Shown: in pieces, positions 1 to 44,050 of the stretch
Layout: the number at the start of each line of letters is the position of its first letter
Numbering within the stretch: the stretch's first letter is position 1
From: Escherichia phage BEU33
Reading direction: 5' to 3' (one strand)
Sequence record: OM632667.1
DNA: 44,050 nucleotides
Notes under the pieces: generated by a model
Database searches by the model: none
Seen by the model: the letters and a program-made list of their open reading frames with translations, nothing else
Told to the model about the DNA's origin: nothing
Translations under genes and position numbers: made by a program

Positions 1-1251
1 ACGGAGCCGCAAGGCGCGTTTCTCGGTATGCATTGCAAGTTTCCGGCATTCGTAGCTGGCTTCGGTACGGGTAAATCCGAAGTTATGTGCAACTCTGCAC
101 TACTCGACAGCATGGAAGGTGGTAGCGATTCTATCATCGCCATGTATGAGCCGACCTATGACCTGGTGCGCCTCATCCTTGCACCGCGTATGGAAGAAAA
201 GCTCACCGACTGGGGTATCCGGTACAAATACAACAAGTCTGACAACATAATCTATACGTCTTCCGGACAATTTGGGGATTTTGTTCTGCGTACACTTGAT
301 AATCCAGCAAGAATCGTTGGCTACGAATCGTTTCGTGCGAAAATCGACGAGTTGGACACCCTTAACATGGAGCACGCCGAGCACGCGTGGAACAAAGTCA
401 TCGCCCGTAACCGCCAGTTGCCGCGGACATATAAACCTATTACACCGAAACCTGCTAATACCGTTTCCGTGTTCACTACTCCGGAAGGATTCCGTTTCGT
501 ACATGACCGCTGGGTAGTCAAAAAGAATCCAGGCTACGAGATGATTCAGGCGTCCACCCTGTCTAACCCGTTCCTGCCAGAAGATTATGTGCAGTCGTTA
601 CGCGACACATACCCAGGTCAGTTGATTGACGCCTACATCGACGGCAAGTTCGTAAACCTCACGTCCGGAACGGTATACTATGCTTACGACCGCAGGAAAA
701 ACAGCAGTCGCGAAACAATCAATCCCGGCGAGACTCTGTATATTGGGCAGGACTTTAACGTAGGTCACATGGCGAGCACGGTTTACGTGCAACGCGGTAA
801 GGTCTGGCACGCTGTTGCCGAGTTGGTTGATATGTTCGATACGCCTGACGTAGTGCGGGCCATAACTGAGCGATGGAAAAGTAAGGGCCACTATATCGTT
901 ATGTACCCGGACGCCAGCGGCAAAAACCGTAAAAGCAACAACGCCAGTACCTCAGACATCGCTCAGTTACAGCAGGCCGGTTTCGAAGTACGCGCCAAAT
1001 CAACAAACCCGCCGGTTAAAGACCGCGTATCAGCAATGAACAAGGCGCTTGAATCTGGTATGGTCATGATTAATGAGCAGGCATGCCCGGTTACGGCGCG
1101 ATGCCTTGAGCAACAGGCTTACGACAAGAACGGCGAACCAGATAAATCGGGTGGTGTGGACCACCAGAACGACGGGACCACATATCCTATCGCGTATGAA
1201 ATGCCGATTCGCAAACCAGTTATTAATGTCCCGGTGACTTTCGCACTTTAA
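1..1251 (+). CDS. terL: terminase large subunit, N-terminally truncated by window start
   Basis: Frame 1 is open from position 1 with no upstream stop; Walker A-like FVAGFGTGKSE near the N-terminus; lies between terS and portal. Confidence 0.75.
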   Translation, partial: TEPQGAFLGMHCKFPAFVAGFGTGKSEVMCNSALLDSMEGGSDSIIAMYEPTYDLVRLILAPRMEEKLTDWGIRYKYNKSDNIIYTSSGQFGDFVLRTLDNPARIVGYESFRAKIDELDTLNMEHAEHAWNKVIARNRQLPRTYKPITPKPANTVSVFTTPEGFRFVHDRWVVKKNPGYEMIQASTLSNPFLPEDYVQSLRDTYPGQLIDAYIDGKFVNLTSGTVYYAYDRRKNSSRETINPGETLYIGQDFNVGHMASTVYVQRGKVWHAVAELVDMFDTPDVVRAITERWKSKGHYIVMYPDASGKNRKSNNASTSDIAQLQQAGFEVRAKSTNPPVKDRVSAMNKALESGMVMINEQACPVTARCLEQQAYDKNGEPDKSGGVDHQNDGTTYPIAYEMPIRKPVINVPVTFAL

Positions 1252-1263
1252 GAGGATTATTCA

Positions 1264-2745
1264 ATGTTAACTATGAACGGTCAGAATCAGGGTGTTAAGA
1301 CAAAACACCGGGAATGGCTGCACCACTTCGATAAATGGCAGAAGGTGCGCCACGCGCTGGAAGGCGACCTTATCCGCTATCTGCGCAACGTTGGGAAGAA
1401 TGAGCCGGACCCGACCTACGCGGCACAGCGCCAGGAAGAATACGAGAACGGCGCTATCTGTTACAACTTCACCAAGAGAACGCTGGCGGGGATGGTCGGC
1501 AGTGTCATGCGCAAAGACCCCGAGCAGATTATACCGCCTGAACTGGAGTACCTGTTACGTAACGCGGACGGTTCTGGTGTCGGGCTGTGGCAGCACGCAC
1601 AGGATACGCTAATGGAGATTGATTCGGTGGGTCGTGGCGGGTTGCTGGTGGACGCCCCGGAGACAGCCGCGGCAACGGCAGCCGAACAGAACGCGGGGTT
1701 ACTAAACCCGGTCATTGCATTCTACACTGCTGAGAACATCATCAACTGGCGACTGACCCGCATCGGCTCAGTGAACCGTGTGACGATGGTCGTGTTGCGT
1801 GAAGTGTGGGAATACTCAGAACCTGGAGCAGAGTTCGAAACTAAGTTCGGTGAACAGTACCGCGTCCTTGACCTGATTGATGGTCGCTACCGCCAGCGCA
1901 TTTACCGTTTCGACGCCGAGGGCGGCGCTCAGGGCGAAGTAATCGAAATCTTCCCGGAACTCGGCGAACAGTTACGCGGCAAAATCCCGTTCACGTTCAT
2001 TGGTGCAAGCAACAACGATGCAACCATTGACGATGCACCTTTGCTGCCGTTGGCTGAGCTTAATATTGGGCATTTCCGCAACAGCGCAGACAATGAGGAG
2101 TCCAGTTTCGTTGTAGGTCAGCCAACTCTGTTCATCGCCCCGGGTGAGAACATGAGCATGGAACAGTGGAAAGAAGCCAACCCACACGGCGTGCGTATGG
2201 GGTCACGTTCTGGCCATAACATCGGTTACGGCGGCAATGCGTTTCTGGTCCAGGCCGGTGAGAACAACCTAGCCAAGCAGAACATGCTGGATAAAGAGAA
2301 TCAGGCCATCCAGATTGGTGCGCAGCTTATCACCCCTACCCAGCAAATCACCGCTGAATCAGCCCGCCTGCAACGTGGTGCCGACACGTCCGTTATGGCG
2401 ACAATTGCACGTAACGTAAGCATGGCGTATACCGATGCGCTAAAGTGGGTTGCGGGTATGCTTGGGCTTAGTGACGGCACTGAAATTGAGTTCAAACTGA
2501 ACATGGAGTTCTTCCTGCAACCAATGACCGCCCAGGACCGCGCTCAGTGGATGGCGGATATTAACGCGGGCCTGTTACCGGCTACCGCTTACTATGCCGC
2601 GTTGCGTAAGGCGGGGGTAACTGACTGGACAGACGAGGACATTCAGAACGCTATCGAGGATGCGCCGCTGCCGTTAGGTGCTGTTACTCAGGTGGCGGGG
2701 GAGATTCCGCAGTCGGCGCAGCAACAGGACACCACTCAGCCGTAA
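1264..2745 (+). CDS. portal protein
   Basis: 493-aa ORF directly after terL with RBS AAGAGGA; size and position typical of portal; no motif verified. Confidence 0.6.
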   Translation: MLTMNGQNQGVKTKHREWLHHFDKWQKVRHALEGDLIRYLRNVGKNEPDPTYAAQRQEEYENGAICYNFTKRTLAGMVGSVMRKDPEQIIPPELEYLLRNADGSGVGLWQHAQDTLMEIDSVGRGGLLVDAPETAAATAAEQNAGLLNPVIAFYTAENIINWRLTRIGSVNRVTMVVLREVWEYSEPGAEFETKFGEQYRVLDLIDGRYRQRIYRFDAEGGAQGEVIEIFPELGEQLRGKIPFTFIGASNNDATIDDAPLLPLAELNIGHFRNSADNEESSFVVGQPTLFIAPGENMSMEQWKEANPHGVRMGSRSGHNIGYGGNAFLVQAGENNLAKQNMLDKENQAIQIGAQLITPTQQITAESARLQRGADTSVMATIARNVSMAYTDALKWVAGMLGLSDGTEIEFKLNMEFFLQPMTAQDRAQWMADINAGLLPATAYYAALRKAGVTDWTDEDIQNAIEDAPLPLGAVTQVAGEIPQSAQQQDTTQP

Positions 2746-2755
2746 GTTCACATAT

Positions 2756-2779
2756 AGCCCCGAAAGGGGCTTTCTTATA
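2756..2779 (+). terminator. stem-loop AGCCCC-gaaa-GGGGCT followed by T-rich tract
   Basis: Perfect 6-bp stem seen directly after portal stop; weak U tract. Confidence 0.45.
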
Positions 2780-2814
2780 GTATGCTATTAACTTTAGTAC
2801 CACAGGGTTTAACT

Positions 2815-3855
2815 ATGAGCTTACTTACATCCCTCATCAGCCATCAGATATGGCTGCAACGCACCGCATCCGGTGAGGTGAAAGACCTCACACCGTTCAT
2901 TCAGGAGATGCGGGATGAAATTAAACGGCAGGTGCTGTTATTCGGTGACGACGGTCGTAGCACTGCGCGACTGAATAAATTGTTACGCGACCTTGAGGAA
3001 GCACTAACCGGACTTACGGGCGACTGGCAGACAAAGCTGACAGAAGACCTTAAGGAACTGGCGGCGTATGAGGCCGAGTGGAACGTAAAGACTCTGACCG
3101 CCAACGTTAACGCGGAATTTGTTACCCCTACCGCGGAACAGGTGTGGGCCGCTGCCGAGTTTCAGCCATTATCGTTGAGTGACAAGCCCGTTGATTTCAC
3201 TAAGCTGATGGACGGCTGGGGTGAAACAGAAGTCGCGCGCCTGGTAACCGGCGTTAAGATGGGCTTTGTACAAGGCCAAACCACACGGCAGATTGTTAAG
3301 AACGTCGTAGGCGCTGGCGGACTGGCGGACATCTCTGAGCGTAACGCGGCCACCGTAATCCGTACTGCACTGTCTCACGTATCCAACGAAGCACGTAACG
3401 AGACGTACCGCCAGAACGACGACATCATCGAGAAATATGAGTGGGTGTCTACGCTGGACAGCCGTACCAGTACTTGCAGGGCCAGAGACGGAATGACGTG
3501 GGAAATCGGTAAAGGTCCGATGCCACCAGCCCATCCTAATTGCCGAAGTACCACTGCACCGGTAATCAGTTCAGAGTTCGACTTCCTTGATAAAGGCGCA
3601 AAACGTGCGGCTAAGGGTGCGGACGGCGGTACTCAGGTAAGCGCAGACACCACTTACTACGAGTTCCTTAAACAACAACCGGCGTGGTTTCAGGACCAGG
3701 CCCTCGGCCCGGTGCGAGGTAAGATTTTCCGTAACAGCGGTATATCGCCGGAAGAGTTTCGCGTAATATCTGTAGATGGTTTCGGGAATCCGCTCACGCT
3801 TAAGCAGATGGCGGAACTCGATAAACGTGTTGCTGATTATCTGAAAGGGGAATAA
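2815..3855 (+). CDS. head morphogenesis protein (Mu F / SPP1 gp7-like minor head protein)
   Basis: Position after portal, size; ATG 2815 preferred over ORF-track ATG 2782 which sits inside the hairpin tail without RBS. Confidence 0.5.
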   Translation: MSLLTSLISHQIWLQRTASGEVKDLTPFIQEMRDEIKRQVLLFGDDGRSTARLNKLLRDLEEALTGLTGDWQTKLTEDLKELAAYEAEWNVKTLTANVNAEFVTPTAEQVWAAAEFQPLSLSDKPVDFTKLMDGWGETEVARLVTGVKMGFVQGQTTRQIVKNVVGAGGLADISERNAATVIRTALSHVSNEARNETYRQNDDIIEKYEWVSTLDSRTSTCRARDGMTWEIGKGPMPPAHPNCRSTTAPVISSEFDFLDKGAKRAAKGADGGTQVSADTTYYEFLKQQPAWFQDQALGPVRGKIFRNSGISPEEFRVISVDGFGNPLTLKQMAELDKRVADYLKGE

Positions 3856-3907
3856 TGATGGGCTTTTTCAAAGTAACTGATGTACCGTCGCGTCGCGTAG
3901 TCCAGTC

Positions 3908-4309
3908 GTGTCTGGCTCTGGCGAGAACGTGGTGTTTATTGAAGATGAAAGTGTACTCGGTACACCAGTAGACGATATGCCGTTTGCAGACAAGACAGGT
4001 ATCGCACTCTCTGCCGCTGGTATGCTTTATGAAATTCCGTATCTGGCGGACGCTGGTGACGTGTATTTCTCTGTGCAACCGAAAGACACTGAACTTACAG
4101 ATGGCAGCGCAACTATCACTGTCGAAGTTAAGGCGGGTAAAGCACCGTATGCTCTGACCTGGTACAAAGACGGTAAGGAAGTGGTAAACGCCCCGGAAGA
4201 GGCCTTGTCTCTGACGGTTAATGCAGTTGGTGAATACTTCGTTAAAGTTACCGATGCTGATGGTGTAGAGGCTGTCAGTAAAGCTGCGAAGGTCACTAAG
4301 CCCGAATGA
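3908..4309 (+). CDS. Ig-like domain protein, possible capsid accessory/decoration
   Basis: C-terminal motif LTWYKDGKEV..GEYFVKVTDADG typical of bacterial Ig-like domains; start is GTG with no RBS, so start is uncertain. Confidence 0.45.
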   Translation: MSGSGENVVFIEDESVLGTPVDDMPFADKTGIALSAAGMLYEIPYLADAGDVYFSVQPKDTELTDGSATITVEVKAGKAPYALTWYKDGKEVVNAPEEALSLTVNAVGEYFVKVTDADGVEAVSKAAKVTKPE

Positions 4310-4312
4310 TAA

Positions 4313-4340
4313 AAGGCCCCATTAAGGGGCCTTAGTTTTT
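4313..4340 (+). terminator. rho-independent terminator AAGGCCCC-attaa-GGGGCCTT plus T-tract
   Basis: 8-bp GC stem and AGTTTTT directly after the Ig-like gene stop. Confidence 0.75.
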
Positions 4341-4346
4341 AACTGA

Positions 4347-4375
4347 ATAGTACCCTATTATATTGGTGTGTGCAA
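4347..4375 (-). promoter_or_regulatory. promoter-like module TTGCAC-N17-TACTAT on minus strand
   Basis: Same hexamers and spacing as modules at 13582-13610, 37491-37519, 38709-38737; here it faces the terminator, so function is unclear. Confidence 0.3.
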
Positions 4376-4427
4376 ACTATTTATTTACGTATTCCAGTTA
4401 TTCCACTCAATTGTAAATGTTGGAATA

Positions 4428-4443
4428 AACTATTCGAATAGTT
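4428..4443. promoter_or_regulatory. perfect 16-bp palindrome AACTATTCGAATAGTT, candidate operator
   Basis: Exact inverted repeat; overlaps the -35 of the promoter at 4442-4470; half-site ACTATTC recurs in other promoter modules. Confidence 0.5.
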
Positions 4444-4470
4444 GACTTTTCACTGAAAATGTGCTAAGCT
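4442..4470 (+). promoter_or_regulatory. sigma70-like promoter TTGACT-N17-TAAGCT
   Basis: Hexamers and 17-bp spacer read directly; -10 is weak. Confidence 0.45.
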
Positions 4471-4517
4471 CCACCTGAGCTTGTGAAGTATGAACAAGCG
4501 ACCGCGGCGCGGGCAGG
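4465..4517 (+). repeat. 53-bp exact direct repeat, copy 1 (copy 2 at 37402-37454)
   Basis: Identical 53-mer TAAGCTCCACCTGAGCTTGTGAAGTATGAACAAGCGACCGCGGCGCGGGCAGG at both loci. Confidence 0.85.
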
Positions 4518-4677
4518 TAACGGAGCGGGACGTAAGTCCTGAGTGTAGTTACGCTGACGCGTTCGGAAGGGCCATACTCTATTGCTTGTGTAAAAAGTAA
4601 CTGGTTTACTGAGATTACGCCGTTTCTATGTTTAAATTATAAGGACTAGCGCCCCGCTTTAAGGCGGGGCTTTACTT
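4477..4677 (+). ncRNA. candidate small RNA or regulatory leader
   Basis: About 200 nt between promoter 4442-4470 and terminator 4651-4677 with no ORF of 60 aa or more; begins with the 53-bp repeat. Confidence 0.3.
4651..4677 (+). terminator. rho-independent terminator GCCCCGC-tttaag-GCGGGGC plus TTTACTT
   Basis: Perfect 7-bp GC stem followed by T-rich tract. Confidence 0.65.
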
Positions 4678-4694
4678 ATCGAGAAAGGGGAAAC

Positions 4695-5081
4695 ATGAAT
4701 CTTAAAGCAACTGTCGTGGCAGGAGCATGTTTCATCATCCTGGCTTACACACACGGCATTTATCAGTACCGCAGCGGCTGGCACGAAGGCCGCGCTAATC
4801 TCGTTTCGCAGCAACAGCAGAAAGCACAGGCCGAGTTAGCGAAGAAAACACAACGGCAGCAGCAAGATGAATCAAAGGCCGCCGCCGCTGACAACGAAGG
4901 CAAGACGAAATCAGAGGTGATTACCCGTGAAGTCGTTAAGTACATTAAAACGCCTGGTCGCAGCGTGTGCACTTTTGACGATGCTCGCGTCCTGCTCAAG
5001 TCCCGCGCCGTCGCCAACGCCAATTCCATCTCCGGATACGACGATGATGCAGCCGCCGTGCAAGCTGGCGCCACCAAGTAG
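4695..5081 (+). CDS. i-spanin (Rz-like)
   Basis: N-terminal transmembrane segment then Q/A/K-rich coiled-coil-like region; contains an embedded +1 lipoprotein ORF; RBS AAAGGGG. Confidence 0.65.
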   Translation: MNLKATVVAGACFIILAYTHGIYQYRSGWHEGRANLVSQQQQKAQAELAKKTQRQQQDESKAAAADNEGKTKSEVITREVVKYIKTPGRSVCTFDDARVLLKSRAVANANSISGYDDDAAAVQAGATK

Positions 5082-5190
5082 TGACGCGGACGAGGATTTA
5101 GCTATCGACGTTCAGAACGCCGAATGCGTACGGCAACTGAGACTGAAAGTGTTCATGTTGCAGGATTACGTGAGGAATATTCTGGAATAG
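4927..5190 (+). CDS. o-spanin (Rz1-like outer-membrane lipoprotein)
   Basis: Signal peptide with lipobox LASC, proline-rich mature part; starts in +1 frame inside Rz and runs past its stop; GTG start with RBS GAGGTG. Confidence 0.6.
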   Translation: MKSLSTLKRLVAACALLTMLASCSSPAPSPTPIPSPDTTMMQPPCKLAPPSSDADEDLAIDVQNAECVRQLRLKVFMLQDYVRNILE

Positions 5191-5272
5191 TTGCCTTGCA
5201 TGTTGGAATAATTTATTCTTGACATGTAAATCCGGGTGGCCCGGATTCCAACGTCCAGGGGACATACTGACT

Positions 5273-5974
5273 ATGAATCGTTTTTTACGTTATCCGTTCC
5301 AGGAAGAAGCTGGAGCAGAAGATAAAGCTGGTGGCGGTGACGCTCCTAAAATGTTCACCGCTGAAGAAGTTCAGGCGCTGATTGAGAAAGAAGTTGCCGG
5401 GCTTAAGGCCAATCAGGAAGCATTGCTGGCGGAGAAGAAAGAAGCCGCCCGTAAAGCAAAAGAGGCCGAAGAAGAACGGCAGCGTGCGCACCAGGAGGCG
5501 TTAAAGGCCGCCGGTAAGATGGACGAGTTTGAAAAGACGATTCGTAGCCAGTATGACCCGGTGTTAGCCGAGAAAGATGGCCGCATCTCCAAAATGGCAG
5601 AGCGCATCCTCGGCAGCGAACGTAAAGCGGTGCTAGGCTCTTTCGCGGGTGACTTTATTACCCCGGAAGCAGTGGACATCCTTGCGCCGTTCGTTAAGAC
5701 TGAGTTCGAAGGTGATGATGTGGTTACTAAGTTTGTCGGCGCAGACGGTAACGTAATCACGACTGACCCGGAACAGTTCCGCAAATACCTGCGCGAACAC
5801 AAAGCGTTTTCGCATTTGATTAAAGCAAATGCAGCTTCCGGCGGCGGGGCTTCCGGTGGCAAAGGCGGCGGGGCCGCACCAGCGTTTAAAGACATGAGTG
5901 AAGCAGAGCGTTTAGCCCTGTATAAATCGAACCCTGCCGAATTTGAACGGCAACTTAAAGCCCTGAGGAAATAA
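5273..5974 (+). CDS. scaffolding protein
   Basis: Charged A/E/K-rich helical-looking protein immediately upstream of major capsid gene; ATG 5273 preferred over TTG 5219. Confidence 0.5.
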   Translation: MNRFLRYPFQEEAGAEDKAGGGDAPKMFTAEEVQALIEKEVAGLKANQEALLAEKKEAARKAKEAEEERQRAHQEALKAAGKMDEFEKTIRSQYDPVLAEKDGRISKMAERILGSERKAVLGSFAGDFITPEAVDILAPFVKTEFEGDDVVTKFVGADGNVITTDPEQFRKYLREHKAFSHLIKANAASGGGASGGKGGGAAPAFKDMSEAERLALYKSNPAEFERQLKALRK

Positions 5975-5976
5975 TA

Positions 5977-7026
5977 ATGGCAATTACCACTATCGGCGAT
6001 ATCGTAACTGGCAACATCCCGGTCCTGGCGTCTTATATGACCGAGGACCCGGTAGAAAAAACCGCGTTCTTCCAGTCTGGTATTCTCACCCCGACCCCAT
6101 ACGCCGCCGAGATTGCCCGCGGCCCGTCCAACGTCGCTAATATTCCTTTCTGGAAAGCGATTGATACCTCTATCGAGCCGAACTACTCGAACGACGTATA
6201 CCAGGACATCGCCACCCCGCGTAACGTGCAGACCGGCGAGATGATGGCGCGCGTTGCGTACCTGAACGAAGGTTTCGGTCAGGCGGATTTGACCGTTGAA
6301 CTGACCAGCCAGAACCCGCTGCAATCCGTAGCGTCACGTCTGGATAACTTCTGGCAGCGTCAGGCACAACGCCGTCTGATTGCTACCGCGCTCGGGCTGT
6401 ACAATGACAACGTAGCCGCTACCGACGCATACCACGAGCAGAATGACATGGTAATCGACGTGTCTGCTACTCTGGGCTTCGATGCGGGCGCGTTCATCGA
6501 CGCTACCCAGACTATGGGCGATGCTCTGATGGGCAACGGCGGTGAAGTGCTGGGGGCTATCGCGATGCATAGCTTCGTTTATGCGCAGGCACGTAAGCAG
6601 CAGCTTATCGACTTCATCCGTGACGCGGACAACAACACCATGTTCGCCACCTACCAGGGCTACCGCGTGATTGTTGACGACAGCATGACCGTAGTCGGCA
6701 CTGGCCCGACCCGTAAGTTCATCTCCATCATCTTCGGCAACGGCGCTATCGGTTACGGTGAAGGTTCTCCGTCCAACCCGCTGGAATACGAGCGCGAAGC
6801 GTCCCGCGGCAACGGCGGCGGCGTTGAAACCCTGTGGACCCGTAAGACCTGGTTGCTACATCCGTTTGGTTACAGCTTCACCAGCGCGGTAATCACTGGC
6901 AACGGTACCGAGACTATCGCCCGCTCTGCTTCATGGCAGGACCTGGCGAACGCCTCCAACTGGAACCGTGTGGTTGACCGTAAGCATGTACCGATTGCCT
7001 TCCTGGTAACTGGTGTCAGGGCTTAA
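5977..7026 (+). CDS. major capsid protein
   Basis: 349-aa ORF after scaffold, followed by a strong terminator; typical position and size. Confidence 0.7.
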   Translation: MAITTIGDIVTGNIPVLASYMTEDPVEKTAFFQSGILTPTPYAAEIARGPSNVANIPFWKAIDTSIEPNYSNDVYQDIATPRNVQTGEMMARVAYLNEGFGQADLTVELTSQNPLQSVASRLDNFWQRQAQRRLIATALGLYNDNVAATDAYHEQNDMVIDVSATLGFDAGAFIDATQTMGDALMGNGGEVLGAIAMHSFVYAQARKQQLIDFIRDADNNTMFATYQGYRVIVDDSMTVVGTGPTRKFISIIFGNGAIGYGEGSPSNPLEYEREASRGNGGGVETLWTRKTWLLHPFGYSFTSAVITGNGTETIARSASWQDLANASNWNRVVDRKHVPIAFLVTGVRA

Positions 7027-7041
7027 GGTTAAGCTATAATC

Positions 7042-7070
7042 GAGAGGGACTTCGGTCCCTCTTTTCATTT
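7042..7070 (+). terminator. rho-independent terminator AGAGGGAC-ttcg-GTCCCTCT plus TTTCATTT
   Basis: 8-bp stem with tetraloop and U tract after capsid gene. Confidence 0.8.
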
Positions 7071-7087
7071 ACTAAGAGGATTCCTCA

Positions 7088-7429
7088 ATGGCAGACGTAT
7101 TGAAACGACGCATCACCGGCGTCTCCGCTGACGCCCCGGGCGCTAAGATTGACATGGCGACTATTTCTCCTGCGTCTTTCTCTCCCGCGCTGGCGGCTAC
7201 TACCGCAGTGACCACAGGTGAAACTATGACGCTGACCGTAACCGTAGCTGGCGGTCTGGAGCCGTATTCTTACCAGTGGTATAAGAATAACAACGCTATC
7301 GCCGGGGCTAACGCGGCTACCTACGCTAAAGCGTCAACCACTACCGCTGATTCTGGTACGTATAAAGTGGTTGTTCACGATGTGTATGGTAATATTATCT
7401 CCAGCAGCACTGTAGCAACTGTGTCTTAA
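7088..7429 (+). CDS. Ig-like domain protein, possible head decoration
   Basis: Motif YQWYKNN..DSGTYKV typical of Ig-like domains; RBS AAGAGGA. Confidence 0.5.
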   Translation: MADVLKRRITGVSADAPGAKIDMATISPASFSPALAATTAVTTGETMTLTVTVAGGLEPYSYQWYKNNNAIAGANAATYAKASTTTADSGTYKVVVHDVYGNIISSSTVATVS

Positions 7430-7433
7430 TACA

Positions 7434-7451
7434 ACGGCCCTTCGGGGCCGT
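7434..7451 (+). other. stem-loop ACGGCCC-ttcg-GGGCCGT without U tract
   Basis: Perfect 7-bp stem after Ig-like gene; no T-tract, so more likely a stabilising hairpin than a terminator. Confidence 0.4.
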
Positions 7452-7465
7452 AATAAGGAAAGGTC

Positions 7466-7645
7466 ATGGCAGATAATTATGTAATCCGCGAAAAGTACAC
7501 CCACGTTGATATTGTAGACGGTCAGGTGATGCCTGTTCGCGGTGTGGTAGAAGCGGATGAACTGGTTGCGACTCAACCGGACAACGAAGAAGCGCACAAC
7601 AACGGCGGTGGTGCTAAGCGTCGTCGCCGTAAATCAGAGGAATAA
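7466..7645 (+). CDS. hypothetical 59-aa protein with basic C-terminal tail
   Basis: Below ORF-track cutoff; strong RBS GGAAAGG; fills gap between 7429 and 7649. Confidence 0.35.
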   Translation: MADNYVIREKYTHVDIVDGQVMPVRGVVEADELVATQPDNEEAHNNGGGAKRRRRKSEE

Positions 7646-7648
7646 TTT

Positions 7649-8161
7649 ATGCCGCTAATCGTGGAAGACGGGTCGATAGTACCTAACGCCGACAGTTACA
7701 TTAGTCTGGCTGACGCCCGCGCGTTAGCGGCTAATTACGGTCTTGAGTTACCCGCAGACGATACTGCCACCGAAGTAGCCTTGCGCAACGGCGCTACTTA
7801 TGTCGGGCTTGCAGAACCGCAGATGTGCGGCCGCCGTGTGTCCGCCGAGCAGTCCCTGGCGTACCCCCGCACCGGCGTTACGTTAAACGGGTTCCCGGTG
7901 GTCAACAACGCCATTCCGAAACAGGTGATTCTTGCGCAGGTAATCGCTGCCGCTACATATGGCGAGGGCACCGAAGTCCGGGCTAACTCAGACGGTCGCG
8001 CCGTGCAGACCGAGCGTGTCGAGGGTGCGGTAACAGTGACCTACTTCAACAATGGCAACAGTGGCGCTACGACCGCGATTACCGCTGCTGACGACGCTTT
8101 ACGCCCGTTATTGTGTGGCGGTCTTAACAATGGTTTCTCGTTTAACGTGTACCGGGGTTAA
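7649..8161 (+). CDS. head-tail connector protein (gp6-like)
   Basis: Position after capsid genes and size; weak N-terminal similarity pattern only. Confidence 0.4.
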   Translation: MPLIVEDGSIVPNADSYISLADARALAANYGLELPADDTATEVALRNGATYVGLAEPQMCGRRVSAEQSLAYPRTGVTLNGFPVVNNAIPKQVILAQVIAAATYGEGTEVRANSDGRAVQTERVEGAVTVTYFNNGNSGATTAITAADDALRPLLCGGLNNGFSFNVYRG

Positions 8162-8163
8162 AA

Positions 8164-8778
8164 ATGGCGAAGACTAAATCAGAGATATTCACGCTAATCG
8201 GTTCCGAGCTACCGGACAACACGACCGGACTTATTACGCCTGCGAAGTTGCGCGGGGTATTAACCCAGATGGCTGACTCACCTATTTACGCCACTCCGGG
8301 TGTTAAAGAGGTTGAAGTTCTCCGCGCTGCGTCGACAGTAGCGCAAGCGCCTACCGCAGTAGATACGGCGTTGCAGGTATCGTTCGGCTCTGCTCAGGGT
8401 AGTGCATCTGACCCGGTAATGATTAATGCTGCGGGGCTGGTTACATTCAACACCGCGGGTAACTATGCCGTTCGCATCAAGTTACAGGCCGGTCGCTCCG
8501 GCGCTAGCGGAACGTCTATCCTGTTGTCGCGTATCCTCATTAACGGCGCTCAGTACGGCTCACCAGCAGCTACGAAACTTGTTAGCTTGGAAACCACCAT
8601 CCCTATTGAATCCCGTGTAGTGATTAACCCAACCGCCGGGCAAACATTCGCCGTTCAGATTATGCGAGATAGCGCCGGGACTAACTTCGGAGGCGTATAC
8701 CCGCAGGTGGCTACTGTAACTGCATGGGGCACGGCACCGTCCGCGCTACTGGTTATTTCGAGACTGGAGGCTGCCTGA
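8164..8778 (+). CDS. hypothetical structural protein
   Basis: Tightly packed in head-tail joining cluster; no motif recognised. Confidence 0.4.
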   Translation: MAKTKSEIFTLIGSELPDNTTGLITPAKLRGVLTQMADSPIYATPGVKEVEVLRAASTVAQAPTAVDTALQVSFGSAQGSASDPVMINAAGLVTFNTAGNYAVRIKLQAGRSGASGTSILLSRILINGAQYGSPAATKLVSLETTIPIESRVVINPTAGQTFAVQIMRDSAGTNFGGVYPQVATVTAWGTAPSALLVISRLEAA

Positions 8779-9137
8779 TGAGCACTGCTTTCAGTAAACG
8801 TATGCAAGGCGTGGGTACACGCCTGCTAACCAAATTCGGCAGCACGGTATCTTTGGTTCGCGCTGGCTCGAAAGTGTGGGACGAAGTTCTCGGTGAGTAC
8901 GTCTGGTCTGCGGACGAAGTGTTGCCGTTGAAGGCCGTTCCGGTTCCTGTTAATGCGGGTCTGGTGAACGGTACGACGATTCAGGCTGGTGACATGATTG
9001 TTAAAGCCGATTACAGCGTCGTTCCTAAGATGGAAGACAAAGTGCAATTCGGCGGCGAGCAATGGTCCGTCGTAGCCATTGAGAAGAAGGTGGTTAACGA
9101 TGATGTTGTGGCCTACTTTATTCAGGTGAGAAAATGA
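8778..9137 (+). CDS. head-tail joining / head closure protein
   Basis: ATG 8778 with RBS GGAGG overlapping upstream stop; position only. Confidence 0.35.
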   Translation: MSTAFSKRMQGVGTRLLTKFGSTVSLVRAGSKVWDEVLGEYVWSADEVLPLKAVPVPVNAGLVNGTTIQAGDMIVKADYSVVPKMEDKVQFGGEQWSVVAIEKKVVNDDVVAYFIQVRK

Positions 9138-9529
9138 GTTTCGCGCTGGACGTCTCTAAGTTCGTGGAAAAGGCGAAGAAGAACCCTGAGAAGGTGATGC
9201 GTCAGGTGTCTATCAAGCTGTTTTCCGCTATTATAAAGGCGAGTCCGGTAGATACTGGTCGGTTTCGCATGAACTGGATGGCATCTGGCGGTACTCCTGC
9301 TTCCGGGATTACGGATGCTACGGATAAATTAGGAAACACAGCAACCGGAAACGCTACAAGTTTCGTGCTGAAAGCCACCGACTGGCATGAGTTCACGCTG
9401 ACAAATAACCTGCCGTATGCACAACGGCTGGAGTATGGCTGGTCGCAACAGGCCCCGCAAGGATTCGTCAGGACTAACGTGTCCCGCTTCCAGCAACTCA
9501 TTAACGAAGAAGCTAGCAAGGTGAGATGA
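9134..9529 (+). CDS. tail component, HK97 gp10-like
   Basis: Motif SPVDTGRFRMNW resembles the gp10 family signature; position. Confidence 0.45.
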   Translation: MSFALDVSKFVEKAKKNPEKVMRQVSIKLFSAIIKASPVDTGRFRMNWMASGGTPASGITDATDKLGNTATGNATSFVLKATDWHEFTLTNNLPYAQRLEYGWSQQAPQGFVRTNVSRFQQLINEEASKVR

Positions 9530-9942
9530 TGGGCTACTTTGAGGACTTAACAAAAGCGTTTGATGTGCCGCTGGTAGCCTTCGGAACCACCAACGGCATC
9601 AAGGTAGCGCTTGAAAACATCGACGCGCCGACGTCAACAGATACGCCGTATCTGGCAAGTTACATGTTGCTGGCGGATACCGAGCAGGCTGACTTATTCT
9701 TCACGGAACAACGCGCCGGTGTCTATCAGATAGACATTAACTACGCATCGGTGAAAGGTAGCGCGCCAATCAATAAAATGGCAGACTTACTTAACACGGC
9801 GTTTAAATCAGGTAAGGCATTTTCGCGTAACGACATCTGCGCCGAGGTTCAATCGGTTAGCCTGGGGCCGCTGATTGTAGAAAACGGATGGGCCAAACGA
9901 CCATTGTCAATTAACTTTATTGCATTCACCAAGAGGCTGTGA
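9526..9942 (+). CDS. tail terminator / tail completion protein
   Basis: Position immediately upstream of major tail protein; no motif verified. Confidence 0.35.
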   Translation: MMGYFEDLTKAFDVPLVAFGTTNGIKVALENIDAPTSTDTPYLASYMLLADTEQADLFFTEQRAGVYQIDINYASVKGSAPINKMADLLNTAFKSGKAFSRNDICAEVQSVSLGPLIVENGWAKRPLSINFIAFTKRL

Positions 9943-9944
9943 AT

Positions 9945-11111
9945 ATGGCTACAACTCCTTTTAAGGGCGCGAATACCGCGCAATTCTATGTGGCGGAAAC
10001 TACCCCGGGCGTAACACCGGCTAACCCTGTCTGGTCGCCGTTGCGTAACACTGGCGGTGTTCCTGCCGTAACCCGCGATGCGCTGACTTCCAACGAACTA
10101 GACGGCAGCCGTGAAACTACATCCATCCGAACCGGTAACAAACAGGTTAGCGGGGAGTACGCCATCGAACTTAGCTCTCGTAGCCAGGATGATTTCCTTG
10201 CGGGAGCGATGACTTCTACGTGGCAAGCTGGGGTAGAGATTACTGGCGCCGAAATTACGGTCGCCCCAGCAGGTAAAACATTCACCCGCGCTGCCGGTAG
10301 CTTCATTACTGACAGTGTAGAAGTTGGCGACCTTATTGCGTTCACCGACTTAACCGGCGACAACGCAAAACCGTTTATCGTGACCGCGGTTTCCGCTCTG
10401 GTAGTTACGGGCGCAGGTATTCAGCACACGCTGACAGCAGAGACAGTAACTACTGACGCAAAAACTGGCGACAAGCTGGAAACCGGTAACGCGTGTAAGA
10501 CGTTCTCCATCCTGACGTGGTTCAAGGGCCAGTGTGGTAACCTGGACGCGTACATGCTGACCAAAGGTGTGGAAATCTCTGGCTTTACCGTAGAGCAGGC
10601 GGTTAACGCCATGGTCACCGGCAGCTTCCCGTTCATCGGCCTGAGTCAGGAGATTCTTACCGCGCCGCCGTCTGGCTCTGATTTCTCTCAGGTTACGTTC
10701 ACCGATGAGCCGTTCTCGTCGGTAGATGTGTCGGTGTTCGATGGCTCCACGCCGTTGCGTTGCGATACTCTCACCATCACCAACGACAACGGAGCTTCCG
10801 CGCAGTTCGAACTCGGTAACAGTAGCGTGGCGTTCGTCGAACGTGGACGCGCAGCTAACACATTCTCTATCTCTGGCAAGCTGTACGACATGGCGATGAT
10901 TCAGAAGTTTATCAACGAGCAGCAGGTAGAGATTAACTCTATTCTGGCAGGGGTAAACGGGGCTATGTCTTTCAGTTTGAAACGTGCAGAGCTTACGGCG
11001 GTTACACCTGAGATTGGTGGGCCTGAGTCAATCACTCAGTCCATTGAAGGCCAGGCTACCGGCAATCAGTACCAGTCGTCTATCGTAATTCAACGTATCA
11101 CCTACGCATAA
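9945..11111 (+). CDS. major tail protein
   Basis: Last gene before the chaperone/tape-measure block, followed by a strong terminator; ATG 9945 with RBS AAGAGG. Confidence 0.55.
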   Translation: MATTPFKGANTAQFYVAETTPGVTPANPVWSPLRNTGGVPAVTRDALTSNELDGSRETTSIRTGNKQVSGEYAIELSSRSQDDFLAGAMTSTWQAGVEITGAEITVAPAGKTFTRAAGSFITDSVEVGDLIAFTDLTGDNAKPFIVTAVSALVVTGAGIQHTLTAETVTTDAKTGDKLETGNACKTFSILTWFKGQCGNLDAYMLTKGVEISGFTVEQAVNAMVTGSFPFIGLSQEILTAPPSGSDFSQVTFTDEPFSSVDVSVFDGSTPLRCDTLTITNDNGASAQFELGNSSVAFVERGRAANTFSISGKLYDMAMIQKFINEQQVEINSILAGVNGAMSFSLKRAELTAVTPEIGGPESITQSIEGQATGNQYQSSIVIQRITYA

Positions 11112-11115
11112 AACT

Positions 11116-11140
11116 AAGGCCCCTTTCGGGGCCTTTTTCT
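11116..11140. terminator. bidirectional terminator AAGGCCCC-tttc-GGGGCCTT
   Basis: GC stem flanked by T-tracts on both strands, between convergent genes. Confidence 0.8.
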
Positions 11141-11694
11141 TACAAACCTAATTTTAAAGCAATGTCTATAACGTTCGATTTAACGTCACCCGGTATGATG
11201 TAGGTGTCGTAATCTTTTACACCACTAACATCGTACAGATAGCCACGGCTATCGCCGATGAACGTATAGCCGTCACGATGGAGGCGGACGATTCGCACGT
11301 CATGCCCCGCGGCGACGATAGGGGCAACTTCACTGGCGAATCCACCGTCGGACACTACAAAAACTTCGTCGCCGTCAGGCAAGTTTTCAGCAAGATACTT
11401 ACCGAAATAATCATCGCCGAATACCGGTTTAATGAATTGCTCAGAAATGGCAATCATTAACTGGCGGCGGGACAACCCATTAAGAAAACCCTCGGGTTTT
11501 TCTTTCCGCGCCCGGTCGTCGTAGCCGTCGAGAAATTCGTGGTAAGCATCCTGGCCTAACGCTGCCAAAGCAATATTGAACATTGGATTCTTGAAACTGG
11601 TAGTTCCTTTCGCAAAGCCCATTTCTACCAGCGCCATAGCAAGCGTGTCTTTCCCGCAACCCGCAGGGCCATTAAGAATAATTACCTTAGCCAT
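11140..11694 (-). CDS. P-loop kinase, deoxynucleoside monophosphate kinase-like
   Basis: Walker A GPAGCGKDT and overall pattern resemble the T4 gp1 dNMP kinase family (from memory). Confidence 0.55.
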   Translation of the reverse strand: MAKVIILNGPAGCGKDTLAMALVEMGFAKGTTSFKNPMFNIALAALGQDAYHEFLDGYDDRARKEKPEGFLNGLSRRQLMIAISEQFIKPVFGDDYFGKYLAENLPDGDEVFVVSDGGFASEVAPIVAAGHDVRIVRLHRDGYTFIGDSRGYLYDVSGVKDYDTYIIPGDVKSNVIDIALKLGL

Positions 11695-12182
11695 TATTTA
11701 TCGCTCCCGTGGGGTTTTAAGTGTGTAGAGTTCCCGTTACAGTCGTATTCGGTAACTGCGTGTGCGGTTATGCCGAGGTCACGGAAATGCTTTATTACCG
11801 CTGGAGAGTCGTCGAACGCACACAAGATTCTTTCCAGTCCGAAAGCACGCAACACCTCTTCTTTAATTACGATGTCTTTTCTGTTGTCGTGTTTGCTGCG
11901 CATGATTAGCGTGTCAAACCTAACGTTATTCTCTCGTAACCATTCGCGAGTCTCCTCCTCAGCGTCATCACTTCGCCCGGTAAGGATAATTATAGTAAGT
12001 CCGGAATGCCACAGTACGCTACACAAATGGATATTGTCGTATATCGGAGCGTCATCTTTGCAGGCCATGTTAAATGGCTTCCACGCCCACGTTTCTCCGT
12101 AGTTATCTTTTGGTAACAGGTGTAAGCGATGGGTACCGTCGGCCAATGTCCCGTCTAAATCGAAAATTACAATATCTTTCAT
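11694..12182 (-). CDS. HAD-superfamily phosphatase, polynucleotide 3'-phosphatase (PNK3P)-like
   Basis: N-terminal DLDGT motif and DNRKDIVIKEE resembling the T4 Pnkp phosphatase domain (from memory). Confidence 0.55.
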   Translation of the reverse strand: MKDIVIFDLDGTLADGTHRLHLLPKDNYGETWAWKPFNMACKDDAPIYDNIHLCSVLWHSGLTIIILTGRSDDAEEETREWLRENNVRFDTLIMRSKHDNRKDIVIKEEVLRAFGLERILCAFDDSPAVIKHFRDLGITAHAVTEYDCNGNSTHLKPHGSDK

Positions 12183-13309
12183 CCCAGCATCTCCGGTGAA
12201 ATAGTTAAACGTGCGACCTCGCCATATTCGGCGCTATAAGTAATTACATTTGCACTGCGGCCCGACATCCATCCGCCGCGAGAGGCGTAGGCGTCTTTAG
12301 CCGCTAAGGTGCGGTGTTGCTCAACAATCATGTTACGGCTTTCTACAATCTTCTGGTGGTGCAGATGGCCTACGTGGGCGTAGCTGTAAACACTCTCGCC
12401 GAACGCTTTACGGAACTTGGCAATCATAACCGGTTCGATAGCGTCGAATCGTGCTTTATGCCCGTGATGGAAGAACAGCGTCGTTTTGCCGTGTTGCACC
12501 ATCTTGTAAACATCCGGCGACGTATCGACGAACACGCGCGGCTCATTGTCGTACAGCGTACTGAACATCTCAGCCAACCAAATCATACCCGATTCGTCGT
12601 GATTCCCTTGCACGATAAGCAAGCGAACATTTTTATGCTTAACCAACGCCATATCAACGACACGGCGGACCATACGAATCATGTAACGGACCAGTTTCTG
12701 ATAGCGCGTGTCAGCGTCAAGGACATGACCGCTTGCGGGCGTAACGGCATCAAGACTATCGAAGTGCGCTAAGTCACCAAGAAGATTGATAACCCCAGTA
12801 CCGGCATCCGGTGCTTTCTGGAATGCTGCATCGAACCAACGAGAGAACAGGTCTTCCGCAATCTTCATGTCCCAGTCGTCGCCGCTCTCGTCGGCCCAGG
12901 CCAGCATACCGAGATGGAAATCGGATACAGTGTAAAGATTGAGCAGCTTATCGTCCCGTTTGGCACGAACGGCTTTAACAGGTGCAACGGGCGTAATCTC
13001 CGATTTCATGCCTTCGATCACGGCTTTCATCAATTCAACCTGACGTTCGGCGTCAGTGTCGGTCTTAACCCATTGCAACTTAGTGTTGCCGAACTCATCC
13101 ACCAGTGACGACGTTCCTTTAATCTTATAGCCGTCCGGGACAAGGTGGCTAACATCACGTCCGTGACCTACACCTTTCTTAGCCAGCTTCGCTTTACGGA
13201 TACGAATTACGCGGTCTGAGATGCCGTATTTACGGGCGATGTCTACATTCTTCATTCCGGCGTTCAATTCTTCCTGTAACTGTTCGTCGGTTATTTTCTT
13301 CCGGGCCAT
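12179..13309 (-). CDS. calcineurin-like metallophosphoesterase with N-terminal HTH domain
   Basis: Motifs SDFHLG, GDLAHFD, GNHDE, HHGH, GHLHH in canonical order; about 115 aa of HTH-like N-terminus. Confidence 0.7.
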   Translation of the reverse strand: MARKKITDEQLQEELNAGMKNVDIARKYGISDRVIRIRKAKLAKKGVGHGRDVSHLVPDGYKIKGTSSLVDEFGNTKLQWVKTDTDAERQVELMKAVIEGMKSEITPVAPVKAVRAKRDDKLLNLYTVSDFHLGMLAWADESGDDWDMKIAEDLFSRWFDAAFQKAPDAGTGVINLLGDLAHFDSLDAVTPASGHVLDADTRYQKLVRYMIRMVRRVVDMALVKHKNVRLLIVQGNHDESGMIWLAEMFSTLYDNEPRVFVDTSPDVYKMVQHGKTTLFFHHGHKARFDAIEPVMIAKFRKAFGESVYSYAHVGHLHHQKIVESRNMIVEQHRTLAAKDAYASRGGWMSGRSANVITYSAEYGEVARLTISPEMLG

Positions 13310-13347
13310 GCTTACTTCCTCGTGTTTAGGATTTGTCTTATAGTAGC

Positions 13348-13566
13348 CTACTTCTCTTTCACGTTCGAGTTACAAGCCCAGATTAAAATGAATACCCACG
13401 GCAACAGAACCCACCCGAGAAATAAGTTAGCCATGAATATCGCTAGCTTTGCTTTATGGTTTCGCATATGGGCCACAAAAAACGGGATAAAATAAACGCC
13501 TACAACAATAATTAAAAAGAACATAGCGATACCGGTCATAACATAACTCCTGATTTGAGATAACAT
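13348..13566 (-). CDS. small membrane protein, superinfection-immunity (Imm)-like
   Basis: Two TM segments; motif RNHKAKLAIFMANLFLGW..WVFILIWA resembles the Imm family signature. Confidence 0.55.
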   Translation of the reverse strand: MLSQIRSYVMTGIAMFFLIIVVGVYFIPFFVAHMRNHKAKLAIFMANLFLGWVLLPWVFILIWACNSNVKEK

Positions 13567-13581
13567 CGTTGGTGTAAGTGA

Positions 13582-13610
13582 ATAGTACGCTATTATATTG
13601 GGGAGTGCAA
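13582..13610 (-). promoter_or_regulatory. promoter TTGCAC-N17-TACTAT driving the minus-strand island
   Basis: Hexamers and spacing read on minus strand; -10 ends about 15 nt upstream of the Imm-like start codon. Confidence 0.5.
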
Positions 13611-13717
13611 GTAGTGTGCTAGAATAATTTTGCGCCTAGTGTCGCACACGAAAAGCGGGTGGTTCCCGTCTGGCGCATTTCCTTTAACCAGTAACCTCTT
13701 AACCAAAGGATTAAAGA

Positions 13718-14134
13718 ATGAAACTTTCTGATTTTTATTACGAAGCGGAAGCCGAAAAGGGCGCACGTATGCCGATACCGCTAAAAGACGGTACTGATTC
13801 CGGGGAATGGCTTAATGTTGTTTCTCCTGAGGCGGACGTTGCCGTTAAGGCTATGCGCGCGTTCACCCTTGCATACCGGGCAGTATTAGGGAAATTAAAA
13901 CCGCTTCGTGATAAGTGCGAAGAGATGAAAGATTTCTCTGAATACAACCTGAAGATGGAAGACGCGGCGACGGACCTTAACCGTCAGTTAGCGATTGAAT
14001 TGGTTAACGGGTGGAGCCTTGACGACGAATTCAATAAAGAGAATCTGAACACACTCCTGACGCAATATAAACGACTCGCGGAACTTGTTGTTGTGTTTCA
14101 TAACGAACAACTGCACCAGCTACAGGAAAAGTAG
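13718..14134 (+). CDS. tail assembly chaperone (G-like)
   Basis: Immediately upstream of tape measure gene; followed by a -1 frame ORF. Confidence 0.55.
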   Translation: MKLSDFYYEAEAEKGARMPIPLKDGTDSGEWLNVVSPEADVAVKAMRAFTLAYRAVLGKLKPLRDKCEEMKDFSEYNLKMEDAATDLNRQLAIELVNGWSLDDEFNKENLNTLLTQYKRLAELVVVFHNEQLHQLQEK

Positions 14135-14499
14135 ACGCGTTGCTCCAGTTCGCCCGTTGGAACTTCATAACCCGCCACAAACGGCGGGAATTTGACAGTA
14201 TCGCCGATGGGCATAAAGCCGCGCTAATTGCTATGGGGGTTATGCAAGACGCGCCGGATGCAACGCAGGCCGCTGGGCCGGAATGCCCCCCTGAGCTATT
14301 AACCACATTTGAGAAGTACAGGGAAATTAAATTCACCCGCCGAGTGGACGACGACGGCATCAAGATGTACCCGCGCGAGCAATTACGATGGTCAGATTTA
14401 GTGGCGTACAGCACCGTTTCAGGCCAGAATATAGGGATGTTCGAATCCGACATCATCATGAGCTTAGACGCTATTTTCGAGGGTAGAAACGATGGCTGA
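14125..14499 (+). CDS. tail assembly chaperone -1 frameshift extension (GT-like fusion with 13718-14134)
   Basis: -1 frame open from 14104; candidate slippery heptamer GGAAAAG at 14125-14131 just before the stop at 14132. Confidence 0.45.
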   Translation, partial: GKVDALLQFARWNFITRHKRREFDSIADGHKAALIAMGVMQDAPDATQAAGPECPPELLTTFEKYREIKFTRRVDDDGIKMYPREQLRWSDLVAYSTVSGQNIGMFESDIIMSLDAIFEGRNDG

Positions 14500-16831
14500 T
14501 GTAGCTAGTTTAGTAGTAAAAGTAACAGAGCAAGGCGCGAAAGCCACATCAGACCGTCTTGACAACCTTTCAAAGTCCGCAAAAGTAGCGGGGGCCGCCG
14601 TAGCAGGCCTTGCTTCTATCGTAGCGGCTACCGCGTATAAAGCTGCCCAAGAACTGGTTGACTCACAGCGGCAACTGGACAAGATGTCCGCCAGTTTGAA
14701 GACCTTAACAGGAAGTACCCAAGGTGCTAAACAGGCGCTAAGTATCCTGCAAGATTTTGCCCGCGATACCCCATACGGACTGGAGCAGGCGGTGGAAGGC
14801 TTCCGTAAGCTGGTGGCCCTTGGCCTTACCCCATCCGAGGAGGCGTTGCGGTCCTACGGCAATACCGCATCGGCTATGGGCAAGGACCTTAATCAGATGA
14901 TTGAGGCGGTAGCCGACGCCAGTACGTTTGAGTTCGAACGCCTAAAAGAATTCGGCATCAAAGCCAAGCAGAACAAAAACGACGTAGAGTTTACATTCCA
15001 GGGGACAACAACCGTAGTTAAGAAAAGCGCTGCCGATATTGAGCAGTATTTACTTAATATTGGTAACGTAAATTTTGCCGGTGCCATGGCGGACCAGGCC
15101 AACACCCTTAATGGCGCTATCGCGAGCGCCAGTGACTCATGGTCGCAGCTAAAAATGACGCTTGCCACCAGTCTTGATGTTGGCGCACTTGCGGAACCTA
15201 TCAGGTATATCGATGACTTGATCCAGGAATTAAACGCGTCTGTTGCTTCCGGTGAATTAGCCGCTGAAATGCAGATGTGGGGCGACATAGCGTCGGAAGT
15301 AGGAAGCGCTATCGAGATGTCATTCGACGCTGCGTTTGGCTTTGTTGGTGATGCCATCAACGGGCTTAATGAACTGTGGGATTTCAGCAGCAAGAGTATT
15401 ACCGATAGCGGAGAACAAACGGCCACCACCATCGCTGAATCCGCCGCCGATGCTCTTGACTTCATCGCGGAAGAGTTCACCGCGATGGAGAGATTCTTTG
15501 AAGATATGGTTAAAGGTGCTCAGGACGCTGGCCGTCTTGTACGCGCCGCTTTTACCCCCGGGGAATCAGTAGACGTAGCTAAAAATATCAACTTCCAGCT
15601 TGGCATGGCTTTGGATACCCAGCGCGATGTCGCCGACGTTACGCGTAAAAGTTTCCGCGAACAGGTAGAAGCTCAACAGGATATTGTAGCGTTAAAACGC
15701 GCGGCGTATGACATCGATAAGGAGTCCGCAAAAGCTGAGGGGTTAAACAAATTTAAGGTAACCGGAACCGGCGGCGGTTCTGACGATGACGGGTCAGCCG
15801 CAAAAGCCGCTAAGAAAGCAGCGGACGCGTTCGAGCGCCAGAAAAAGGCGGCGGAAGACTTCTACTATCAGTCAATCCATCTTAATGATGACGTATTTCA
15901 GAAAATAGAAGCTAACCAGGAAGAGCAACTGTCTAAGTTGCAGGATTTTTATAGCAATAAGCTTCTTAGCGACCAACAGTACGAAAACGCCAAGACGCAG
16001 ATTATGCTCTCTGCCGAACAGGCCCGCCAGGAAGAACTGGACAAGAAAAGGAAAGAAGCCCAGGAGAAGCAGCAGAAAGGTGATGATTTCATGGCTCAGA
16101 TTATGGGCCAGAACGCCGCTGAGCTTGAGCTTCTCGACATCCAGGAACAGCAGAAACTGGCGGTCGCAGATAAGTACCGTGAGCAAGGGCTTATTAGTGA
16201 GAAGCAGTATCAGGCTGCGCTTAATGCCATCAACGAGCAGTACGCCACGAAGCGTGCCGACGCAACGGCAACGGCCTTCGGTAACATGGCCTCAAACATC
16301 GGGTCTGCGTTGGGCGAAGCCTCTGGTGCGTATAAGGCATTCGCTATCGTACAGGCCACCATAGCCACTTACACCGCGGCTATCGAGGCGTACAAGTCCA
16401 CGGCGGCTATCCCTGTAGTTGGCCCATTCCTGGCTCCTGTAGCTGCCGCCGCTGCCGTTGGGGCGGGTATGGCGCAGATTTCCGCTATCAGGTCCGCACG
16501 TGAACAGGGCGGACAGTTATCCGCGGGGCAGGCTTCAACCATCGCCGAACGCGGTAAACCAGAAGTTATCATGCCCGCTGGTGCGTCACGTGTACGCACC
16601 GCACAGCAGATGAAAGAAATTATGGGGCAAAACGGGTCTTCTTCCGGACCGTCTAATGTTACTATCGTAAACAACACGAGTTCTCAAATCGGCAACGTAT
16701 CCACTGAGCAAGATGATGAAGGCCGTTTGCGTATCATCATCGAGGAGCAAGTGGCTGCCTCTTTGCAGAACAGTAACAGTAAGATTAGCAAGGCCCGCAA
16801 GGCCACAAGAAATGCGCCGGGGTTTAAATAA
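14492..16831 (+). CDS. tail tape measure protein
   Basis: 779-aa A/Q/E-rich helical-looking protein after the chaperone pair. Confidence 0.8.
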   Translation: MADVASLVVKVTEQGAKATSDRLDNLSKSAKVAGAAVAGLASIVAATAYKAAQELVDSQRQLDKMSASLKTLTGSTQGAKQALSILQDFARDTPYGLEQAVEGFRKLVALGLTPSEEALRSYGNTASAMGKDLNQMIEAVADASTFEFERLKEFGIKAKQNKNDVEFTFQGTTTVVKKSAADIEQYLLNIGNVNFAGAMADQANTLNGAIASASDSWSQLKMTLATSLDVGALAEPIRYIDDLIQELNASVASGELAAEMQMWGDIASEVGSAIEMSFDAAFGFVGDAINGLNELWDFSSKSITDSGEQTATTIAESAADALDFIAEEFTAMERFFEDMVKGAQDAGRLVRAAFTPGESVDVAKNINFQLGMALDTQRDVADVTRKSFREQVEAQQDIVALKRAAYDIDKESAKAEGLNKFKVTGTGGGSDDDGSAAKAAKKAADAFERQKKAAEDFYYQSIHLNDDVFQKIEANQEEQLSKLQDFYSNKLLSDQQYENAKTQIMLSAEQARQEELDKKRKEAQEKQQKGDDFMAQIMGQNAAELELLDIQEQQKLAVADKYREQGLISEKQYQAALNAINEQYATKRADATATAFGNMASNIGSALGEASGAYKAFAIVQATIATYTAAIEAYKSTAAIPVVGPFLAPVAAAAAVGAGMAQISAIRSAREQGGQLSAGQASTIAERGKPEVIMPAGASRVRTAQQMKEIMGQNGSSSGPSNVTIVNNTSSQIGNVSTEQDDEGRLRIIIEEQVAASLQNSNSKISKARKATRNAPGFK

Positions 16832-18249
16832 TGAGCGACTTATACTTTCCACGTAGCCTTAAGCCGGTGGTATCAAAAGGCTACTCAATGACCAGACGTA
16901 ACAACGTCTGGAGTGTAGATTTAGCCGGTGGCGGAGTGCGTCAAGGCCGTGACACGTATTATGATGTGTTCCCAATAAGCGTAACCCTGATTACATCCGC
17001 AATGGGGCGGCAGGCGTTTCTGTCGTTCCTCGAGAAAGTCGATGGTGGCGCGTCAAGTTTCTGGATGGCGCACGACTTCGGCATGGGTATTGAGGATTAT
17101 CAAGTCACCATTACATCCACCGTCGCCGAGTCCACTGAAGACGGGATTAACTGGACAATTACTTTCACGGCAACCGCTGAGAAATCACCGTTCCAGGACC
17201 TCGAGAACCAGTGTCTGATTAACAATCTGCCAGATTTGTATGGCTGTTATGGTGATTGCCTGGGCAGTTTCCTGAAAATATACGCGAACTACGAGACTAC
17301 GTTCCCACGCATCTGGAGTAATGAAGGGCCTGCGGGATACCCGCCAATTAACCTTCTGGCGTCCGCGCTGGATAGCCGCATTGTTTATGAGGGGCCACAG
17401 GTTTACTACATCAACCGAAATGGCAATCTTGTGCGGTCCGCCGCCAATGAATGGCCTCTTACGTTCATTGACGGGGTTGCTGTTGGGCGTGTGCCACCAG
17501 AAGGCGGTTCTATTAACTACCAGATAGGCGGGTTAGGTATTGGGTGGGTACATACTTTCAACCGTATACCACTAACATCAACAGAGGACAGTGTATATCA
17601 AGGCAACCTGGCGGGCACAGTCACCCCAACAGCAGAAAATAACAGCCATTTCTTGTATGCCGAATCGCTGGGGGATTCAGTAATAGATGTTGGGGAAACA
17701 TATACTGCTACGGTAATTCTTAAGGCGAATGGTGTCCAGTTTATTCAGGTTTATTGGAACGCAGGTAGCACAGGGATTTCATCGCACTACTCTAACTTCG
17801 ACCTTATTAATAAAGCTGTATCAGGCACGGCGACATCGGCTTTCGTAACTGAAATATCTGATGGGTGGGTTCTATGCTCAACTACCACAACCGCGACAGG
17901 AGACGGTTCTGCACTATCCTCCATCGCGGTGGCAAGCGTACCGTCTATGACGTCTACCAGACTCCCGTCTTACGCATCGGATGGAGCATCTTCTTTTTCA
18001 GTTGCGTCCGCTCAGGTTGAAAAAAAACCATTTGCCACGTCGCCGATAGTAACTGACGCATCACCATCCGCCCGCCCGGCGGCATCGGCAAAAGTAGCAA
18101 TGAACGGCGCAACAAGCATCGACATTACCTATTCTGACGGCACTGTGGTAAACATTCCAGCGATTGGAGATTACGCCGCCATCCCACAGGCTGATTCTGC
18201 GTGGGGCAGTAAATACATCACTCGTATTGATTTTAATGTGGGCGGTTAA
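16831..18249 (+). CDS. minor tail protein (distal tail-like)
   Basis: Directly after tape measure, start overlaps its stop; position only. Confidence 0.45.
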   Translation: MSDLYFPRSLKPVVSKGYSMTRRNNVWSVDLAGGGVRQGRDTYYDVFPISVTLITSAMGRQAFLSFLEKVDGGASSFWMAHDFGMGIEDYQVTITSTVAESTEDGINWTITFTATAEKSPFQDLENQCLINNLPDLYGCYGDCLGSFLKIYANYETTFPRIWSNEGPAGYPPINLLASALDSRIVYEGPQVYYINRNGNLVRSAANEWPLTFIDGVAVGRVPPEGGSINYQIGGLGIGWVHTFNRIPLTSTEDSVYQGNLAGTVTPTAENNSHFLYAESLGDSVIDVGETYTATVILKANGVQFIQVYWNAGSTGISSHYSNFDLINKAVSGTATSAFVTEISDGWVLCSTTTTATGDGSALSSIAVASVPSMTSTRLPSYASDGASSFSVASAQVEKKPFATSPIVTDASPSARPAASAKVAMNGATSIDITYSDGTVVNIPAIGDYAAIPQADSAWGSKYITRIDFNVGG

Positions 18250-18252
18250 CTT

Positions 18253-18768
18253 ATGAGTCAGGAATCAGTAGAAGCAGCCTACCGCCGTAAGCTGGCCTCA
18301 AACCCCGACGGCGAGATTGACTACACGACGCTGGAGATAGTGCATCCGCTTCTTTCGAAGCGGTATTTACTTGTGCGCGGGCTACAGGAACTTACGGCAA
18401 CACTGGAGACAGGCGAAACTATCACATTCGAACCTACCCCGATGGAGGCGTCGGGGGCGGCTAACAACAGTGATATGGACCAGACGACAACATTCACTCT
18501 GCCGGATATTCTCAATCAACTGGATGATGAGATGGATAAAATCCCGATGAGTAATACCGAGTTACCGAAGTTCATATTCCGCCGTTACGTCAGCACTGAC
18601 CTGTCTTACCCGGCTGACGGCCCTGTCGTGTACGAGTTACAGGCCATTAATCAGGAGAAGGGCGAGTTCTCCGCAGATGTCGGTACACCTATGCTGAACC
18701 AACGAAGCACTGGTATACTGATGACACCTAAAGAGATACCGTTATTACGCGGCCTGTTGACCACATGA
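18253..18768 (+). CDS. minor tail protein
   Basis: Position in tail tip cluster. Confidence 0.4.
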   Translation: MSQESVEAAYRRKLASNPDGEIDYTTLEIVHPLLSKRYLLVRGLQELTATLETGETITFEPTPMEASGAANNSDMDQTTTFTLPDILNQLDDEMDKIPMSNTELPKFIFRRYVSTDLSYPADGPVVYELQAINQEKGEFSADVGTPMLNQRSTGILMTPKEIPLLRGLLTT

Positions 18769-19130
18769 ATATTAACGACTACACGGGAATACCTTACGAC
18801 TTTCGCAAACGCAATTGCTGGCATCACGTTCGCATTGTACGGGCCGATGCCGGGTTAGAAACCCCGGCGTTCGACGTTACAAGCCCAACGGCGATTAACG
18901 AAGCGTTCGACGAAGGCCATCGTGACACGAAGGGGCTTACGAAGATTGATAAGCCTGAAAACTTCTGTGCGGTGCTTATGGGGTATCGCCGTGGCGGTCG
19001 TATCGTGTGGCACGCGGGAGTTTACTTCGACGGGATGGTGAGTCATTGCGAGCTTGCGTCCCGTCAGGTACGACTTGACCGGCTGGCGGACCTCAGAGAC
19101 ACGTACACGGAGATTGAATTTTGGCGATAA
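18765..19130 (+). CDS. NlpC/P60-family tail assembly protein (K-like)
   Basis: Motif RKRNCWHHV with downstream His, consistent with an NlpC/P60 catalytic core. Confidence 0.5.
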   Translation: MNINDYTGIPYDFRKRNCWHHVRIVRADAGLETPAFDVTSPTAINEAFDEGHRDTKGLTKIDKPENFCAVLMGYRRGGRIVWHAGVYFDGMVSHCELASRQVRLDRLADLRDTYTEIEFWR

Positions 19131-21688
19131 TCCTGCACTACACGCGAAATGCCGACGGGGCTTTCGACCGTACAAAACACGTCGGGATGCCGATGGAGTT
19201 TGTCGTTAACCGTATCCCGGACGGCGTTCCGGTACGCGTCTATCTTGGCGAGATTGGTGATGATACTGATGTTACAGACGACTTCGACGCGCTCAAAGAC
19301 GAGGACGCCGTGTACCACATTATTGAGGGCGCTGGCGGCGGCATTGGCGACGCCATCGGGAGTGTATTCAGTTTCATCCTTAAGCCAATCGCCAAATTGT
19401 TCGGGCTAAACACAGCGGCTAACGCTAATTATTCCGCTACCAACAATCAGGCTACGTCGCCTAACAACAGTCTCACCGACCGCTCAAACAAGCCACGACC
19501 TTATGAGCGTTCTTATGATATCTGCGGGACAGTGCAGACCATCCCCAATGACCTGATGCAGACATATAAGGTGTTTAATGCCGCGGGTGCGCTTATTGAA
19601 TATGCGTACTATGACGCCGGTCGAGGGTATCTGCATATTGAGGAAGACGGTGTAACGGAGGCGGATACCCGAATCAGCGAGATAACTGGCTCGTCGGTGG
19701 CGGTGTATTCCCCTTACACTTCGCCGAATAACACCAACGCCCCACAATTGCATATTGGCGACCCGATAGACCAGAAATTGTACGTTACATTTAAAAACGC
19801 CGATGTCGATGGCGCTGTTCTTCCCGCCCCTAATGATATCGCTATAGACGTGCAGGACTACACTGTCCAGCGGCAGGGAACAACCGGCGTTGTAATAGGC
19901 GATGACGCTGGTTTCGATGAGTTTTTGGCTGTCGGAGACCTGGCATATTTCGATAACGTATATGCGGACACAACTCCTGGGTCTTTAGGTAATGAGGTTA
20001 ACTTAGACGGGAGGTACACTGTTCTTTCGGTTAGTGAAACCACCCTTATTGTGGACGTCAGTACAAATCAATCAGTATGGAACCGGCTAGGGGCGTCTGT
20101 GTGGTTTATAGGTGAAGAGGGTAACCATCTTATAGGCCCGGCGGACACTTACGCGGCTTCTCTCTCTGAATGGGCGTACATCACCCGCGGTACTGTCGAC
20201 CGTGTTGTAGCCAATGTCGCCGCCAGCAACGGCATGTATAAATACAACGGCGACTATAACCGCGCTTCAGTGACAGTGGAACTGCAATACCAGATGGTTG
20301 ATGAGCTGAAACAGCCTGTAGGTGATATGTTCACCGTGCAAGGCACTGTTACAGGGAGAAACACCGATTACACTGGTATTACCCTATACGGAAGCTTGCC
20401 TACCGCTTCCAGATTCCGCGCCCGTATGCGCCGTGTTTCCGATACTGATAAAGATTTTGAGGGTACTGTTAGCGACGAGGTTACTTTCACTAATCTGTAC
20501 GGGCAGTCACTGGATACAACCCCGCACTACGGCAACCGCACTACTATACACTGCGCTCGTAAACAAACCCCACGTGCCGCCGAGGTGTCAGAACCGGAAC
20601 TGCGCATGATTGCTACCGAGATGTGCTACAAATACTTAGGTAACGGCGTATTCGATACGGTAATGACACCGAACACTCAGGCCGTGCAGTCGCTAATCAG
20701 GCTGGCGCGTGACCCTGTGGTGGGTAATCTGGAACTGACAACGGCAAATATGGACAAGTTACTTGCCGTGCAGGAAGAAATTGAGTCGTATTTTGGCAGT
20801 GAATTAGCCGGGCAGTTCTGCTACACGTTCGACGACTACGACACCACGATGCAGGACATCGTTCATACCATCGCGGAAGCCGTTTTCTGTACTGCGTACC
20901 GTAAAGGTGCGGATATTATGCTGCGATTTGATCGTCCGGTTGCGGGGCCCGAAATGGTGTTCACCCACCGCAGCAAAACTACTGGTACAGAGAAATGGAC
21001 GCGCACGTTCAACGATTCGACAACCTATGATAGCCTGTCGTTCTCATACATCGACCCGGATACTAACGTACAGGAAACGATTTATATCCCGGAAGAACTC
21101 GGCGCGAACACCGAGGAATATGAATCGAAGGGCGTACGTAACTATCAGCAGGCATATTGGCTGGCGTGGCGTCGCTACCAGCGCAACGCGTTAAGTAAAG
21201 TTGTCGTAGAGTTCGAAGCTACCGAAGAGGGTGCACTCGCTACACCGGGTGGTGTAATCAGCGTGGTTAAAGGTTCACGTATCGCGCCTCAGGATGGTTA
21301 TGTTGTTGCCGTTAATGGGCTTACGCTGACACTGTCGCAACCTGTTACGTTTACCCCCGGCGATGACCACTCCATCATCCTCAAGAAGCGCGATGGCTCC
21401 GTGCAGAGTATTTCTGTTATCAAAGGAAGCCACGACCGCGAGGTGATTATGCTCTCCGCGCCGGAGGAGGCAATCTACACGGGGAATAGCGCACTAAAAA
21501 CTGAGTTTTCATTCGGCAACGAAGCAAGGCATAATGCTCAGAAGATAGTTGTTTCTTCAATCGACCCCGGCGACGACCGCACGGTCAAGATTACTGGTTA
21601 CAACTATGACGACGGATTCTATAAATACGACGGCGTCGCGCCATACGGCAGCAGCTTCTCCGACGGATTCAGCAATGGTTTTAATTAA
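19121..21688 (+). CDS. tail tip / central fibre protein (J-like)
   Basis: 855-aa ORF following the K-like gene; TTG start with GGAG 8 nt upstream. Confidence 0.5.
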   Translation: MAIILHYTRNADGAFDRTKHVGMPMEFVVNRIPDGVPVRVYLGEIGDDTDVTDDFDALKDEDAVYHIIEGAGGGIGDAIGSVFSFILKPIAKLFGLNTAANANYSATNNQATSPNNSLTDRSNKPRPYERSYDICGTVQTIPNDLMQTYKVFNAAGALIEYAYYDAGRGYLHIEEDGVTEADTRISEITGSSVAVYSPYTSPNNTNAPQLHIGDPIDQKLYVTFKNADVDGAVLPAPNDIAIDVQDYTVQRQGTTGVVIGDDAGFDEFLAVGDLAYFDNVYADTTPGSLGNEVNLDGRYTVLSVSETTLIVDVSTNQSVWNRLGASVWFIGEEGNHLIGPADTYAASLSEWAYITRGTVDRVVANVAASNGMYKYNGDYNRASVTVELQYQMVDELKQPVGDMFTVQGTVTGRNTDYTGITLYGSLPTASRFRARMRRVSDTDKDFEGTVSDEVTFTNLYGQSLDTTPHYGNRTTIHCARKQTPRAAEVSEPELRMIATEMCYKYLGNGVFDTVMTPNTQAVQSLIRLARDPVVGNLELTTANMDKLLAVQEEIESYFGSELAGQFCYTFDDYDTTMQDIVHTIAEAVFCTAYRKGADIMLRFDRPVAGPEMVFTHRSKTTGTEKWTRTFNDSTTYDSLSFSYIDPDTNVQETIYIPEELGANTEEYESKGVRNYQQAYWLAWRRYQRNALSKVVVEFEATEEGALATPGGVISVVKGSRIAPQDGYVVAVNGLTLTLSQPVTFTPGDDHSIILKKRDGSVQSISVIKGSHDREVIMLSAPEEAIYTGNSALKTEFSFGNEARHNAQKIVVSSIDPGDDRTVKITGYNYDDGFYKYDGVAPYGSSFSDGFSNGFN

Positions 21689-21700
21689 AGAGGACTCTAT

Positions 21701-23686
21701 ATGTCAAGCGGATGCGGTGACGTTTTAAGCCTGGCGGATTTACAAACCGCCAAGAAGCACCAGATTTTCGAGGCCGAGGTTATCACTGGCAAATCCGGCG
21801 GTGTAGCTACGGGTGCAGACATTGATTACGCAACAAATCAGGTTACCGGGCAGACGCAGAAGACGCTTCCTGCCGTGTTGCGCGACGCGTGTTTTTCTCC
21901 GGTGTCATGGGATTTCTCCACAGGCGGCACGTTAACCGTTAACGACCGGGACAAGGTGGTGTATGACCCTGTTAGCAAAACATGGTACTCGTACGCAGGT
22001 ACGTTACCAGTTGTTGTCCCTGCATCGTTTAATCCAGTCGGTAACGCTAACTGGAAGCCGCAGACAGACCCAAATTTGCGTAATGATTTGGCGTCAAGTA
22101 CCGCCGGTTTGGGGGCTTCACTGGTGTCTTTTTCCAACGGTAACACCGTTGAAACATTATCTGACGCGGACGGTGCCAAGAACATAGGCAGCGGCGAAAG
22201 GAGTTTGCTTGCACGTAACAATGATATTAAGCATTCAGGAGACTTCTCTACCCTGCAAGCTGCAGTAGATGCATCGTTACCGAAAAATGACTTACTTATT
22301 TCCCCTGGTGAATATACTGAAAAAGTTACTATTGGTAGCGCACAGTTAAAAGGCGTTGGTGGGGCTGTAGTACTAAAAACACCAGCAGACTTTACAAACA
22401 CTGTTCAGGTTAATTTATCGACGCCTCATTGGCAATTCCGCCATAGTGGCGGTTTTGCTATAGATGGTTCTGGTACAACCGGGGCCGTAGGTATTAGTTT
22501 TGACCCGTCAGACCAATATTCCGGACGTCATAATTTTAGTGATTTATACATACACAACATCAACAAGGCAATTCAGAAGCCTTCCGGGAACATCGGTAAT
22601 ACATGGAGAAATATTGGGGTATCTACGTGTGATTGGGGGTATTACGCGATTAGTGGCTCAGAGATGCATTGCGGGGCCGATACCCTCTACAATATCCACT
22701 TCGACGACATCTCCACCTATGCCGTCTACCTAAACGGCACTGTCGATAACGGCGGGATAGGCGGATGGTGGCTTAAAGACTCCATTATTGAGGCTTCCGG
22801 AGGCGGCGGGATATATTTAAAAAGCAAATCAGGTGACTGCCCTACATCTCCATGCGGGGTATCCAATGTATGGACGGAAGCGATTGCAACATCATCGGCT
22901 GTTCAGGTAGACGGCGTGGCGCAAAAACCGCGAGTTCTCAAGTTGGTAGACACCGCGATATTCTTTGCTGAGTATTCTTATCTCAATAACATCGAGCTAT
23001 CCAACTCCAACTTAGTAACTTATGGTTGCCGTTTTGACAACGCCGATGGTAATCAGGATATTGTAGTGGATGCACAAAGCACCATTGTAGCCCACGATGT
23101 GTATTTAAACGGCAGTTCTGGAAAGGACGTTATTGTAGAGTCTGTCGCGTCGCAATCCGCAACGGTAGCCACTACAAACTTGTCTCTGCGAGGAAATTTA
23201 ACAAGGGGACGAGTGTTTAATACGCCGACGGGGAATAAGTTAAAAGCTATCACATTTGACTCAGGTCGCCATAATTTTTCTGGTAGCGGTACCGTTAACG
23301 GTTCGACTGTATCTGACGGACTTCACGCCGCTACATGTACCGAATTTTCATTCCCTGGGTCCGGTTTATATGAAATGGTAGCGTCAAGAACGACACTTAC
23401 ATCCGGTAGATGGTACGTGTGGGGCGTCAACTCTCGCCTCCAATCAGGAACAGCAGATGTGAGTATAACGTCAGGTATTACTATGGGTAGCGTTTATACT
23501 AAGTCTGGTGAGTGGATTAGCACATTTGGGGTGGGTAAAGCTTCCGCTAACGGTACTGTAAGTCTGTACGTCTCTACTGCGGGAGGTTCAGGTGCTGTTA
23601 TCAGATTTAGCGACTTCTTCATCGCTGAGTTTACGACGCAGGCTCAGGCTTTAGCTTTCGCTAACTCCAGAATGTCGTTGGCTTAA
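21701..23686 (+). CDS. tailspike / receptor-binding protein
   Basis: Last structural gene; G/N/S/T-rich repetitive body suggestive of a beta-helix; RBS AAGAGGA. Confidence 0.5.
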   Translation: MSSGCGDVLSLADLQTAKKHQIFEAEVITGKSGGVATGADIDYATNQVTGQTQKTLPAVLRDACFSPVSWDFSTGGTLTVNDRDKVVYDPVSKTWYSYAGTLPVVVPASFNPVGNANWKPQTDPNLRNDLASSTAGLGASLVSFSNGNTVETLSDADGAKNIGSGERSLLARNNDIKHSGDFSTLQAAVDASLPKNDLLISPGEYTEKVTIGSAQLKGVGGAVVLKTPADFTNTVQVNLSTPHWQFRHSGGFAIDGSGTTGAVGISFDPSDQYSGRHNFSDLYIHNINKAIQKPSGNIGNTWRNIGVSTCDWGYYAISGSEMHCGADTLYNIHFDDISTYAVYLNGTVDNGGIGGWWLKDSIIEASGGGGIYLKSKSGDCPTSPCGVSNVWTEAIATSSAVQVDGVAQKPRVLKLVDTAIFFAEYSYLNNIELSNSNLVTYGCRFDNADGNQDIVVDAQSTIVAHDVYLNGSSGKDVIVESVASQSATVATTNLSLRGNLTRGRVFNTPTGNKLKAITFDSGRHNFSGSGTVNGSTVSDGLHAATCTEFSFPGSGLYEMVASRTTLTSGRWYVWGVNSRLQSGTADVSITSGITMGSVYTKSGEWISTFGVGKASANGTVSLYVSTAGGSGAVIRFSDFFIAEFTTQAQALAFANSRMSLA

Positions 23687-23690
23687 AACT

Positions 23691-23716
23691 AAGGCCCCGA
23701 AAGGGGCCTTTTCTCT
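23691..23716. terminator. bidirectional terminator AAGGCCCC-gaaa-GGGGCCTT
   Basis: Same stem as 4313 and 11116 terminators; T-tracts on both sides; at the convergence of structural and replication operons. Confidence 0.75.
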
Positions 23717-23847
23717 ACTCTTCTGATAGCTTCTCCAGTACAAACGCCAGTTGCGCATTAGCGGCGTCTCTTTGCTGGCGTAATCGTAGAACCTCTTCTT
23801 CAAGTTCCTTGATACGTTTTTGCAAGCCGGAATCGGGGCTGTGATGT

Positions 23848-24363
23848 TCATTTGACAAATTTCCTCGCAAGATACGTTATTTCTTCTTCACAAAGTTCAT
23901 CAAGGTCGTTAGATACAAATCCTCTGGAGAATGTTCTGCTAAATTTTAAACCAGCTTTATCATTGTCACCGGCGCACACCCATTCATACGGCAAAAGTGA
24001 CATTTGCTGCCGTAAGTCAGCTGGTATGTTCGACCCCAATGCGCTAACTGCATTAAACCCGCAATTCATCAAAGCAACAGCTTTAAATATGCTTTCGGTA
24101 ACAAATACCACCCCGCTACTTGGCAAATACTCAAGTCCCCATAAACACGGCCTTGTTGTTCGGGTAAAGTACCGCGCGTCTTTAGGGTTTTTACAGTTCT
24201 TTTCAGCATGTGGCTTGTAATGCTGGTATCCTCGTAGCCTACCGTCAAAACCCCACAAGTAGAATGTAGCAACGCCAGGGGCTAAGACTACCTGGAGACG
24301 GTCTGCGTCAAAACCTCGTGACAGCAGATGCGCCTTAAGTAGTAACTCCTCGCCATCCATCAT
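23848..24363 (-). CDS. Toprim-domain protein (primase-like)
   Basis: Conserved Glu in VFVTESIF and DxD in CAGDNDKAG, the Toprim signature. Confidence 0.5.
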   Translation of the reverse strand: MMDGEELLLKAHLLSRGFDADRLQVVLAPGVATFYLWGFDGRLRGYQHYKPHAEKNCKNPKDARYFTRTTRPCLWGLEYLPSSGVVFVTESIFKAVALMNCGFNAVSALGSNIPADLRQQMSLLPYEWVCAGDNDKAGLKFSRTFSRGFVSNDLDELCEEEITYLARKFVK

Positions 24364-25784
24364 TTCTTACCTCGTCTCTTCATGTAATTAAGCAACTCTT
24401 CCTGTACCGATTTCTTCTCGTCAGTACGTGTGGCAACAACCTCGTCCAGCGTGTCTTTAGCGACGATGTGATAGAGGAACACCGGTCGCTCGTGCCCCGC
24501 TTGTTTCTGGCGGACCGGGCCTATACGCTCAACAACCTGCAAATAGTGCTCAAGGTTCCAGCCTTGCGAGATGAACGCCAGATGATGACCCCCGTCCTGT
24601 AAATTCAAACCATGCCCGGCTGACGCAGGATGCACGCATAAAATCTCGATTTCCCCACGGTTCCACGCTTCCATCTGCTTATTACCCTTCGCACCTTTGG
24701 CAAATGCCTGGGCCTGCGGGAATCGCTTAAGGATGCGCTCCAGTTCGTGCTTGAACTGATAGGCCACCAGTAACGGCGCGCCCTGTAACTCTTCCACAAT
24801 GGACTCCAGTGCGTCCAGTTTCGTGTCGTGCACTTTCTCCCAGTCTTTGGTTGCTTCGCCGTCAGGGCCCGAAACATACACGGCACCGGAGGCAATCTGC
24901 AGACACTTCGACGTCTTCGCCGCAGCGTTAGCCGCTTCAACTTCTCCGCTTTCCAGTTCCGCGAATAGCTTCTCCTCCATATCGATGTACGCCTGACGTG
25001 CTTTCTTCGGCAGGTCGATTTCAACCGGCACGATAACAGGCGCTTCACAACCGAACCACTCGGCGGCGTCAATCGTCAGACTGATGTCCTTCATCTTCTG
25101 GTGAATCTCGTTATCTGCACCAGGGCGGGCGTGATATTCACGTGCCATCGCAGATTTTCCTTTCTGTACCGAATTAAACCAGCGGTCGGTGAATGCTGTA
25201 TACGACGAACCTAGGCGCTCGCCAGCGTCGATAAACCAGTTCTGGCCCCACAAATCCTTGAGGCCGTTTGGTGACGGTGTACCAGTCAGGTTAATAAAAC
25301 GCTTAACCCTTCCGAAAGCCACTTTACTAAGCGCCTTTGCACGCTTGCTACCACCTGAACGGCTGCGGAATGATTTAAGCTTCGTGCTTTCATCGGCAAC
25401 GATAACAGTAAAAGGCCAGTCATCTTTGCCATAGTAGTCAATCAGCCACTCAATAACTTCGTAGTTCGTGCAAACCACGTTAGCATCTGACTCCAGCGCC
25501 GCGATGCGGCGCTTCTCTGAACCAGTCGCATCTACAACACGCAGACATGGGAATTGCCATTTCTCTTGCTCTGCAGGCCACGTACCAGACGCAACCCGCA
25601 GCGGGGCGAGGATTAACACGCGGTCGTCATCATTAAGTTGGCCGTTTCGGAACAGTCGGTTTAATGCCCACAGTACGCTGCCAGTCTTCCCAGCGCCCAT
25701 GCTTGCCCATATGTTGCAGCGATGGTGCCGCAGCATGAACGAAGTCATGAGCTTTTGGTACTCACGCCTTTGAAACTTACTCAT
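24360..25784 (-). CDS. SF2 helicase, SNF2-like
   Basis: Walker A GAGKTG, motif II DEST, LTGTPSPN, C-terminal GHGLNLQDGG block. Confidence 0.75.
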   Translation of the reverse strand: MSKFQRREYQKLMTSFMLRHHRCNIWASMGAGKTGSVLWALNRLFRNGQLNDDDRVLILAPLRVASGTWPAEQEKWQFPCLRVVDATGSEKRRIAALESDANVVCTNYEVIEWLIDYYGKDDWPFTVIVADESTKLKSFRSRSGGSKRAKALSKVAFGRVKRFINLTGTPSPNGLKDLWGQNWFIDAGERLGSSYTAFTDRWFNSVQKGKSAMAREYHARPGADNEIHQKMKDISLTIDAAEWFGCEAPVIVPVEIDLPKKARQAYIDMEEKLFAELESGEVEAANAAAKTSKCLQIASGAVYVSGPDGEATKDWEKVHDTKLDALESIVEELQGAPLLVAYQFKHELERILKRFPQAQAFAKGAKGNKQMEAWNRGEIEILCVHPASAGHGLNLQDGGHHLAFISQGWNLEHYLQVVERIGPVRQKQAGHERPVFLYHIVAKDTLDEVVATRTDEKKSVQEELLNYMKRRGKK

Positions 25785-26706
25785 TTACCGCCCCCATGAA
25801 TGCCTTTATAAATTCAGCAGCTACTTGCGGGACGATGGCATTGCCGTAACCGCGCAATCGTCCCACTCTGGCGGGTATCCCATCAGCCAGCGGGAATGTG
25901 CCGGGTTCAACTGGCCTGAATTTTCCATCCCGGCATCCGAGCCAGTCTGCCTCTGACCAGAAGCCGTGATGCGGATTGGTCGCGATATTTTCAGTCCCTG
26001 CTCCGTTGAGTAGTCCAGCCTGTCGAAAGTCCGGTCCTTTCCGTCCTTGCGAATCACTGTCTCTCCGCTCCCTCTGTAATCGTTCGCGGTCGGCGTCGCC
26101 CATGCCGTCATCGCGGCGGCCCACCCCAGTTTGTTCGGTTTCGTCCTGCCGTCTGTGCTGCGCATGTTCACGTCGTTTGTTATCAGTGATACTGCTGGCG
26201 TGGGCCAATCTATGCGCGCCGAAGAAAAGTCGGTCGCGTTTGTGCGGTGCGCCGACGCTACAAGCTGGGAGTACGGCAAACCCGACGGCGTAGTTTTCTC
26301 CTTCCAGGTGAGTTTGTAAATCGCACATCCACGATTTTGCAATTGCTGGCGCAACCTGCTCCCCAAAGAGGACTGGAGGGCGGCACTCGCTGATGAGGTC
26401 GAGGAACACAGGTGCGAGGTGTCTCGGGTCGAACTGTCCGAGTTGCTTTCCCGCTGCGCTAAACGGTTGGCAAGGCGGGCTTCCCGTCCAGAGAGGCGCA
26501 TCTTCCGGAACTCCCGCAAGTCTGAGCGCGAGAGGCCAGCCGCCGATACCAGCGAAAAAATGACACTGGGTGAATCCGTCGAGGTCTTCTGGCTTAACTT
26601 CAGTAATGCTTCTTTCATCTACAACTCCAAAAGGTATGTGACCCTGTTTTATTAATTCACGCAGCCACGCGGCTGCGCCTTTATCCCATTCGTTGTAATA
26701 GTTCAT
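25777..26706 (-). CDS. DNA (cytosine-5)-methyltransferase
   Basis: Motif I FAGIGGW, motif IV SPPCQPFS, C-terminal GYGNAIVP; unusual charged low-complexity insertion in the middle. Confidence 0.8.
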   Translation of the reverse strand: MNYYNEWDKGAAAWLRELIKQGHIPFGVVDERSITEVKPEDLDGFTQCHFFAGIGGWPLALRLAGVPEDAPLWTGSPPCQPFSAAGKQLGQFDPRHLAPVFLDLISECRPPVLFGEQVAPAIAKSWMCDLQTHLEGENYAVGFAVLPACSVGAPHKRDRLFFGAHRLAHASSITDNKRREHAQHRRQDETEQTGVGRRDDGMGDADRERLQRERRDSDSQGRKGPDFRQAGLLNGAGTENIATNPHHGFWSEADWLGCRDGKFRPVEPGTFPLADGIPARVGRLRGYGNAIVPQVAAEFIKAFMGAVNE

Positions 26707-26894
26707 TTTGCCACCAGAACTAACTCTTTACGCCCGAACGCCGTAACGTTACCGGTTACATCTTCGATAACCAGTTTACCGTTCGACTCGACGTACACCG
26801 TATCAACGGCAACAGGCCGACGGGTCTTAACGTTGAAAATCATGTCGCCAGGTACGATGTCACGTGCTGGTTTGCGGTCATATTCGTGTTTCAT
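26703..26894 (-). CDS. hypothetical protein
   Basis: 63-aa ORF with RBS AAGGAA, start overlaps methyltransferase start region. Confidence 0.4.
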   Translation of the reverse strand: MKHEYDRKPARDIVPGDMIFNVKTRRPVAVDTVYVESNGKLVIEDVTGNVTAFGRKELVLVAK

Positions 26895-26924
26895 TTCTCA
26901 ATTCCTTATATTGTTGGTGTAGGA

Positions 26925-27212
26925 CTAACTATAATAGTTCGCTATTAGGGCGTCAACCTGTTTAAACGAACCAACGACAAAAACATTAGCACCACGCTTA
27001 CGCATCCGCTCGTGCTCCCGTAACTGGTGTGGATCCGGCTTCGTGCTTTCGTCTTTCTTTATCTCGACGAACCAGATGACGCCGCCGGGGAGAATTACCA
27101 GCAGGTCAGGGGCGCCGGAACGTCCTTCGTAGGAAAGTTTACGAACGAGGCCACCAATGGCCTCGAATCGGTCTTTTGCGTATTTCTGTATTTTGCCCTC
27201 AGGCGTACTCAT
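26925..27212 (-). CDS. VRR-NUC domain nuclease
   Basis: GAPDLLVILPGGVIWFVEIKKD pattern of the PD-(D/E)xK VRR-NUC fold; ATG 27212 with RBS GAGGGG preferred over GTG 27248. Confidence 0.7.
   Translation of the reverse strand: MSTPEGKIQKYAKDRFEAIGGLVRKLSYEGRSGAPDLLVILPGGVIWFVEIKKDESTKPDPHQLREHERMRKRGANVFVVGSFKQVDALIANYYS
26928..26956 (-). promoter_or_regulatory. sigma70-like promoter TTGACG-N17-TATAGT on minus strand
   Basis: Hexamers read on minus strand; overlaps the 3' end of the VRR-NUC gene and precedes the gene at 26894. Confidence 0.55.
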
Positions 27213-27293
27213 CCACACACCCCTCACGTTTCGTATGCGCAATACCACAGCGCGGACAGATCCGGCGGTCTTCTTCGTAGAACCAGTAAATTT

Positions 27294-27425
27294 TCATTCC
27301 AGCACCCACAGATAAATTGTTACTAACATACCTAATACGGCAACCATCATGCCGTATTGACCCTCGTGACAGTAGACACCGGCGGCGAATCCCGCCAGTA
27401 CCGCAATAATCAGTTTACTTGGCAT
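27294..27425 (-). CDS. hypothetical 43-aa membrane peptide
   Basis: Below ORF-track cutoff; two hydrophobic segments; GGAG upstream; start overlaps polymerase stop. Confidence 0.3.
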   Translation of the reverse strand: MPSKLIIAVLAGFAAGVYCHEGQYGMMVAVLGMLVTIYLWVLE

Positions 27426-29679
27426 ATCGCTTCATCTCCGCACCTTCAGCTACAAGAGGGAACCCCTCCGCCCATTCCGGCAATTCGCACATCAACCGCT
27501 CAAGCTCTGCTACATTGTATTCCGGTGAATCTGGTGTCTCGCAGATAATCTCATCGTGTACGTGAAGTACAATCGGGTAGCCGTTTGCTTCTACGTTCAG
27601 CAGGGCATTAGCCAGCAAATCACGGCACAATGCCTGAGTGCAGTTTTCCACCAGTTTACCCGAGTAGGTGTACTGGAACCCCCACTGACGGGTTAGCTGA
27701 TTTTCGCCCTGGTACTTAATGCGCACGTTAGTAGACACCTTCCCGTCTCCATCTGTTTCTTTCGACACGCTCAACCCGACGCCCGGATAAGACATAACGC
27801 GACCCGACGGCAACGTCATGCGCAACCACCAACCAGCGACTTTGTTGCCGTTGTTGTCCGTTTCTACGTTACGCGAAAACTTAACACCCCGCGGTCCCGC
27901 AGTGAACTCTTTACCTGGATTGCGGATAGCCGCCATAGCCGCGTCTTCAATATCACGCCAGAAAGCTACTGTTTCCGGGTGTGACTCACGCCACATGCGC
28001 TTGATAGCGTCGCAGGTACGCCACACTTTCTTATCAAGAATATACGATGGTCGGTCATCCTTTTCACCTGGCCGCGGAGGTCGCTTGGCTTCCTGAATAC
28101 GTGCCCATTCATAGCCGCGTGCAGTAGCGGCCCATATATGGTTGGGGAATGTCCCGTCCATTGTTTTTGCCATATCAACCAGGTTTAAGCCGAGGTTCTT
28201 AGCAAACTGAACGAAAGCACCGACACCACCAGCATAGCCAAGGCCCAATTCACATGCTTTACCTATCTGGCGTAGGTCACTACGGCTTTCGAGAATGTAA
28301 TCAGGGTCCATGCCGAACATCTTACCCGCGGTTACACAGTAAATATCCAATCCCGCACGGAAGGTATCGAGAGCGGTTTCTTCTCCCGCCAGCCATGCCA
28401 ACCCGCGACCTTCAACGTTAGAGTAATCAGCTACGACAAACTTACGCCCGGCTTCCGGTATGATGCAGCTACGCACCGTCGATGCCGTTAGCTTGGCTAC
28501 ATCGAAACGGCGATGCGCGCGGCCTTTAAACAACAGGTCGATTCCGTAGGACAATGGGTGTGTTACTCTCCACCAGTCCTTCTCTGACATCCAGTCATAA
28601 CGTACTTTCTTCTTTTTATTCTTCGGGTCGTCATGATAGTACCCGCGCGCCAGGTTCTGTGGCTGGAAGCCTTTACCCGCGAACCGTAACGTACGCTTTG
28701 CCCCACCGTACTGGATACAACCGCGGCGTCGGTCGTCCGACGAGCGGCCTAACAGCAGCGGGTTATATTTCGTGGACGCTGTTGACGCGGCCCCGAGGCG
28801 CATTTCGATAATCGTGCGGGCGTCGTCAGGTAAATCATCATCGGCCAGCAGGTCATTCAGCGTCGACTTCTGTGCGTTGTGTATGCGGTGTGCGGGGGCC
28901 AGTTCACGTAGAATAGGCAGAAAGTCCTTACCGGTAAGCGAGCCGCCGTATTTACGTTGAGCTTCTTCCTGTAACTGTGCCTTGTGCTTCTCTACGGCTT
29001 CAATCGCGGCTTCCGCCAGTGCGACGTCAACCTTAAATCCGCGGTCGTTGATTAACTGGTCAAGTTCCAGTACACGGTCTTCGAACTCGGAGTTACCCCA
29101 ACGCGGCAGCTTATGGAAGACTTCACGCATCGCAGTGATGTCGCTCACGGCGTACCTGATGAACATCGCCCACTCGTCAGGGTGAGTTTCTGCGGTGTAG
29201 CGGCGGATTTTGTAGTTCTTCGGCGTCGGTTTAGAGAAACGCTTAATCAGAGCCTTGCCGCGTTTATCTTTCGCGTTGTCTGCAGACACGCCCAGCACTT
29301 CGCACAGCGCATCAAGAGAACCCGGCAGCGCGTGACGGAACGCCCAAATCATAGTATCAATGGTGTTACTTACCGGAATATCAAAGCCCCAGCAGTGTTT
29401 CATGATTAGGCGATCGAAAAGTCCACCGTTGTGCCATACCATCTTAATGCGACTGTTTGGCTTAACCAGACGGCGTAGAGCGCGGTGTAAATCCACGGGC
29501 ATATCACTGCCGTCGGTGCAATCCCATACCTGTACAGGCTCGTCGTCAAAAGCGTAGGTACAGATAAGCACTTCGGTAGTTGGATGCTCGGCGTAAGCAT
29601 AGGAGCCGACTTTCTTCAAATCGGCTTCGGAGAATGTTTCAAAGTCTAAGTAAAGCAATGTGTTCATAGTCTGTACCAC
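27415..29679 (-). CDS. family A DNA polymerase with 3'-5' exonuclease domain
   Basis: Exo motif LDFETFS, motif A DYSNVEGR, motif B RQIGKACELGLGYAGG, motif C VHDEI. Confidence 0.9.
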   Translation of the reverse strand: MVQTMNTLLYLDFETFSEADLKKVGSYAYAEHPTTEVLICTYAFDDEPVQVWDCTDGSDMPVDLHRALRRLVKPNSRIKMVWHNGGLFDRLIMKHCWGFDIPVSNTIDTMIWAFRHALPGSLDALCEVLGVSADNAKDKRGKALIKRFSKPTPKNYKIRRYTAETHPDEWAMFIRYAVSDITAMREVFHKLPRWGNSEFEDRVLELDQLINDRGFKVDVALAEAAIEAVEKHKAQLQEEAQRKYGGSLTGKDFLPILRELAPAHRIHNAQKSTLNDLLADDDLPDDARTIIEMRLGAASTASTKYNPLLLGRSSDDRRRGCIQYGGAKRTLRFAGKGFQPQNLARGYYHDDPKNKKKKVRYDWMSEKDWWRVTHPLSYGIDLLFKGRAHRRFDVAKLTASTVRSCIIPEAGRKFVVADYSNVEGRGLAWLAGEETALDTFRAGLDIYCVTAGKMFGMDPDYILESRSDLRQIGKACELGLGYAGGVGAFVQFAKNLGLNLVDMAKTMDGTFPNHIWAATARGYEWARIQEAKRPPRPGEKDDRPSYILDKKVWRTCDAIKRMWRESHPETVAFWRDIEDAAMAAIRNPGKEFTAGPRGVKFSRNVETDNNGNKVAGWWLRMTLPSGRVMSYPGVGLSVSKETDGDGKVSTNVRIKYQGENQLTRQWGFQYTYSGKLVENCTQALCRDLLANALLNVEANGYPIVLHVHDEIICETPDSPEYNVAELERLMCELPEWAEGFPLVAEGAEMKRYAK

Positions 29680-29942
29680 GTCTGATAGTCTGCTTCTGTG
29701 AGATGGTCGTCGCGATCTTGTTTCTTGTTTTTACCGCGTTCTATGATTTCTGCCCAAGTCCGGTCTGGGTCTGTGTCTTCTATTAAATGTTTATGCTCCT
29801 CGCATGCATAGTGTTTATACCAGTCTCGTACACCGTAAGCTGGAGGGTATTTAGTCATCCAAATTGCTCTAACTTTTTTACCTTCTGCCTTACAAAATTT
29901 GCAGTATGTGATGCGTCTGTATCTCTTAAGTTCCGCTGCCAT
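29664..29942 (-). CDS. hypothetical Cys/His-containing small protein
   Basis: CKFCKAEG and YACEEHKH suggest metal binding; RBS AAGGG; overlaps polymerase start. Confidence 0.4.
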   Translation of the reverse strand: MAAELKRYRRITYCKFCKAEGKKVRAIWMTKYPPAYGVRDWYKHYACEEHKHLIEDTDPDRTWAEIIERGKNKKQDRDDHLTEADYQTWYRL

Positions 29943-29962
29943 TATTTTCGACCCTTAGTAAA

Positions 29963-29990
29963 AAGGCCCAATGAAGGGCCTTAGTTAAAT
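29963..29990 (-). terminator. stem-loop AAGGCCC-N6-GGGCCTT with T-rich tail on minus strand, possible attenuator
   Basis: Lies between SSB-like gene and the polymerase operon on the same strand. Confidence 0.4.
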
Positions 29991-30001
29991 TGATTCAGAA
30001 A

Positions 30002-30625
30002 TTAACGGCGGCGACGTTCGCGACGCGGTGCGTCTTCTTCGTCGTCTTCCAGGTCATCGACGCTTGCAGCTACTTTAGAACCACCGAACGCTTTACCTTC
30101 GCCTACGTATTTAATCGCCAGCAGGTTAACGCCGAGGACTTTATATTTCTGGCTGAACCAGATTTCTACGCTTACGTTAGCAACGCAGCCGCTGTAAACC
30201 TGTTCACCTTCAATCTGTTCACCGTCTACATTGAAGTCCTGCTCTACCTGAGTCTCGCCTTTTTTAGAGGTTACAATCAGCGGTTGTTTCTGTGCCTTCG
30301 CTTTGAAGTAGAAGCCTTCCGGGAAGTCTTCAAACGGATTGTCGCGCTCGGCAATGTCTTTAATCGCGCATTTATCCATGTGCTTACCTTCACCGTAGTT
30401 GGACTTCATCCATTTCTCGGCAGCGGCTGCGCCTAACGCTTCTTCAACTACAGCGTAAACGGTGTCGTAGAGTGCATCGATTTGAGCATGGTCAGACGGC
30501 AGGATGATAGTCGCGCTGTACTGGCCTTTAGTGATTGAGCCATCATCGTTTTCACGGTCTTTTTCACGTTCAAATACGTTAACCCATGCAGTGTTTACTT
30601 TACGCAGATTCAGTTTAATACCCAT
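30002..30625 (-). CDS. single-stranded DNA-binding protein-like (DUF2815-type)
   Basis: Acidic C-terminal tail DDLEDDEEDA and context next to nuclease and polymerase; family assignment from memory. Confidence 0.4.
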   Translation of the reverse strand: MGIKLNLRKVNTAWVNVFEREKDRENDDGSITKGQYSATIILPSDHAQIDALYDTVYAVVEEALGAAAAEKWMKSNYGEGKHMDKCAIKDIAERDNPFEDFPEGFYFKAKAQKQPLIVTSKKGETQVEQDFNVDGEQIEGEQVYSGCVANVSVEIWFSQKYKVLGVNLLAIKYVGEGKAFGGSKVAASVDDLEDDEEDAPRRERRRR

Positions 30626-30693
30626 CGTGATTTCTCGCTTTTCAGTTTATATTTCAAAGTTTACTCCGGGAAGCTGCCCGGCCAGTGATTAGA

Positions 30694-30722
30694 ACTATAA
30701 TAGCTAACTATTCAGGTGTCAA
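30694..30722 (-). promoter_or_regulatory. sigma70-like promoter TTGACA-N17-TATAGT on minus strand
   Basis: Consensus -35 with 17-bp spacer, about 60 nt upstream of the SSB-like start. Confidence 0.6.
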
Positions 30723-30911
30723 ATAAAATTTTGCAATAGGGATTATGTTCTCGAAATTAAGCATATTGGCCGGTTCGAACTCATCCTCTACAGGGTAGTA
30801 TCGCATCATGGTACCGTTCAAGAACGTGAACGATTCCGAGTGTAGATACCCATCCCAGTGCCATACCATCAAAAAATCTTTATCAGTCGGCATTTCATTT
30901 ACTTGAATCAT
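30708..30911 (-). CDS. hypothetical protein
   Basis: ATG 30911 with RBS GAGGAGG and ATGA overlap with upstream stop; ORF-track start 30941 less likely. Confidence 0.4.
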   Translation of the reverse strand: MIQVNEMPTDKDFLMVWHWDGYLHSESFTFLNGTMMRYYPVEDEFEPANMLNFENIIPIAKFYLTPE

Positions 30912-32149
30912 TCTAAATCCTCCTCTGTAACTTGATTCCACTCAGGACGTTTGTCATCCGCCGTTGCGACGCATGGCGCACCGGGCTTACGGGTAATGAA
31001 GTCTTTCAGTTCTTCTTCCGGTACAATTTTAACCGCTTCGGTCGGTGTCATAAGAACTACCTTTTGCAGCATAGTACCGTACTTCTCGAATACTGCATCG
31101 GTATCTTTCCACGCACGATTACCCGGGCGTCCTTCAACCAGTTTATACCCCGGCACTTTCTTACCGGAATGTAACGCAGCAGCCATAGCTTTCTCAACCT
31201 TGTCGATGTGCTGGCGCAACAACGGCAACTTCTCATACTCAGCTACGAGTTGCTCTGGCGTAAGCTCAAGTGCAAAGTCGTCCTCCAGTTCTTCCGCCAG
31301 CCCCGCGTTAACGGTTTTTGTACGCGCTGCGCATTGTTCAGAGAACCGACACCACTGACAACCATCTACCGACGGCTTGAAGTCCGACGCTTTCAGGTTC
31401 TTTTTACCCCGGAAATAGGCATCAAGAGCCAACAGCGCCCGTTTCTGTGCAAACTTAGCGAACAGTTCCAGACCTTCAACCGAGATGTCCCACTCCGATG
31501 CACCGCCAGCGTACGGCTGGAAGATGACCAGTCGAACGGTTGTTATGCTATAACGTCTCTTGAGTCGGCGATAAACGCCGAGAGCATAAAGCATAAGCTG
31601 CTTGTTTTCTTTCGCTTCGACACGATGCCGCCCGGTTTTCAGGTCGCAGATGATAAGCATGTGTTCGTCGGTGTTAGCCAGTTCCTGTATGGCAACAAGG
31701 TCAGCAGTTCCGAACGTCTCAACGCCTTCATACCCCGGATGCAATACCTCAGTAAGATTAACACGCATTTCCAGCTTGGCGTAAGTCGCTATATCGATAA
31801 TCGCCTTGCAGTAGTCGGTGTACTTGCGCACCTGCTCAATCATGTCCGCCGTAATCAGTACCGCGCCTTTCATCGGGCTGATTAGTGCCTTAATCTGGCC
31901 TTTGCCTTCATCCAGCACGTAAGCACCGACTTCACGCTCTAACGGCAGCGCAGTTCCGCGAATATAAGCGTTGAGATGGACCTCAGCTATGGTGTGCATT
32001 GCCGTGCCTAATACAGCGGCTTTACCTGACGTGTTAGGGATATCTTTTTCACAGGCCAGTGATGCCGCGCAACTTAGCCACTTTTTAGCCCCTGACGGCG
32101 ACAGTAAGGCATGTACATCGTTATTGCCGCCGCGTTCTTTAAGAATCAT
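30908..32149 (-). CDS. PD-(D/E)xK nuclease, DUF2800 / Cas4-like exonuclease
   Basis: N-terminal LSPSGAKKWLSCAAS, ICDLK (D/E)xK motif, C-terminal Cys cluster CQWCRFSEQC. Confidence 0.65.
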   Translation of the reverse strand: MILKERGGNNDVHALLSPSGAKKWLSCAASLACEKDIPNTSGKAAVLGTAMHTIAEVHLNAYIRGTALPLEREVGAYVLDEGKGQIKALISPMKGAVLITADMIEQVRKYTDYCKAIIDIATYAKLEMRVNLTEVLHPGYEGVETFGTADLVAIQELANTDEHMLIICDLKTGRHRVEAKENKQLMLYALGVYRRLKRRYSITTVRLVIFQPYAGGASEWDISVEGLELFAKFAQKRALLALDAYFRGKKNLKASDFKPSVDGCQWCRFSEQCAARTKTVNAGLAEELEDDFALELTPEQLVAEYEKLPLLRQHIDKVEKAMAAALHSGKKVPGYKLVEGRPGNRAWKDTDAVFEKYGTMLQKVVLMTPTEAVKIVPEEELKDFITRKPGAPCVATADDKRPEWNQVTEEDLE

Positions 32150-32508
32150 CGTAAACTCTCCAAATACAAGTTTAATGCCTGTAACTGTTCTTCTGTAGGA
32201 ATGAAAGAATCATCGCGATGTAAGTCGCTTAACTGTTGCAACATTCCTGCGAACTGACGTCTTGCGTCAACAGCGTCCATGTGATGCTTTTCACTTTTAT
32301 ATATTAATGTTTTCGGGTAATCCTCAAGCCTGCCAGACGATTTATTCACGCGGAGCGCACGAGCTTCATGCACAATGTGAATGTACTTTTTGCCGTTTTG
32401 TAACACAGTAGCTACGCCGCTGCTCTTTCTGCGGTCGCCGACTGTGTAAACCTTGTCGCCACTACGCAGATTAAGCCACCATTTATCGGTCATACCCTGT
32501 TCTCCCAC
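32146..32508 (-). CDS. hypothetical protein
   Basis: ORF translationally coupled in the minus operon. Confidence 0.4.
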   Translation of the reverse strand: MGEQGMTDKWWLNLRSGDKVYTVGDRRKSSGVATVLQNGKKYIHIVHEARALRVNKSSGRLEDYPKTLIYKSEKHHMDAVDARRQFAGMLQQLSDLHRDDSFIPTEEQLQALNLYLESLR

Positions 32509-32762
32509 TGGTCAATTAAATGTCGTGTCTGGTGCTGGCAGTGCATGGCCCAGCTATACATCGACTCGAAGACATAAAAGTCAGGCTTGGCAAAAGTCGT
32601 GCGCTTAATCTGCGACACGTGACGGCCTATATCTTTGGGCCTGGGTACTTTGCCTAAGTACGCCATCTCTTCCATCTGGTGCGCACCGGAAGGAGCGCGC
32701 AATAGCCATAGAGCCTCCGTGTTATCCCGTCGGTCAATACCTCGGTAGAGTTGGTAAATCAT
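32490..32762 (-). CDS. hypothetical protein
   Basis: ORF in the minus operon. Confidence 0.35.
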   Translation of the reverse strand: MIYQLYRGIDRRDNTEALWLLRAPSGAHQMEEMAYLGKVPRPKDIGRHVSQIKRTTFAKPDFYVFESMYSWAMHCQHQTRHLIDQWENRV

Positions 32763-32804
32763 ATTACGACCCTCTGTTAAAGCGGCCAGAAGGCCGCGGG
32801 ATAG

Positions 32805-33308
32805 TTATTCTTCTTCGAAATACTTGTTCTTAATCGCCGTCAGGCGTTTCAGGTATTCAGCCAGGTCTTCGTCTTTAATCGCGGCAATCTTCATTTTCTT
32901 ACCGGTGAACTCCTCCAGCAGTTCATCGGAATCGTCGCACGCAGCATCGCTAGGACCTTCGTTAATTGCATCGTCGATAGCCTGAATCTGGTCACGAAGA
33001 GACTGGTAATCGACCTCTTCTTTCTCTTCTTCTGGTTCTGGAGTCGGCTCCTCTACTTTAGCTTTACGCGGCTTGCGTTTCGGCTTCTCTTCTTCTTCTG
33101 CTGGTTTAGCGTCAACGATGTCTTCACCTTCAACAGGGATTTCTTTTGTTGCTTCTTTTTCGCACTCAGCTACCGCTTCTTTGGTATACACTACCGTCTC
33201 TACTTCTAACGGCGCTGCAACTTGTGCTGACTGTTTCGCACTGTTCGCAGCAATCAGTTCATGTGCAACTACGAAACGTTCCAGTAATTTTAAGAATTGT
33301 TCTAACAT
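32805..33308 (-). CDS. hypothetical highly acidic protein
   Basis: Long E/D-rich stretches; early position in leftward operon. Confidence 0.4.
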   Translation of the reverse strand: MLEQFLKLLERFVVAHELIAANSAKQSAQVAAPLEVETVVYTKEAVAECEKEATKEIPVEGEDIVDAKPAEEEEKPKRKPRKAKVEEPTPEPEEEKEEVDYQSLRDQIQAIDDAINEGPSDAACDDSDELLEEFTGKKMKIAAIKDEDLAEYLKRLTAIKNKYFEEE

Positions 33309-33330
33309 TTGTTTCTCCTGTTTATTTAGG

Positions 33331-33558
33331 TTACTCGCCGTCGCCTTCTGTAAGGCTATCGTCTATTAATTCAAATTTACCGTTTGAGTGTTGGATAGCT
33401 TCTTGCCCGCAATGGTCGCAAACCACCAGTTTATCGAATCCGTCAAACTCGTCCCCGACTACGCAAGAAAGTACAAATTTATGTTTTGTACATACTTCTT
33501 GATGTTCACCGAAAATTACCCGGAAACATTTAGTTATAGCTCCAGTGATTATGTTCAT
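33331..33558 (-). CDS. small Cys-rich protein, putative zinc ribbon
   Basis: CxxC-type pattern CDHCGQ plus upstream Cys; RBS GAGGTGA; first gene of leftward operon. Confidence 0.5.
   Translation of the reverse strand: MNIITGAITKCFRVIFGEHQEVCTKHKFVLSCVVGDEFDGFDKLVVCDHCGQEAIQHSNGKFELIDDSLTEGDGE
33359..33518. repeat. inverted repeat, copy A of about 160 bp at about 87 percent identity to 34190-34349
   Basis: Hand alignment of the reverse complement of this segment with 34190-34349. Confidence 0.7.
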
Positions 33559-33586
33559 ATCTTCACCTCTCGTTTGGTATGGGCTA

Positions 33587-33616
33587 ACTATAATAGCGAA
33601 CTATTCATGATGTCAA
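33587..33616 (-). promoter_or_regulatory. sigma70-like promoter TTGACA-N18-TATAGT on minus strand
   Basis: Consensus -35, about 25 nt upstream of the 33558 start; divergent from the HTH gene. Confidence 0.6.
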
Positions 33617-33680
33617 TGGGCTTTTCTAAAATAATTAATATGGTACTATTCACACATCAACTGACTAAGGAGTAATTGAC

Positions 33681-33896
33681 ATGCAACCATCCGAACTAGG
33701 CATCCGTGTAGAGCAACGCCGTAAAGAACTCGGCATCTCCCAGCGCCGTCTGGCGGTCCTGACCGGCGTTTCCCAGGGCGCAATTAACCAGCTGGCTCTC
33801 GGTGTAACTCAGGACGTCCGCCCGGCAACGTTGTTTAAACTGGCGGAAGTGCTGGAAGTAGACGCTAAGTGGCTGGCGTTCGGTGAAGGGGCTTGA
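33681..33896 (+). CDS. XRE-family HTH regulator (Cro-like)
   Basis: 71 aa with ISQRRLAVLTGVSQGAINQL helix-turn-helix; RBS AAGGAG; lone plus-strand gene between leftward operons. Confidence 0.75.
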   Translation: MQPSELGIRVEQRRKELGISQRRLAVLTGVSQGAINQLALGVTQDVRPATLFKLAEVLEVDAKWLAFGEGA

Positions 33897-33909
33897 CGCC
33901 CCTTTCTTT

Positions 33910-34107
33910 TTATTGCACCTTTATCGGGTATCTTTTGCGAAACTTACCTAACCCGCAGTACACGCTGTAAGCCTCTGTGTAACTGAACACAACATGATAC
34001 CCGCGCCCATAAGGAACTACGTTAAGAACTTCTACTACTTCGCCTCTGTGGTTGGTGTATTTATTACCTTTCAGTTCGTCGCTTACTTCTTTAAATTTAC
34101 CGCTCAT
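33910..34107 (-). CDS. hypothetical protein
   Basis: 65-aa ORF with strong RBS GAGGAGG. Confidence 0.45.
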   Translation of the reverse strand: MSGKFKEVSDELKGNKYTNHRGEVVEVLNVVPYGRGYHVVFSYTEAYSVYCGLGKFRKRYPIKVQ

Positions 34108-34189
34108 TCCAAATCCTCCTCTGTCACTGTCAACATTTCATTCGGTTCGTATATTGTCTTTGGAATCTTGTTATCAGTTATGTTTTCAC

Positions 34190-34349
34190 GCAATTTTCGG
34201 CGCACCGCAAGAAGTATGCACTAACCATAAATTTGTACTTTCTTGCGTGGTGGGGGATGAGTTTGATGGGTTCGATAAACTTATTGTCTGTGACCATTGC
34301 GGGCAAGAAGCTATACAACACTCAAACGGTAAATTCGAACTAATTAACG
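34190..34349 (+). repeat. inverted repeat, copy B; degenerate paralog of gene 33331-33558 without a credible start
   Basis: Encodes FGAPQEVCTNHKFVLSCVVGDEFDGFDKLIVCDHCGQEAIQHSNGKFEL on plus strand but has no ATG or RBS; overlaps the 3' end of the primase-helicase gene. Confidence 0.6.
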
Positions 34350-36542
34350 AATTCTGGTGTTCAGCCTGTAACGACCTGGGATTATCTGATTGTTTTCGTC
34401 AGTACCCGGAACAAGATACCCGGCCTCAACCATTTTCTTAATCTTCCCGCGTTCTATGGCTTCTTTGGAGTTAAACGCCTTTGCGTTGGGGTCTGACTGT
34501 GCGAGCTTATTCGCCGCGGCGACTGTGATGCCTTCGTTGCCGTTGTAGGTTCCTTCCGCCAGTTCAAACGCCGCGAGTATCGTGGCCTCCGAACTGTTGA
34601 CGGCGTTCTCTACGGTTTTACGTACATTTTCTTTACCTTCTTTCGTCAACCCTTCTTCCCGCTCTTTCTCCTCGTCAGTTTTGAACGGCTCGAAACCCCA
34701 CGGCATCAACACAAGCGCCTTGTGTGGTTCAGGCAGGTCCAGGTTTACGATTGTGCCGTATTCCTCTGTGCTACCCAGGAACTCAACCGCTCGGTATTCT
34801 TTAGGTGGCGGCGCTTCACGGAACTGTACCGACTCCAGCACCATGCCAACCGTCTTCTGCTGAGGCCCGTGCTTGAATTTCGAGTGATATACGTTTATCT
34901 GACGGTCGGTTGCACGTTCGATTGTCAGTTCCACATCAACACCCGCATACAGCGCCCCACTGCCGCGTGCTTTCTTTCCACCCTTCGGCGTATGGTGGAC
35001 AACGCCTACTGCGGCTTTAGTTGCATCGCGTACTTCTTTCAGAATGGCGATAACTTTACCCATGCCGATTGCTGTTGATGAACTGTTCTCGTCGAACTTA
35101 TCAATCGTCAGTGCCAGGGTCTGGTTAAGGGTGTCGAACGCAACCATGCCAATTGGCTCGTCGCCAGCAGTTTCGCGCATTAACTTAATCAGGCTTTTAA
35201 GTTTGCCGACTTCGCCCATATCGATGACATGTACATAATCTTTACCTTCCTCGCCGTATTTAGCCGCGAGCGCATCAATACGTGTACGTGTGGCTGCCCC
35301 ACCCTCGCCGTCGATATAGAAATGGTGACAACGCTGGGTGTCAGCCCCTGCAAACCGGTATCCGGCGGCGCTCAGGTACATCATCCCCAGCGTATAGAAT
35401 GATTTGTACGTGCCCGATTCTCCGACGATACCCCAGATACAATCCGACGGCATGTACCCCTCAACGACGAAATCAGCCTTTACCGGCTCCGGTAACTCGT
35501 CCTCCTCTGAGTCCTCGTCGTCTTCCAGGTCGTCGAGGCTGCATGAGACAGATTCACGCGCCCCCCAACCGATGGCCTCTGCGACTTCACTGAACGGCAG
35601 CCCGGTCGCATCGCACGCGTACTTCCACACCTCTTTCGGTGACAGGCCTTCTGTCGCCGTAATGTCTGTGTCGTGAATCATGGTTACGTTTGGCGCTTCA
35701 TACCCCTCGCGCGGGAAGCACAGCAGGAAGTCGTCCGGGCGCGGTGTCGGGTCGCTGTAGTTTTCAGCATGTTCCGGTGTGGCTGGCATCTTAAGGCCGC
35801 GCGGCGTCATGACGCCGCCGTACTCAAACGCCAGTGCTTCAAACGCGTCTGTAAACGCGGTGCGCAGTTCTTCCGGTATCTGGTAATCCGATGCGCTGCT
35901 AACGTCAACGGCTGGGATGCCTTCCAGTAACTCGTTCGGGTCGATCAGGTCGTTGCGGCGCGACCAGATAACGGTAGCGCCGACCGGCGGCAGGTACATC
36001 GGCTGCGACAGAGTGAACCCGCTGCGGTCCGCACCCATGCCTTTGAAGAAGTGCTCCAGCAACCCATGACGAACACGGATGATATCACCACCCTCAACTG
36101 GGCGGGCCAGCGGCATGACGACGCGAAAGCGAGGCGACTCATCGGTATGTGATGCCGTGGTGTAGAGACACATCGCCCGGCGGCTGCGATTAACCAGGCG
36201 CACCGCTTCCTGGTACTCTTCCGGTGTTGCACTGTCGAAGTCCAGATACGCCAGCGACGATTTGCTCACAGACGCGTCACAGCGATAGAAGAAGCCTTTA
36301 CGCGCTTGTTTAAAGCCACCGGTTTCCGGGTCTTTTACGGTGCTGTGTGTAGAATCGCACGCGGCCGTGATATAACCGGGCGCAGTCTTGGGGTTAATCC
36401 CGTCACGAACGGCATCGAGCGGCTGGATTAACTCTTTCAGGTCGTCCAGTGTTGCCGTGTGTGCGGTTCTGACATTTATATCCTTTTTCCCCGCCCGCGC
36501 GTTGCGGCGTGACCACGAGTAGGATAAAATTACATCGGACAT
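34344..36542 (-). CDS. DNA primase-helicase (AEP-type primase-polymerase domain plus RecA-like ATPase)
   Basis: DxD motif in AYLDFDS, SHTD motif, Walker A GESGTYKS, Walker B-like MVAFD. Confidence 0.6.
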   Translation of the reverse strand: MSDVILSYSWSRRNARAGKKDINVRTAHTATLDDLKELIQPLDAVRDGINPKTAPGYITAACDSTHSTVKDPETGGFKQARKGFFYRCDASVSKSSLAYLDFDSATPEEYQEAVRLVNRSRRAMCLYTTASHTDESPRFRVVMPLARPVEGGDIIRVRHGLLEHFFKGMGADRSGFTLSQPMYLPPVGATVIWSRRNDLIDPNELLEGIPAVDVSSASDYQIPEELRTAFTDAFEALAFEYGGVMTPRGLKMPATPEHAENYSDPTPRPDDFLLCFPREGYEAPNVTMIHDTDITATEGLSPKEVWKYACDATGLPFSEVAEAIGWGARESVSCSLDDLEDDEDSEEDELPEPVKADFVVEGYMPSDCIWGIVGESGTYKSFYTLGMMYLSAAGYRFAGADTQRCHHFYIDGEGGAATRTRIDALAAKYGEEGKDYVHVIDMGEVGKLKSLIKLMRETAGDEPIGMVAFDTLNQTLALTIDKFDENSSSTAIGMGKVIAILKEVRDATKAAVGVVHHTPKGGKKARGSGALYAGVDVELTIERATDRQINVYHSKFKHGPQQKTVGMVLESVQFREAPPPKEYRAVEFLGSTEEYGTIVNLDLPEPHKALVLMPWGFEPFKTDEEKEREEGLTKEGKENVRKTVENAVNSSEATILAAFELAEGTYNGNEGITVAAANKLAQSDPNAKAFNSKEAIERGKIKKMVEAGYLVPGTDENNQIIPGRYRLNTRIR

Positions 36543-36600
36543 GTTGTATTTCCTTCAGCAAGTAATTTGGCCTCGGCGTTCACCGCGTCGGGGCTTTCTT

Positions 36601-36834
36601 TTATTCCAGGTCTTCTAAAGTAGCGGTCATTCCGCGAACTTCAGCAAAGGCACTATATTTCCCGCCAACATTTTTCACGACGCCAGATTTAACCAGCACT
36701 TTTAACGACCCTTCAATAATGACGGAACTATAGTACTTAAAATAACTGCGGCGCAAGTCGATAACGCTGCACGACCCTTTTTTACGTGTCAACGAAACGA
36801 CCGCCGTAAATACGCGTGACTGAAACTCGGTCAT
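36601..36834 (-). CDS. hypothetical protein
   Basis: 77-aa ORF coupled to the downstream primase operon. Confidence 0.4.
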   Translation of the reverse strand: MTEFQSRVFTAVVSLTRKKGSCSVIDLRRSYFKYYSSVIIEGSLKVLVKSGVVKNVGGKYSAFAEVRGMTATLEDLE

Positions 36835-37001
36835 TTCACGTTCTCCTTAATCCACGCTTCCACTTTCTCCGGGTCGAACGTACCGGGCTGCCGGCGACCC
36901 ATAATGCGGATACAACAATCAGGGAACCTCCCACTCTTTAACCAGTTATTAAGCGTGCGGCGAGTAACCCCGATACGCTCAGCTACTTCATTCTGTGTCA
37001 T
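36831..37001 (-). CDS. AlpA/Xis-like HTH DNA-binding protein
   Basis: MTQNEVAERIGVTRRTLNNWLKSGRFP pattern; ATG 37001 with GAGGG RBS preferred over TTG 37034. Confidence 0.55.
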   Translation of the reverse strand: MTQNEVAERIGVTRRTLNNWLKSGRFPDCCIRIMGRRQPGTFDPEKVEAWIKENVK

Positions 37002-37401
37002 TCTCAAACCCTCATTATCAGTTAACGAAACCAAGTATACATTGCGAATAATGGGAAATCAAACATAATCGCACCTATTGACATTATGAAAATCTTCGTT
37101 TAAGGTGCTTCTATATCTTAGTTACTTTGATTCCTGTTCACCTTGTAATACCTGCTTGAAACGCAGCGGCGCCAAAGCGCCAGCGAAGTGTTAAGCAGCA
37201 GATTACTGAACATAAGAATTACCGTAACTTTCCTTCCGTAGTATCTCTGGTTGCCCTGGGCAAGCTCTATTCTCATCGGCAGCATATCTCTTAAGTATCT
37301 GATAATTAAAAGTTTCTATAGTTGCCGTGAGCAAGGTAGAGAGTACTTCACTCCGCTGGGGTGGGCTAACGCCCACCCACTGCGTTGCGTACTCTTTTAA
37401 G

Positions 37402-37454
37402 TAAGCTCCACCTGAGCTTGTGAAGTATGAACAAGCGACCGCGGCGCGGGCAGG
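37402..37454 (+). repeat. 53-bp exact direct repeat, copy 2
   Basis: Identical to 4465-4517; lies in the divergent intergenic region 37035-37553. Confidence 0.85.
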
Positions 37455-37490
37455 AAACGAAAGAATCACAACGGCAACGTAACTATTCTC

Positions 37491-37519
37491 TTGCACACCC
37501 CAACATAATAGGATACTAT
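37491..37519 (+). promoter_or_regulatory. promoter TTGCAC-N17-TACTAT
   Basis: -10 ends about 35 nt upstream of ATG 37554. Confidence 0.5.
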
Positions 37520-37553
37520 TCACTTATCGAAACGAGACAGAGGAGTGAGGGTT

Positions 37554-37745
37554 ATGTTTAAGAAGGGTCAGTTGGTTAAAACTAAACGCGGAGGGCAATA
37601 TGTATTAGTGTTGCAGGACGAGAGCGAGTATGACGAGGATAATCTGGTTGACGTATGGGGTCTGGTAAGAAAGAAAACTGGGTTCGCCTCACGCGATAAT
37701 TTAGAACTCATCGGCAACAATTTTAAATTCAAAGGGGTGAAGTGA
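37554..37745 (+). CDS. hypothetical protein
   Basis: ATG 37554 with RBS GAGGAGTGAGGG. Confidence 0.4.
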   Translation: MFKKGQLVKTKRGGQYVLVLQDESEYDEDNLVDVWGLVRKKTGFASRDNLELIGNNFKFKGVK

Positions 37746-37951
37746 TGGAAGAATTAATTTGTATTGAATCCCGCCAGGATTGGTTTGTGAAAGGTAACAA
37801 ATATTCGTCAGGAGTATATTACGACGGCCGTCGATACGTTTTAGATGAAGACGGTGATGAATGGGATTTAGAGGACACTGTGGGCGAGACTTTAACCGTT
37901 AGTTTTCTTCAATGTTGTTTCCGCATCATTCACAACGGCATCGAATCATGA
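37745..37951 (+). CDS. hypothetical protein
   Basis: ATG with RBS AAAGGGGTGA. Confidence 0.4.
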   Translation: MEELICIESRQDWFVKGNKYSSGVYYDGRRYVLDEDGDEWDLEDTVGETLTVSFLQCCFRIIHNGIES

Positions 37952-38033
37952 GGCTCGTGCCGACGACTCTGAGGGAGGTTGCCGTGGATAATATTTTAAT
38001 TGTCAGCGCTGTTTATGTGGGGTGGAGGTTGAT

Positions 38034-38228
38034 ATGAGTCCATATAATGAATTCCGCTTACGCCGTCTTGTTGGTGGGCTGCGCGCCGCCGAGTTTGGCG
38101 TTGAATGTTGGGAAAAGGCGAAGTACACCCCATGGAAGTCGTGGAATTTGGCCCACGCTAAGGCGGTAGCGCAGTACCGGGAGTACAAGTTAAATAGTTT
38201 CCTAAAGCACCACGGGGTAGAGCTATGA
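38034..38228 (+). CDS. hypothetical protein
   Basis: ATG 38034 with RBS GGAGG. Confidence 0.4.
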   Translation: MSPYNEFRLRRLVGGLRAAEFGVECWEKAKYTPWKSWNLAHAKAVAQYREYKLNSFLKHHGVEL

Positions 38229-38368
38229 GAGAAGCATTCGAACGGTGGGCCGTCGTCGAGGGTCTGCCGGTTAACAAGGGTTCAAAGAAAGAGTACCTGA
38301 ACGTTAAGACGCGTCTTGCGTGGCGGGCGTGGAAAGCTGGTGTGCAGTATGTGATGAATACGAGGTGA
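38225..38368 (+). CDS. hypothetical 47-aa protein
   Basis: Below ORF-track cutoff; ATGA overlap with upstream stop; fills gap. Confidence 0.3.
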   Translation: MREAFERWAVVEGLPVNKGSKKEYLNVKTRLAWRAWKAGVQYVMNTR

Positions 38369-38371
38369 TTT

Positions 38372-38560
38372 ATGGGTGAGTGGATTAAGTGTAGTGAGCG
38401 GATGCCGGAGCCTTATGAATACGTTCTTGTAACTGATTGTTTTGTTGGCTGTGAGGTTATGCGTGTTAATTCGGATGGCTACTGGGGACCAGCGAAGAGT
38501 TTATACCACGGCGATATCTCCCACTGGATGCCCTTACCTGAGCCACCGGCGCCGGTGTAA
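38372..38560 (+). CDS. hypothetical protein, DUF551-like
   Basis: C-terminal HWMPLPEPP motif; RBS GAGGTGA. Confidence 0.4.
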   Translation: MGEWIKCSERMPEPYEYVLVTDCFVGCEVMRVNSDGYWGPAKSLYHGDISHWMPLPEPPAPV

Positions 38561-38594
38561 CAGGTCAATAGTTTACTATTTGGCTTTGTGACTT

Positions 38595-38630
38595 ACGCTG
38601 CTACACAGCAGCGTATCATTTTTCTCATTT
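38595..38630 (+). terminator. rho-independent terminator ACGCTGCT-acac-AGCAGCGT plus T-tract
   Basis: Perfect 8-bp stem then ATCATTTTTCTCATTTTT. Confidence 0.65.
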
Positions 38631-38708
38631 TTGTTCTATTTCACCAAACGCAACAATCGAAGCGACTATTGCGGGAGATGCAACAATACAAACACCAATA
38701 AAATTTAC

Positions 38709-38737
38709 TTGCACGCTAAGATAGAATAGGCTACTAT
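38709..38737 (+). promoter_or_regulatory. promoter TTGCAC-N17-TACTAT
   Basis: Same hexamers and spacing as 37491-37519; precedes gene 38794. Confidence 0.5.
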
Positions 38738-38793
38738 TCATTTACACAAACGAGAGGAGAGACAGAAGATGAATGTAGTGGCGAGGGAAGGGG

Positions 38794-39282
38794 ATGGGGA
38801 TGGTGAGTAGCAAAAACGAAGTATTCGAGTACCTGATTGACCAGTTACGGCAGCACGTAAATAGCCACCCGCACAAGCAGCAGTGCGAAGACCTGGCGCA
38901 TGAGGTGCAGTCACTCAAGAATCAGTTACGTGATGCGTCAGCACTGGTGGCGGAGTTACATGAAACAATAAAACTAATGAACGAGGACTTTAACCGTGCA
39001 ACCGGGCGAGGTGGCTCACTGCCGAAAGGGGAGAGCTACGTAGTAGGTGAACATGGGCCCGAGCAACCCGGTTGCCGTAAGGAAGATACTCAGGAATGCG
39101 AGCACTCTTGGATTATTATGCTTGGGTTGTTTCTCAGCGAAGGCAATACGAACAACGTTCCTGGTAGTGAGCTTTGCTCTAAATGTGGTAAACGTGAGTG
39201 GGACGACAAGGTATATAAACCGAAAAACGATACTCAGGAATGTGAGCATGAGTGGAGATGTAAGACGGTTTTTTGGCAATAG
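38794..39282 (+). CDS. hypothetical Cys/His-rich protein with internal repeated DTQECEH(S/E)W motif
   Basis: Two copies of the motif about 45 residues apart; RBS GAGGGAAGGGG. Confidence 0.45.
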   Translation: MGMVSSKNEVFEYLIDQLRQHVNSHPHKQQCEDLAHEVQSLKNQLRDASALVAELHETIKLMNEDFNRATGRGGSLPKGESYVVGEHGPEQPGCRKEDTQECEHSWIIMLGLFLSEGNTNNVPGSELCSKCGKREWDDKVYKPKNDTQECEHEWRCKTVFWQ

Positions 39283-39327
39283 ACCTGGTGTTCCGTATTG
39301 CCGTAAATGTGGTGTGGAGGCGAAGCA

Positions 39328-39531
39328 ATGACCAGCATCTTATTTATCTGGGTACTATCCGCGGGCCAGATGCAACTAGCGGCATCAGAAACGTTTTATT
39401 CGATGGAGGCGTGCCAGTCAGCGGCGCGTGCCGCAGAGAACGCGCACTTCCTGTTTCAGGGCGACAAGCCCATCGATTCAGAGGTACGCGCTATCTGCTC
39501 ACCTAAGCGACTTGGTAAACAGGAGAAGTGA
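39328..39531 (+). CDS. small protein with N-terminal signal-peptide-like segment
   Basis: MTSILFIWVLSAGQMQLAASE hydrophobic N-terminus; RBS GGAGG. Confidence 0.4.
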   Translation: MTSILFIWVLSAGQMQLAASETFYSMEACQSAARAAENAHFLFQGDKPIDSEVRAICSPKRLGKQEK

Positions 39532-39533
39532 TT

Positions 39534-39716
39534 ATGGTGCGGAGATATACCTACGACCAGATATTCGGGTTTACTCCTGATGTTGAGGGCGTGTTAGTGC
39601 TTTACGAAGATTACGCGAAACTTGAAGCTGAGTTACAGAAATACAAAGACCAGTACCCTGATTATGTCGAGTGCGCGAACTGTGGGTCGGTTACACATGT
39701 GGAGGGAGTGGAGTGA
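39534..39716 (+). CDS. hypothetical protein
   Basis: RBS AGGAG; C-terminal CANCGS. Confidence 0.35.
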   Translation: MVRRYTYDQIFGFTPDVEGVLVLYEDYAKLEAELQKYKDQYPDYVECANCGSVTHVEGVE

Positions 39717-40009
39717 TGTCGTTAGCAACTGACATCCTGAAACGAAGCGGCCTTGCGCCGCTGTCACCGAGAGCGAAGACACGTATACACAAGCGTCGCC
39801 GTAACGTGCTGTACCCAGAGATTCAGGACAGACGTAAAGCTATCCGCGCCTGTGGATTCCAGAACGGGAAGGCTGTGAATCTCGGTGAGTTTAAAACGCA
39901 GGAGCGCGCTGCAATCGCTAATCGGTTATTTAATTACTGGAAATCGCTGGGATACGATGATATTCCGACGAAACCACAGAGACGACAATACATCTGGCGT
40001 CATAAATAA
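39716..40009 (+). CDS. hypothetical DNA-binding protein, AP2-like domain
   Basis: GKAVNLGEFKTQERAAIANRLF resembles the AP2 fold signature; ATG overlaps upstream TGA. Confidence 0.35.
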   Translation: MSLATDILKRSGLAPLSPRAKTRIHKRRRNVLYPEIQDRRKAIRACGFQNGKAVNLGEFKTQERAAIANRLFNYWKSLGYDDIPTKPQRRQYIWRHK

Positions 40010-40039
40010 ACCGTTATTAAGATAATTCCTAACCGTGCT

Positions 40040-40079
40040 ATCCTCCAGTTACTGCATACTTAATACGCACCTGGAGGAT
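40040..40079 (+). promoter_or_regulatory. inverted repeat ATCCTCCAG-N22-CTGGAGGAT whose 3' arm contains the holin RBS
   Basis: Perfect 9-bp arms; GGAGG of the holin RBS is inside the 3' arm. Confidence 0.4.
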
Positions 40080-40084
40080 TCATC

Positions 40085-40393
40085 TTGGATAAATTTACTG
40101 AAACAGTGACAGGCTGGCTTCTCGCTGCCGCGCTAGCCGGAGGGGTAATCGGACTACGACAACATAAGTCTGTTATTTCTGGCCCCATCGACGGATTCTG
40201 CTTTATCGCAACCGGCTTCACTTGCGCTGTATTCGGCGCGCCTCTTGCCGCTCAATGGTTCGGTATTACCGGAGAGCGCGAGATAGCTGGCCTCGGATTC
40301 ATCATCGCAATTCTCTGGATGCCCATCTATTCCCGTCTCTCCGGTATCGTCTCTGGAGAATACATCGCTCGTCGAGGAGGCACAGATGAATGA
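40085..40393 (+). CDS. holin (three predicted TM segments)
   Basis: Three hydrophobic segments, charged C-terminus; first gene of lysis cassette; TTG start with GGAGG. Confidence 0.55.
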   Translation: MDKFTETVTGWLLAAALAGGVIGLRQHKSVISGPIDGFCFIATGFTCAVFGAPLAAQWFGITGEREIAGLGFIIAILWMPIYSRLSGIVSGEYIARRGGTDE

Positions 40394-40658
40394 GTTATTC
40401 TGGTTCGGTGGTATGCTGGCAATCGGGGGCACATCGCTGTTTAATGTGTATCATCCCAGCGTGGACGACGGATTATTTGGCCGGGTGCTCTATATCCTGA
40501 CTGCCATCGTCTGTGCTGCCGGATGTATCCACCTGTTACAGGGCAGCATGTCACCAACGCTGCCTGAGACGTTAATCACATTAGTTGCGCTGCGTCAGAT
40601 TCGCCAGGTGTGGCTGTCATACGGAGGACATAAGCGTGTCTCGAAATATTTCAGATAA
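40386..40658 (+). CDS. second holin-like membrane protein (holin or antiholin)
   Basis: Two hydrophobic segments; overlaps both holin stop and lysozyme start. Confidence 0.45.
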   Translation: MNELFWFGGMLAIGGTSLFNVYHPSVDDGLFGRVLYILTAIVCAAGCIHLLQGSMSPTLPETLITLVALRQIRQVWLSYGGHKRVSKYFR

Positions 40659-41124
40659 TGGATTGCATTTTACCGCCGCGTTCGAGGGATTCCGAGGAAC
40701 TGCGTATCGCGCTACACCGAATGAGAAGTACCTGACTATTGGGTATGGAAGCTATGGCCCGCATGTTAAGGCGGGGCAGACCATCACTCCAGGACAAGGC
40801 CTCCTGTTACTTAATCGCGATATGGCTAAAGCCGTAGCTGCGGTTGATGCGGCAGCGCACCATTCACTGACACAGGCACAGTTCGACGCTGTGTGTGACC
40901 TGGTCTACAACGCAGGCGCTGGCGTGATTGCCGCTACCACGGGCACAGGTAAGGCGCTGCGTTCTGGTGACATCGAGACGCTGCGGGCTAAGCTGACACT
41001 GTTCATCAACCAGAACGGCAGACCACTACTCGGCCTGCGTCGCCGTACAGCAGGTCGTCTGGCGCTGTTTGACGGTAAACCGTGGCAAGAGGCGGAGGCA
41101 ATTGGGCGCGCGGTGAAAGGTTGA
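40636..41124 (+). CDS. endolysin, lysozyme (GH24-like muramidase)
   Basis: Pattern ISDNGLHFTAAFEGFRG..YLTIGYG..QFDAVCDLVYNAG resembles the P22 gp19/T4 lysozyme family; GTG 40636 with RBS GGAGGA preferred. Confidence 0.85.
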   Translation: MSRNISDNGLHFTAAFEGFRGTAYRATPNEKYLTIGYGSYGPHVKAGQTITPGQGLLLLNRDMAKAVAAVDAAAHHSLTQAQFDAVCDLVYNAGAGVIAATTGTGKALRSGDIETLRAKLTLFINQNGRPLLGLRRRTAGRLALFDGKPWQEAEAIGRAVKG

Positions 41125-41190
41125 CACCTAAGACTAATCCGACGATACTTAAATCACCTCCTGTTCCATCCCTCTGCTCTCCAGTTTTAT

Positions 41191-41221
41191 CCCGGCCCTG
41201 ACCCAGCCGGGATTTTTTTTT
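41191..41221 (+). terminator. rho-independent terminator CCCGGC-N9-GCCGGG plus T9
   Basis: GC stem followed by ATTTTTTTTT after the lysis cassette. Confidence 0.7.
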
Positions 41222-41243
41222 ATCTATTTTCGGTAATGACTAG

Positions 41244-41272
41244 TTGACTATTACCCTCGACCCTATTATATT
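41244..41272 (+). promoter_or_regulatory. sigma70-like promoter TTGACT-N17-TATATT
   Basis: Good hexamers; precedes gene 41306. Confidence 0.6.
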
Positions 41273-41305
41273 TACTCCATCGACAACGAGAACGGAGTAG
41301 AGAAG

Positions 41306-41503
41306 ATGAGTAACGTACCGACAATCGCAATAACCGAGGAACTTGAAGCCAAATGTATCGCATCAGTTATAGGGAATGGTTCGGTGGAAAAACTACAGAT
41401 GAGGGCCGCTGCGGGCTACATACGCAGGGCTAATAGCGCGCAGACTGATGTTTTACGTAAACGTTACCTCGTGAAAGCGTTAGAAATACTGGAGAATAAC
41501 TAA
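41306..41503 (+). CDS. hypothetical protein
   Basis: RBS GGAG; first gene after promoter. Confidence 0.4.
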   Translation: MSNVPTIAITEELEAKCIASVIGNGSVEKLQMRAAAGYIRRANSAQTDVLRKRYLVKALEILENN

Positions 41504-41652
41504 TGAAAATCACAGATATCGAAGCATTCAAAGACGCGCAACTGATGGCACGTATCGCCGTTAGTAACCTTAGCAACAGCATCCCGGCAGACGCGTTCTG
41601 GTTCGCTGCGATGCAGACACTTAAAGCAGCATATGCAGGAGAGAAGAAATGA
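41503..41652 (+). CDS. hypothetical 49-aa protein
   Basis: Below ORF-track cutoff; TAATG overlap; RBS GGAG. Confidence 0.3.
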   Translation: MKITDIEAFKDAQLMARIAVSNLSNSIPADAFWFAAMQTLKAAYAGEKK

Positions 41653-41846
41653 AAGTTAAAGCAGCTAAAATTCTCTGGTTACCCGCCCTTGACTATGTGA
41701 CAGAGGGTAAAGTGTATGACGTATACAACCCGAAAACTACTGGTTTTGGTTATATAGTTGCCGATGACGGCTGTGATATTTACATAGACTTTGGTAGCGA
41801 TGAAGGTGATGGTTTCCACGGCGTTAAATGGGAGATTGTCGAATGA
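41649..41846 (+). CDS. hypothetical protein
   Basis: ATGA-coupled ORF. Confidence 0.4.
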   Translation: MKVKAAKILWLPALDYVTEGKVYDVYNPKTTGFGYIVADDGCDIYIDFGSDEGDGFHGVKWEIVE

Positions 41847-42001
41847 GCGAACAAACACCAATCAGCCAACCGTTACGAGTAGGCCGTAAAGTCAGTCACA
41901 CCCCGTTCCCGACACGCGAGGAACTGATGAAACGTAACAGTTTCCCGGGGCCGGACAAGAACAAGTATCTCAATCGCATGTGGGGAGAGCGTAAAGAATG
42001 A
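41843..42001 (+). CDS. hypothetical 52-aa protein
   Basis: Below ORF-track cutoff; RBS GGGAG; ATGA overlaps at both ends. Confidence 0.3.
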   Translation: MSEQTPISQPLRVGRKVSHTPFPTREELMKRNSFPGPDKNKYLNRMWGERKE

Positions 42002-42183
42002 CTGACCGCGAATATGAAAAGATGATGGTTGAGGCCGTTAACAGCGGCGTAGACATCGGACACGTGATGTGCGTCCTGAATACTAAAATCGCGGTAGCCG
42101 AGCAAATGGTCGAGTCGCTTTACGAGACGCGCCGTGAACTGATTAACCGCTTCAACCTGAACAAAGGTGACACCAATGCCTAA
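41998..42183 (+). CDS. hypothetical protein
   Basis: Coupled ORF. Confidence 0.4.
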   Translation: MTDREYEKMMVEAVNSGVDIGHVMCVLNTKIAVAEQMVESLYETRRELINRFNLNKGDTNA

Positions 42184-42463
42184 AATCACAATCGCATCTC
42201 TCGAGCGCCGTATTCTGGTGCTTGAGTCGGAGAAACAGACGTTAGGCGGGCAACTGTCGATTAACGGTGAGTTTCAGCTGGAGGCGTTCCGTATACTCCT
42301 CGGCGTTATGAAGCAGGAACCCAGCGCATACGCGGGAGTGTTCCTTGACGAGGAAGGTTCGCAGACACTAAGTTACTACGCTACCGAAGAAGAATTAGCG
42401 TTCGACGGCCCCGCGGTATCTATCCCGCTGTTCGATAACTGGATGGTGTACGACTATGACTAA
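42176..42463 (+). CDS. hypothetical protein
   Basis: ATG 42176 with RBS AAAGGTGA preferred over GTG 42167. Confidence 0.4.
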   Translation: MPKITIASLERRILVLESEKQTLGGQLSINGEFQLEAFRILLGVMKQEPSAYAGVFLDEEGSQTLSYYATEEELAFDGPAVSIPLFDNWMVYDYD

Positions 42464-42641
42464 AGCGCCTGAACCAGTAGTTATCGATGGCGTCCTGTGG
42501 AAGCCATACTCGGTTTACCACATCGACGCCGACGGGAAGAAGTTTAGCTTCTACATTTTTGCAATTAGCCGTGAGCACGCCGCTTGTGTGGTTGACGATA
42601 TTCGAGAAACGGCGTGGCTTGGTGATGAGATAGCGGGGTGA
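42456..42641 (+). CDS. hypothetical protein
   Basis: Coupled ORF. Confidence 0.4.
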   Translation: MTKAPEPVVIDGVLWKPYSVYHIDADGKKFSFYIFAISREHAACVVDDIRETAWLGDEIAG

Positions 42642-42728
42642 GAGTATGAGTCTCGAGGTGGTTATCGGTCTGGTGGGTCTTAGTTACTTCATTGGGCTGT
42701 TGGTTGGGTTTCTGTGGGGTAAATACTA

Positions 42729-42899
42729 ATGTTCAGTGACATTAACGCGGCAATCGAAGAAGCAATCTGGCGTCGCTACAACGGCGAGCAACAACGGCAT
42801 TTCTGCCTGGTGCAACGCGGTAACATGATTGCCGTAGTGCAGGACCGCGATAACAAATATCCGAATGCGATGTGGACAACGAGGAATTTTTTAGGATGA
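42729..42899 (+). CDS. hypothetical 56-aa protein
   Basis: Below ORF-track cutoff; fills gap; weak RBS. Confidence 0.25.
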   Translation: MFSDINAAIEEAIWRRYNGEQQRHFCLVQRGNMIAVVQDRDNKYPNAMWTTRNFLG

Positions 42900-43132
42900 T
42901 TACCAGCATTCCGAACCTGATTAAAGAATTCGGCACGATGGCCGAGACATGCCGGCAAACCGGCATCAACGAAATGACGATTGCGAAGTACAGCAAAGAC
43001 GTTGATTGCGAGCGCCACGTAATTTATAACAATCGTCTGATGACACATGTTAAGACAAGCCCGGTGTTATTCACGCGCCGAGGTATCACTAAAACTGAGC
43101 AACGCATTGCTAAAGGGGAGAGTGGGGAATGA
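42896..43132 (+). CDS. hypothetical protein, possible HTH
   Basis: ATG 42896; segment TMAETCRQTGINEMTIAKYSK is HTH-like. Confidence 0.35.
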   Translation: MITSIPNLIKEFGTMAETCRQTGINEMTIAKYSKDVDCERHVIYNNRLMTHVKTSPVLFTRRGITKTEQRIAKGESGE

Positions 43133-43311
43133 TTGAGATTTTGAGGGCTACGAATGTTGCTGGTGACCTGGTGTTTTGGCTGGCCTTTCTCGGTGTGCTG
43201 ATAAAACAACCGACTCTGTTTAACAGTCTCCCTCGTTACCTGTGGTGGCCTATGTTTTTAGGCATGGGTGTATCAGGCGTGGCAGGCATCCTTTTGTGGT
43301 TTTTCAAATGA
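43129..43311 (+). CDS. small membrane protein (two TM segments)
   Basis: Two hydrophobic segments; ATG overlaps upstream stop. Confidence 0.4.
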   Translation: MIEILRATNVAGDLVFWLAFLGVLIKQPTLFNSLPRYLWWPMFLGMGVSGVAGILLWFFK

Positions 43312-43412
43312 GACTACTAATCATCCCTAACGCCTGGGCCATTCCCGTAGCCAACGACCATTACGGCGGCGACGGTAAAAGAGCGCAACGACACGGCCTA
43401 TACAACTGATAC

Positions 43413-43438
43413 AAGCCCTCTACGGAGGGCTTTTCTGT
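43413..43438 (+). terminator. rho-independent terminator AAGCCCTC-tacg-GAGGGCTT plus TTTCTGT
   Basis: Perfect 8-bp stem with tetraloop and T-tract. Confidence 0.7.
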
Positions 43439-43530
43439 ACATCCCGCCCAATCCCCTTATATAATCTATTTAGACGCGTAGGGCGCGTCTGGTGCGCTCT
43501 GATGGTCAGACGCATATGCAAGGGGATTCT

Positions 43531-44040
43531 ATGAAGCTGAAACTTAAGCAGCCATCGCCAGAGGTGGTGCAAGCTGCACATGAAGAAGCTGTTAGCGCAA
43601 ACCGTCGCCGTAAACAACCGCGCGGTAAACAGAGCCTTTATCAATCATCCCGTAATTCCGCTGCGCTGTGGGACCCGGACTATTGCGACGAATTGATTCG
43701 TTTCTTTGACCGCACGTCGTGGGAGCTTGTGCCAACGTCTAAGGGTGATGAACGCCCACTGATTCAGGATAAGCCGCCGTCACTGGCCCGCTTCGCCTTA
43801 CACATCGGCGTAACTATCCCGATAATTAAGCTGTGGCTGCGCGAGATTCCCGCATTTGCAGAAGCATACGAAACCGCCCAGGCTCTGGAAGAGGCATACT
43901 TCACTGAGACAGGGGCTGCGGGCATCTCGGCTACGTTTGCTGCCGCGAAACTGGGCCTGAATAAAACAGTTGTCGCCGAAGAAGTACGCGACGAGCCAAT
44001 CAGCGAAGTAACAATTAAGGTGGTGTCCGGTGAACGTTAA
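43531..44040 (+). CDS. terS: terminase small subunit
   Basis: Immediately upstream of terL start; HTH-like middle region; ATG 43531 with RBS AGGGGA preferred over GTG 43492. Confidence 0.6.
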   Translation: MKLKLKQPSPEVVQAAHEEAVSANRRRKQPRGKQSLYQSSRNSAALWDPDYCDELIRFFDRTSWELVPTSKGDERPLIQDKPPSLARFALHIGVTIPIIKLWLREIPAFAEAYETAQALEEAYFTETGAAGISATFAAAKLGLNKTVVAEEVRDEPISEVTIKVVSGER

Positions 44041-44050
44041 TATCACGGCA
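44030..44050 (+). CDS. terL: 5' start of terL (continues at position 1 if the molecule is circular or permuted)
   Basis: GTG 44030 preceded by AAGGTGGTG, overlapping terS stop; frame runs without stop into frame 1 at position 1. Confidence 0.5.

Follow-up and report, generated by a model that had tools for sequence, protein, structure and literature searches.

Promoter-embedded palindromes in the BEU33 window

The DNA analysed here (the window, 44,050 nucleotides) comes from Escherichia phage BEU33, a lytic E. coli phage of the genus Kagunavirus, and is 100% identical to phage BEU35 and 95% identical to phage Golestan. A set of its promoters (Table 1) shares a 14-bp inverted repeat, AATAG-N4-CTATT. 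This is the core of a recurring promoter/operator module which a first-pass annotation, made from the sequence alone, had counted at least nine times without setting out the repeat in full. All ten sequences quoted there are correctly placed and on the correct strands, among them the partial element TACTATTCAC (33644-33653) upstream of the Cro-like gene. The recurrence stands, while the count rises to 12 sites (the copy at 38567 had been missed; that at 2776 is weak and uncertain).

The window has eight exact copies, starting at 4346, 13581, 26933, 30699, 33592, 37507, 38567 and 38725; shuffles that preserve dinucleotide composition predict 0.03. Allowing up to one mismatch gave 12 copies against 1.09 expected; the four additional ones start at 2776, 4437, 33637 and 41239. 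In an unbiased scan of all inverted repeats with 5-mer arms and spacers of 0-8 nt, AATAG-N4-CTATT ranks first both in the window and in Golestan. In the annotated Golestan genome, of which 6.4% is intergenic, six of the eight palindrome copies lie wholly in intergenic DNA and one straddles a gene end; shuffling the intergenic DNA alone yields a mean of 0.0055 copies. The sites are palindromic, far more numerous than chance predicts, and lie in promoters.

Table 1. Promoters, palindromic sites and regulator genes in the window. Sigma-70 values are consensus positions matched.
Feature	Position	Strand	Sequence	Remarks
Weak, uncertain site	2776-2789	+	TATAGTATGCTATT	1 mismatch; no -35; directly past terminator 2756-2771, ahead of head-morphogenesis gene
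Class B promoter	4346-4375	-	TTGCAC-N17-TACTAT	points straight into bidirectional terminator 4313-4333
Operator	4346-4359		AATAGGGTACTATT
16-bp palindrome	4428-4443		CTATT-CG-AATAG core	abuts class C promoter 4442-4470; overlapped by near-operator 4437-4450
Near-operator	4437-4450		AATAGTTGACTTTT	1 mismatch; overlaps -35 of 4442-4470
Class C promoter	4442-4470 (4437-4470 with near-operator)	+	TTGACT-N17-TAAGCT	precedes spanin, scaffold and capsid genes
Class B promoter	13581-13610	-	TTGCAC-N17-TACTAT	heads operon of superinfection-immunity protein (Imm_superinfect), repair exonuclease and polynucleotide kinase
Operator	13581-13594		AATAGCGTACTATT
Class A promoter	26928-26956	-	TTGACG-N17-TATAGT	sigma-70 10/12; overlaps final codons of upstream gene; heads operon of 63-aa ORF, DNA methyltransferase, helicase and primase (names from Golestan)
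Operator	26933-26946		AATAGCGAACTATT	entirely inside spacer
Class A promoter	30694-30722	-	TTGACA-N17-TATAGT	sigma-70 11/12; heads Enc34-type ssDNA-binding protein and DNA polymerase operon
Operator	30699-30712		AATAGTTAGCTATT	in spacer
Class A promoter	33587-33616	-	TTGACA-N18-TATAGT	sigma-70 11/12; divergent from cro-like gene; heads exonuclease-containing operon
Operator	33592-33605		AATAGTTCGCTATT	in promoter 33587-33616
Degenerate operator	33637-33650	+	AATATGGTACTATT	1 mismatch; overlaps -10 TACTAT (33644-33649)
cro-like gene	33681-33896	+		71 aa, HTH_3/XRE family; Pfam HTH_3 47.2 bits (cutoff 23)
Terminator hairpin	33885-33905			follows cro-like gene
AlpA-like gene	36831-37034	-		HTH_17 30.4 bits (cutoff 27); probable start ATG at 37001
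Promoter of AlpA-like gene	37062-37034	-	TTGATT-N17-TATACT	no operator
Class B promoter	37491-37520	+	TTGCAC-N17-TACTAT	heads rightward small-ORF cluster
Operator	37507-37520		AATAGGATACTATT	overlaps -10
Exact palindrome	38567-38580		AATAGTTTACTATT	no recognisable -35 or -10; between gene end and terminator 38594-38615
Class B promoter	38709-38738	+	TTGCAC-N17-TACTAT	heads operon beginning at 38794
Operator	38725-38738		AATAGGCTACTATT	over -10
Near-operator	41239-41252		ACTAGTTGACTATT	1 mismatch; overlaps -35 of 41244-41272
Class C promoter	41244-41272 (41239-41272 with near-operator)	+	TTGACT-N17-TATATT	sigma-70 10/12; heads rightward operon towards terminase genes

The palindrome is found in three registers: within the -35/-10 spacer, its first base 4-5 nt past the -35 hexamer (class A); over the -10, beginning 10 nt after the -35 (class B); and overlapping the -35 (class C). 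Promoters that carry it always point the same way as the downstream genes. In Golestan, the small genes gp05 and gp06, both absent from BEU33, are transcribed from the counterpart of the 4346-4375 promoter. The promoter-less copy at 38567 lies 158 bp from the 38725 operator; of 20 Kagunavirus sequences, only 6 have it as a full palindrome. The 4428-4443 element, which the first-pass annotation had grouped with the module through a shared half-site, is indeed a perfect 16-bp palindrome. However, its half-sites run in divergent order, which sets it apart from operators with the AATAG-N4-CTATT geometry, and the divergent arrangement by itself shows no excess over chance.

In an independent sigma-70 consensus scan of 24-44 kb, the three TTGACA-type sites rank best (11, 11 and 10 of 12 matches), and the 41244 promoter also reaches 10; promoter-like sites in total are fewer than in the scan's own shuffles, so that the ranking alone is informative. 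The class B promoters match only 7 of the 12 positions by a hand count from the sequence. The earlier reading of the modules as sigma-70-type promoters is supported; they are ordinary host-type promoters.

The repeat as such was already known, its palindromic and operator nature was not. PHIRE "phage promoters" in the genome papers of Golestan and fBC-Eco01 are 20-mers identical in sequence to the BEU33 sites and at homologous positions. Table S4 of the Golestan paper ("phage-specific promoter") includes TAATAGCGTACTATTCACTT and similar 20-mers, and a counterpart of the weak 2776 site; Table S2 of the fBC-Eco01 paper has the consensus tgAATAGTa-ccTATTat-T, and the counterpart of the 4442-4470 promoter appears there as host promoter HP1. 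Both papers list the 20-mers only, leaving the dyad symmetry, an operator reading and a link to the cro-like gene unmentioned, and both miss the class A sites of the polymerase and methyltransferase operons. Following PHIRE usage, the fBC-Eco01 paper labels its 20-mers "phage RNAP promoters". We regard transcription by a phage-encoded polymerase as effectively refuted: the fBC-Eco01 genome has no such gene, none is annotated among the 78 genes of Golestan, each large ORF of the window has a counterpart among the annotated Golestan genes, with another function, and the sites have canonical sigma-70 hexamers spaced by 17-18 bp. A literature search found no published binding, footprint or transcription-start data for this phage subfamily.

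Conservation of the half-sites

When 25 Kagunavirus loci are compared with the window, differences amount to 2.3% per column in the half-sites, 8.4% in the N4 and 11.6% in the flanks, making the half-sites 4-5 times less variable than their surroundings. At the promoter divergent from cro, neither half-site varies among 24 distinct Kagunavirus sequences, in which the N4 takes five forms and the adjacent spacer about ten. The degenerate operator at 33637 is likewise invariant in 24 Kagunavirus sequences. In the related lineage L047 the repeat reads AATAC-N4-GTATT, both arms having altered together, and TS6-like phages have the form ATTA(G/C)-N4-(G/C)TAAT. Jerseyvirus keeps AATAG-N4-CTATT, where distances of 7 and 11 nt from the -35 to the start of the palindrome also occur, and its phage PVP-SE2 has an arrangement equal to that at 41239-41272. 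In the promoters of Serratia phage Tsm2, the exact palindrome occurs at four sites against 0.24 expected.

Could the sites simply be paralogues, produced when one promoter-leader cassette was duplicated or recombined around the genome, that serve no dedicated regulator? The palindrome would then be incidental to A/T-rich, -10-like sequence, or something that RNA polymerase itself senses. The likeness between copies does reach past the palindrome, into the TTGCAC box, spacer bases and a C/A-rich leader (...ACACCAAACGAGAGGAG...), the -10 TATAGT itself resembles a half-site, and both PHIRE papers treat the sites merely as repeated promoters. We nevertheless consider this unlikely, given the conservation of the half-sites over the N4 and neighbouring bases. 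In addition, the exact copies have identical arms and a different central 4 bp in every copy, and between classes the palindrome is displaced by at least 6 bp relative to both hexamers. The three registers, the conserved half-sites, the promoter-less copy at 38567 and the paired arm change in L047 mean that the 14-mer is under a constraint of its own, separate from that on the -35 and -10 hexamers. Operators of dimeric HTH proteins typically are dyad-symmetric 14-mers of this kind. The earlier suggestion of a regulator site embedded in each promoter is thus supported by the dyad, its registers and its conservation.

Candidate regulators

Among about 30 small ORFs examined, only two encode clear HTH proteins, the Cro-like and the AlpA-like protein, both named as candidates in the first-pass annotation. 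The Cro-like protein lacks a C-terminal domain. Among PDB sequences it comes closest to 434 Cro (E 2e-6, with residues 6-68 aligned to 4-64), and its AlphaFold2 model (pLDDT 81.5) has 2cro as best fold match (TM 0.73/0.79), which places the protein in the 434-Cro family. The gene is present in each examined lineage that has this promoter design, and genome searches of four lineages recovered it, alone among the HTH genes, in each. Its own promoter has a poor -35 in BEU33. Every lineage has a degenerate operator overlapping the -10 of this promoter, as autoregulation would predict; in BEU33 this putative autoregulatory site lies 45 bp, centre to centre, from the 33592 operator. Given the sequence and fold match to 434 Cro, the presence in every such lineage and the operator over its own -10, the binder of AATAG-N4-CTATT is most likely this small 434-Cro-like repressor. 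With each shifted half-site, in L047 and in TS6-like phages, the recognition helix of the Cro homologue differs too, a covariation which comes from a handful of lineages and is asymmetric at some sites.

The AlpA-like protein is the second candidate. It is a genuine HTH protein, and the operator-free promoter of its gene means that it could be freely made. Kagunavirus and Jerseyvirus are the two genera with exactly AATAG-N4-CTATT, and across them the protein is 70-98% identical. The Cro homologues of these genera are only about 50% identical and their recognition helices differ at four positions (QGAINQ against QSLITH) despite the shared palindrome, so that correlation alone would favour AlpA. 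However, tblastn searches of two complete genomes, those of Serratia phage Tsm2 and Salmonella phage TS6, gave no AlpA-like homologue; both genomes encode a Cro homologue. The cro-centred loci L043-L050, of which several are truncated, gave none either. Tsm2 still has the exact palindrome in its promoters, and the remaining lineages keep a palindrome at the same promoter position. Excisionase/AlpA-type winged helices, moreover, usually bind direct or irregular repeats rather than 14-bp dyads. Binding by the AlpA-like protein is therefore quite unlikely, and only the Cro-like half of the earlier suggestion is favoured.

A conserved enterobacterial transcription factor, exploited by the phages, could account for the same motif in phages of three host genera (E. 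coli, Salmonella and Serratia). We know of no E. coli regulator whose consensus matches AATAG-N4-CTATT. TS6-like and Jersey-like phages both infect Salmonella and have different half-sites, which argues for a phage-specified binder and makes a host factor highly improbable.

A probable Cro-type regulon and its relation to known systems

We think it probable that BEU33 has a Cro-type repressor regulon, in which a dimer of the 71-aa protein represses sigma-70 promoters through embedded 14-bp operators. The identity of the binder, repression upon binding and the order of shut-off are inferred. Host sigma-70 RNA polymerase would read the promoters, and the dimer would occupy operators within or over the promoter core, sterically occluding the polymerase. 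The promoters of replication/recombination operons, small-ORF clusters and the superinfection-immunity operon, which carry the seven perfect operators, would be curbed first as the protein accumulates. The three weaker, one-mismatch operators lie at the cro promoter, where binding may provide negative autoregulation, and over the -35 of two promoters leading into structural and packaging genes. Going by the Golestan annotation, the genome contains no CI partner, integrase or lysogeny module; the system would therefore restrain early and middle transcription during the lytic cycle rather than act as a lysis/lysogeny switch. The design appears real, yet fairly conventional as gene control.

The closest known system is that of phage 434, with its P22 Cro and c2 relatives. 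434 Cro is also a five-helix, single-domain HTH protein of 71 aa, and its operators are 14 bp long. Like the BEU33 sites, the 434 OR/OL operators are 14-bp dyads in which the outer bases are conserved and the centre varies. In both 434 and BEU33, the operator overlaps the promoter core and the gene is flanked by a divergent promoter pair with one operator on each side. The specificity differs, with half-sites AATAG in BEU33 and ACAA in 434, and recognition helices QGAINQ and QQSIQL, respectively. A closer lambdoid homologue, 44% identical and adjoining cI in Klebsiella phage GZ7, still has ACAA-N6-TTGT 14-mers in the cI-cro gap. Unlike 434, BEU33 is virulent and lacks the lysogeny functions as well as tandem OR1-OR3 triplets; instead, single operators are distributed over at least eight promoters across the entire 44-kb genome, in three registers. 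Restriction-modification controller (C) proteins with their C-boxes, and the Aca repressors that act on anti-CRISPR promoters, are likewise small XRE-type HTH dimers on palindromes inside strong promoters, where binding caps expression, and C.AhdI, C.BclI and C.Esp1396I are among the fold matches of the Cro-like model. Neither a restriction enzyme nor an anti-CRISPR context was identified in BEU33. Whereas C-protein and Aca systems control a single operon beside the regulator gene, BEU33 has one type of operator over many operons.

The dyad and the promoters that carry it

The window, 44,050 bp long, is the genome, complete or nearly so, of a virulent siphophage that belongs to the genus Kagunavirus in the subfamily Guernseyvirinae. 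The unannotated Escherichia phage BEU35 is 100% identical to it across the aligned parts and VB_EcoS-Golestan is ~95% identical; the RefSeq annotation of Golestan (78 genes) served as the gene map.

The first-pass annotation had described a promoter/operator module that recurs in intergenic regions on both strands. All sequences quoted there were found at their coordinates and on their strands, and the recurring module is confirmed and can be sharpened, as the element common to the sites is a 14-bp inverted repeat, AATAG-N4-CTATT (the dyad, or putative operator). The window contains 8 exact copies against 0.03 expected from dinucleotide-preserving shuffles, and 12 copies with at most one mismatch against 1.09 expected. 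An unbiased enumeration covering every inverted repeat of 5-mers spaced by 0-8 nt ranks the dyad top in both genomes, the window and Golestan; the only other recurrent inverted repeats are G+C-rich terminator stems. Only 6.4% of Golestan is intergenic; six of its eight exact dyads are nevertheless wholly intergenic, one lies across a stop codon and one within the last codons of a gene. Shuffles confined to the intergenic segments contain 0.0055 copies on average. When AATAGNNNNCTATTATAGT was scanned in IMG/VR, the matches listed were a mixture of Kagunavirus-sized contigs with several matches each and unrelated single matches.

A perfect palindrome is indeed present at 4428-4443, as had been reported. 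Its half-sites are not arranged as in the dyad, the order being reversed (CTATT-CG-AATAG). CTATT-N2-AATAG occurs once, and at least one match appeared in 65 of 100 shuffles, so that the reversed arrangement is without statistical support and was rejected as an operator. The element that matters here is an overlapping one-mismatch dyad at 4437-4450.

All promoter-associated dyads overlap a promoter core, and we classify them by register: within the -35/-10 spacer (class A), over the -10 (class B) or over the -35 (class C). Sigma-70 promoters have a TTGACA-like -35 and a TATAAT-like -10 spaced 16-18 bp apart, and the sites agree with this pattern at spacings of 17-18 bp. In class A (TTGAC(A/G), 4-5 nt, dyad, ATAGT) the 17-18-bp spacer is occupied by the dyad, which borders on the -10 TATAGT; in an independent consensus scan these were the best sigma-70-like sites between 24 and 44 kb, matching 11, 11 and 10 of 12 positions. 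In class B (TTGCAC, 10 nt, dyad) the right arm and the -10 TACTAT share bases, in the form TTGCAC-N17-TACTAT; only 7 of 12 consensus positions match, with TTG and TA...T retained. In class C, A(A/C)TAG-TTGA-CT(T/A)TT, the -35 TTGACT is inside the dyad. Dyads are single at each promoter, except for a pair 45 bp apart in the cro-divergent region. The promoter-type sites all face the next gene, with a Shine-Dalgarno sequence and start codon 25-45 nt further on, the exception being 4375->4347. One promoter, that of the AlpA-like/helicase-primase operon, is without a dyad, which means that the dyad set does not cover every promoter.

Promoters, dyads and neighbouring features in the window
Feature	Position	Strand	Description
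Class A promoter	26956->26928	-	heads methyltransferase, helicase, primase operon
Class A promoter	30722->30694	-	heads ssDNA-binding protein and DNA polymerase operon
Class A promoter	33616->33587	-	heads recombination/exonuclease operon
Class B promoter	37491	+	heads small-ORF cluster
Class B promoter	38709	+	heads small-ORF cluster
Class B promoter	13610	-	heads superinfection-immunity/repair operon
Class B promoter	4375->4347	-	nothing downstream but terminator
Promoter of the Cro-like gene	33637-33650 (dyad)		class B type; one-mismatch AATATGGTACTATT, poor -35
Class C promoter	4437		one-mismatch dyad; toward structural/packaging genes
Class C promoter	41239		one-mismatch dyad; toward structural/packaging genes
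Lone dyad	38567		exact, no recognisable promoter
Lone dyad	2776		weak, doubtful
AlpA-like/helicase-primase operon promoter	37062->37034	-	no dyad
Cro-like gene	33681-33896	+	71-aa HTH_3/XRE protein
AlpA-like gene	36831-37034	-	HTH_17 protein
Tandem repeat	38530-38566		short, GGTGTAACAGGT; directly upstream of the 38567 dyad
Bidirectional terminator hairpins	4313-4333, 11116-11135, ~23692-23711, ~29964-29983		AAGGCCCC-loop-GGGGCCTT; at junctions of convergent gene blocks
58-bp direct repeat	4465-4522, 37402-37459	+	98% identical; TAAGCTCCACCTGAGCTTGTGAAGTATGAACAAGCGACCGCGGCGCGGGCAGG(T/A)AACG
int-alpA RNA motif (Rfam RF02996)	13629-13693	+	36.6 bits, gathering score 35.8; in divergent gap between class B promoter 13610 and tail-assembly-chaperone gene 13718
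120-aa ORF	32146-32508	-	phage ProQ C-terminal-like domain, sub-threshold (25 bits, cutoff 27)

The repeat itself is already known as an observation. In Golestan, seven homologous 20-mers were found by PHIRE and called "conserved promoter sequences" (PMC7203180, Table S4); in fBC-Eco01, seven sites with the consensus tgAATAGTa-ccTATTat-T were attributed to an RNA polymerase encoded by the phage (PMC9825357, Table S2). The symmetry of the dyad, a role as operator and the Cro-like gene go unmentioned in both papers, and both miss some of the class A sites. None of the 78 genes annotated in Golestan codes for an RNA polymerase, an integrase or a CI-type repressor, nor do the window's large ORFs include a single-subunit RNA polymerase gene. 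The attribution of the fBC-Eco01 sites to a phage polymerase is thus unsupported, because no such gene exists.

Conservation of the dyad and its surroundings

The evidence points to the dyad as a constrained element in its own right. Within the window it starts 4, 5 or 10 nt past the -35 or overlaps it, and in the Jerseyvirus PVP-SE2 starts 7 and 11 nt past the -35 are also found; such a varying register would not be expected if the sequence were read by RNA polymerase. The eight exact paralogous copies have identical arms, and their central tetranucleotides are all distinct. Across 25 Kagunavirus loci, collected via the Cro protein and not via the motif, differences from the window amount to 2.3% of cells in the arms, 8.4% in N4 and 11.6% in the flanks. 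At the cro-divergent promoter, 24 distinct sequences share invariant arms, with 5 forms of N4 and ~10 forms of the adjacent spacer.

In more distant Guernseyvirinae-like lineages a dyad lies at the same place with altered arms. At L047, a cro-centred locus of another lineage, it reads AATAC-N4-GTATT, both arms having changed with symmetry kept. TS6-like phages carry an ATTA(G/C)-N4-(G/C)TAAT dyad and no copy of AATAG-N4-CTATT, and phages of the L043 type have a mixture of half-site types. The lone dyad at 38567 is weakened as proof of independence from promoters, since the full dyad is kept in only 6 of 20 relatives. The tandem repeat beside it varies from one to four copies at the homologous positions of the Kagunavirus loci L008-L032.

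Several further features surround the promoters. A C/A-rich leader, approximately (C/T)A(C/T)(A/C)(C/G)(A/C)AACGAGAG(G)AG, is common downstream of the 33587, 26928, 37519, 38737, 13582 and 41272 promoters and runs into the Shine-Dalgarno sequence. The leader after the 37491 promoter is nearly identical in Serratia phage Tsm2 (L007 from ~10111: ATCGAAACGAGACACGGGAGTAAGGGTTATG); promoter, operator and leader are thus conserved as one cassette. At 4313-4375 (-), the promoter 4375->4347 runs straight into the bidirectional terminator (4333-4313). In Golestan (L001 4415-4900), two small genes, gp05 and gp06, and the usual leader lie between promoter and terminator, and the two genomes diverge ~2 nt past the operator, near the predicted transcript start. 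This unit resembles a promoter-terminator slot without genes, or else a place where an inserted gene pair was precisely gained or lost.

It seems to us rather unlikely that these observations combine into a portable operator/promoter/C/A-rich-leader cassette of ~70 bp across the Guernseyvirinae, with 4313-4375 as a landing pad and with orthogonal repressor/operator pairs. If so, genes new to a phage would come under Cro control through the cassette, the gene-less unit would receive such genes, and the half-sites AATAG, AATAC and ATTAG/C, together with diverged Cro helices, would spare co-infecting relatives cross-regulation.

The 58-bp repeat folds as two hairpins, with a CCUG/CAGG stem closing them, and in one relative the second hairpin has a compensatory change (CCGC..GCGG to CCGT..ACGG). 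The copy at 4465-4522 and the -10 (TAAGCT) of the spanin/scaffold/capsid promoter begin at one and the same base, so that this copy would form the transcript's 5' leader; the second copy is present in only some Kagunavirus loci. The repeat may be a structured leader or a regulatory RNA of the late operon. Rfam gave no match for the promoter modules or the 58-bp repeat (window at the gathering threshold; 4380-4700 at E<=1).

Candidate binding proteins

Pfam scans of ~30 small ORFs yielded two clear sequence-specific DNA-binding candidates, the Cro-like and the AlpA-like protein; a NinH match was sub-threshold. The 120-aa ORF with the ProQ-like domain may encode an RNA-binding protein of the early operon. 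The Cro-like protein matches HTH_3 (PF01381) with 47.2 bits (cutoff 23, E 2.3e-12), and its best sequence match among solved structures is 434 Cro, at E 2e-6 over nearly the full length. Its AF2 model (pLDDT 81.5) has five helices, and the top fold match in the PDB is 2cro (TM 0.73/0.79, 38% identity). Its 71 residues thus hold the five-helix 434-Cro fold, and no oligomerisation or peptidase domain follows at the C terminus. Judging by the dyad symmetry, it would bind its operator as a dimer.

The first-pass annotation had proposed a regulator site embedded in each promoter and named both proteins as candidates. An embedded site in sigma-70-type promoters is supported, and the comparison of lineages favours the Cro-like over the AlpA-like protein. 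A Cro-like gene is found in every examined lineage with the operator-in-promoter design; by tblastn against the phage collection, Cro homologues turned up in 555 phage records. No AlpA-like homologue was detected in the complete Tsm2 and Salmonella phage TS6 genomes or in loci L043-L050, cro-centred loci of other lineages; the class A and B promoters of Tsm2 carry the exact AATAG-N4-CTATT (4 sites against 0.24 expected). Furthermore, the recognition helix of the Cro homologue differs where the half-site differs: QGAINQ in Kagunavirus and QGMLNH in Tsm2 go with AATAG, QSLITH in Jerseyvirus with a looser AATAG, QSAISH in TS6-like phages with ATTA(G/C), and QGGIGH in L047 with AATAC. One caveat speaks for the AlpA-like protein. 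Between Kagunavirus and Jerseyvirus, Cro is only ~50% identical, yet the dyad is common to both genera, whereas AlpA-like is 70-98% conserved. Of the two candidates, the Cro-like protein is by a clear margin the stronger.

The position of the gene also varies. In TS6 (L006 3874-4095) and Tsm2 (L007 6799-7032) the cro-like gene is the first of the helicase-primase operon, in the same direction. In Kagunavirus and Jerseyvirus it stands alone and convergent with this operon, where the AlpA-like gene comes first.

Proposed mechanism and comparison with known systems

Beyond the anatomy of the sites, their conservation and the protein family, we infer the following mechanism. On infection, host RNA polymerase would fire the dyad-bearing promoters. 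As the Cro-like dimer accumulates, it would bind to the perfect operators, which lie within or across promoter cores, and keep polymerase out, so that early and middle genes are transcribed less. More Cro-like protein would be needed before the imperfect operators respond, those of its own promoter and of the two promoters with a dyad over the -35. MerR-type operators place a dyad inside an over-long spacer of 19-20 bp and activate by DNA twisting, which the 17-18-bp spacers rule out here, and the dyad positions are incompatible with classical activation. A host-factor model was considered and set aside.

Few phages are isolated, and put forward for therapy against E. coli and Salmonella, as often as Kagunaviruses and Jerseyviruses. 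To our knowledge, their gene regulation is essentially unstudied, and a literature search for transcriptome, 5'-end or biochemical regulation studies of Guernseyvirinae, Jerseyvirus and Kagunavirus gave only papers of the genome-announcement type. If repression by the Cro-like protein is true, it offers a testable wiring diagram of one small repressor, ~12 operators and three promoter classes, and the published label "phage RNAP promoters" would be corrected. A "repressor" gene in such genomes would then not need to mean lysogeny, which is relevant to safety assessments, and the repressor and operators would provide compact parts with natural specificity variants. The use lies in annotation and engineering; given the familiar Cro-type mechanism, it would not surprise a specialist in phage regulation.

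With no single-subunit RNA polymerase gene, the sites do not correspond to T7-like phage-RNA-polymerase promoters. Nor is this the lambdoid CI/Cro lysis-lysogeny switch, with its divergent CI, tripartite OR/OL and integrase: CI, integrase and a second XRE protein are absent from the Golestan annotation and from the Pfam scans of small ORFs. The proposed role in the lytic cycle is like that of lambdoid Cro, the difference being the absent CI partner, so that no lysogeny decision would be involved. 434 Cro likewise has 71 residues, and its operators are dyads of 14 bp in which the outer bases are conserved and the centre varies. The dyad described here matches this geometry but not the half-site, which is ACAA in 434 and AATAG in this phage. 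A 44%-identical Cro homologue (recognition helix QQTIQQ) adjoins cI in the lambdoid Klebsiella phage GZ7, and the cI-cro gap contains ACAA-N6-TTGT 14-mers, found only in the locus of this lambdoid homologue; this ties the protein family to the 434-type operator. Taken together, the system is probably a multi-promoter repressor-operator system of the well-known Cro/434 type, here in a virulent phage.

What the first reader, a model, noticed from the sequence alone, without database searches (positions are those of the whole stretch)
4428..4680. Candidate small-RNA locus carrying a 53-bp exact repeat shared with the early divergent region
The 354-bp gap between the Ig-like gene and Rz has no ORF of 60 aa or more but has a promoter (4442-4470) overlapped by the 16-bp palindrome, then an exact 53-bp sequence (4465-4517) that recurs identically at 37402-37454, and a terminator at 4651-4677, predicting a roughly 200-nt RNA. 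The repeat can fold into two mutually exclusive hairpins (AAGCTC-cacct-GAGCTT or GCTTGT-N9-ACAAGC), which is typical of attenuator or riboregulator elements. It also contains an ATG followed by identical codons for MNKRPRRGQ in both copies, though translation looks less likely. Exact identity over 53 bp in two distant intergenic regions implies selection or recent conversion.
Basis: seen in the sequence. Interest (0 to 1): 0.7.

Follow-up and report, generated by a model that had tools for sequence, protein, structure and literature searches.

The report
Conserved structured leader RNA of phage late genes
The gap in front of the Rz gene holds an undescribed, non-coding, structured RNA element kept by most phages of this subfamily at the head of their head-and-lysis operon, while the "second copy" that drew attention is only a 53-base insertion private to this one phage.

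Summary
In detail: 4465-4517 recurs exactly at 37402-37454, between a TTGACT-17-TGcTAAGCT promoter and a hairpin plus T-tract at 4651-4677.

The repeat itself means little. Phage BEU35 is 100% identical across 1,058 bp around 37402 except for exactly this 53-bp gap. None of 368 related records carries the insertion. Copy B has no -35 box and stops halfway up a helix.

The locus is the real finding. The window is a Kagunavirus genome (Guernseyvirinae). Positions 4477-4584 encode a two-hairpin RNA (P1, P2) with a conserved tail. 180 phage records carry this version, and a CM search found the 269-record Jerseyvirus version; by eye Cornellvirus has one too. Across 44 distinct sequences, 97.6% of cells pair and 5 pairs show compensatory changes (12 of 23 pairs with Jerseyvirus sequences). 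Slid controls give 36-46%.

About a quarter of relatives carry a full paralog, with its own promoter, at the head of the other late operon.

The embedded ORF is lost or frameshifted in many members.

There is no match in Rfam, HK022 or 5,426 E. coli genomes.

Most likely function (inferred, about 35%): a cis-acting leader that lets RNA polymerase read on into the late genes, as HK022 put does.

The parts
4313..4333 (.). Bidirectional terminator hairpin that ends the upstream operon (terminase, portal, head morphogenesis, Hoc-like gene)
   Evidence: Listed on both strands by the scan. The SETP7 locus has an equivalent hairpin.
4428..4443 (.). 16-bp perfect palindrome AACTATTCGAATAGTT, centred at about -41.5 from the inferred start site; a candidate regulator site specific to the late-locus promoter
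   Evidence: Read directly. Exact in 44 of 53 distinct late loci; 21 of the 22 promoter-bearing early paralogs have a different sequence at that place. Its half-site GAATAGT occurs 11 times against 4.4 expected, mostly at promoters.
4442..4470 (+). Sigma-70-type promoter with extended -10: TTGACT, 17-nt spacer ending TGc, TAAGCT
   Evidence: both hexamers and TGn are conserved while the rest of the spacer varies. Annotators of PVP-SE2 marked a promoter at the equivalent place. The start site, about 4477, is inferred and not mapped.
4479..4499 (+). P1 hairpin: GCUUGU, loop GAAGUAUGA, ACAAGC; it begins at about +3 of the transcript
   Evidence: all cells pair, with U-A to U-G changes. Type T5 and L058 have an 8-bp version with a different loop. 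The Jerseyvirus version has an unrelated 5-bp hairpin, ACGCU/AGCGU, at the same place.
4502..4566 (+). P2: a long irregular hairpin with a lower stem (CCG-c-GGCGC), a middle stem, a purine-rich internal loop (GGAG / GAGUGUAG) and an apical 5-6-bp stem
   Evidence: 96-97% of cells pair. One pair shows C-G, U-A and A-U. The apical stem has up to 4 pair types. Six sequence types fold the same way.
4567..4584 (+). Conserved, mostly single-stranded tail: AAGGGCC-AUAnUCUAUUG
   Evidence: GGAAGGG and UCUAUU are conserved across types T1-T5 and, in part, the Jerseyvirus version.
4585..4650 (+). A/U-rich spacer, nearly invariant among late loci, with a small hairpin at 4597-4609 whose loop varies
   Evidence: Variability map of 50 distinct late loci. 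The early loci share the motif GUUUCUAU at a similar distance from the core.
4651..4680 (+). G+C-rich hairpin (GCCCCGCU/GGCGGGGC) with tail UUUACUUAUC, 15 nt before the Rz start codon; terminator-like in this phage
   Evidence: Scan. Compensatory changes keep the stem: GCCCTGC/GCAGGGC in L007 and GCCCGAC/GTCGGGC in STP03. The Jerseyvirus and Cornellvirus versions keep the hairpin but lack a U-tract.
4695..5081 (+). Rz-like spanin gene, the first gene of the operon behind the leader (then Rz1, scaffold, major capsid and onward to 11111)
   Evidence: ORF list and annotations of relatives. The scan lists no promoter between 4470 and 4695.
37402..37454 (+). Copy B: a private 53-bp insertion identical to 4465-4517 (-10 box, P1, and the first 16 nt of the 5' strand of P2); probably non-functional
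37079..37300 (+). Resident early-locus module of this phage: TTGACA-17-TAAGGT promoter plus a different structured leader ('RNA-X'). In about a quarter of relatives a full paralog of the 4442-4584 module replaces it.
   Evidence: The covariance model R1 does not match it.

Best explanation
WHAT IT IS (shown; about 0.9). Positions 4442-4680 are a promoter-plus-leader module that belongs to Guernseyvirinae phages. It consists of:
- a sigma-70-type promoter with an extended -10;
- a non-coding RNA that begins with hairpin P1 at about +3;
- two nucleotides later, a long irregular hairpin, P2;
- a conserved tail (GGAAGGGCC...UCUAUUG);
- an A/U-rich spacer;
- a G+C-rich hairpin directly in front of the Rz ribosome-binding site.

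Behind it lie Rz/Rz1, scaffold, major capsid and further head genes. The 53-bp 'second copy' at 37402 is a recent, strain-private ectopic duplication of -10 to +41 of this module. It has no sign of function.

HOW IT WORKS (inferred; about 0.35). The P1-P2 core acts in cis on the RNA polymerase that has just made it. It makes that polymerase resistant to pausing and termination. Polymerase can then pass the hairpin at 4651-4677 and later terminators (for example 7042-7063) and express the late structural genes. This is the logic of the put RNAs of phage HK022, with no homology to them.

Transcripts that do stop at 4677 would give the roughly 200-nt RNA as a by-product, like lambda 6S RNA. The palindrome at about -41.5 would set the timing at initiation through a phage regulator.
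For: Structure. Types T1-T5 and the L058 variant all fold into P1 + P2.
- 19 sequences: 97.1% of cells paired.
- 44 distinct sequences: 97.6% paired, 5 pairs changed on both sides (59 cells); 0 of 500 shuffles reach the paired percentage, double-change cell count or covariation score (the count of such pairs is matched by most shuffles). Slid controls pair 36-46%.
- With Jerseyvirus sequences added, 12 of 23 pairs show compensatory change.

Conservation and spread.
- 4412-4711 is the most similar stretch between the window and Jerseyvirus SP-101: 94-100% against 54-93% in the flanking genes, capsid included.
- 180 records carry this version. 269 carry the Jerseyvirus version, which the model finds at the same locus (35 bits, E=4.5e-9).
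- Read by eye only (the covariance model does not detect it), Cornellvirus SP-038 has promoter, 5' hairpin, long hairpin, a GGAAGGG tail and a hairpin before Rz.

Not coding.

Evidence for cis action at the head of operons.
- The scan lists no promoter between the hairpin and Rz, so Rz and the capsid genes need read-through.
- In the three versions examined the RNA starts right at the promoter.
- The unit that moves is promoter + P1 + P2 + tail, without the 3' hairpin. In relatives it replaces the RNA-X module at the head of the other rightward operon, which here holds holin, lysozyme and terminase genes.
- That gives one element per late operon, as with putL and putR (PMC9378689).
- Both operons contain internal terminator-like sites.
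- Pfam scans of about 50 of the window's proteins showed no Q-, N- or AlpA-type antiterminator.
- The base of P2 and the tail are almost invariant between versions that differ elsewhere. This fits contact with a conserved partner such as host RNA polymerase.
Against: There are no functional data. The start site, 3' end and read-through level are all inferred.
- The model of this RNA has no match in HK022, so any likeness to put is by analogy only.
- The element is about 90 nt, against about 70 for put.
- About three quarters of genomes have a different leader (RNA-X) at the other operon, so a shared mechanism there is assumed, not shown.
- The 3' hairpin is a weak terminator or none in the Jerseyvirus and Cornellvirus versions. 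Simple leaky read-through could therefore suffice without any antitermination.
- The spacer 4585-4650 is nearly invariant, and the cis model does not explain this.
- Part of the conservation peak against SP-101 may reflect horizontal exchange of the module between genera rather than purifying selection. Most Jerseyviruses carry the other version.
- An unrecognised phage protein cannot be excluded.
Confidence: 0.35

Rival explanations
1. A trans-acting small RNA. The roughly 200-nt transcript ended at 4677 would be the functional product, acting on host or phage mRNAs or on a protein. Read-through into Rz would be incidental. The short Shiga-toxin-phage late-promoter transcript StxS is a precedent for this.
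For: The locus has its own strong promoter and, in this phage, a terminator-like 3' hairpin. The spacer 4585-4650 is nearly invariant and largely unpaired, which would suit a seed region. The phage encodes a weak ProQ-C-like protein: 25 bits, below the Pfam cut-off of 27. The StxS precedent is PMC7547250, taken from its abstract.
Against: The 3' hairpin has no U-tract in the Jerseyvirus and Cornellvirus versions, so a defined 3' end is not a family feature. The early paralogs share the core but not the spacer or the hairpin. No complementarity longer than 11 nt to the phage genome was found. The tail UUUACUUAU is a poor Hfq site (own knowledge). Rz and the capsid genes still need read-through.
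Confidence: 0.2
2. An RNA processing and stability element. P2 would be an RNase III-type cleavage site like the irregular hairpins of T7 early RNA. P1 at +3 and the hairpin before Rz would protect RNA ends, tuning the stability and translation of the late mRNA.
For: P2 is a roughly 20-bp irregular helix with a conserved internal loop. A 5'-terminal hairpin starts at about +3. A G+C-rich hairpin without a U-tract is kept just before the Rz ribosome-binding site in all three genera. That 5'-terminal hairpins stabilise E. coli mRNAs, and that T7 uses RNase III sites, is own knowledge.
Against: Stabilisers and RNase III sites usually tolerate much sequence change. Here the base of P2 and the tail are almost invariant. 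This model does not explain why the promoter and core move together as one unit. The apical stem is short for a classical T7-type site.
Confidence: 0.2
3. A protein-dependent antitermination or activation site. A phage protein would load onto RNA polymerase at this promoter (Q or AlpA type) or bind the leader RNA (N/nut type). The RNA structure would be the binding site or a passive by-product.
For: The layout of promoter, leader, terminator and lysis/late genes matches lambda PR'-6S-tR' and the AlpA-controlled promoter (PMC9371919). A palindrome sits next to the -35 box. -10-like hexamers with A2/T6 lie at the inferred start: GAGCTT here, and an exact second TACGCT in the Jerseyvirus version. 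A small HTH_17 protein (36831-37034) is encoded beside the early locus.
Against: No Q, N or AlpA family match was found among about 50 proteins. The 67-aa HTH protein has no significant match to any solved structure (best E=0.074, an unrelated DNA-binding protein), and Pseudomonas AlpA has HTH residues numbered to at least 142 (PMC9371919). Q-type systems do not need a conserved RNA fold, yet this one covaries. The palindrome is missing from the early paralog promoters. P1 differs completely between versions.
Confidence: 0.15
4. A transcription attenuator or riboswitch that switches between alternative hairpins, or that senses a ligand to control the 4651 hairpin.
For: The region is a structured leader in front of a terminator-like hairpin. 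AGCGGGAC (4524-4531) could pair with the 5' arm of the terminator (6-7 bp, read by eye).
Against: The hairpin AAGCTC/GAGCTT includes the -10 box and is not kept in the Jerseyvirus version. The possible anti-terminator pairing is not preserved in the chimera L037 or in the early paralogs. There is no Rfam match. The full-length fold is not unusually stable (z = -1.7).
Confidence: 0.07
5. A small protein gene encoding the 36-aa MNKRPRRGQ... peptide, as some genome records annotate (Bas76_0007, PVPSE2_53).
For: The ORF is intact in most late loci of this version, and several records annotate it.
Against: There is no ATG in 22 instances. Six instances are truncated to 8-9 aa (five by frameshift, one by a contig end). 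The frame changes after 6-9 residues in all early paralogs. Indels in the family are not multiples of three, while base pairing is preserved. The only upstream purines are a weak GAAG.
Confidence: 0.03

Closest known systems
HK022 put RNAs (putL, putR): protein-independent, cis-acting processive antiterminators
   Same: Two adjacent stem-loops begin about 3 nt after the start of a sigma-70 promoter. Paralogous copies can head two different operons, with compensatory differences between copies. The operons downstream contain terminators. No dedicated antiterminator protein is recognisable. (put features from PMC9378689; this RNA.)
   Different: There is no detectable homology: the model R1 finds nothing in HK022. 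This element is about 90 nt, not about 70. The host is a virulent siphophage, not a lambdoid prophage. Most genomes have only one copy plus an unrelated leader (RNA-X). Function is untested.
Lambda PR'-qut-6S RNA-tR' and the AlpA-controlled alpB promoter (Q-type antitermination)
   Same: A strong promoter is followed by a short leader and a terminator-like hairpin directly in front of lysis and late genes. A short terminated RNA is the expected by-product. A -10-like hexamer lies at the inferred start (PMC9371919).
   Different: Those systems depend on a DNA-binding protein and do not need a conserved RNA fold. Here the fold covaries and no Q or AlpA homolog was found.
StxS, the regulatory small RNA made by early termination of the Shiga-toxin phage late transcript
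   Same: It is a leader transcript of a phage late promoter that ends at a terminator before the late genes and could have a second role in trans (PMC7547250, abstract seen).
   Different: There is no sequence relation, no good Hfq-type U-tail, and no target was found. The 3' hairpin is not a terminator in other genera.
RNase III processing hairpins of phage T7 early RNA (own knowledge)
   Same: An irregular hairpin of about 60 nt with an internal loop lies in a phage leader transcribed by host polymerase.
   Different: The sequence is far more conserved, the upper stem is shorter, and the element is tied to its promoter as one mobile unit. Cleavage is untested.

Membership tests
HK022 put RNA | Two adjacent stem-loops in the nascent transcript, close to the promoter | tested here: met
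   P1 at about +3 and P2 two nt later, in all six sequence types and in the Jerseyvirus version. The start site is inferred.
HK022 put RNA | Sequence and structure homology to putL/putR | tested here: not met
   R1 searched with filters off over the whole HK022 genome gave a best hit of 7.9 bits, E=3.7. Rfam has no put model: nothing was found in the HK022 immunity region.
HK022 put RNA | One copy at the head of each operon that it serves | tested here: inconclusive
   The late-operon copy is present in all 180 + 269 records of the two versions. A second copy is found in only 42 of 180 records (222 places). The other genomes have RNA-X in that slot.
HK022 put RNA | Acts in cis without phage protein, binds the beta-prime zinc-binding domain, suppresses termination and pausing | not testable with these tools
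   This needs in vitro transcription, reporters and rpoC mutants.
Q/AlpA-type late-promoter antitermination site | Promoter, then a terminator, upstream of late or lysis genes | tested here: met
   Promoter 4442-4470, hairpin with T-tract 4651-4677, Rz at 4695. The hairpin lacks a U-tract in the Jerseyvirus and Cornellvirus versions.
Q/AlpA-type late-promoter antitermination site | A -10-like element in the initially transcribed region that causes a sigma-dependent pause | tested here: inconclusive
   GAGCTT (A2, T6) lies at +1 to +6 here, and an exact second TACGCT lies 9 nt after the -10 box in the Jerseyvirus version. The start site is unmapped, and none is clear in Cornellvirus.
Q/AlpA-type late-promoter antitermination site | A Q- or AlpA-like protein encoded by the phage | tested here: not met
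   No such Pfam family was found among about 50 proteins. The 67-aa HTH_17 protein has no significant match to any solved structure. Not every ORF was scanned.
Any Rfam family | Match at or near the gathering score | tested here: not met
   The whole window at gathering threshold gave only int-alpA at 13629-13693. For 4250-4750 at E up to 10, the best hit was 19.9 bits against a threshold of 50.
Small protein gene | Reading frame and start codon conserved across homologs | tested here: not met
   no ATG in 22 instances; truncation to 8-9 aa in six; the frame differs in the paralogs.
Attenuator with mutually exclusive hairpins | Both alternative hairpins are transcribed and conserved | tested here: not met
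   The first hairpin's 5' arm is the -10 hexamer. The Jerseyvirus version has a direct repeat there, not an inverted one. Only P1 is conserved.
Terminated trans-acting sRNA (StxS-like) | An intrinsic terminator that defines the 3' end across the family | tested here: not met
   It is listed as terminator-like only in this version and not in SETP7 or SP-038.

The most novel reading that the evidence does not exclude
Guernseyvirinae phages (Kagunavirus, Jerseyvirus, Cornellvirus) carry a new family of RNA-only, put-like processive antiterminators, unrelated in sequence to put. The promoter plus the P1-P2 RNA would form a portable module that makes host RNA polymerase termination-resistant. It would be installed at the head of one or both late operons and exchanged between loci and genera by recombination. 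That would be the first such element in virulent phages, and a second, independent solution to protein-free antitermination.
Probability: 0.25. Interest if true: 0.8.

Novelty: new variant of a known kind. Interest (0 to 1): 0.55.

Why it matters
Kagunaviruses and Jerseyviruses are among the most often isolated E. coli and Salmonella phages considered for therapy and food safety. In the searched library, no paper held the terms for a transcriptome study of these phages.

This locus is the only visible entry point for transcription of Rz, scaffold and capsid. It also holds the best-conserved non-coding sequence in the comparison made here.

- If the RNA modifies RNA polymerase, it would be a second, independent family of protein-free antiterminators, and a compact portable part for synthetic biology.
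- If it is a trans-acting or processing element, it is still an undescribed RNA family, with more than 400 members in public phage genomes and no Rfam entry.

For annotation, the 36-39-aa 'hypothetical proteins' called here in many records are very probably not genes.

Tried and rejected
- **Known RNA families.** Rfam at gathering and at permissive thresholds, plus a tRNA/tmRNA scan, found nothing at the locus.
- **Host or plasmid origin.** There was no match in 5,426 complete E. coli genomes.
- **Pseudoknot.** A pairing between the P1 loop (AGUAUG) and CAUACU in the tail was rejected. The tail position varies freely (C, G, U, A) while the loop stays fixed.
- **boxA.** A reading of the tail (ACUCUAUUG) as a boxA-like Nus-factor site was rejected, because its second position varies freely.
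- **Sigma-dependent pause element.** The P1 loop hexamer AAGTAT fits NANNAT here, but type T5, L058 and the Jerseyvirus version have nothing equivalent.
- **Antisense target in the phage.** The longest complementarity found was 11 nt.
- **Long-range closing helix.** The pairing between the RNA's 5' end and 4630-4645 seen in the full-length fold is not supported. Most relatives have G at 4638, and P1 covaries.
- **RNA-X as a diverged homolog.** The model does not detect it. A by-eye likeness of the apical region (GAAACG-AGC, hairpin, GA-GUG) remains unproven.
- **AlpA-like role for the 67-aa HTH protein.** It matches only generic HTH families.
- **Wasted scan.** One IMG/VR scan used a promoter pattern that was one base too long. 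The repeat was done correctly.
- **L046.** This unrelated phage contig has the same promoter string, but its leader is not homologous.
- **Origin of the insertion.** The junctions of the 53-bp insertion do not fit a simple microhomology template switch or a deletion from a full paralog. Its mechanism is unresolved.
Full report
**1. The observation**

The window is a complete or near-complete Kagunavirus genome (Guernseyvirinae). The 4300-4700 region matches 180 E. coli, Salmonella, Raoultella and Shigella phage records at 95-99% identity.

The sequence 4465-4517 recurs exactly at 37402-37454, and the match extends to 58 nt at 98%.
- No ORF of 60 aa or more lies between the Hoc-like gene (ends 4309) and Rz (starts 4695).
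- The palindrome AACTATTCGAATAGTT lies at 4428-4443.
- The promoter reads TTGACT, a 17-nt spacer ending TGc, then TAAGCT, at 4442-4470.
- A hairpin with a T-tract lies at 4651-4677.

The consensus scan misses the promoter because TAAGCT matches only 3 of 6 positions. Comparison supports it all the same. The -35 box is TTGACT in 73 of 76 distinct loci, TGn is present in every true locus, and the rest of the spacer varies.

**2. The second copy is a private insertion**

The 511-bp region around copy B matches 368 phage records, and none contains the 53 bp. Phage BEU35 is identical at all 1,058 aligned positions around it, apart from one gap of exactly 53 bp.

Copy B has ACTGCG where a -35 box should be and AAG where TGn should be. 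It ends at 4517, within the 5' strand of helix P2. It therefore carries the -10 box, P1 and a fragment of P2, and the covariance model aligns it only over that part.

The exact identity reflects recent origin, not selection. I could not work out how the insertion arose, and an assembly artefact cannot be excluded.

**3. What the repeat led to: a family of structured RNAs**

Exact-pattern scans of IMG/VR and of metagenome contigs returned about 100 instances. Many genomes carry a true second copy in the early divergent region. It has its own TTGACT promoter and a full-length but diverged body (types T2-T5). In the phage database, 42 of 180 records have a second place detectable by BLAST.

These paralogs differ from the late copy (T1) by substitutions that keep base pairs and by indels that are not multiples of three.

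All six sequence types fold into the same shape:
- P1, a hairpin starting 2-3 nt after the inferred start site;
- two unpaired nucleotides;
- P2, a roughly 65-nt irregular hairpin with a purine-rich internal loop (GGAG / GAGUGUAG);
- a tail, GGAAGGGCC...UCUAUUG.

Pair counts support this fold:

| Alignment | Cells paired | Pairs changed on both sides | Controls |
|---|---|---|---|
| 19 sequences | 97.1% | 5 | 0 of 500 shuffles reach the percentage |
| 44 distinct sequences | 97.6% | 5 (59 cells) | slid controls 36-46% |
| with Jerseyvirus sequences | not counted | 12 of 23 predicted pairs | not run |

One pair in P2 occurs as C-G, U-A and A-U. The apical stem shows up to four pair types.

P1's sequence was partly fixed by my search patterns. 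Even so, it shows U-A to U-G changes, an 8-bp variant in T5 and L058, and an unrelated 5-bp hairpin at the same place in the Jerseyvirus version.

**4. Not a peptide, and not the proposed attenuator**

Among 107 instances the MNKRPRRGQ ORF has no ATG in 22. Six further instances are truncated to 8-9 aa, five by frameshift and one by a contig end. In every early paralog the frame changes after the first residues.

In the Jerseyvirus version the same place holds a direct repeat, TACGCT-AAC-TACGCT.

**5. Distribution and conservation**

Between the window and Jerseyvirus FSL SP-101 the genomes are 68-92% identical where they align. Positions 4412-4711 are 94-100% identical, above the capsid gene at 81-93%.

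One caveat applies. Most Jerseyviruses (269 records) carry a different version of the locus. Part of this peak may therefore reflect exchange of the module between genera.

The Jerseyvirus version (SETP7, Jersey and others) sits at the same place. It shares ACCGCGG...UUCGGAAGGG and is found by the model at 35 bits, E=4.5e-9.

The covariance model did not detect the Cornellvirus sequences; the following likenesses are by eye.
- FSL SP-038 has a promoter, a 5' hairpin, a long hairpin, a GGAAGGG tail and a hairpin before Rz.
- SaI_NFG_5577 shares only the UCUAUU motif and that hairpin.
- A more distant Klebsiella phage, 37P2, has a different region.

Nothing similar exists in 5,426 E. coli genomes, in Rfam or in HK022. 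In the literature searches run, no paper held the terms for a transcriptome study of these phages. The one genome paper read, and the PVP-SE2 record, report only predicted promoters and terminators and, in the record, a small 'hypothetical protein'.

**6. Context**

The upstream operon ends at the bidirectional terminator 4313-4333. The scan lists no promoter between the 4651 hairpin and the Rz start codon 4695, and the gap left is only about 15 nt. Rz, Rz1, scaffold and capsid therefore depend on read-through from 4442. This is an inference.

The 3' hairpin is kept by compensatory changes. It has a passable U-tract only in this version. The scan does not call it a terminator in SETP7 or SP-038.

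In relatives, the early paralog replaces this phage's RNA-X module next to the 67-aa HTH_17 gene. It stands at the head of the rightward operon, which in this window runs through small genes, holin, lysozyme and terminase.

The unit that is exchanged runs from the -35 box to about 35 nt past UCUAUUG. That is promoter plus core, without the spacer or the 3' hairpin.

Other signs of recombination between the two loci:
- L037 is a late locus with a T2-type P2.
- L087 and L088, from one contig, share a P1-loop variant.

The palindrome next to the -35 box is specific to the late locus. Its half-site GAATAGT is enriched at the phage's promoters.

**7. Mechanism**

Shown: this is a conserved, structured, non-coding RNA element tied to its promoter at the head of late operons.

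Inferred: I consider a cis-acting, put-like effect on the transcribing polymerase the most likely reading, at about 0.35. Five points favour it:
- the element starts at the promoter;
- it consists of two adjacent stem-loops;
- it can be present once per late operon;
- it travels together with its promoter;
- no antiterminator protein is recognisable (put features from PMC9378689).

Against it: there is no homology to put, the hairpin is weak or non-terminating in other genera, and the invariant spacer is left unexplained.

| Rival | Estimate |
|---|---|
| Trans-acting small RNA | 0.2 |
| RNase III or stability element | 0.2 |
| Protein-dependent Q/AlpA/N-type site | 0.15 |
| Attenuator or riboswitch | 0.07 |
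| Peptide | 0.03 |

**8. Verdict**

The repeat that motivated the finding is ordinary: a strain-private insertion. The locus itself holds an undescribed RNA family of real interest. It has more than 400 public members, sound covariation and a testable role in late-gene control.

Noticed in passing
window 37079-37300: A second structured leader, 'RNA-X', follows a TTGACA-17-TAAGGT promoter. Its central hairpin has three unrelated sequences (window/BEU35, SP-101 type, L112) that all stay paired, while its flanks are conserved. It occupies the slot that early paralogs of the late RNA take in other phages.
   Followed up: partly
window 13597-13693: Rfam int-alpA RNA matches at 13629-13693 (36.6 bits against a threshold of 35.8). 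It begins right after a TTGGGG-16-TGcTAGAAT promoter, in front of the tail operon (13718 onward). All three rightward late operons therefore start with a structured leader.
   Followed up: partly
window 4340-4375, 13575-13610, 37490-37535: A repeated promoter-like element, TTGCAC-N17-TACTAT, overlaps an AATAG-N4-CTATT palindrome. The copy at 4340-4375 points leftward straight into the terminator 4313-4333. Relatives such as Bas76 have a 204-nt minus-strand gene there that this phage lacks.
   Followed up: partly
window, 11 sites (e.g. 4429, 4436, 30707, 33600, 33645, 37482, 37515): The heptamer GAATAGT occurs 11 times against 4.4 expected. Nearly all copies lie at promoter regions, which suggests the site of a phage transcription regulator.
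   Followed up: no
window 33359-33529 and 34180-34350: A 171-nt inverted repeat (85% complementary) flanks a 650-bp segment that holds a plus-strand Cro/CI-type HTH gene (33681-33896) inside the minus-strand replication operon.
   Followed up: no
window 32146-32508 (-): A 120-aa protein has a weak match to Pfam Phage_ProQ_C_like (E=3e-5, 25 bits, below the cut-off of 27). It is a possible RNA-binding protein in a phage with at least three structured leaders.
   Followed up: no
L046 4434-4462 (-): An unrelated A+T-rich IMG/VR phage contig with no match in the phage database carries the same promoter string, TTGACTTTT-N6-AAAT-N-TG-N-TAAGCT. It sits in front of a leader of about 250 nt and a small-terminase, HNH, large-terminase operon.
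   Followed up: partly
L016, L019, L023, L032, L042 (early loci, about 190 nt after the promoter): A CTCA/CACT microsatellite, GCTCACTCACTCACTC, varies in copy number (3 units against 6 in L042). It lies between the early paralog RNA and a GGTGCC-TTCG-GGCACC hairpin.
   Followed up: no
window 4490-4600; Bas76_0007, PVPSE2_53, UTI89UKE1_018 and others: Many public records annotate a 36-39-aa 'hypothetical protein' inside this RNA. The comparative evidence says it is not a gene.
   Followed up: yes
L049 9575-9653: This IMG/VR contig ends in a Nextera adapter sequence (CTGTCTCTTATACACATCT) right after the early-locus promoter, so the assembly was not trimmed.
   Followed up: no

Follow-up and report, generated by a model that had tools for sequence, protein, structure and literature searches.

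The mechanism of the Rz/Rz1 spanins of phage lambda has been characterised experimentally, and this system, in which a protein anchored in the inner membrane is paired with an outer membrane lipoprotein encoded in the +1 frame, provides the basis of analogy for the gene pair of Escherichia phage BEU33 described here, which is of the same functional class and presumably acts by the same mechanism. In lambda, unlike in BEU33, the whole of Rz1 lies inside Rz (the embedded arrangement), and both genes come after S and R as part of the lysis cassette. The LysB/LysC spanins of phage P2 share with the BEU33 pair an overlapped architecture, the o-spanin gene extending beyond the end of the i-spanin gene, and the P2 lysis genes are also embedded in a late morphogenesis operon; unlike the pair considered here, however, the P2 spanins adjoin the holin and endolysin. 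Phage T4 shows, with pseT.3/pseT.2, that spanin genes need not be linked to those for holin and endolysin; its o-spanin likewise has a predicted C-terminal helix (PMC6139136). The T4 genes are set apart from the BEU33 pair, by description, in having a separated architecture and in belonging to a different family.

The closest described relatives are the spanins of the 27-member 'Jersey' family, defined by an overlapped architecture and including those of phages Jersey, SETP3, K1G, K1H, K1ind1-3, HK578, and SO-1 (Kongari et al., 2018; PMC6139136). In phage Jersey the two genes overlap by 155 bp and the o-spanin carries constant cysteines at positions 45 and 67, while Jersey homologues with an overlap of 8 bp were placed in the 'separated' class (Kongari et al., 2018; PMC6139136). 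Additionally, the genome announcement of phage Schulenberg describes spanins located apart from the holin and endolysin (PMC6763661). A literature search turned up no report in which a Jersey-family spanin had been tested experimentally, and a search of the literature on the Jerseyvirinae found nothing relevant on Rz1, spanins or promoters.

The spanin genes and their products

The window, by which is meant the whole 44,050-nt stretch of DNA analysed here (sequence record OM632667.1), is a complete, circularly permuted phage genome. When the ends of the window are joined (last and first 350 nt), they align as one piece to related phages across terS/terL, and it is this seamless joining that identifies the window as a circular permutation of the whole genome. 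The phage is a virulent E. coli siphovirus of the genus Kagunavirus, subfamily Guernseyvirinae, and its spanin region is 96-99% identical to that of many Escherichia phages of the same genus, in the records of which both open reading frames (ORFs) are labelled as spanins. The features of the region are as follows.

4695..5081, plus strand: i-spanin (Rz-like) gene of the Jersey family, 128 aa, ATG start (ORF; phrog_2536)
4707..4763, plus strand: codons of i-spanin residues 5-23, which form the N-terminal transmembrane segment ATVVAGACFIILAYTHGIY (Kyte-Doolittle)
4913..4919, plus strand: Shine-Dalgarno motif AGAGGTG for the o-spanin, inside the i-spanin coding sequence (sequence)
4927..5190, plus strand: o-spanin (Rz1-like lipoprotein) gene in the +1 frame, GTG start, 87-aa precursor, 65 aa when mature
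4927..5081, plus strand: dual-coding overlap of the two spanin genes, 155 nt
4984..4995, plus strand: lipobox codons L20-A21-S22-C23, with predicted lipidation at Cys23 and Ser at position +2 (rule-based scan)

The N-terminus of the i-spanin reads MNLK-ATVVAGACFIILAYTHGIY, and the protein matches phrog_2536 ('Rz-like spanin') over residues 1-127 (E=9.2e-55); no Pfam or NCBIfam match above threshold was obtained. The N-terminal transmembrane segment proposed in the initial annotation was recovered as hydrophobic residues 5-23, a call that rests on hydropathy: the 19-residue Kyte-Doolittle mean peaks at residue 5 with 1.59, a value at the very edge of the customary 1.6 threshold. An equivalent hydrophobic segment is present in all aligned i-spanin relatives, and the segment is helical in the AlphaFold model, a single-sequence model of low confidence (mean pLDDT 62) in which residues 3-84 form one long helix and residues 94-107 a second. 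The periplasmic part had also been described as coiled-coil-like; its helical nature is reproduced in the model, but its heptad character is weak, with strongly hydrophobic residues at 19% of the a and d positions in the best register as opposed to 37-50% in lambda Rz by a crude count. One periplasmic cysteine, C92, is invariant across 11 relatives. With a single N-terminal transmembrane segment and a periplasmic C-terminal domain, the protein has the features of an i-spanin in the generic two-component sense.

The second gene is preceded by an AGAGGTG motif that ends 7 nt ahead of its GTG start at 4927, and, as initially reported, its +1 frame extends beyond the i-spanin stop codon, continuing for 109 nt. 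Its product begins with the signal MKSLSTLKRLVAACALLTMLAS, which comprises a basic n-region, a hydrophobic core and the LASC lipobox and directly precedes the lipidated cysteine. The mature protein starts with CSSPAPSPTPIPSPD, and 33% of its first 30 residues are proline, in agreement with the proline-rich lipoprotein with a LASC lipobox that had been proposed for this frame. A lipoprotein-signal prediction had been suggested as a check; the rule-based scan, applied to six frames and all 44,050 bases, returned the Cys23 signal of this ORF and no other. The o-spanin thus has the properties of a small lipoprotein with a signal peptidase II signal, a lipobox cysteine and a +2 residue other than Asp. 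Under the Lol sorting rule, a lipoprotein whose +2 residue is not Asp goes to the outer membrane, and the +2 Ser of this protein accordingly predicts an outer membrane location. In its structure model, again derived from a single sequence and of low confidence (mean pLDDT 63.5), a signal helix (residues 3-21) is followed by a disordered, proline-rich linker and by a C-terminal helix (residues 55-86) that is the most confidently modelled part.

Profile comparison places the o-spanin with two PHROG groups, both labelled 'Rz-like spanin': phrog_1267 (E=9.5e-19, residues 8-86) and phrog_5672 (E=4.6e-30, residues 41-87 only). As with the i-spanin, there was no Pfam or NCBIfam match above threshold, and a profile search of PDB sequences gave no relative for either protein.

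Conservation of the overlapping frame

Two sets of relatives were compared with the window: ten GenBank phages (Kagunavirus, Jerseyvirus, Cornellvirus, phiEap-2, a Serratia phage, a Klebsiella phage and two Dhillonvirus members among them) and 80 related viral contigs retrieved from IMG/VR with the i-spanin profile. In every locus of both sets (10/10 and 80/80), the i-spanin gene is accompanied by a +1-frame ORF with a Shine-Dalgarno-preceded start, a lipobox cysteine and two further conserved cysteines, which correspond to Cys45 and Cys67 of the BEU33 o-spanin. The Shine-Dalgarno-like motif itself is present in all 11 phages compared and in 80/80 IMG/VR loci. The lipobox varies (LASC, LSAC, LSGC, LNGC, LTGC, ITGC, MSAC and others), while the hydrophobic signal is always present, the +2 residue is never Asp (80/80 loci), and the mature protein is 60-68 residues long. 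Other traits differ from clade to clade, namely the sequence of the signal peptide, the start codon (GTG or ATG), the position of the start, and the extent of the overlap, which ranges from 4 to 173 nt. Most Kagunavirus and Jerseyvirus loci share the 155-nt overlap in the +1 frame, with the i-spanin gene first, that is seen in the window; in Cornellvirus-like phages the overlap is reduced to 4-8 nt, such that the o-spanin gene lies essentially outside the i-spanin gene.

These data bear directly upon whether the +1-frame ORF is a gene at all. Its small size, its GTG start, its location within another gene and the many deposited records that annotate a shortened version of 41-48 aa or nothing might all be expected were the ORF a chance open frame and the enclosing membrane-protein ORF the sole real gene. 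The retention of the Shine-Dalgarno motif, start, hydrophobic signal, lipobox cysteine and two invariant cysteines throughout the relatives, even as the signal sequence and start position vary among clades, and the existence of Cornellvirus-like phages in which the o-spanin gene stands essentially free of its neighbour, reduce the probability of such a reading to almost nil. That the features which define a lipoprotein are kept while signal sequence, start and overlap change indicates selection on the product rather than a chance open frame.

Relationship to the Jersey family and to other spanins

The BEU33 pair displays the same 155-bp overlap, the same Cys45 and Cys67, and the same secondary-structure layout, including a helical o-spanin C-terminus, as the published Jersey family, and the structure models of the spanins agree with the published description of Jersey secondary structure. 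Both subunits can be aligned over their full length with those of SO-1 and of Jerseyvirus members. The lipobox reads TMLASC in the window and LTLSAC, with the cysteine shifted by one residue, in many Kagunavirus relatives, and no substantive difference from the Jersey family was found. Judged by sequence, then, the pair is one further member of this family.

Among close relatives, Escherichia phage Schulenberg (also Schulenburg; MK931438) belongs to the same genus and has the same gene order, and its spanin region is 95.8% identical to that of the window at the DNA level. Unlike the window, Schulenburg carries, in the interval between the head genes and the spanins, additional genes for an HNH endonuclease and a minus-strand, sliding-clamp-like protein. 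Its i-spanin was annotated by BLASTp against K1G, and its deposited o-spanin coding sequence begins at an internal ATG and encodes 48 aa without the signal peptide. More distant homologues are found in Klebsiella phages. Specifically, Klebsiella phage 2 LV-2017 encodes, directly after the lysozyme, a spanin with 40% identity to the BEU33 i-spanin (E=3e-26), and in temperate Klebsiella phages a homologous i-spanin gene, with a +1 lipoprotein ORF of its own, overlaps the endolysin stop codon. A position directly after the endolysin is the canonical site of spanins in a lysis cassette.

Similarity to the experimentally studied spanins is slight. The BEU33 i-spanin produced no BLASTP alignment with lambda Rz (hhalign probability 1.5%), and the o-spanin showed no significant similarity to lambda Rz1 (hhalign probability 30%), which furthermore is without the long C-terminal helix seen in the o-spanin model. 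Membership of the lambda Rz/Rz1 family was thus rejected, on the grounds that significant similarity is lacking and that the o-spanin gene is not embedded. The designation 'Rz/Rz1-type' given in the initial annotation is consequently apt in the generic, two-component sense, but not as a statement of kinship or of gene arrangement, as the i-spanin does not resemble lambda Rz and the genes are overlapped as opposed to embedded. Pairwise alignment of the o-spanin with P2 LysC does reveal a weak resemblance (E=3e-6; 33% identity across 76 aa), while direct and profile comparisons detected no similarity between the i-spanin and P2 LysB. Assignment to the P2 LysB/LysC family was likewise rejected, the o-spanin scoring 15.2 bits against NCBIfam NF038368 (P2_Rz1), for which the cut-off is 27. 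A unimolecular spanin of the T1 gp11 type was ruled out, given that there are two proteins and that the C-terminus of the lipoprotein is amphipathic and has no hydrophobic segment.

Placement in the head module

The genes that surround the spanin pair, and those of the lysis cassette, are listed below.

2782..3855, upstream of the spanin pair: MuF-like head morphogenesis gene
3908..4309, upstream of the spanin pair: Hoc-like Ig-domain decoration gene
5273..5974, downstream of the spanin pair: scaffold gene
5977..7026, downstream of the scaffold gene: major capsid gene
40085..41124, plus strand: unlinked holin/holin/endolysin lysis cassette (PHROG matches and ORFs)
40085..40393 and 40386..40658, plus strand: two holin-like genes (phrog_2359 and phrog_2508, holin)
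about 40636..41124, plus strand: endolysin gene, lysozyme-type (phrog_7/phrog_33703)

Consistent with what had initially been reported, the pair is flanked by the MuF-like and Hoc-like genes on one side and by the scaffold gene on the other, and the distance to the lysis cassette across the joined ends of the window, put at about 7.6 kb, was computed as 7,621 nt from the endolysin stop to the i-spanin start (44050-41124+4695), the i-spanin gene lying downstream. No spanin-like ORF follows the endolysin, nor was a second spanin candidate found elsewhere in the genome among the ORFs or by the six-frame lipoprotein scan. The evidence therefore supports a description of the locus as an i-spanin gene and an overlapping o-spanin lipoprotein gene that reside among the head genes, away from those for holin and endolysin.

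The order head morphogenesis, spanins, scaffold is the same in 80/80 contigs and in every Guernseyvirinae or Dhillonvirus record examined. The lineage has long kept its spanins among the head genes, a conserved placement common to Jerseyvirus, Cornellvirus, phiEap-2-like phages and Dhillonvirus. Both this placement and the spanin family have already been published, and nothing in the pair itself is new. The Dhillonvirus spanin genes have no leader and overlap the end of the head morphogenesis gene, at its stop codon, an arrangement under which their co-expression with the head genes is almost certain.

The upstream gap and its leader RNA

A gap of 385 nt (4310-4694) separates the Hoc-like gene from the i-spanin start and holds a promoter-like block together with a structured leader. 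The features recognised there are the following.

4313..4333, no strand assigned: bidirectional hairpin resembling a terminator, which follows the Hoc-like gene and bounds the spanin unit upstream
4391..4470, plus strand: promoter-like block of 80 nt, with an array of GGAATA/TATTCC half-sites, TTGACT, a 17-nt spacer and an extended -10
4500..4576, plus strand: leader RNA hairpin of three stacked stems, P1-P2-P3, about 65 nt (covariance model)
4651..4670, plus strand: GC-rich terminator-like hairpin with a TTTACTTAT tail, 24 nt before the i-spanin ATG

At the place equivalent to that of the first hairpin, a terminator is annotated in phage Schulenburg. The promoter-like block contains TTGACT at 4442-4447 and a putative extended -10, TGc-TAAGCT, at 4462-4470. 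Across 45 distinct leaders from three clades, the block retains a fixed length of 80 nt and lies some 200-230 nt upstream of the i-spanin start. A strict sigma-70 scan of 3800-5600 returned no promoter; it passed over the block because the -10 hexamer matches at 3/6 positions only. The 12-mer ATGTTGGAATAA occurs at 4417 and 5200 and, as a loose motif allowing two mismatches, is not enriched genome-wide; enrichment of the exact 8-mer TGGAATAA is only mild (4 copies, 1.2 expected). When viral contigs were scanned for TTATTCCARTTATTCCA, the matches were AT-rich and unrelated, some of them in giant-virus contigs. A second GGAATA cluster, with TTGACA and a hairpin bearing an invariant CCGGGTGGCCCGG, is situated in the interval that separates the o-spanin gene from the scaffold gene.

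In the part of the leader that follows the block, one and the same hairpin, of 57-66 nt, was obtained when 13 diverse sequences were folded one by one; an invariant motif, GGAAGGG, comes after it. A covariance model built from Kagunavirus sequences alone gave one match per locus, including loci of Jerseyvirus (E about 1e-5) and of the phiEap-2 clade (E 0.018). In an alignment fitted to that model, and hence leaning towards structure, 93.4% of cells are paired as compared with at most 40% when partners are slid, compensatory changes affect 11/23 pairs, and 0/500 shuffles reach these values. The presence of G-U pairs places the structure on the sense (plus) strand. RNAalifold, run on a plain MAFFT alignment covering the full leader, detected no more than the last hairpin, owing to misalignment of the clades, and was replaced by per-sequence folding and the covariance model. 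The hairpin corresponds to no Rfam family, and searches of 4300-5300 against Rfam, at the gathering thresholds and at E<=1, returned nothing save a chance-level SraG match on the minus strand. The hairpin nearest the i-spanin gene (4651-4670) also carries compensatory changes, its stem reading GCCCCGC/GCGGGGC as against GCCCGGC/GCCGGGC when Jerseyvirus is compared, and it may act as a terminator or have a role in the accessibility of the ribosome binding site.

Records of related phages annotate a hypothetical protein of 36-39 aa at the site of the leader hairpin. The corresponding 36-aa ORF of the window (4490..4600) was rejected as a protein gene, because Jerseyvirus lacks the start codon, phages of the phiEap-2 clade do not keep the frame relative to an invariant GGAAGGGCC motif, and compensatory base-pair changes occur in the region.

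The initial annotation took the pair to be expressed along with the late structural genes and apart from the lysis cassette, which is a matter of inference. Several terminator-like hairpins separate the spanin pair from both neighbouring modules, and the pair does not simply form part of a continuous head operon. Promoter-like and terminator-like matches are also found between the endolysin and terS. One reading of the arrangement, which can be put forward only tentatively, is that the pair may start a transcription unit of its own from 4391-4470, by way of a leader of about 225 nt (4471-4694), with transcription probably continuing into the scaffold and capsid genes and with the hairpins perhaps tuning read-through, RNA processing or translation. 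Such a unit would be bounded upstream by the bidirectional terminator-like hairpin after the Hoc-like gene, and the fixed distance between the promoter-like block and the i-spanin start in three clades, the covarying hairpin assigned to the sense strand by its G-U pairs, and the compensatory changes in the hairpin next to the ribosome binding site all point in this direction. The weak -10 hexamer and the empty result of the strict promoter scan argue against it, as does the leaderless arrangement of Dhillonvirus, where the spanin genes overlap the head morphogenesis stop, and transcripts reading through the terminator from the upstream head genes could also supply the pair.

A regulatory role for the leader, as a cis-acting RNA that times expression of the spanin and capsid genes in a dedicated unit, is conceivable from the sequence but doubtful. 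Attenuation, antitermination such as that of lambda PR'-6S-tR' or HK022 put, processing by RNase III and control of translation are possible modes. As the Dhillonvirus pair has no leader, the leader is not needed for spanin function.

Proposed function

On the sequence evidence, 4695-5190 very probably encodes a two-component spanin of the published Jersey family with an overlapped architecture. The assignment of function draws upon architecture, context and family labels; the existence of a homologue within the Klebsiella lysis cassette, together with the lack of any other spanin candidate in the genome, makes a spanin function very likely.

By analogy with lambda, the N-terminal helix of the i-spanin would anchor the protein in the inner membrane, with its mostly helical domain reaching into the periplasm. 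Following export of the o-spanin precursor, Cys23 would be lipidated and signal peptidase II would cleave off the signal peptide; as the +2 residue is Ser and not Asp, the Lol system would be expected to carry the lipoprotein to the outer membrane, into its inner leaflet. Binding may then occur between the C-terminal parts of the i-spanin and the o-spanin, forming a complex that would span the periplasm through the peptidoglycan mesh. This complex is probably stabilised by intermolecular disulfides, for which the conserved periplasmic cysteines (C92 of the i-spanin, C45 and C67 of the o-spanin) are the predicted candidates. Upon release of the endolysin (about 40636-41124) by the holins (40085-40658), the cell wall would be degraded, and the spanin complexes thereby freed would bring lysis to its end by fusing or disrupting the outer membrane.

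Phage lipoproteins with roles in exclusion exist, T5 Llp and the Cor proteins being examples, and the pair could in principle form an envelope system with another such role, for instance in superinfection exclusion. That reading would account for a location unlinked to holin and endolysin and would accommodate an i-spanin with no homology to experimentally characterised spanins. It would, however, leave the genome without any spanin candidate, and it sits poorly with the finding of this family immediately behind the endolysin gene of Klebsiella phages, with a conserved paired architecture and pattern of periplasmic cysteines that are typical of two-component spanins, and with the resemblance of the o-spanin to P2 LysC. 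Unlinked spanins are moreover known, as in T4 pseT.3/pseT.2 (PMC6139136), and an exclusion role appears very improbable beside the assignment of the pair as a spanin.

Implications

The finding adds one more Kagunavirus genome to a catalogued spanin family and to a published gene arrangement, and little beyond that. The structured leader RNA upstream of the pair is the sole element that might repay further work; if the regulatory reading were true, it would constitute an undescribed cis-acting RNA without an Rfam family. With regard to annotation, the correct start of the o-spanin is the GTG at 4927. Many deposited records carry a shortened o-spanin that is without its signal peptide, and the 47-residue profile of PHROG 5672, which matches the C-terminal part of the o-spanin only, is likewise without it. 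The Jersey spanin family to which these proteins belong is large, encompassing hundreds of E. coli and Salmonella phages that are therapeutic candidates.

Conserved elements around the spanin genes

Several elements flank the genes encoding the i-spanin (the Rz-like ORF) and the o-spanin (the Rz1-like lipoprotein), both of which are located 5' of the scaffold gene:

4391-4470, plus strand: promoter-like block of 80 nt, consisting of half-site arrays followed by TTGACT, 17 nt, and TGcTAAGCT
4500-4576, plus strand: leader RNA hairpin of ~65 nt, composed of three stacked stems (P1-P2-P3), conserved and covarying
4490-4600, plus strand: 36-aa ORF, annotated as "hypothetical protein" in relatives, overlapping the structured leader hairpin
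5183-5272, plus strand: intergenic stretch that separates the o-spanin stop from the scaffold start, highly conserved across clades

The promoter-like block is of fixed length and is conserved across three Guernseyvirinae clades; its arrays of GGAATA half-sites, to which some factor might bind, read TATTCCA-GTTATTCCA, TGGAATAA, and TATTCGAATA, and a strict sigma-70 scan made no call within it. Located 3' of this block and 5' of the i-spanin start is the leader (4471-4694), which contains the P1-P2-P3 hairpin; after the hairpin comes an invariant motif, GGAAGGG(C/U)C. A covariance model of the hairpin built with Kagunavirus sequences only detected the Jerseyvirus and phiEap-2 clades as well, and the resulting alignment contains compensatory changes in 11 of the 23 base pairs. 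The hairpin corresponds to no Rfam family. Within the entire window, the sole Rfam match at the gathering threshold is to RF02996, the int-alpA RNA (13629-13693, plus strand; 36.6 bits against a threshold of 35.8), which is intergenic, with a minus-strand cargo cluster on one side and the gene for the tail assembly chaperone on the other.

The 36-aa ORF was considered as a gene and rejected: its start codon is absent in Jerseyvirus, and in the phiEap-2 clade its frame is shifted relative to the invariant motif. Given these losses and shifts between clades, the ORF is therefore probably not a gene.

The region between the o-spanin and scaffold genes carries a second GGAATA cluster, a TTGACA at 5219-5224, an invariant hairpin (CCGGGTGGCCCGG) at 5232-5244, and an invariant GTCCAGGGGACAT upstream of the scaffold ATG. 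Additionally, the 12-mer ATGTTGGAATAA occurs twice, at 4417 and 5200, such that its copies flank the promoter core, the leader, and the spanin genes.

Annotation of the o-spanin in related phages

Many deposited o-spanin coding sequences begin at an internal ATG and encode products of 41-48 aa (MMQPPCK...) that include neither the signal peptide nor the lipobox. Examples among related phage loci, each in its own coordinates and corresponding to 4927-5190 of the window, are:

L001, 6645-6791: o-spanin CDS begun at the internal ATG
L006, 2850-2996: o-spanin CDS begun at the internal ATG
L002, 2871-2996: o-spanin CDS begun at the internal ATG

The PHROG 5672 profile, 47 residues in length, matches only the C-terminal part of the o-spanin, and in the record of phage PIZ SAE-01E2 the i-spanin and o-spanin labels are interchanged.

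Genomic context and location of the spanin genes

The two ends of the window both fall inside terL (44030-44050 joined to 1-1251), which appears to start with the GTG at 44030 and to run on across the junction. When joined, the ends align contiguously to relatives; the window is therefore a complete, circularly permuted genome.

The junction adjoining the spanin cassette (4310-4390 in the window, with equivalents in the related loci L001, L005, L006, L007, and L009) is a hot spot at which cargo genes on the minus strand have inserted. None is present there in the window; the cargo beside the spanins comprises a sliding-clamp-like gene and an HNH endonuclease in Schulenburg, a DNA methyltransferase in S103, and a transcriptional regulator in VSiA. 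In the Dhillonviruses the cargo is located between the o-spanin and scaffold genes: SO-1 has a RusA-like/clamp-like gene at this place, and JLBYU37 has a hypothetical protein.

Whereas Guernseyvirinae and Dhillonvirus carry their spanins in the head module, temperate Klebsiella phages carry the same spanin family at the canonical position, overlapping the endolysin gene stop:

L008, 1956-2963: spanins of this family overlapping the endolysin stop, temperate Klebsiella phage
L215, 1117-1958: spanins of this family overlapping the endolysin stop, temperate Klebsiella phage

Because of this difference, location in the head module is a lineage-specific trait of Guernseyvirinae and Dhillonvirus rather than a property of the spanin family.

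Follow-up and report, generated by a model that had tools for sequence, protein, structure and literature searches.

What is done by four genes that are read against the direction of their neighbours inside the tail module, and whether their enzymes mend nucleic acid ends or handle nucleotides, is the question raised by this locus of Escherichia phage BEU33 (OM632667.1), a K1G-like coliphage belonging to Kagunavirus. The window was the whole stretch of 44,050 nucleotides. An earlier note on this DNA had proposed a split end-healing set similar to T4 Pnkp, with a nucleotide-pool function as the fallback. The reading somewhat favoured here is that the block is an accessory operon, in which superinfection immunity and a probable DNA nuclease are combined with a deoxynucleotide-recycling pair.

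Block layout and transcription signals

Four consecutive, co-oriented ORFs were identified on the minus strand at 11140-13566, against the direction of the surrounding tail genes. They were flanked on one side by a plus-strand ORF of 390 aa (9939-11111) and on the other side by a plus-strand ORF of 138 aa (13718-14134). By synteny with the annotated phage K1G, the former encodes the major tail protein (tail tube/'putative tail protein') and the latter the tail assembly chaperone, and both the ORFs and this synteny bear out the position between them that the earlier note had given to the block. In order of reading, the block encodes an Imm-type protein, a metallophosphoesterase (MPE) with an HTH, a Pnkp-type HAD phosphatase and a P-loop kinase; these four family calls of the note were confirmed by profile searches and structure models. 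The MPE stop and the HAD start share ATGA, the HAD stop and the kinase start share TAATG, and both junctions are coupled. The G+C content was slightly lower within the block (0.45-0.51) than in the flanks (0.52-0.55), and the GC skew became negative over the block.

A hairpin terminator whose 8-bp stem (6 of the pairs G-C) closes a 4-nt loop was located at 11116-11135 and serves both strands, with a 3' tract of TTTTCTT on the plus strand and a weaker one, AGTTTTAT, on the minus strand. It is a strong and real terminator, common to the converging transcripts of the major tail gene (plus) and the block (minus); the hairpin noted earlier thus exists, ending at 11135 and not at 11140.

A probable sigma-70-type promoter (TTGCAC-N17-TACTAT) was situated on the minus strand at 13610-13582. 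Its consensus match was weak (7 of 12 positions) and the promoter scan made no call. Both hexamers and the 17-nt spacing were retained in Kagunavirus relatives and in Jerseyvirus SETP7 (TTGCAT-N17-TATTAT) with a diverged spacer sequence; since hexamers and spacing were kept while the spacer diverged, this is probably a working promoter. The promoter named by the earlier note is therefore weak by consensus and conserved across genera, and the minus-strand block probably has its own promoter there. An exact TATAAT within the spacer was also considered as the -10 element and rejected, being absent from SETP7.

The first gene behind the promoter (13348-13566, minus strand, ORF of 72 aa) encodes an Imm-type superinfection immunity membrane protein, which passed the PF14373 cutoff (E 1.6e-13, 50.8 bits against 27.9), matched phrog_1039 (E 1.3e-23) and showed two hydrophobic stretches. 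Its true start is probably ATG 13539 rather than ATG 13566, because AGGAG precedes the former by 7 nt and the product then has 63 aa, the length annotated for K1G gp23 (Imm).

The HTH-metallophosphoesterase

The second gene (12179-13309, minus strand) encodes an MPE of 376 aa which matched phrog_704 (E 3.5e-167). Clustered at 50% identity, its family made up over 4,600 clusters, and about 2,000 sequenced phages carry it. Many database records name it 'DNA repair exonuclease'; no functional study of the MPE or of the HAD protein was found in the literature. The AF2 model (pLDDT 93.4) contained an N-terminal three-helix HTH (aa 1-45, nt 13175-13309), as the fusion of an HTH to the phosphoesterase in the earlier note implied, a beta-hairpin with a helix (aa 61-103) and the MPE core (aa 119-376, nt 12182-12955), which carries the metal-binding motifs. 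The HTH gave weak GerE-type HTH matches.

All five metal-binding motifs (DxH, GD, GNHD/E, H, GHxH) were present. D130, H132, G178, D179, N236, H237, H282, G314 and H317 were invariant among 76 diverse homologs, and H315 was retained in at least 90% of the sequences. The active site is accordingly intact on the evidence of these residues, and the protein is predicted to be a two-metal phosphodiesterase. Pfam scores stayed below gathering (Metallophos_2 21.6 bits vs a cutoff of 27; Metallophos 18.9 vs 21.5). The PDB profile search gave weak GerE and Mre11 matches only, and the PDB single-sequence search gave noise only. With Foldseek, the AF2 model matched 122 PDB structures of MPE at E<=1e-3, and the best neighbours were Mre11, PolD DP1 and Rv0805. 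Mre11 (E 3e-9) ranked ahead of the cyclic-nucleotide phosphodiesterase Rv0805 (4e-8), with a TM of only about 0.4. Because Mre11 and DP1 come foremost in this fold ranking, the MPE is most likely a DNA nuclease, which would cut or degrade DNA.

The dNMP kinase

The last gene (11140-11694, minus strand, 184 aa) encodes an ortholog of Rao1 gp58 (R1DNK; 50% identity, E 3e-61), distantly related to T4 gp1. The protein matched phrog_139 (E 7e-45), and hhalign aligned 173 columns with T4 gp1 (E 2.3e-5) and only 25 columns, those of the P-loop, with T4-type PseT. For the AF2 model (pLDDT 95.3) the foremost Foldseek PDB match was 1DEK (TMq 0.65), and T4 Pnkp was not among the top 50 matches. The PDB single-sequence search found P-loop matches only. 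In the PDB profile search gp1 and Pnkp were not separated (1DEK 0.93, 1LY1 1.3); hhalign and Foldseek separated them. G14, K15 and D16 were invariant in 64 homologs. From alignment and model, the protein is thus predicted to be a dNMP kinase of the gp1/R1DNK type, adding phosphate onto the 5'-phosphate of a nucleotide, and is not a 5'-OH polynucleotide kinase.

R1DNK phosphorylates dAMP, dGMP, dCMP and dTMP, its function is abolished by K15A, and infection with Rao1 raises dAMP, dADP and dATP, while deletion of dnk lowers dATP without a fitness cost in the laboratory; phage dNMP kinases including R1DNK trigger the Kongming defence (bioRxiv 10.1101/2024.12.20.629578). In larger phages, homologs of the kinase adjoin thymidylate synthase, ribonucleotide reductase and nucleoside deoxyribosyltransferase. 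Neither ribonucleotide reductase nor thymidylate synthase was found in K1G or in the window, and the phage encodes its own DNA polymerase.

The HAD phosphatase and end healing

The third gene (11694-12182, minus strand) encodes a standalone HAD protein of 162 aa from the Pnkp 3'-phosphatase family. It passed the cutoff of PF25109 HAD_PNKP (E 3.3e-20) and was 31% identical to the phosphatase domain of PseT (E 2e-17), with Pnkp1 4xrp and T4 Pnkp as the closest PDB sequences. D8, D10, T12, R19, G69, R70, D103 and D125 were invariant in an alignment that included PseT, and the counterparts of D8, D10, R19, R70, D103 and D125 are essential in T4 Pnkp. The match to the MisB-type HAD_2 family was poor (E 0.067), and T5 Dmp was matched at the N-terminal DxDGT motif only (E 5e-4). 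Its place in the Pnkp phosphatase family is genuine, and the protein is a predicted 3'-phosphatase, in agreement with the resemblance noted earlier.

This membership also speaks for end healing. In its best form, host defence nucleases would cut DNA or RNA, the HAD would then remove the 3'-phosphates and the MPE would clear 2',3'-cyclic phosphates or damaged ends, and host LigA and RtcB would do the sealing, the kinase being uninvolved. The closest solved relatives of the HAD are RNA-repair enzymes (Pnkp1 and T4 Pnkp) with conserved active-site residues, and the MPE combines an intact active site with an HTH predicted to bind nucleic acid. In Clostridium thermocellum Pnkp an MPE-type domain is the end-healing phosphatase, which counts for this reading as well. 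However, no 5'-OH polynucleotide kinase, ligase or tRNA is present in the window: one RNA ligase and two DNA ligase queries gave no tblastn match below E 0.9 there, and K1G has no annotated ligase either; the kinase domain of PseT had no tblastn match anywhere in the window, and no tRNA was found in it. In addition, the HAD is tightly coupled with a dNMP kinase and not with Pnk, a standalone homolog (44% identical) follows nrdA/nrdB in a Krischvirus that already carries a complete pseT, and Jerseyviruses lack the HAD. End healing is therefore considered unlikely, and the split Pnkp-like set of the earlier note fell with the dNMP type of the kinase, while its nucleotide-pool fallback gained support from the same identity.

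The note had itself named three findings that would tell against it. The kinase does lie among nucleotide-salvage enzymes, and the block is common, with a HAD-kinase pair that is dispensable, since Jerseyviruses live without it and deletion of dnk in Rao1 is costless; an unrelated family for the HAD was not found.

Distribution and linkage among phages

The first homolog search returned only matches of at least 97% identity, and the alignments were built from a search of 50% clusters. Loci were searched with a 12-sequence alignment as the seed, the alignment designated A1 being too diverse. The four-gene block was present and annotated throughout Kagunavirus. The sister Jerseyviruses retained Imm and MPE only, with the HAD-kinase pair missing; in SETP7 an ORF of 76 aa stands in place of the two genes, and it was rejected as an HAD remnant. 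The order MPE-HAD-kinase recurred in Kagunavirus, Webervirus and Rao1-like Drexlerviridae, which spreads it over at least two families of phages. Pairs of HAD and kinase were also found in Autographiviridae and Tempevirinae, which makes four groups with this adjacency. Ahp1 gp25, upstream of such a pair, was rejected by BLASTP as an MPE homolog. In Drexlerviridae, PNK and dNMP kinase are the commonest genes directly after 'DNA repair exonuclease', and nucleotide supply was proposed for them in 2026 (PMC13164509). The block is common and already annotated, and its MPE-HAD-kinase order had been noted earlier in Drexlerviridae.

In 15 of 20 lineages neither HAD nor kinase accompanied the MPE, which was alone in Jerseyvirus, Dhillonvirus, Hanrivervirus, Snitter, Casjensviridae, and Vibrio and Campylobacter phages. 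The kinase stood alone at 48 of 80 loci. In neighbour clustering around 80 MPE loci, HAD and kinase, each in 4 of 20 lineages, were the only recurrent partners, the remaining top clusters being alternate-frame artefacts, and Imm was next to the MPE solely in Guernseyvirinae. The four genes are not one obligate system, because MPE and kinase each stand alone in most lineages. The MPE is a persistent gene in Drexlerviridae and Guernseyvirinae, joined by HAD and kinase as an optional pair.

These solitary occurrences, the restricted place of Imm and the lack of a recurrent partner in the clustering would also fit separate cargo genes, gathered behind a single promoter at a site that tolerates insertions and sharing no pathway. 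Against such a gathering, MPE-HAD-kinase recurs with the same order and close spacing in at least two families, and HAD and kinase are adjacent in four groups with only 40-59% protein identity between the recurring pairs; in the block here, moreover, stop and start codons overlap. Unrelated neighbours are thus improbable.

Proposed function

In the favoured reading, an accessory operon for immunity, probable DNA cleavage and deoxynucleotide recycling, host RNA polymerase would read the four genes independently of the surrounding late tail genes, and presumably early. Superinfection would be blocked by Imm, which belongs to the T4 Imm family and is a small membrane protein with two helices. The HTH would tether the MPE to DNA, which the MPE would cut or degrade, and dNMPs may be supplied in this way. 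The kinase would convert 5'-dNMPs from DNA breakdown into dNDPs, and host NDK would convert dNDPs into dNTPs for phage DNA synthesis. The HAD may strip 3'-phosphates from deoxynucleotides or DNA fragments to give usable products or ends. It speaks against recycling that a 3'-phosphatase feeds a 5'-dNMP kinase in no obvious single step, and so do the costless kinase deletion in Rao1, the weak promoter consensus and the often solitary MPE and kinase.

Counter-defence would give the HAD, and perhaps the MPE, another substrate, namely signal nucleotides (m6dAMP, dAMP/dIMP, cyclic nucleotides), the destruction of which would offset host DNA degradation and a detectable dNMP kinase. HAD-type dNMP phosphatases such as T5 Dmp counteract Kongming and co-occur with dNMP kinases, R1DNK triggers Kongming, and HAD and kinase are tightly linked. 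Metis and PUA-Cal-HAD sense m6dAMP from the breakdown of host DNA, a signal inactivated by the HAD protein MisB, and cyclic-nucleotide phosphodiesterases of the Rv0805 type are among the structural neighbours of the MPE. Yet Rao1, with a 50%-identical HAD beside its kinase, is still sensitive to Kongming and is rescued only by T5 Dmp in trans, and the HAD here, like Dmp at DxDGT only and poorly scored by HAD_2, falls among the 3'-phosphatases. The MPE is near-universal and persistent and has a DNA-binding HTH, unlike known anti-defence phosphodiesterases, and PADLOC defence models (library dated 2023) gave no matches. Counter-defence is thus regarded as quite unlikely.

The value of the recycling reading is mainly corrective, since the labels 'polynucleotide kinase', given to the HAD in many database records, and 'DNA repair exonuclease' for the MPE invite an unsupported RNA-repair reading. 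As the kinase is of a known Kongming trigger type, the phage is predicted to be visible to Kongming, which is relevant to the choice of therapeutic Kagunaviruses. A further-reaching and rather unlikely version would make the HTH-MPE family the nuclease, long sought in T1-like and Jersey-like siphoviruses, that degrades the host chromosome, and MPE-HAD-kinase a self-contained line from chromosome to dNDP, in which the HAD would also dephosphorylate danger-signal nucleotides read by Metis or Kongming. If the MPE did dismantle the host chromosome, this would supply a missing piece in what is understood of T1-like and Jersey-like phages and tie them to defences that sense DNA-breakdown products.

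Comparison with known systems

The T5 pre-early block holds the same kinds of parts: A1 (metallophosphatase), A2 (DNA-binding), a 2-TM protein and Dmp (HAD dNMP phosphatase). T5 A1, a predicted metallophosphatase, is both required for the degradation of host DNA and sufficient for it. Nucleases of double-strand-break repair and proofreading subunits of polymerases are described as its neighbours in structure, and these classes also lead the MPE list. Specific kinship of the block proteins to A1, A2, Dmp and gene 005 was rejected throughout; the MPE aligned with A1 over 20 columns around the GNHD motif (probability 19%), and A2 gave no match (probability 1%). T5 throws nucleotides away, whereas the kinase here would retain them.

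With Mre11/SbcD and PolD DP1 the MPE has the fold in common, as well as the full set of five metal-binding motifs (DxHLG and GDLxH among them), at TM-scores of about 0.4-0.48 to Mre11/DP1 and with sequence E-values that were not significant. Unlike in Mre11/SbcD, the HTH and beta-hairpin domain replace the capping domain, which had no match. A Rad50/SbcC partner was not annotated in K1G, and no recurrent neighbour was seen across the 20 MPE lineages. Compared with Metis and PUA-Cal-HAD, the MPE N-terminus is an HTH and not a PUA, and the HAD is not MisB-type.

The HAD is homologous to the phosphatase domain of T4 PseT/Pnkp over its full length with identical aligned active-site residues, but an HRLHLLP motif and a C-terminal HLKxHG tail are peculiar to its family. 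The kinase here shares only the P-loop with PseT, and stands as a protein of its own, whose gene follows that of the phosphatase; no ligase accompanies them. T4 gp1 (PDB 1DEK) is its best structure match, with a full-length profile alignment and the GKD variant of the P-loop in both, though the two are only about 19-25% identical and the roughly 55-residue insertion of gp1 is missing here. The R1DNK ortholog accepts dAMP and dCMP, on which gp1 is inactive according to a note in the T4 record.

The nearest likeness in gene order is Rao1 gp56-gp57-gp58, which has MPE, HAD and DNK in the same order, with identities of 45% for MPE, 50% for HAD and 50% for the kinase. The Rao1 cassette is co-oriented, lies before the lysis genes, has no Imm and contains short intergenic gaps, with gp58 having its own promoter region; the block here is inverted in the tail module, starts with Imm and has overlapping genes. 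The catalytic Lys15 of the Rao1 kinase is conserved in the kinase here.

Gene order and transcription signals

The island of phage BEU33 is read here, with confidence a little above even, as an operon combining superinfection immunity, a probable Mre11-like nuclease and an optional enzyme pair for deoxynucleotide recycling. Host RNA polymerase would transcribe it as one unit, in which Imm would provide the immunity, a helix-turn-helix (HTH) protein with a calcineurin-like metallophosphoesterase (MPE) would be a DNA-binding phosphodiesterase, probably a nuclease, and a HAD phosphatase, whose substrate we infer, would recycle deoxynucleotides together with a dNMP kinase.

Four consecutive minus-strand ORFs were found, as the earlier note had described, between the tail tube ('putative tail protein') gene (9939-11111, plus strand) and the genes for the tail assembly chaperone and its frameshift partner (13718-14134 and 14140-14499, plus strand), after which comes the tape measure gene; these neighbours were identified from the annotation of phage K1G. 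The ORFs encode Imm (13348-13566 by mechanical call, 72 aa), MPE (12179-13309, 376 aa), HAD (11694-12182, 162 aa) and the kinase (11140-11694, 184 aa). The true Imm start is probably ATG 13539, not the mechanical ATG 13566, since AGGAG lies 7 nt upstream of it and the resulting 63-aa product agrees with the K1G annotation. The MPE stop overlaps the HAD start (ATGA), and the HAD stop overlaps the kinase start (TAATG). Across the island G+C goes down to 0.45-0.51 and GC skew becomes negative. A hairpin at 11116-11135 has an 8-bp stem (6 GC); the T-run after it is good on the plus strand and weaker on the minus strand.

The promoter proposed for the island, TTGCAC-N17-TACTAT (13610-13582, minus strand), matches 7 of 12 consensus positions. 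It is accepted as probable, with hexamers and 17-nt spacing conserved and the spacer diverged in an alignment of K1G, two IMG/VR relatives and Jerseyvirus SETP7 (TTGCAT-N17-TATTAT in SETP7), though a consensus scan did not call the site and found promoter-like sites no commoner than in shuffled sequence.

The divergent intergenic region, with the island promoter on one side and the tail chaperone gene on the other, also holds a full-model match to Rfam RF02996 'int-alpA RNA' (13629-13693, plus strand; 36.6 bits, gathering score 35.8). Two small hairpins lie within its outer GCGCC/GGCGC stem, and a U-rich tail comes after the structure. K1G, SETP7 and the two IMG/VR relatives show almost no variation in this region, and the gathering score was reached in the window only. 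From where it lies, the element may restart or regulate the tail genes downstream, after the interruption of the tail operon by the terminator and the inverted island.

The dNMP kinase

Pfam gave only a P-loop for the kinase, and phrog_139 'dNMP kinase' was matched with E 7e-45. A profile of 64 sequences was aligned with T4 gp1 end to end over 173 columns (E 2.3e-5), and with PseT over 25 columns, all in the P-loop. For the AF2 model (pLDDT 95.3) the best PDB match was T4 dNMP kinase 1DEK (E 1.1e-5, TMq 0.65), with phosphomevalonate and adenylate kinases next in rank; the top 50 structural matches did not include T4 Pnkp. The protein shares 50% identity over its full length (E 3e-61) with gp58 of Escherichia phage Rao1 (R1DNK), and K15 is invariant across the family. 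By sequence and model the island kinase is a nucleotide kinase, which bears out the resemblance to dNMP kinases noticed earlier.

R1DNK converts dAMP, dGMP, dCMP and dTMP into dNDPs, its K15A mutant is dead, and it triggers the Kongming defence; dAMP, dADP and dATP increase during Rao1 infection, with dATP lower without the kinase, and R1DNK deletion caused a moderate dATP decrease and no laboratory fitness cost (bioRxiv 10.1101/2024.12.20.629578). Since the island kinase is orthologous to this trigger of Kongming (KomABC), BEU33 is predicted to be sensitive to the defence, a cost which may explain why the kinase is patchily distributed. In larger phages, kinase homologs adjoin thymidylate synthase, ribonucleotide reductase or nucleoside deoxyribosyltransferase.

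Counter-defence, in which the island would destroy danger nucleotides, is of current interest in view of Kongming, Metis and PUA-Cal-HAD. It is nevertheless quite unlikely, as Rao1 carries the same HAD and is still Kongming-sensitive, rescue being by T5 Dmp only (bioRxiv 10.1101/2024.12.20.629578), and PADLOC returned no matches.

The HAD phosphatase

The partner of the kinase in the favoured recycling pair, HAD, matched PF25109 'PNKP phosphatase domain' above cutoff (E 3.3e-20) and the whole phosphatase domain of a T4-type PseT (31% identity, E 2e-17), in agreement with the likeness proposed before. Its closest solved relatives by sequence were Pnkp1 (4xrp) and T4 Pnkp (5uj0, 1ltq). When PseT is aligned with eight standalone homologs, D8, D10, T12, R19, G69, R70, D103 and D125 are unchanged throughout, and they align with residues essential in the T4 Pnkp phosphatase. 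The likeness of T5 Dmp to HAD is confined to the DxDGT motif. HAD is truly Pnkp-like and could act on 3'-phosphate ends.

Two features of the standalone family are lacking in T4-type PseT, an HRLHLLP motif that directly follows DxDGT and a conserved HLK[PS]HG tail at the C-terminus; these may be signs of another kind of substrate pocket or of a site where a partner docks. A standalone homolog with 44% identity follows nrdA/nrdB in a Krischvirus, and the same phage also has pseT.

A split Pnkp-like end-healing set, as the earlier note had proposed, would depend on a 5'-OH kinase as well as on sealing, and this reading fails since the kinase is a nucleotide kinase; what is left of it is the Pnkp-like HAD. 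Neither a ligase homolog nor a PseT kinase-domain match was found in the window, and ARAGORN found no tRNA or tmRNA genes in the whole of it.

Imm and the HTH-MPE protein

Imm, as had been supposed, belongs to PF14373 (profile search, E 1.6e-13, above cutoff) and matches phrog_1039 'immunity to superinfection'.

MPE matched phrog_704 'DNA repair exonuclease' (E 3.5e-167), with Pfam MPE models scoring under gathering, and its family comprises 4,624 cluster representatives at 50% identity (E<=1e-3), nearly all of 370-400 aa. The metal ligands D130, H132, G178, D179, N236, H237, H282, G314 and H317 are invariant in 76 diverse members. In the AF2 model (pLDDT 93.4) an HTH of three helices at the N-terminus (aa 8-44) precedes a beta-hairpin and helix (aa 61-103) and the core (aa 119-376), in line with the suggested fusion. 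Foldseek ranked Thermotoga Mre11 first (E 3e-9), then PolD DP1 and Rv0805, with TM only 0.40-0.48; many uncharacterised phage proteins matched in a viral structure library, and profile searches gave weak GerE-type HTH and Mre11 matches. In the favoured reading MPE, which is persistent, would be an Mre11-like phosphodiesterase that binds DNA and is probably a nuclease.

MPE is 76% identical to that of Dhillonvirus bov22_1 and 62% to that of the Drexlerviridae phage Snitter, against 41-49% for most Drexlerviridae, which suggests that MPE passed horizontally, on its own and fairly recently, from one siphovirus family to another. Outside Guernseyvirinae the gene repeatedly adjoins the lysis cassette. 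Drexlerviridae have it ahead of holin-endolysin-spanin; it comes behind the lysin in Dhillonvirus and behind holin-endolysin in one phage of the Casjensviridae. As the lysis proteins fall in different families, clustering by sequence did not pick up this linkage. The adjacency could reflect late expression or a mere operon boundary.

Distribution and gene order in relatives

The region is 100% identical to that of Escherichia phage BEU35 (OM632668), the closest database record, which was deposited without annotation, and 88-96% identical to those of annotated Kagunavirus (Guernseyvirinae) phages such as K1G, Golestan and phiEc4. By tblastn, MPE, HAD and kinase were matched in 2,042, 1,881 and 1,531 phage records; among relatives of BEU33 at >=80% identity, MPE was found in 291 records, HAD in only 56 and kinase in only 52. 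In the same slot SETP7 has Imm, MPE and an unrelated 76-aa ORF, with HAD and kinase absent.

That the island genes are unrelated neighbours is unlikely, although MPE and kinase are each frequently solo. Solo MPE lies before lysis genes in Hanrivervirus vojen and Erwinia phage Snitter (Drexlerviridae), between lysin and small terminase in bov22_1, and also occurs in Casjensviridae RcMrWorf and a Vibrio phage; Campylobacter CPX has a solo MPE without HTH adjoining DNA ligase. Among 80 IMG/VR kinase loci, 48 have the kinase alone, 10 HAD-kinase only and 22 MPE-HAD-kinase. Against mere neighbourhood stand the overlapping codons and the recurring order: MPE-HAD-kinase is also found in Webervirus KOX1 and Rao1, immediately ahead of lysis genes; Autographiviridae Ahp1 has HAD next to kinase, and in Tempevirinae the two genes lie close together.

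When MPE was clustered at 70% identity, only 5 of the 20 resulting lineages had HAD and/or kinase <=5 kb away, and neighbour clustering of these 20 found no other recurrent partners. In mixed IMG/VR cassettes (neighbourhoods L140, L141, L164 and L165), two MPE lineages have HAD without kinase within 5 kb and one has kinase without HAD, which shows each of the three genes to be a separately shuffled module.

Comparison with known systems

The island is annotated in dozens of Kagunavirus records; its kinase has a biochemically characterised ortholog, and a Drexlerviridae counterpart has been described under the same functional hypothesis. There, the commonest genes directly after 'DNA repair exonuclease' are 'polynucleotide kinase' and dNMP kinase, which were proposed to boost nucleotide supply (PMC13164509). 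According to the K1G annotation, phages of the BEU33 type have DNA polymerase and helicase-primase, but neither reductase nor thymidylate synthase. Less is known of two parts, the HTH-MPE, which is very widespread, and the standalone HAD of Pnkp type, both with predicted functions only. No specific homology was found between the island proteins and T5 A1, its DNA-binding neighbour or Dmp. A working analogy is nevertheless available in T5, where A1, a predicted metallophosphatase, is necessary and sufficient for host DNA degradation and its gene has as neighbours those for a protein that binds DNA, a two-TM protein and Dmp, a HAD dNMP phosphatase.

What the first reader, a model, noticed from the sequence alone, without database searches (positions are those of the whole stretch)
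14104..14140. Probable -1 programmed frameshift joining tail chaperone ORFs
The chaperone ORF ends at TAG 14132-14134, and the -1 frame is open from 14104 into the 14140-14499 ORF. The heptamer GGAAAAG at 14125-14131 sits immediately before the stop, where a ribosomal pause would favour slippage. This matches the conserved G/GT arrangement upstream of tape measure genes, though the heptamer is a variant of the lambda GGGAAAG site.
Basis: partly seen in the sequence, partly recalled or inferred. Interest (0 to 1): 0.4.

Follow-up and report, generated by a model that had tools for sequence, protein, structure and literature searches.

The report
Tail chaperone -1 frameshift, structured stimulator
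This is the expected lambda-like programmed -1 ribosomal frameshift that fuses the two tail-assembly chaperone reading frames of a Kagunavirus phage. It is ordinary in kind and already annotated in some relatives, but its signals are a non-canonical A_AAG site, an adjacent stop codon and a previously undescribed conserved long-range RNA helix.

Summary
The window is a Kagunavirus phage (100% identical to Escherichia phage BEU35 over the 1,201-base query).

- **Reading frames.** G (13718-14134) ends in GGAAAAG-TAG. The -1 frame is open from 14104 and runs to 14499, just before the tape measure gene.
- **Frameshifting is strongly supported by comparison.** In about 35 junction variants, down to 43% protein identity, A_AAG followed by TAA or TAG is invariant. 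The heptamer and the TTG "start" are not.
- **No conserved start for T.** Most distant lineages have no start codon before codon 34 (a few have GTG/TTG at codons 4-12), yet the protein is conserved from codon 1.
- **Frozen synonymous sites.** Synonymous variation across the whole GT coding region is lowest exactly at the junction.
- **Already deposited.** The predicted fusion (...QEK|VDAL...) exists in GenBank for close relatives (fFiEco03, Shelanagig).
- **New here.** Five bases after the slip site, a 10-bp helix (14137-14146 with 14256-14266) closes a roughly 130-nt three-way junction. It is conserved with compensatory changes, and a second clade pairs the same 5' arm with a different distant partner.

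Verdict: a real, ordinary G/GT frameshift with non-canonical, partly new signals. No experimental proof exists.

The parts
13718..14134 (+). Gene G: tail assembly chaperone, 138 aa, 15.9 kDa, the zero-frame product
   Evidence: ORF. Pfam Phage_TAC_4 scores 32.5 bits against a cut-off of 21.1. phrog_15027 positions 1-138, E 2e-50. Mass.
14104..14131 (+). Overlap in which the -1 frame is open and the shift must occur
   Evidence: TAA at 14101-14103 in the -1 frame. In relatives L075 and L080 this overlap shrinks to 7 nt (C_GCA_AAG), which pins the shift to the last two codons.
14125..14131 (+). Slip site G_GAA_AAG. The conserved core is A_AAG at 14128-14131; tRNA-Lys re-pairs from AAG to AAA.
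   Evidence: A_AAG is invariant in all 62 distinct viral-contig sequences and in the metagenome loci. The preceding codon varies (GAA, GCA, GGA, GTA, CAA) but always ends in A. Lys is always AAG, never AAA.
14132..14136 (+). 5-nt spacer UAGAC, containing the zero-frame stop TAG (14132-14134)
   Evidence: The stop sits immediately 3' of A_AAG in every junction variant but one (carried by L078 and L133). It is always TAG or TAA and never TGA, although TGA would be silent in the -1 frame.
14123..14142 (+). Island of frozen synonymous sites (fused codons 136-142)
   Evidence: The synonymous difference rate is 0.09 here against 0.53 overall. This is the lowest of 247 seven-codon windows across the GT coding region.
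14137..14146 (+). 5' arm of closing helix P1 (GCGUUGCUCC); it covers the TTG at 14140 that annotators use as a start
   Evidence: Pairing probability 0.91-0.99. Present in the MFE fold. Covariation.
14256..14266 (+). 3' arm of helix P1 (GGA-U-GCAACGC, with U14259 bulged), inside the variable linker of T
   Evidence: It is the best duplex partner of the arm over the scanned stretch, about -330 nt to 60 nt past the T stop (-17.5 kcal/mol). There are 41 distinct sequences, 88% of cells paired against 15-53% when the partner is slid, five pairs with compensatory changes, and 0 of 500 shuffles reaching the observed value.
14152..14254 (+). Two inner sub-domains (14152-14212 and 14221-14254) enclosed by P1, giving a roughly 130-nt three-way junction
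   Evidence: MFE -55.9 kcal/mol, z-score -2.1. The inner helices are conserved only within the Kagunavirus/Jerseyvirus clade.
14131..14499 (+). T segment, read in the -1 frame. GT = join(13718..14131, 14131..14499), 260 aa, 29.8 kDa.
   Evidence: Pfam Phage_TAC_18 scores 66.9 bits against a cut-off of 27. phrog_15027 positions 136-259. The identical fusion is deposited for relatives. Mass.
14492..16831 (+). Tape measure protein gene; its ATG overlaps the T stop (ATGGCTGA)
   Evidence: phrog_1538, E 5e-205. Sequence.
9939..11111 (+). Tail tube gene, the upstream boundary of the tail module
   Evidence: Pfam Phage_tube_2, E 5e-38.

Best explanation
A minority of ribosomes translating chaperone gene G slip back one base when tRNA-Lys on AAG (14129-14131) re-pairs with AAA (14128-14130). 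They then read GUA GAC GCG... and continue to 14499. This makes a 260-aa GT fusion alongside the abundant 138-aa G.

The slip is probably promoted by a stable 10-bp helix that begins 5 nt downstream (14137-14146 with 14256-14266) and closes a roughly 130-nt three-way junction. The zero-frame UAG sits in the spacer and may add a pause.

By analogy with lambda, G and the G part of GT coat the tape measure protein, and the T part recruits the tail tube protein.

Shown here: the anatomy, the conservation, the covariation and the family memberships. Inferred: that slippage occurs, its efficiency, the roles of the helix and the stop, and the assembly function.
For: 1. **Gene order and families.** The order is tube, G, T, tape measure, and both chaperone halves pass the Pfam gathering thresholds.
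2. **Conserved slip site.** A_AAG plus TAR is invariant in about 35 junction variants down to 43% identity. The heptamer, the upstream sequence and the length of the -1 overlap (7-205 nt) all vary.
3. **Forced third base.** The third base of the preceding codon is always A, across Glu, Ala, Gly, Val and Gln codons.
4. **Canonical sites in relatives.** Two lineages have the lambda heptamer G_GGA_AAG at the same spot (L059; L136). A 32%-identical relative has T_TTT_TTC in the correct register.
5. **No conserved start for T.** The TTG is CTG in most lineages, and in most distant lineages the first start codon is codon 34 (a few have GTG/TTG at codons 4-12), although the protein is conserved from codon 1.
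6. **Synonymous-rate minimum** at codons 136-142.
7. **Helix P1.** It is the best partner in almost every lineage, with probability 0.7-1.0. Group A has 88% of cells paired, five compensatory pairs and 0 of 500 shuffles, and RNAalifold finds the helix unconstrained. Group B pairs the same arm with a different partner at stop+199 to +209.
8. **Precedent for the motif.** A_AAG is the most shift-prone tetramer in E. coli, reaching 5.6% with a stimulator but near background without one (PMC4066793).
9. **Prior annotation.** The identical fusion is annotated in fFiEco03, fPoEco01, fTaEco01 and Shelanagig.
Against: - I found no experimental evidence (mass spectrometry, reporter assay or western blot) for any member of this clade.
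- G_GAA_AAG is not a canonical X_XXY_YYZ site. The Shashou genome announcement, on the same junction sequence, states there is no canonical slippery sequence.
- Most GenBank records, including RefSeq Golestan, annotate two separate genes.
- The helix loop is long (about 110 nt, or about 170 nt in group B), so kinetic formation ahead of the ribosome is unproven.
- The inner sub-domains are not conserved outside the clade.
- Sequences in the covariation tests are related, so the shuffle counts are not probabilities.
- A few lineages (L082, L114, L115, L144) have weaker or ambiguous partners.
Confidence: 0.85

Rival explanations
1. T is a separate gene translated from the TTG at 14140, as most GenBank records annotate. 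This would give two independent proteins and no fusion.
For: A TTG is present at 14140, with AGGA at 14124-14127 lying 12 nt upstream. Golestan, S532, UTEC10, Psm140 and Shashou annotate it this way.
Against: The TTG is CTG in most other lineages, where in most lineages the first start codon is codon 34 inside a conserved motif. No Shine-Dalgarno sequence exists in the GCAAAG lineages. Gene callers give inconsistent starts, producing products of 105-122 aa. The TTG is buried in helix P1 with probability 0.98. This model does not explain the invariance of A_AAG.
Confidence: 0.05
2. The frameshift is real, but it is driven mainly by slow termination. With AAG in the P site and UAG in the A site, peptidyl-tRNA-Lys slips back (a 'shifty stop'). 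On this reading the long-range helix serves another purpose, such as mRNA stability, masking of the internal TTG, or coupling to tape measure translation.
For: The stop is adjacent to A_AAG in all junction variants but one and is never TGA. 'Shifty stops' and a stop-dependent -1 frameshift in pea enation mosaic virus RNA 2 are established (PMC5009743).
Against: The 5' arm keeps a fixed 5-nt spacing from the slip site while its partner has moved between clades. That pattern is expected for a frameshift stimulator. A_AAG alone is near background in E. coli. In L078 and L133 the stop lies one codon further downstream, yet A_AAG and the helix are retained.
Confidence: 0.2
3. Transcriptional slippage: RNA polymerase adds one A in the A-run, producing an mRNA that encodes the same fusion.
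For: Inserting one A in GGAAAAG would give the same protein sequence (sequence logic).
Against: The run is only 4 A, and 3 A in the GCAAAG lineages. That is far shorter than the runs known to support slippage (general knowledge). This model does not explain why Lys is always AAG, nor the downstream helix.
Confidence: 0.02
4. Termination at the TAG is followed by re-initiation at the nearby YTG codon, giving a separate T protein at a low level.
For: The Leu codon at 14140-14142 is restricted to TTG or CTG in all lineages. Both are NTG codons lying 5 nt after the stop.
Against: CTG is a very poor start codon. The restriction to YTG is explained by pairing in helix P1 (columns 21-23 with 142-144, where CG and UA covary). 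An unfused T would lack the G domain needed in the lambda model.
Confidence: 0.03

Closest known systems
Phage lambda G/GT tail assembly chaperone -1 frameshift (Levin 1993; Xu, Hendrix and Duda 2004, 2013, 2014; summarised in PMC5009743)
   Same: Two overlapping ORFs lie directly upstream of the tape measure gene. The second ORF is in the -1 frame with no start of its own. The slip ends in A_AAG, decoded by tRNA-Lys. The result is a short abundant product and a rare fusion. Lambda's site G_GGA_AAG differs from this one by a single base and occurs in two sister lineages (L059, L136).
   Different: Here the site is G_GAA_AAG, or simply NNA_AAG in relatives. The stop codon directly follows it. 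A conserved 10-13 bp helix starts 5 nt downstream. From my own knowledge, which I did not check here, lambda's site is not reported to need a structure. The G and T proteins belong to different Pfam families (Phage_TAC_4 and Phage_TAC_18). Four reverse-strand genes separate the tube gene from G.
NNA_AAG hexanucleotide / A_AAG tetranucleotide -1 sites (IS1222 G_CGA_AAG; Bacillus subtilis cdd A_CGA_AAG; Licznar 2003, Sharma 2014)
   Same: Only the A-site Lys tRNA can re-pair cognately. Efficiency depends on the 5' codon and on a 3' stimulator. A_AAG is the best tetramer in E. coli.
   Different: The genes are different (a phage structural chaperone, not a transposase or deaminase). The P-site codon here is GAA, GCA, GGA or GUA rather than CGA. 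The stop codon lies inside the spacer.
IS911 three-way-junction stimulator, and bipartite or long-range stimulators (IS3-family pseudoknots with the second element 44-104 nt away; the T7 gene 10 effect over more than 200 nt; barley yellow dwarf virus)
   Same: The 3' stimulator is not a simple local hairpin. It is a multi-branched or long-range structure whose first helix begins a few bases after the slip site (PMC5009743).
   Different: Here a plain closing helix spans about 110 nt (group A) or about 170 nt (group B) of coding sequence. The 3' partner has moved between clades while the 5' arm stayed fixed. No loop-loop pseudoknot was detected or tested.

Membership tests
Lambda-type G/GT tail assembly chaperone with programmed frameshift | Two overlapping ORFs between the major tail (tube) gene and the tape measure gene | tested here: met
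   The order is tube 9939-11111, G 13718-14134, T to 14499, tape measure 14492-16831. Caveat: an inverted four-gene cassette (11140-13566) lies between the tube gene and G.
Lambda-type G/GT tail assembly chaperone with programmed frameshift | The second ORF is in the -1 frame and has no conserved start codon or ribosome-binding site of its own | tested here: met
   Frames confirmed. The TTG at 14140 is CTG in most lineages, and the first start there is usually codon 34, although conservation begins at codon 1.
Lambda-type G/GT tail assembly chaperone with programmed frameshift | A conserved slippery sequence in the overlap, in the correct register | tested here: met
   A_AAG is in register and invariant. 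The strict X_XXY_YYZ form is not met in the window (G_GAA_AAG), but it is met in L059 and L136 (G_GGA_AAG).
Lambda-type G/GT tail assembly chaperone with programmed frameshift | Sequence homology of both parts to known tail assembly chaperone families | tested here: met
   Pfam Phage_TAC_4 (32.5 bits, cut-off 21.1) and Phage_TAC_18 (66.9 bits, cut-off 27). phrog_15027 spans both halves. No solved structure is related by sequence.
Lambda-type G/GT tail assembly chaperone with programmed frameshift | Both G and GT are made at a fixed ratio, and GT is required for tail assembly | not testable with these tools
   I found no proteomic or genetic data for this clade in the paper library.
Z_ZZN / NNA_AAG single-tRNA -1 shift sites with a 3' stimulator | A_AAG in the zero frame, in a host with a single tRNA-Lys (UUU) | tested here: met
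   Motif shown. The host is E. coli. The single tRNA-Lys of E. coli is stated in PMC5009743.
Z_ZZN / NNA_AAG single-tRNA -1 shift sites with a 3' stimulator | A stimulatory RNA structure starting 5-9 nt 3' of the motif, supported by covariation | tested here: met
   Helix P1 starts 5 nt after the motif. Its function as a stimulator is inferred and was not measured.

The most novel reading that the evidence does not exclude
Guernseyvirinae-like phages may use a distinct frameshift cassette in place of lambda's structure-independent heptamer. It would consist of a bare A_AAG slip site, the zero-frame stop held inside a fixed 5-nt spacer, and a long-range closing helix whose 5' arm is frozen while its 3' partner has jumped between positions about +126 and +199 in different clades. 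If so, the helix is the main determinant of the G:GT ratio, and more than 300 deposited genomes that annotate two separate genes are mis-annotated.
Probability: 0.55. Interest if true: 0.45.

Novelty: new member of a known kind. Interest (0 to 1): 0.3.

Why it matters
**Annotation.** This settles a conflict in the literature. The same junction sequence was described as lacking a slippery sequence (Shashou) and as having one (Shelanagig). Most of the roughly 330 related phage records call T a separate gene or a hypothetical protein. The correct annotation is join(13718..14131,14131..14499).

**Mechanism.** If confirmed, the family gives a natural comparative series. The same slip site and 5' arm occur with two or three alternative distant partners, and occasionally with an upgrade to the canonical heptamer. 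That series could show how a weak tetramer site is tuned by RNA structure and an adjacent stop codon. These phages are also therapy candidates, so correct structural-gene models have practical value.

Tried and rejected
- **Local hairpins.** The hairpin CCCGCC...GGCGGG (14171-14188) and the 9-bp stem 14152-14160/14204-14212 start 20-40 nt downstream. They are not conserved outside the clade, so they are not the primary stimulator.
- **First consensus folds were negative.** RNAalifold on mixed lineages found nothing (-4.4 and -1.8 kcal/mol). This was misleading, because the two clades use different 3' partners. Splitting them revealed the helix.
- **Upstream Shine-Dalgarno-like stimulator.** AGGA overlaps the site only in some lineages, and nothing is conserved 10-14 nt upstream.
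- **Readthrough of the TAG.** The zero frame stops again 11 codons later, and T is in the -1 frame.
- **Other slippery motifs in the overlap.** None exist. In L075 and L080 the overlap is only 7 nt.
- **Solved-structure search with the GT profile.** No meaningful hit.
- **Homologue search with the T segment.** Only 10 clusters, all short separate-gene calls.
- **Anany 2015 (Jerseyvirinae) and Licznar 2003.** Neither paper is held in the library.
- **Structure prediction.** Not attempted, because the fused sequence and the locus-derived alignments are not accepted by that tool.

Full report
**Identity of the window.** The 1.2 kb around the finding is 100% identical to Escherichia phage BEU35 and 99.5-99.7% identical to phiEc3, Golestan and other Kagunavirus phages (Guernseyvirinae). 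Salmonella Jerseyvirus phages match at about 80-90%. The rest of the window holds ordinary siphovirus genes: terminase, portal-region genes, tube, tape measure, DNA polymerase and helicase-type proteins.

**The observation.** All coordinates are right.
- G (13718-14134, 138 aa) ends CAG GAA AAG TAG.
- The -1 frame has a TAA at 14101-14103 and is then open to the TGA at 14497-14499.
- The tape measure ATG (14492) overlaps that stop.
- G matches Pfam Phage_TAC_4, and the -1 frame product matches Pfam Phage_TAC_18. Both are above their gathering cut-offs.
- In PHROGs, G matches positions 1-138 and the -1 product matches positions 136-259 of a single 259-position "tail assembly chaperone" family. 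Fused proteins are therefore already in that family, and they join at Lys138.
- This is the only one of 157 long ORFs in the window that ends A_AAG plus stop.

**Is it a frameshift?** I collected relatives from viral contigs, metagenomes and GenBank phages. This gave about 35 different junction sequences, with G identity down to 43%.
- In every one the zero frame ends NNA_AAG followed directly by TAG or TAA. The single exception is the junction variant carried by L078 and L133, where the stop lies one codon later.
- The codon before Lys encodes Glu, Ala, Gly, Val or Gln but always ends in A. Lys is always AAG.
- The -1 overlap varies from 205 nt down to 7 nt (C_GCA_AAG in L075 and L080). This confines the shift to these two codons.
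- Two lineages carry lambda's canonical G_GGA_AAG at this spot (L059, L136).
- A 32%-identical relative has T_TTT_TTC in the correct register, 37 nt before its stop.
- The TTG at 14140, used as a start by most annotators, is CTG in most lineages. In most of those lineages the first possible start is codon 34 (a few have GTG or TTG at codons 4-12), yet the protein is conserved from the first -1 codon: V-x-A-L-x-x-F/Y-A-x-W.
- Across 14 representatives, synonymous differences among same-residue pairs average 0.53 but fall to 0.09 at fused codons 136-142. That is the lowest of 247 windows.

Together these results exclude independent initiation as the conserved mode of T expression. They point to a -1 slip of tRNA-Lys from AAG to AAA.

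**The signals.** G_GAA_AAG is not a canonical heptamer, because the P-site Glu tRNA would re-pair with a middle G.U. The review by Atkins et al. lists G_GA-type first halves as known intermediates, and NNA_AAG as a known hexanucleotide class found in IS1222 and B. subtilis cdd (PMC5009743). Sharma et al. found A_AAG to be the best tetramer in E. coli. It reached 5.6% with a pseudoknot but stayed near background without a stimulator (PMC4066793). A stimulator is therefore expected.

My first consensus folds found none. However, the frozen synonymous sites extend 11 nt beyond the slip site (GCG YUG). A scan for complements of that segment showed a partner in nearly every lineage, at one of two places.

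In the window, 14137-14146 (GCGUUGCUCC) pairs with 14256-14266 (GGA-U-GCAACGC).
- The duplex energy is -17.5 kcal/mol.
- The helix is in the minimum-energy fold of both a 144-nt and a 400-nt context.
- Its pairing probability is 0.91-0.99.
- It closes a three-way junction of about 130 nt.
- The spacer between A_AAG and the helix is 5 nt (UAGAC) and contains the zero-frame stop.

**Covariation.**
- *Group A* comprises Kagunavirus, Jerseyvirus and relatives: 41 distinct sequences in an ungapped alignment. The helix has 88% of cells paired, against 15-53% when the partner is slid. Five pairs show changes on both sides, for example GCGUUG/CAACGC against GCGCUG/CAGCGC, and UUUC/GAAA against UAC/GUG. 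No shuffle out of 500 reaches the observed covariation. RNAalifold recovers the helix without constraints.
- *Group B* (36 sequences) pairs the same 5' arm with a different partner, at stop+199 to +209. The helix is up to 13-14 bp. It has 86% of cells paired against 17-47% slid, and compensatory sets such as UAC/GUA, UAU/AUA and UUG/CAA.
- The 3' arm of group A lies in a hypervariable protein linker, yet its nucleotides are conserved.
- A fixed 5' arm at canonical spacing, with a 3' partner that has relocated, is the pattern expected if selection acts on a structure placed just ahead of a ribosome sitting on the slip site.
- These tests use related sequences, so the shuffle counts are indicative and not probabilities. 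A few lineages (L082, L114, L115, L144) have weaker or ambiguous partners.

**What is known already.** The fusion is annotated as a joined CDS in fFiEco03, fPoEco01 and fTaEco01. The exact product I predicted for two relatives is deposited (QNO11663.1 and Shelanagig QEG07365.1). The Shelanagig announcement says the phage has the slippery sequence (PMC6763656). The Shashou announcement says there is no canonical slippery sequence (PMC6776780), although its junction sequence is identical. RefSeq Golestan and many other records list two separate genes. I found no experimental test and no description of the helix.

**Verdict.** The feature is a genuine but ordinary member of the G/GT frameshift class. 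The added value lies in three points. The conserved slip element is A_AAG rather than the heptamer. The stop is part of a fixed 5-nt spacer. A conserved long-range helix, not a local hairpin, is the likely stimulator.
- Probability that GT is made by -1 frameshifting: about 0.9.
- Probability that the helix stimulates it: about 0.6-0.7.
- Probability that the adjacent stop contributes: about 0.4.

Noticed in passing
window 13629-13693 (+): There is a gathering-level Rfam match to the int-alpA RNA motif (RF02996; 36.6 bits against a cut-off of 35.8). It lies in the 151-nt divergent intergenic region just upstream of the G start codon. The match has two inner hairpins, a closing stem and a U-rich tail. 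It may be a leader element of the late tail operon.
   Followed up: partly
window 11140-13566 (-): The tail module is interrupted between the tube gene and G by four reverse-strand genes. They encode an unknown protein, a HAD/PNKP-type phosphatase, a metallophosphoesterase and an Imm-type superinfection immunity protein. The same layout is present in Golestan, Shashou and the Finnish Kagunavirus phages.
   Followed up: partly
L059 1903-2064; L136 (junction): Two relatives have converted GAA to GGA, creating lambda's canonical G_GGA_AAG heptamer at the same position. Both keep the adjacent stop codon, and L059 keeps the downstream helix (L136 is cut off too soon after the stop for this to be checked).
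   Followed up: yes
window about 14270-14295, and the same position in most relatives (e.g. L027 stop+140 to +160): The conserved protein motif GPECP is encoded by a sequence that forms a strong hairpin in many lineages (GGGGCC-NNNNNN-GCCCC). I did not test whether this is an RNA-level feature or a by-product of the codons.
   Followed up: no
L114, L115, L136 (G of 143 aa): A third group with a longer G may pair the same 5' arm with yet another partner, near stop+230 to +245 (GUAC-GCGC). The prediction is ambiguous.
   Followed up: partly
all junctions: The zero-frame stop is always TAG or TAA and never TGA. TGA would be silent in the -1 frame (GUA to GUG, both Val). This may hint at a requirement for release factor 1 or for that base.
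   Followed up: no
L150 (Taishania pollutisoli draft genome, contig NZ_JACVEL010000023.1): A 93%-identical Jerseyvirus-like G/T locus sits on a 13-kb contig of a Bacteroidota genome assembly. This is probably contamination by an enterobacterial phage rather than a prophage.
   Followed up: no

Follow-up and report, generated by a model that had tools for sequence, protein, structure and literature searches.

A Rad-like protein with a DnaG/T7-type primase core, encoded in a variable slot behind the SNF2 helicase gene of Escherichia phage BEU33

Background

The 44,050-nucleotide stretch of Escherichia phage BEU33 DNA analyzed here (sequence record OM632667.1; hereafter the window) presents a puzzle of apparent redundancy. 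As an initial annotation of the bare sequence recognized, it codes for two different primase-type folds, namely a 732-aa AEP/RecA-like primase-helicase and a 171-aa protein with a Toprim signature, whose gene overlaps that of an SNF2-like helicase. What, then, does the smaller protein do in a phage that already possesses a primase-helicase? The initial annotation saw in it an unusual, minimal Toprim protein, coupled to the SNF2 helicase and perhaps acting as a nuclease or topoisomerase-like factor rather than as a primase. We used profile searches, structure comparison and comparative genomics to address this question. The evidence favors an optional counter-defense protein of the Rad family, which is known from T5-like phages for its action against retrons.

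Results and discussion

The 171-aa protein is a complete DnaG/T7-type primase core

The features of the locus are collected in Table 1. The ATG of the 171-aa ORF (24363-24361) shares four nucleotides, ATGA, with the TGA of the SNF2 gene (24362-24360), and is preceded by a GAGG Shine-Dalgarno sequence 7 nt 5' of it. Conventional searches recover the Toprim assignment: the Pfam model Toprim_2 scores 22.4 bits and barely passes its cut-off of 22.1, and PHROG 849, labeled 'DNA primase', matches with an E-value of 1.8e-48. A PDB sequence search returned DnaG only, and marginally (E 1.7), and among NCBIfam models only dnaG was hit (E 0.065); as these matches are marginal, a comparison of folds was needed.

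Table 1. Features of the locus and of the replication genes discussed in the text
Feature	Coordinates	Strand	Evidence or correspondence
Rad-like protein, 171 aa	23848..24363	(-)	DnaG/T7-gp4-type RNA-polymerase domain made of an N-terminal and a Toprim subdomain
Glu90 codon GAA, conserved Toprim glutamate	24094..24096	(-)	E. coli DnaG E265, T7 gp4 E157
Asp133-Asn134-Asp135 codons, Toprim DxD motif	23959..23967	(-)	DnaG D309/D311
Asp153-Leu-Asp-Glu156 codons, third acidic cluster	23896..23907	(-)	E156 is the position of the Rad mutant E156H
SNF2-type helicase, 474 aa, upstream of the Toprim gene	24360..25784	(-)	Pfam SNF2-rel_dom 5.3e-13; PHROG 62 E 1.4e-168
Small coiled-coil ORF, 51 aa, TTG start, downstream of the Toprim gene	23715..23870	(-)	PHROG 5915 E 1.4e-23
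C5 cytosine DNA methyltransferase, upstream of SNF2	25777..26706	(-)	Pfam DNA_methylase 5.6e-17
AEP-like primase with RecA/DnaB-like helicase, 732 aa	34344..36542	(-)	AEP motifs; AAA_25 at residues 351-522

The AlphaFold model of the protein is confident (pLDDT 94.8), and its chain ends right after the Toprim subdomain. When a family profile built from 18 homologues was aligned with residues 204-316 of Escherichia coli DnaG using hhalign, the match had a probability of 90% (E 1.6e-6) and paired K55 with K229, E90 with E265 and D133/D135 with D309/D311. The same profile gave a non-significant alignment with the single sequence of T7 gp4 (probability 0.7%), which still placed E157 and D207/D209 correctly. 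In the alignment of the 18 homologues, which share 39-94% identity, E90, D133, D135, D153 and L154 are invariant, so that the catalytic Glu and DxD claimed at the outset persist down to 39% identity; their loss, which would have undone the Toprim assignment, is nowhere seen in this alignment. In structure comparisons, RNase M5 and the topoisomerases align with the protein over only about 85 residues and with lower Z-scores. The protein is a complete, pared-down two-subdomain primase core of the DnaG/T7 type, and the description as a minimal or bare Toprim domain has to be revised.

Another possible reading is that of a DNA-directed Toprim nuclease, nickase or topoisomerase-like factor, with the DNA of the phage or of its host as the target. 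Toprim centers do cleave DNA in OLD-family nucleases and in topoisomerases, and the acidic residues are conserved in the 171-aa protein, which carries no RNase M5 C-terminal domain, ABC ATPase or catalytic-Tyr domain beside its Toprim. We consider such an activity very improbable. The earlier doubt that this is a primase nevertheless holds in one respect, in that a non-replicative role is probable.

Also correct was the initial statement that the protein has neither a zinc-binding nor a helicase domain. The zinc finger of primases gives template specificity; the 18-homologue alignment has no conserved Cys/His cluster, the 171-aa ORF has no CxxC..CxxC pattern, and the protein has neither a C-terminal domain for docking on a helicase nor a fused helicase of the DnaB type. 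A split primase with a separately encoded zinc finger was likewise considered and found no support: the only Cys-rich ORFs found (29793-29903 and 33409-33492) are unrelated, and none lies beside the Toprim gene. These absences count against an auxiliary primase, that is, a zinc-finger-less DnaG/T7-type domain that would make or extend RNA primers during phage replication after being loaded by the SNF2 helicase or the AEP-helicase; its tasks could include, for example, the restart of stalled forks or lagging-strand priming. On the other side, the polymerase-type fold and the DnaG motifs have been retained.

Genomic setting and the replication module

Around the gene, a stretch of 3 kb matches the sequence of Escherichia phage BEU35 at 100% identity and that of phage Golestan (Guernseyvirinae, Kagunavirus) at 98%. 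The gene belongs to an operon on the minus strand, running from about 36.5 to 23.7 kb and ending against a convergent tail-spike gene, which constitutes the replication module: in order, the AEP-helicase, a DUF2800 PD-(D/E)XK nuclease, an Enc34-type ssDNA-binding protein and a family A DNA polymerase, followed by a VRR-NUC nuclease, the C5 cytosine methyltransferase, SNF2, the 171-aa ORF and a small coiled-coil ORF. The last of these has no ATG and overlaps the Toprim gene by 23 nt; the Golestan record gives it 45 aa and the label 'exonuclease subunit SbcD', for which we found no support. Location inside a replication operon with a translational link to SNF2 would also fit a replication-linked role. 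The composition of the gene argues against an auxiliary primase, since its GC3 is 42% as against 59% for SNF2, 58% for PolA and 62% for the AEP-helicase, a difference that suggests a foreign origin.

A further point against an auxiliary primase is that the phage already has the AEP-helicase. The initial assignment of that gene product is upheld: its AEP domain (residues ~95-190) displays motif I (D101xD103), motif II (T128TASH132) and motif III (D172) on an AEP fold, followed by the AAA_25 helicase, and it is probably the replicative primase-helicase of the phage.

The primase-helicase gene has peculiarities of its own. Two arms of a 171-nt inverted repeat, 85% complementary, lie at 33359-33529 and 34180-34350, with the right arm at the 3' end of the gene. 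Relatives of the protein, 753-761 aa long, have a conserved acidic tail at the C-terminus (...ITDNKIPKTIYEPNEMLTVTEEDLE), whereas the window ORF stops early at 732 aa, and a leftover of the tail coding sequence, in frame, lies at about 34107-34182 on the minus strand, downstream of the inserted repeat arm. The shortening is either a rearrangement that removed a probable interaction tail or an assembly artifact. Kagunavirus relatives (P0212, P0221 and P0238) fall into two sorts, with N-terminal AEP-like domains only 23% identical mounted on a helicase that is 77-92% identical, which looks like domain swapping within the primase-helicase. The alternative AEP variant has a zinc-like C-x2-H...C-x-H motif, of which the window protein shows only a degenerate form (PATPEH, not PCPNEH). 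Elsewhere in the window, a 92-aa ORF at 29664-29942 (-), overlapping the start of the DNA polymerase gene, has a zinc-ribbon-like C-x2-C...C-x2-H motif (PHROG 9585), and an Rfam int-alpA RNA match (36.6 bits against a gathering threshold of 35.8, E 4.7e-4) lies at 13629-13693 (+), upstream of the tail assembly chaperone genes.

The gene occupies a variable slot behind SNF2

A tblastn search of phage genomes with the 171-aa protein matched 487 records, about 67 of which contain Guernseyvirinae-type copies of at least 60% identity; the other matches, at 30-58% identity, are in T5-like, Proteus, Providencia, jumbo Erwinia/Klebsiella and Vibrio phages. By comparison, SNF2 is found at 90% identity or more in 447 phage records, and the coiled-coil motif of the small downstream gene in 476; essentially all Guernseyvirinae have this motif. 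The Toprim gene is accordingly present in about 67 of some 450-480 Guernseyvirinae genomes and missing from ~85% of them, and these otherwise have near-identical replication genes. Moreover, some contigs of 31-44 kb carry the gene with frameshifts or truncations, and in one phage record it lies in three pieces. Both the patchy presence and the broken copies count against an auxiliary primase.

The slot itself can be delimited from the genomes that lack the gene. In the Jerseyvirus ZCSE9, whose SNF2 is 97% identical, there is no Toprim gene, and a 73-aa coiled-coil gene directly follows SNF2 with the same 4-nt overlap; its C-terminal half is homologous to the small ORF of the window, the C-terminal motif of which marks the far side of the slot. 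In Dhillonvirus, a Dcm methyltransferase overlaps the SNF2 stop by the same 4 nt, and other Jerseyviruses have a homing endonuclease in this place. Since unrelated genes share the overlap, the ATGA junction comes with the end of the SNF2 gene itself, and it loses its force as a point in favor of a priming function. The C5 methyltransferase is a second accessory gene of this stretch, being likewise absent from ZCSE9. Thus, what lies behind SNF2 is a variable accessory-gene slot at the operon end, and the 171-aa gene is one of its optional, accessory occupants and no part of the replication core. An SNF2-Toprim functional module, as the initial annotation had implied by speaking of coupling, was rejected, as the slot is variable, the overlap generic and the distributions different (447 against 67 records).

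One observation would also fit a replication-linked role: relatives whose Toprim copy is only 55-61% identical keep the gene behind SNF2, which indicates that the association is old in the Guernseyvirinae lineage. Weighing all of these points, we regard an auxiliary primase as unlikely.

Relationship to the Rad protein of T5 and SP15

Among relatives that have been studied by experiment, the closest is T5p074 of phage T5, a 172-aa 'DNA primase-like protein' encoded in the tRNA-rich early region of T5 (L002, 3986-4504). It shares 49.4% identity with the 171-aa protein over 166 aligned positions (window residues 9-169; blastp E 4e-39), and in tblastn the query coverage is 94%. T5p074 is the same gene as ORF071, annotated 'DNA primase' in AY587007, and ORF071 of T5 is Rad (PMC10644984), the retron anti-defense protein that corresponds to ORF75 of phage SP15. 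ORF75/Rad of SP15 is the escape determinant against the retrons Eco2 and Eco7 and rescues phages from them, although that peer-reviewed study could not yet determine the mechanism (PMC11555353). According to the Rad preprint (2023), T5-like phages are rescued from Ec67, Ec78 and Ec83 and lambda vir from Ec48 and Se72, with a lowering of the msr-msd ncRNA and msDNA but not of the RT and effector transcripts. The preprint further reports that mutants at R13, P33, I88, D135 (D135H) and E156 (E156H) were each merely weakened by the single change. These positions match exactly the residues R13, P33, I88, D135 and E156 of T5p074, and this fit of the numbering, along with the identity with ORF071, equates T5p074 with Rad. 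The window protein is identical at three of the five sites (R16, D135 and E156) and has a conservative V88 for I88; at the fifth, where the family consensus is Pro, it has Tyr (Y35 for P33).

Activity data cover homologues from T5, SP15, and Proteus, Shigella and Salmonella T5-like phages (Rad preprint; PMC11555353). The homologue of Proteus phage Privateer is strongly active (Rad preprint), and the Privateer protein is also the second-best BFVD structural match of the 171-aa model (TM 0.80/0.83). Taking the Proteus RP7 homologue as a stand-in for that of Privateer, we measured an identity of 41-42% between it and T5 Rad and of 40% between it and the window protein; on that basis, the window protein falls inside the range of divergence that active members cover. 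The preprint counts 541 homologues, and the accessible part of its supplement lists no Kagunavirus or Jerseyvirus members.

The T5 relatives also bear on the priming question. Deletion mutants of T5 and SP15 that lack the Rad region are viable, as is BF23, which naturally lacks it (PMC10644984; Rad preprint), and a different Toprim protein of T5, a primase of 296 aa, is encoded beside its polymerase. A homologue that is dispensable in a phage with its own replicative primase is a further argument against an auxiliary primase.

In PADLOC, the sole match for both the 171-aa protein and T5p074 is the model 'RTasDnaG-like' (E 5e-4 and 9e-7, respectively), which describes a DnaG-like protein associated with defense reverse transcriptases. 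DnaG-like Toprim modules thus appear on both sides of RT-based conflicts.

Fusions and neighborhoods of the family at large

In a profile search of 1.84 billion representatives, the family comprises 2033 clusters (at 50% identity) with E <= 0.001 and 103 with E <= 1e-30, and almost all members are standalone proteins of 165-190 aa. A small standalone form is thus the rule in this family rather than the unusual case that it had seemed to be. A Pfam scan of the 10 longest fusion proteins recovered, as partners, a CCA-adding enzyme with an HD domain (P0104), a HAD phosphatase (P0094), an NMNAT-like cytidylyltransferase, a GNAT domain with an Arr-type ADP-ribosyltransferase, and Mom; five of the 10 had the Toprim match alone or nothing. 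None of the 10 had a helicase or a primase zinc finger, and the lack of a helicase among them is another mark against priming.

Rad-family genes lie in tRNA clusters in T5, rokbiter and Proteus RP7 and at 4 of 12 non-Guernseyvirinae IMG/VR loci; in Vibrio F92 the gene adjoins a tRNA nucleotidyltransferase, in Erwinia Special G and L031 it is beside an RtcB ligase, and in L036 it adjoins a PNKP-type HAD phosphatase. NAD-salvage genes are also found nearby, with NAMPT/NadR in L009, L017 and L039, and NMNAT and PnuC in rokbiter. Rad-family neighborhoods are typically accessory or counter-defense islands. In Agricanvirus-type and other jumbo phages (L014, L031, L033 and L038), the gene is split exactly between the N-terminal and Toprim subdomains (for instance L014 3902-4511, gp48/gp49 of Erwinia phage Special G), just upstream of the RtcB tRNA ligase in L014 and L031; the split may stem from a frameshift or an intron, or the enzyme may truly consist of two chains.

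Such associations could mean that the protein is an RNA-end processing or repair enzyme, either a trimming nuclease or a rebuilding, template-dependent nucleotidyl transferase whose substrates would be structured RNAs such as damaged tRNA. Healing and sealing enzymes would be its partners against tRNA-cutting defenses, and retron inhibition would be a consequence or a side activity. The fusions to the CCA-adding enzyme and the HAD phosphatase, and the neighboring tRNA nucleotidyltransferase, RtcB, PNKP-type phosphatase and tRNA clusters, are all in keeping with this proposal, and several of the retron effectors that Rad counters are tRNases according to the literature. The window phage itself has a cassette at 11140-13309 (-) encoding a P-loop protein of 184 aa that would be the kinase, a HAD_PNKP-type phosphatase of 162 aa and a calcineurin-like metallophosphoesterase of 376 aa. 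This cassette resembles a set for healing nucleic-acid ends, without a ligase in the vicinity, and could be another counter-measure against RNA- or DNA-cutting defenses. However, this cassette is 10 kb from the Toprim gene, and there are no tRNA genes in the 44,050-nt window, which also led us to discard a role in the maturation of phage tRNAs for this phage. The RNA-repair/tRNA context, moreover, derives from a small sample, being seen at 7 of the 12 non-Guernseyvirinae IMG/VR loci. Rad blocks retrons with unrelated effectors, Ec48 and Se72 included, and lowers ncRNA and msDNA (Rad preprint); this points to the shared retron RNA/DNA as the target, and not to tRNA repair. A primary function in RNA-end repair therefore appears doubtful.

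A related proposal, which we think improbable, takes the polymerase fold at face value: Rad-family proteins would be zinc-finger-less primase cores that perform nucleotidyl transfer on RNA or RNA-DNA hybrids, as widespread phage polymerases for RNA repair or RNA decoys against tRNA- and RT-based defenses. They may copy or extend retron msDNA or ncRNA, or join their fusion partners and neighbors (the CCA-adding enzyme, RtcB and the PNKP-type phosphatase) in rebuilding tRNA ends. In the Guernseyvirinae, the SNF2 translocase might in addition hand the co-translated 171-aa protein to its nucleic-acid substrates.

A counter-defense model

The explanation that we prefer, with a probability of roughly 60%, is that the 171-aa protein is a Rad-family accessory anti-retron factor, presumably one that cuts retron RNA. 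By its sequence relationship to Rad, the window protein probably has the same kind of anti-retron activity, and the chemistry of the family is plausibly RNA cleavage; for the degradation of retron ncRNA, the preprint is the sole source. According to this proposal, the early/replication operon would supply the protein. Its catalytic core is complete, with the nucleic-acid-binding N-terminal subdomain and the Toprim metal center (E90, D133, D135 and D153/E156), whereas the template-specificity zinc finger and the helicase-docking module were lost or never present. A basic groove would bind the structured retron ncRNA (msr-msd) or the msDNA-RNA hybrid, and the Mg2+-dependent Toprim center would cut the bound molecule, so that msDNA formation would stop and the retron would not set off abortive infection. 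The priming of replication would be left to the AEP-helicase, and the position behind SNF2 would reflect the variable slot and no functional partnership.

Four observations count against this proposal. First, the DnaG motifs (K55 equivalent to K229, an FP-like strand and the acidic triad) and the fold fit a polymerase and no known nuclease. Second, anti-retron activity is not universal, given that in a later study T5 carrying ORF75 failed to escape one type I-A retron. Third, one of the five mutated Rad positions (P33) is Tyr in the window protein. Fourth, the old and translationally linked place of the gene behind SNF2 in the replication operon would suit a role in replication as well.

Conclusions and comparison with known systems

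The family and its anti-retron role have already been described for T5-like phages, and the window protein is an added member. Its recognition has some practical consequences. Hundreds of phage genomes label a Rad-family protein "DNA primase", while the evidence favors an optional counter-defense gene; the relabeling matters for judging phages to be used against retron-carrying E. coli or Salmonella, as in the choice of phages for therapy or biocontrol. Further, Rad is extended from T5-like phages to a small siphovirus without tRNA genes, where it sits in the variable slot behind SNF2, thereby separating the anti-retron role from tRNA biology. A full DnaG/T7 core without a zinc finger, along with the recurrent links to RNA repair, may help to direct studies of how retrons are inhibited.

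The closest known system is Rad of T5/SP15 itself, a single-domain protein of nearly the same length (172 as against 171 aa) that keeps the residues equivalent to R16, E90, D133, D135 and E156. Both T5 Rad and the 171-aa protein were once annotated as 'DNA primase', and both are dispensable or accessory in their own phages. They differ in phage lineage, a 44 kb Guernseyvirinae siphovirus as against the ~120 kb Demerecviridae, and in location, the 171-aa gene being the last replication-operon gene behind SNF2 whereas Rad lies in a tRNA-rich anti-defense island. With the RNA-polymerase domains of DnaG, T7 gp4 and Twinkle, the protein shares the Toprim Glu and DxD. Its core, however, is roughly half as large as that of DnaG (E. 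coli/B. subtilis) and has Tyr49 in place of DnaG R221, and its gene, unlike those of replicative primases of the DnaG type, is missing from most of the phage subfamily and has a non-essential homologue in T5. RNase M5, which cleaves pre-5S rRNA, and the small standalone Toprim proteins (PDB 6tg6 and 2i5r) are likewise small and have a Toprim metal center; RNase M5 offers a mechanistic analogy, a precedent for a Toprim enzyme that cuts structured RNA, with the likeness confined to the Toprim half. Lastly, a Toprim catalytic center is common to the 171-aa protein and to OLD, Gabija GajA, PARIS AriB and the Toprim domain of retron Eco2, effectors that act in phage-host conflict, some of them by cleaving tRNA.
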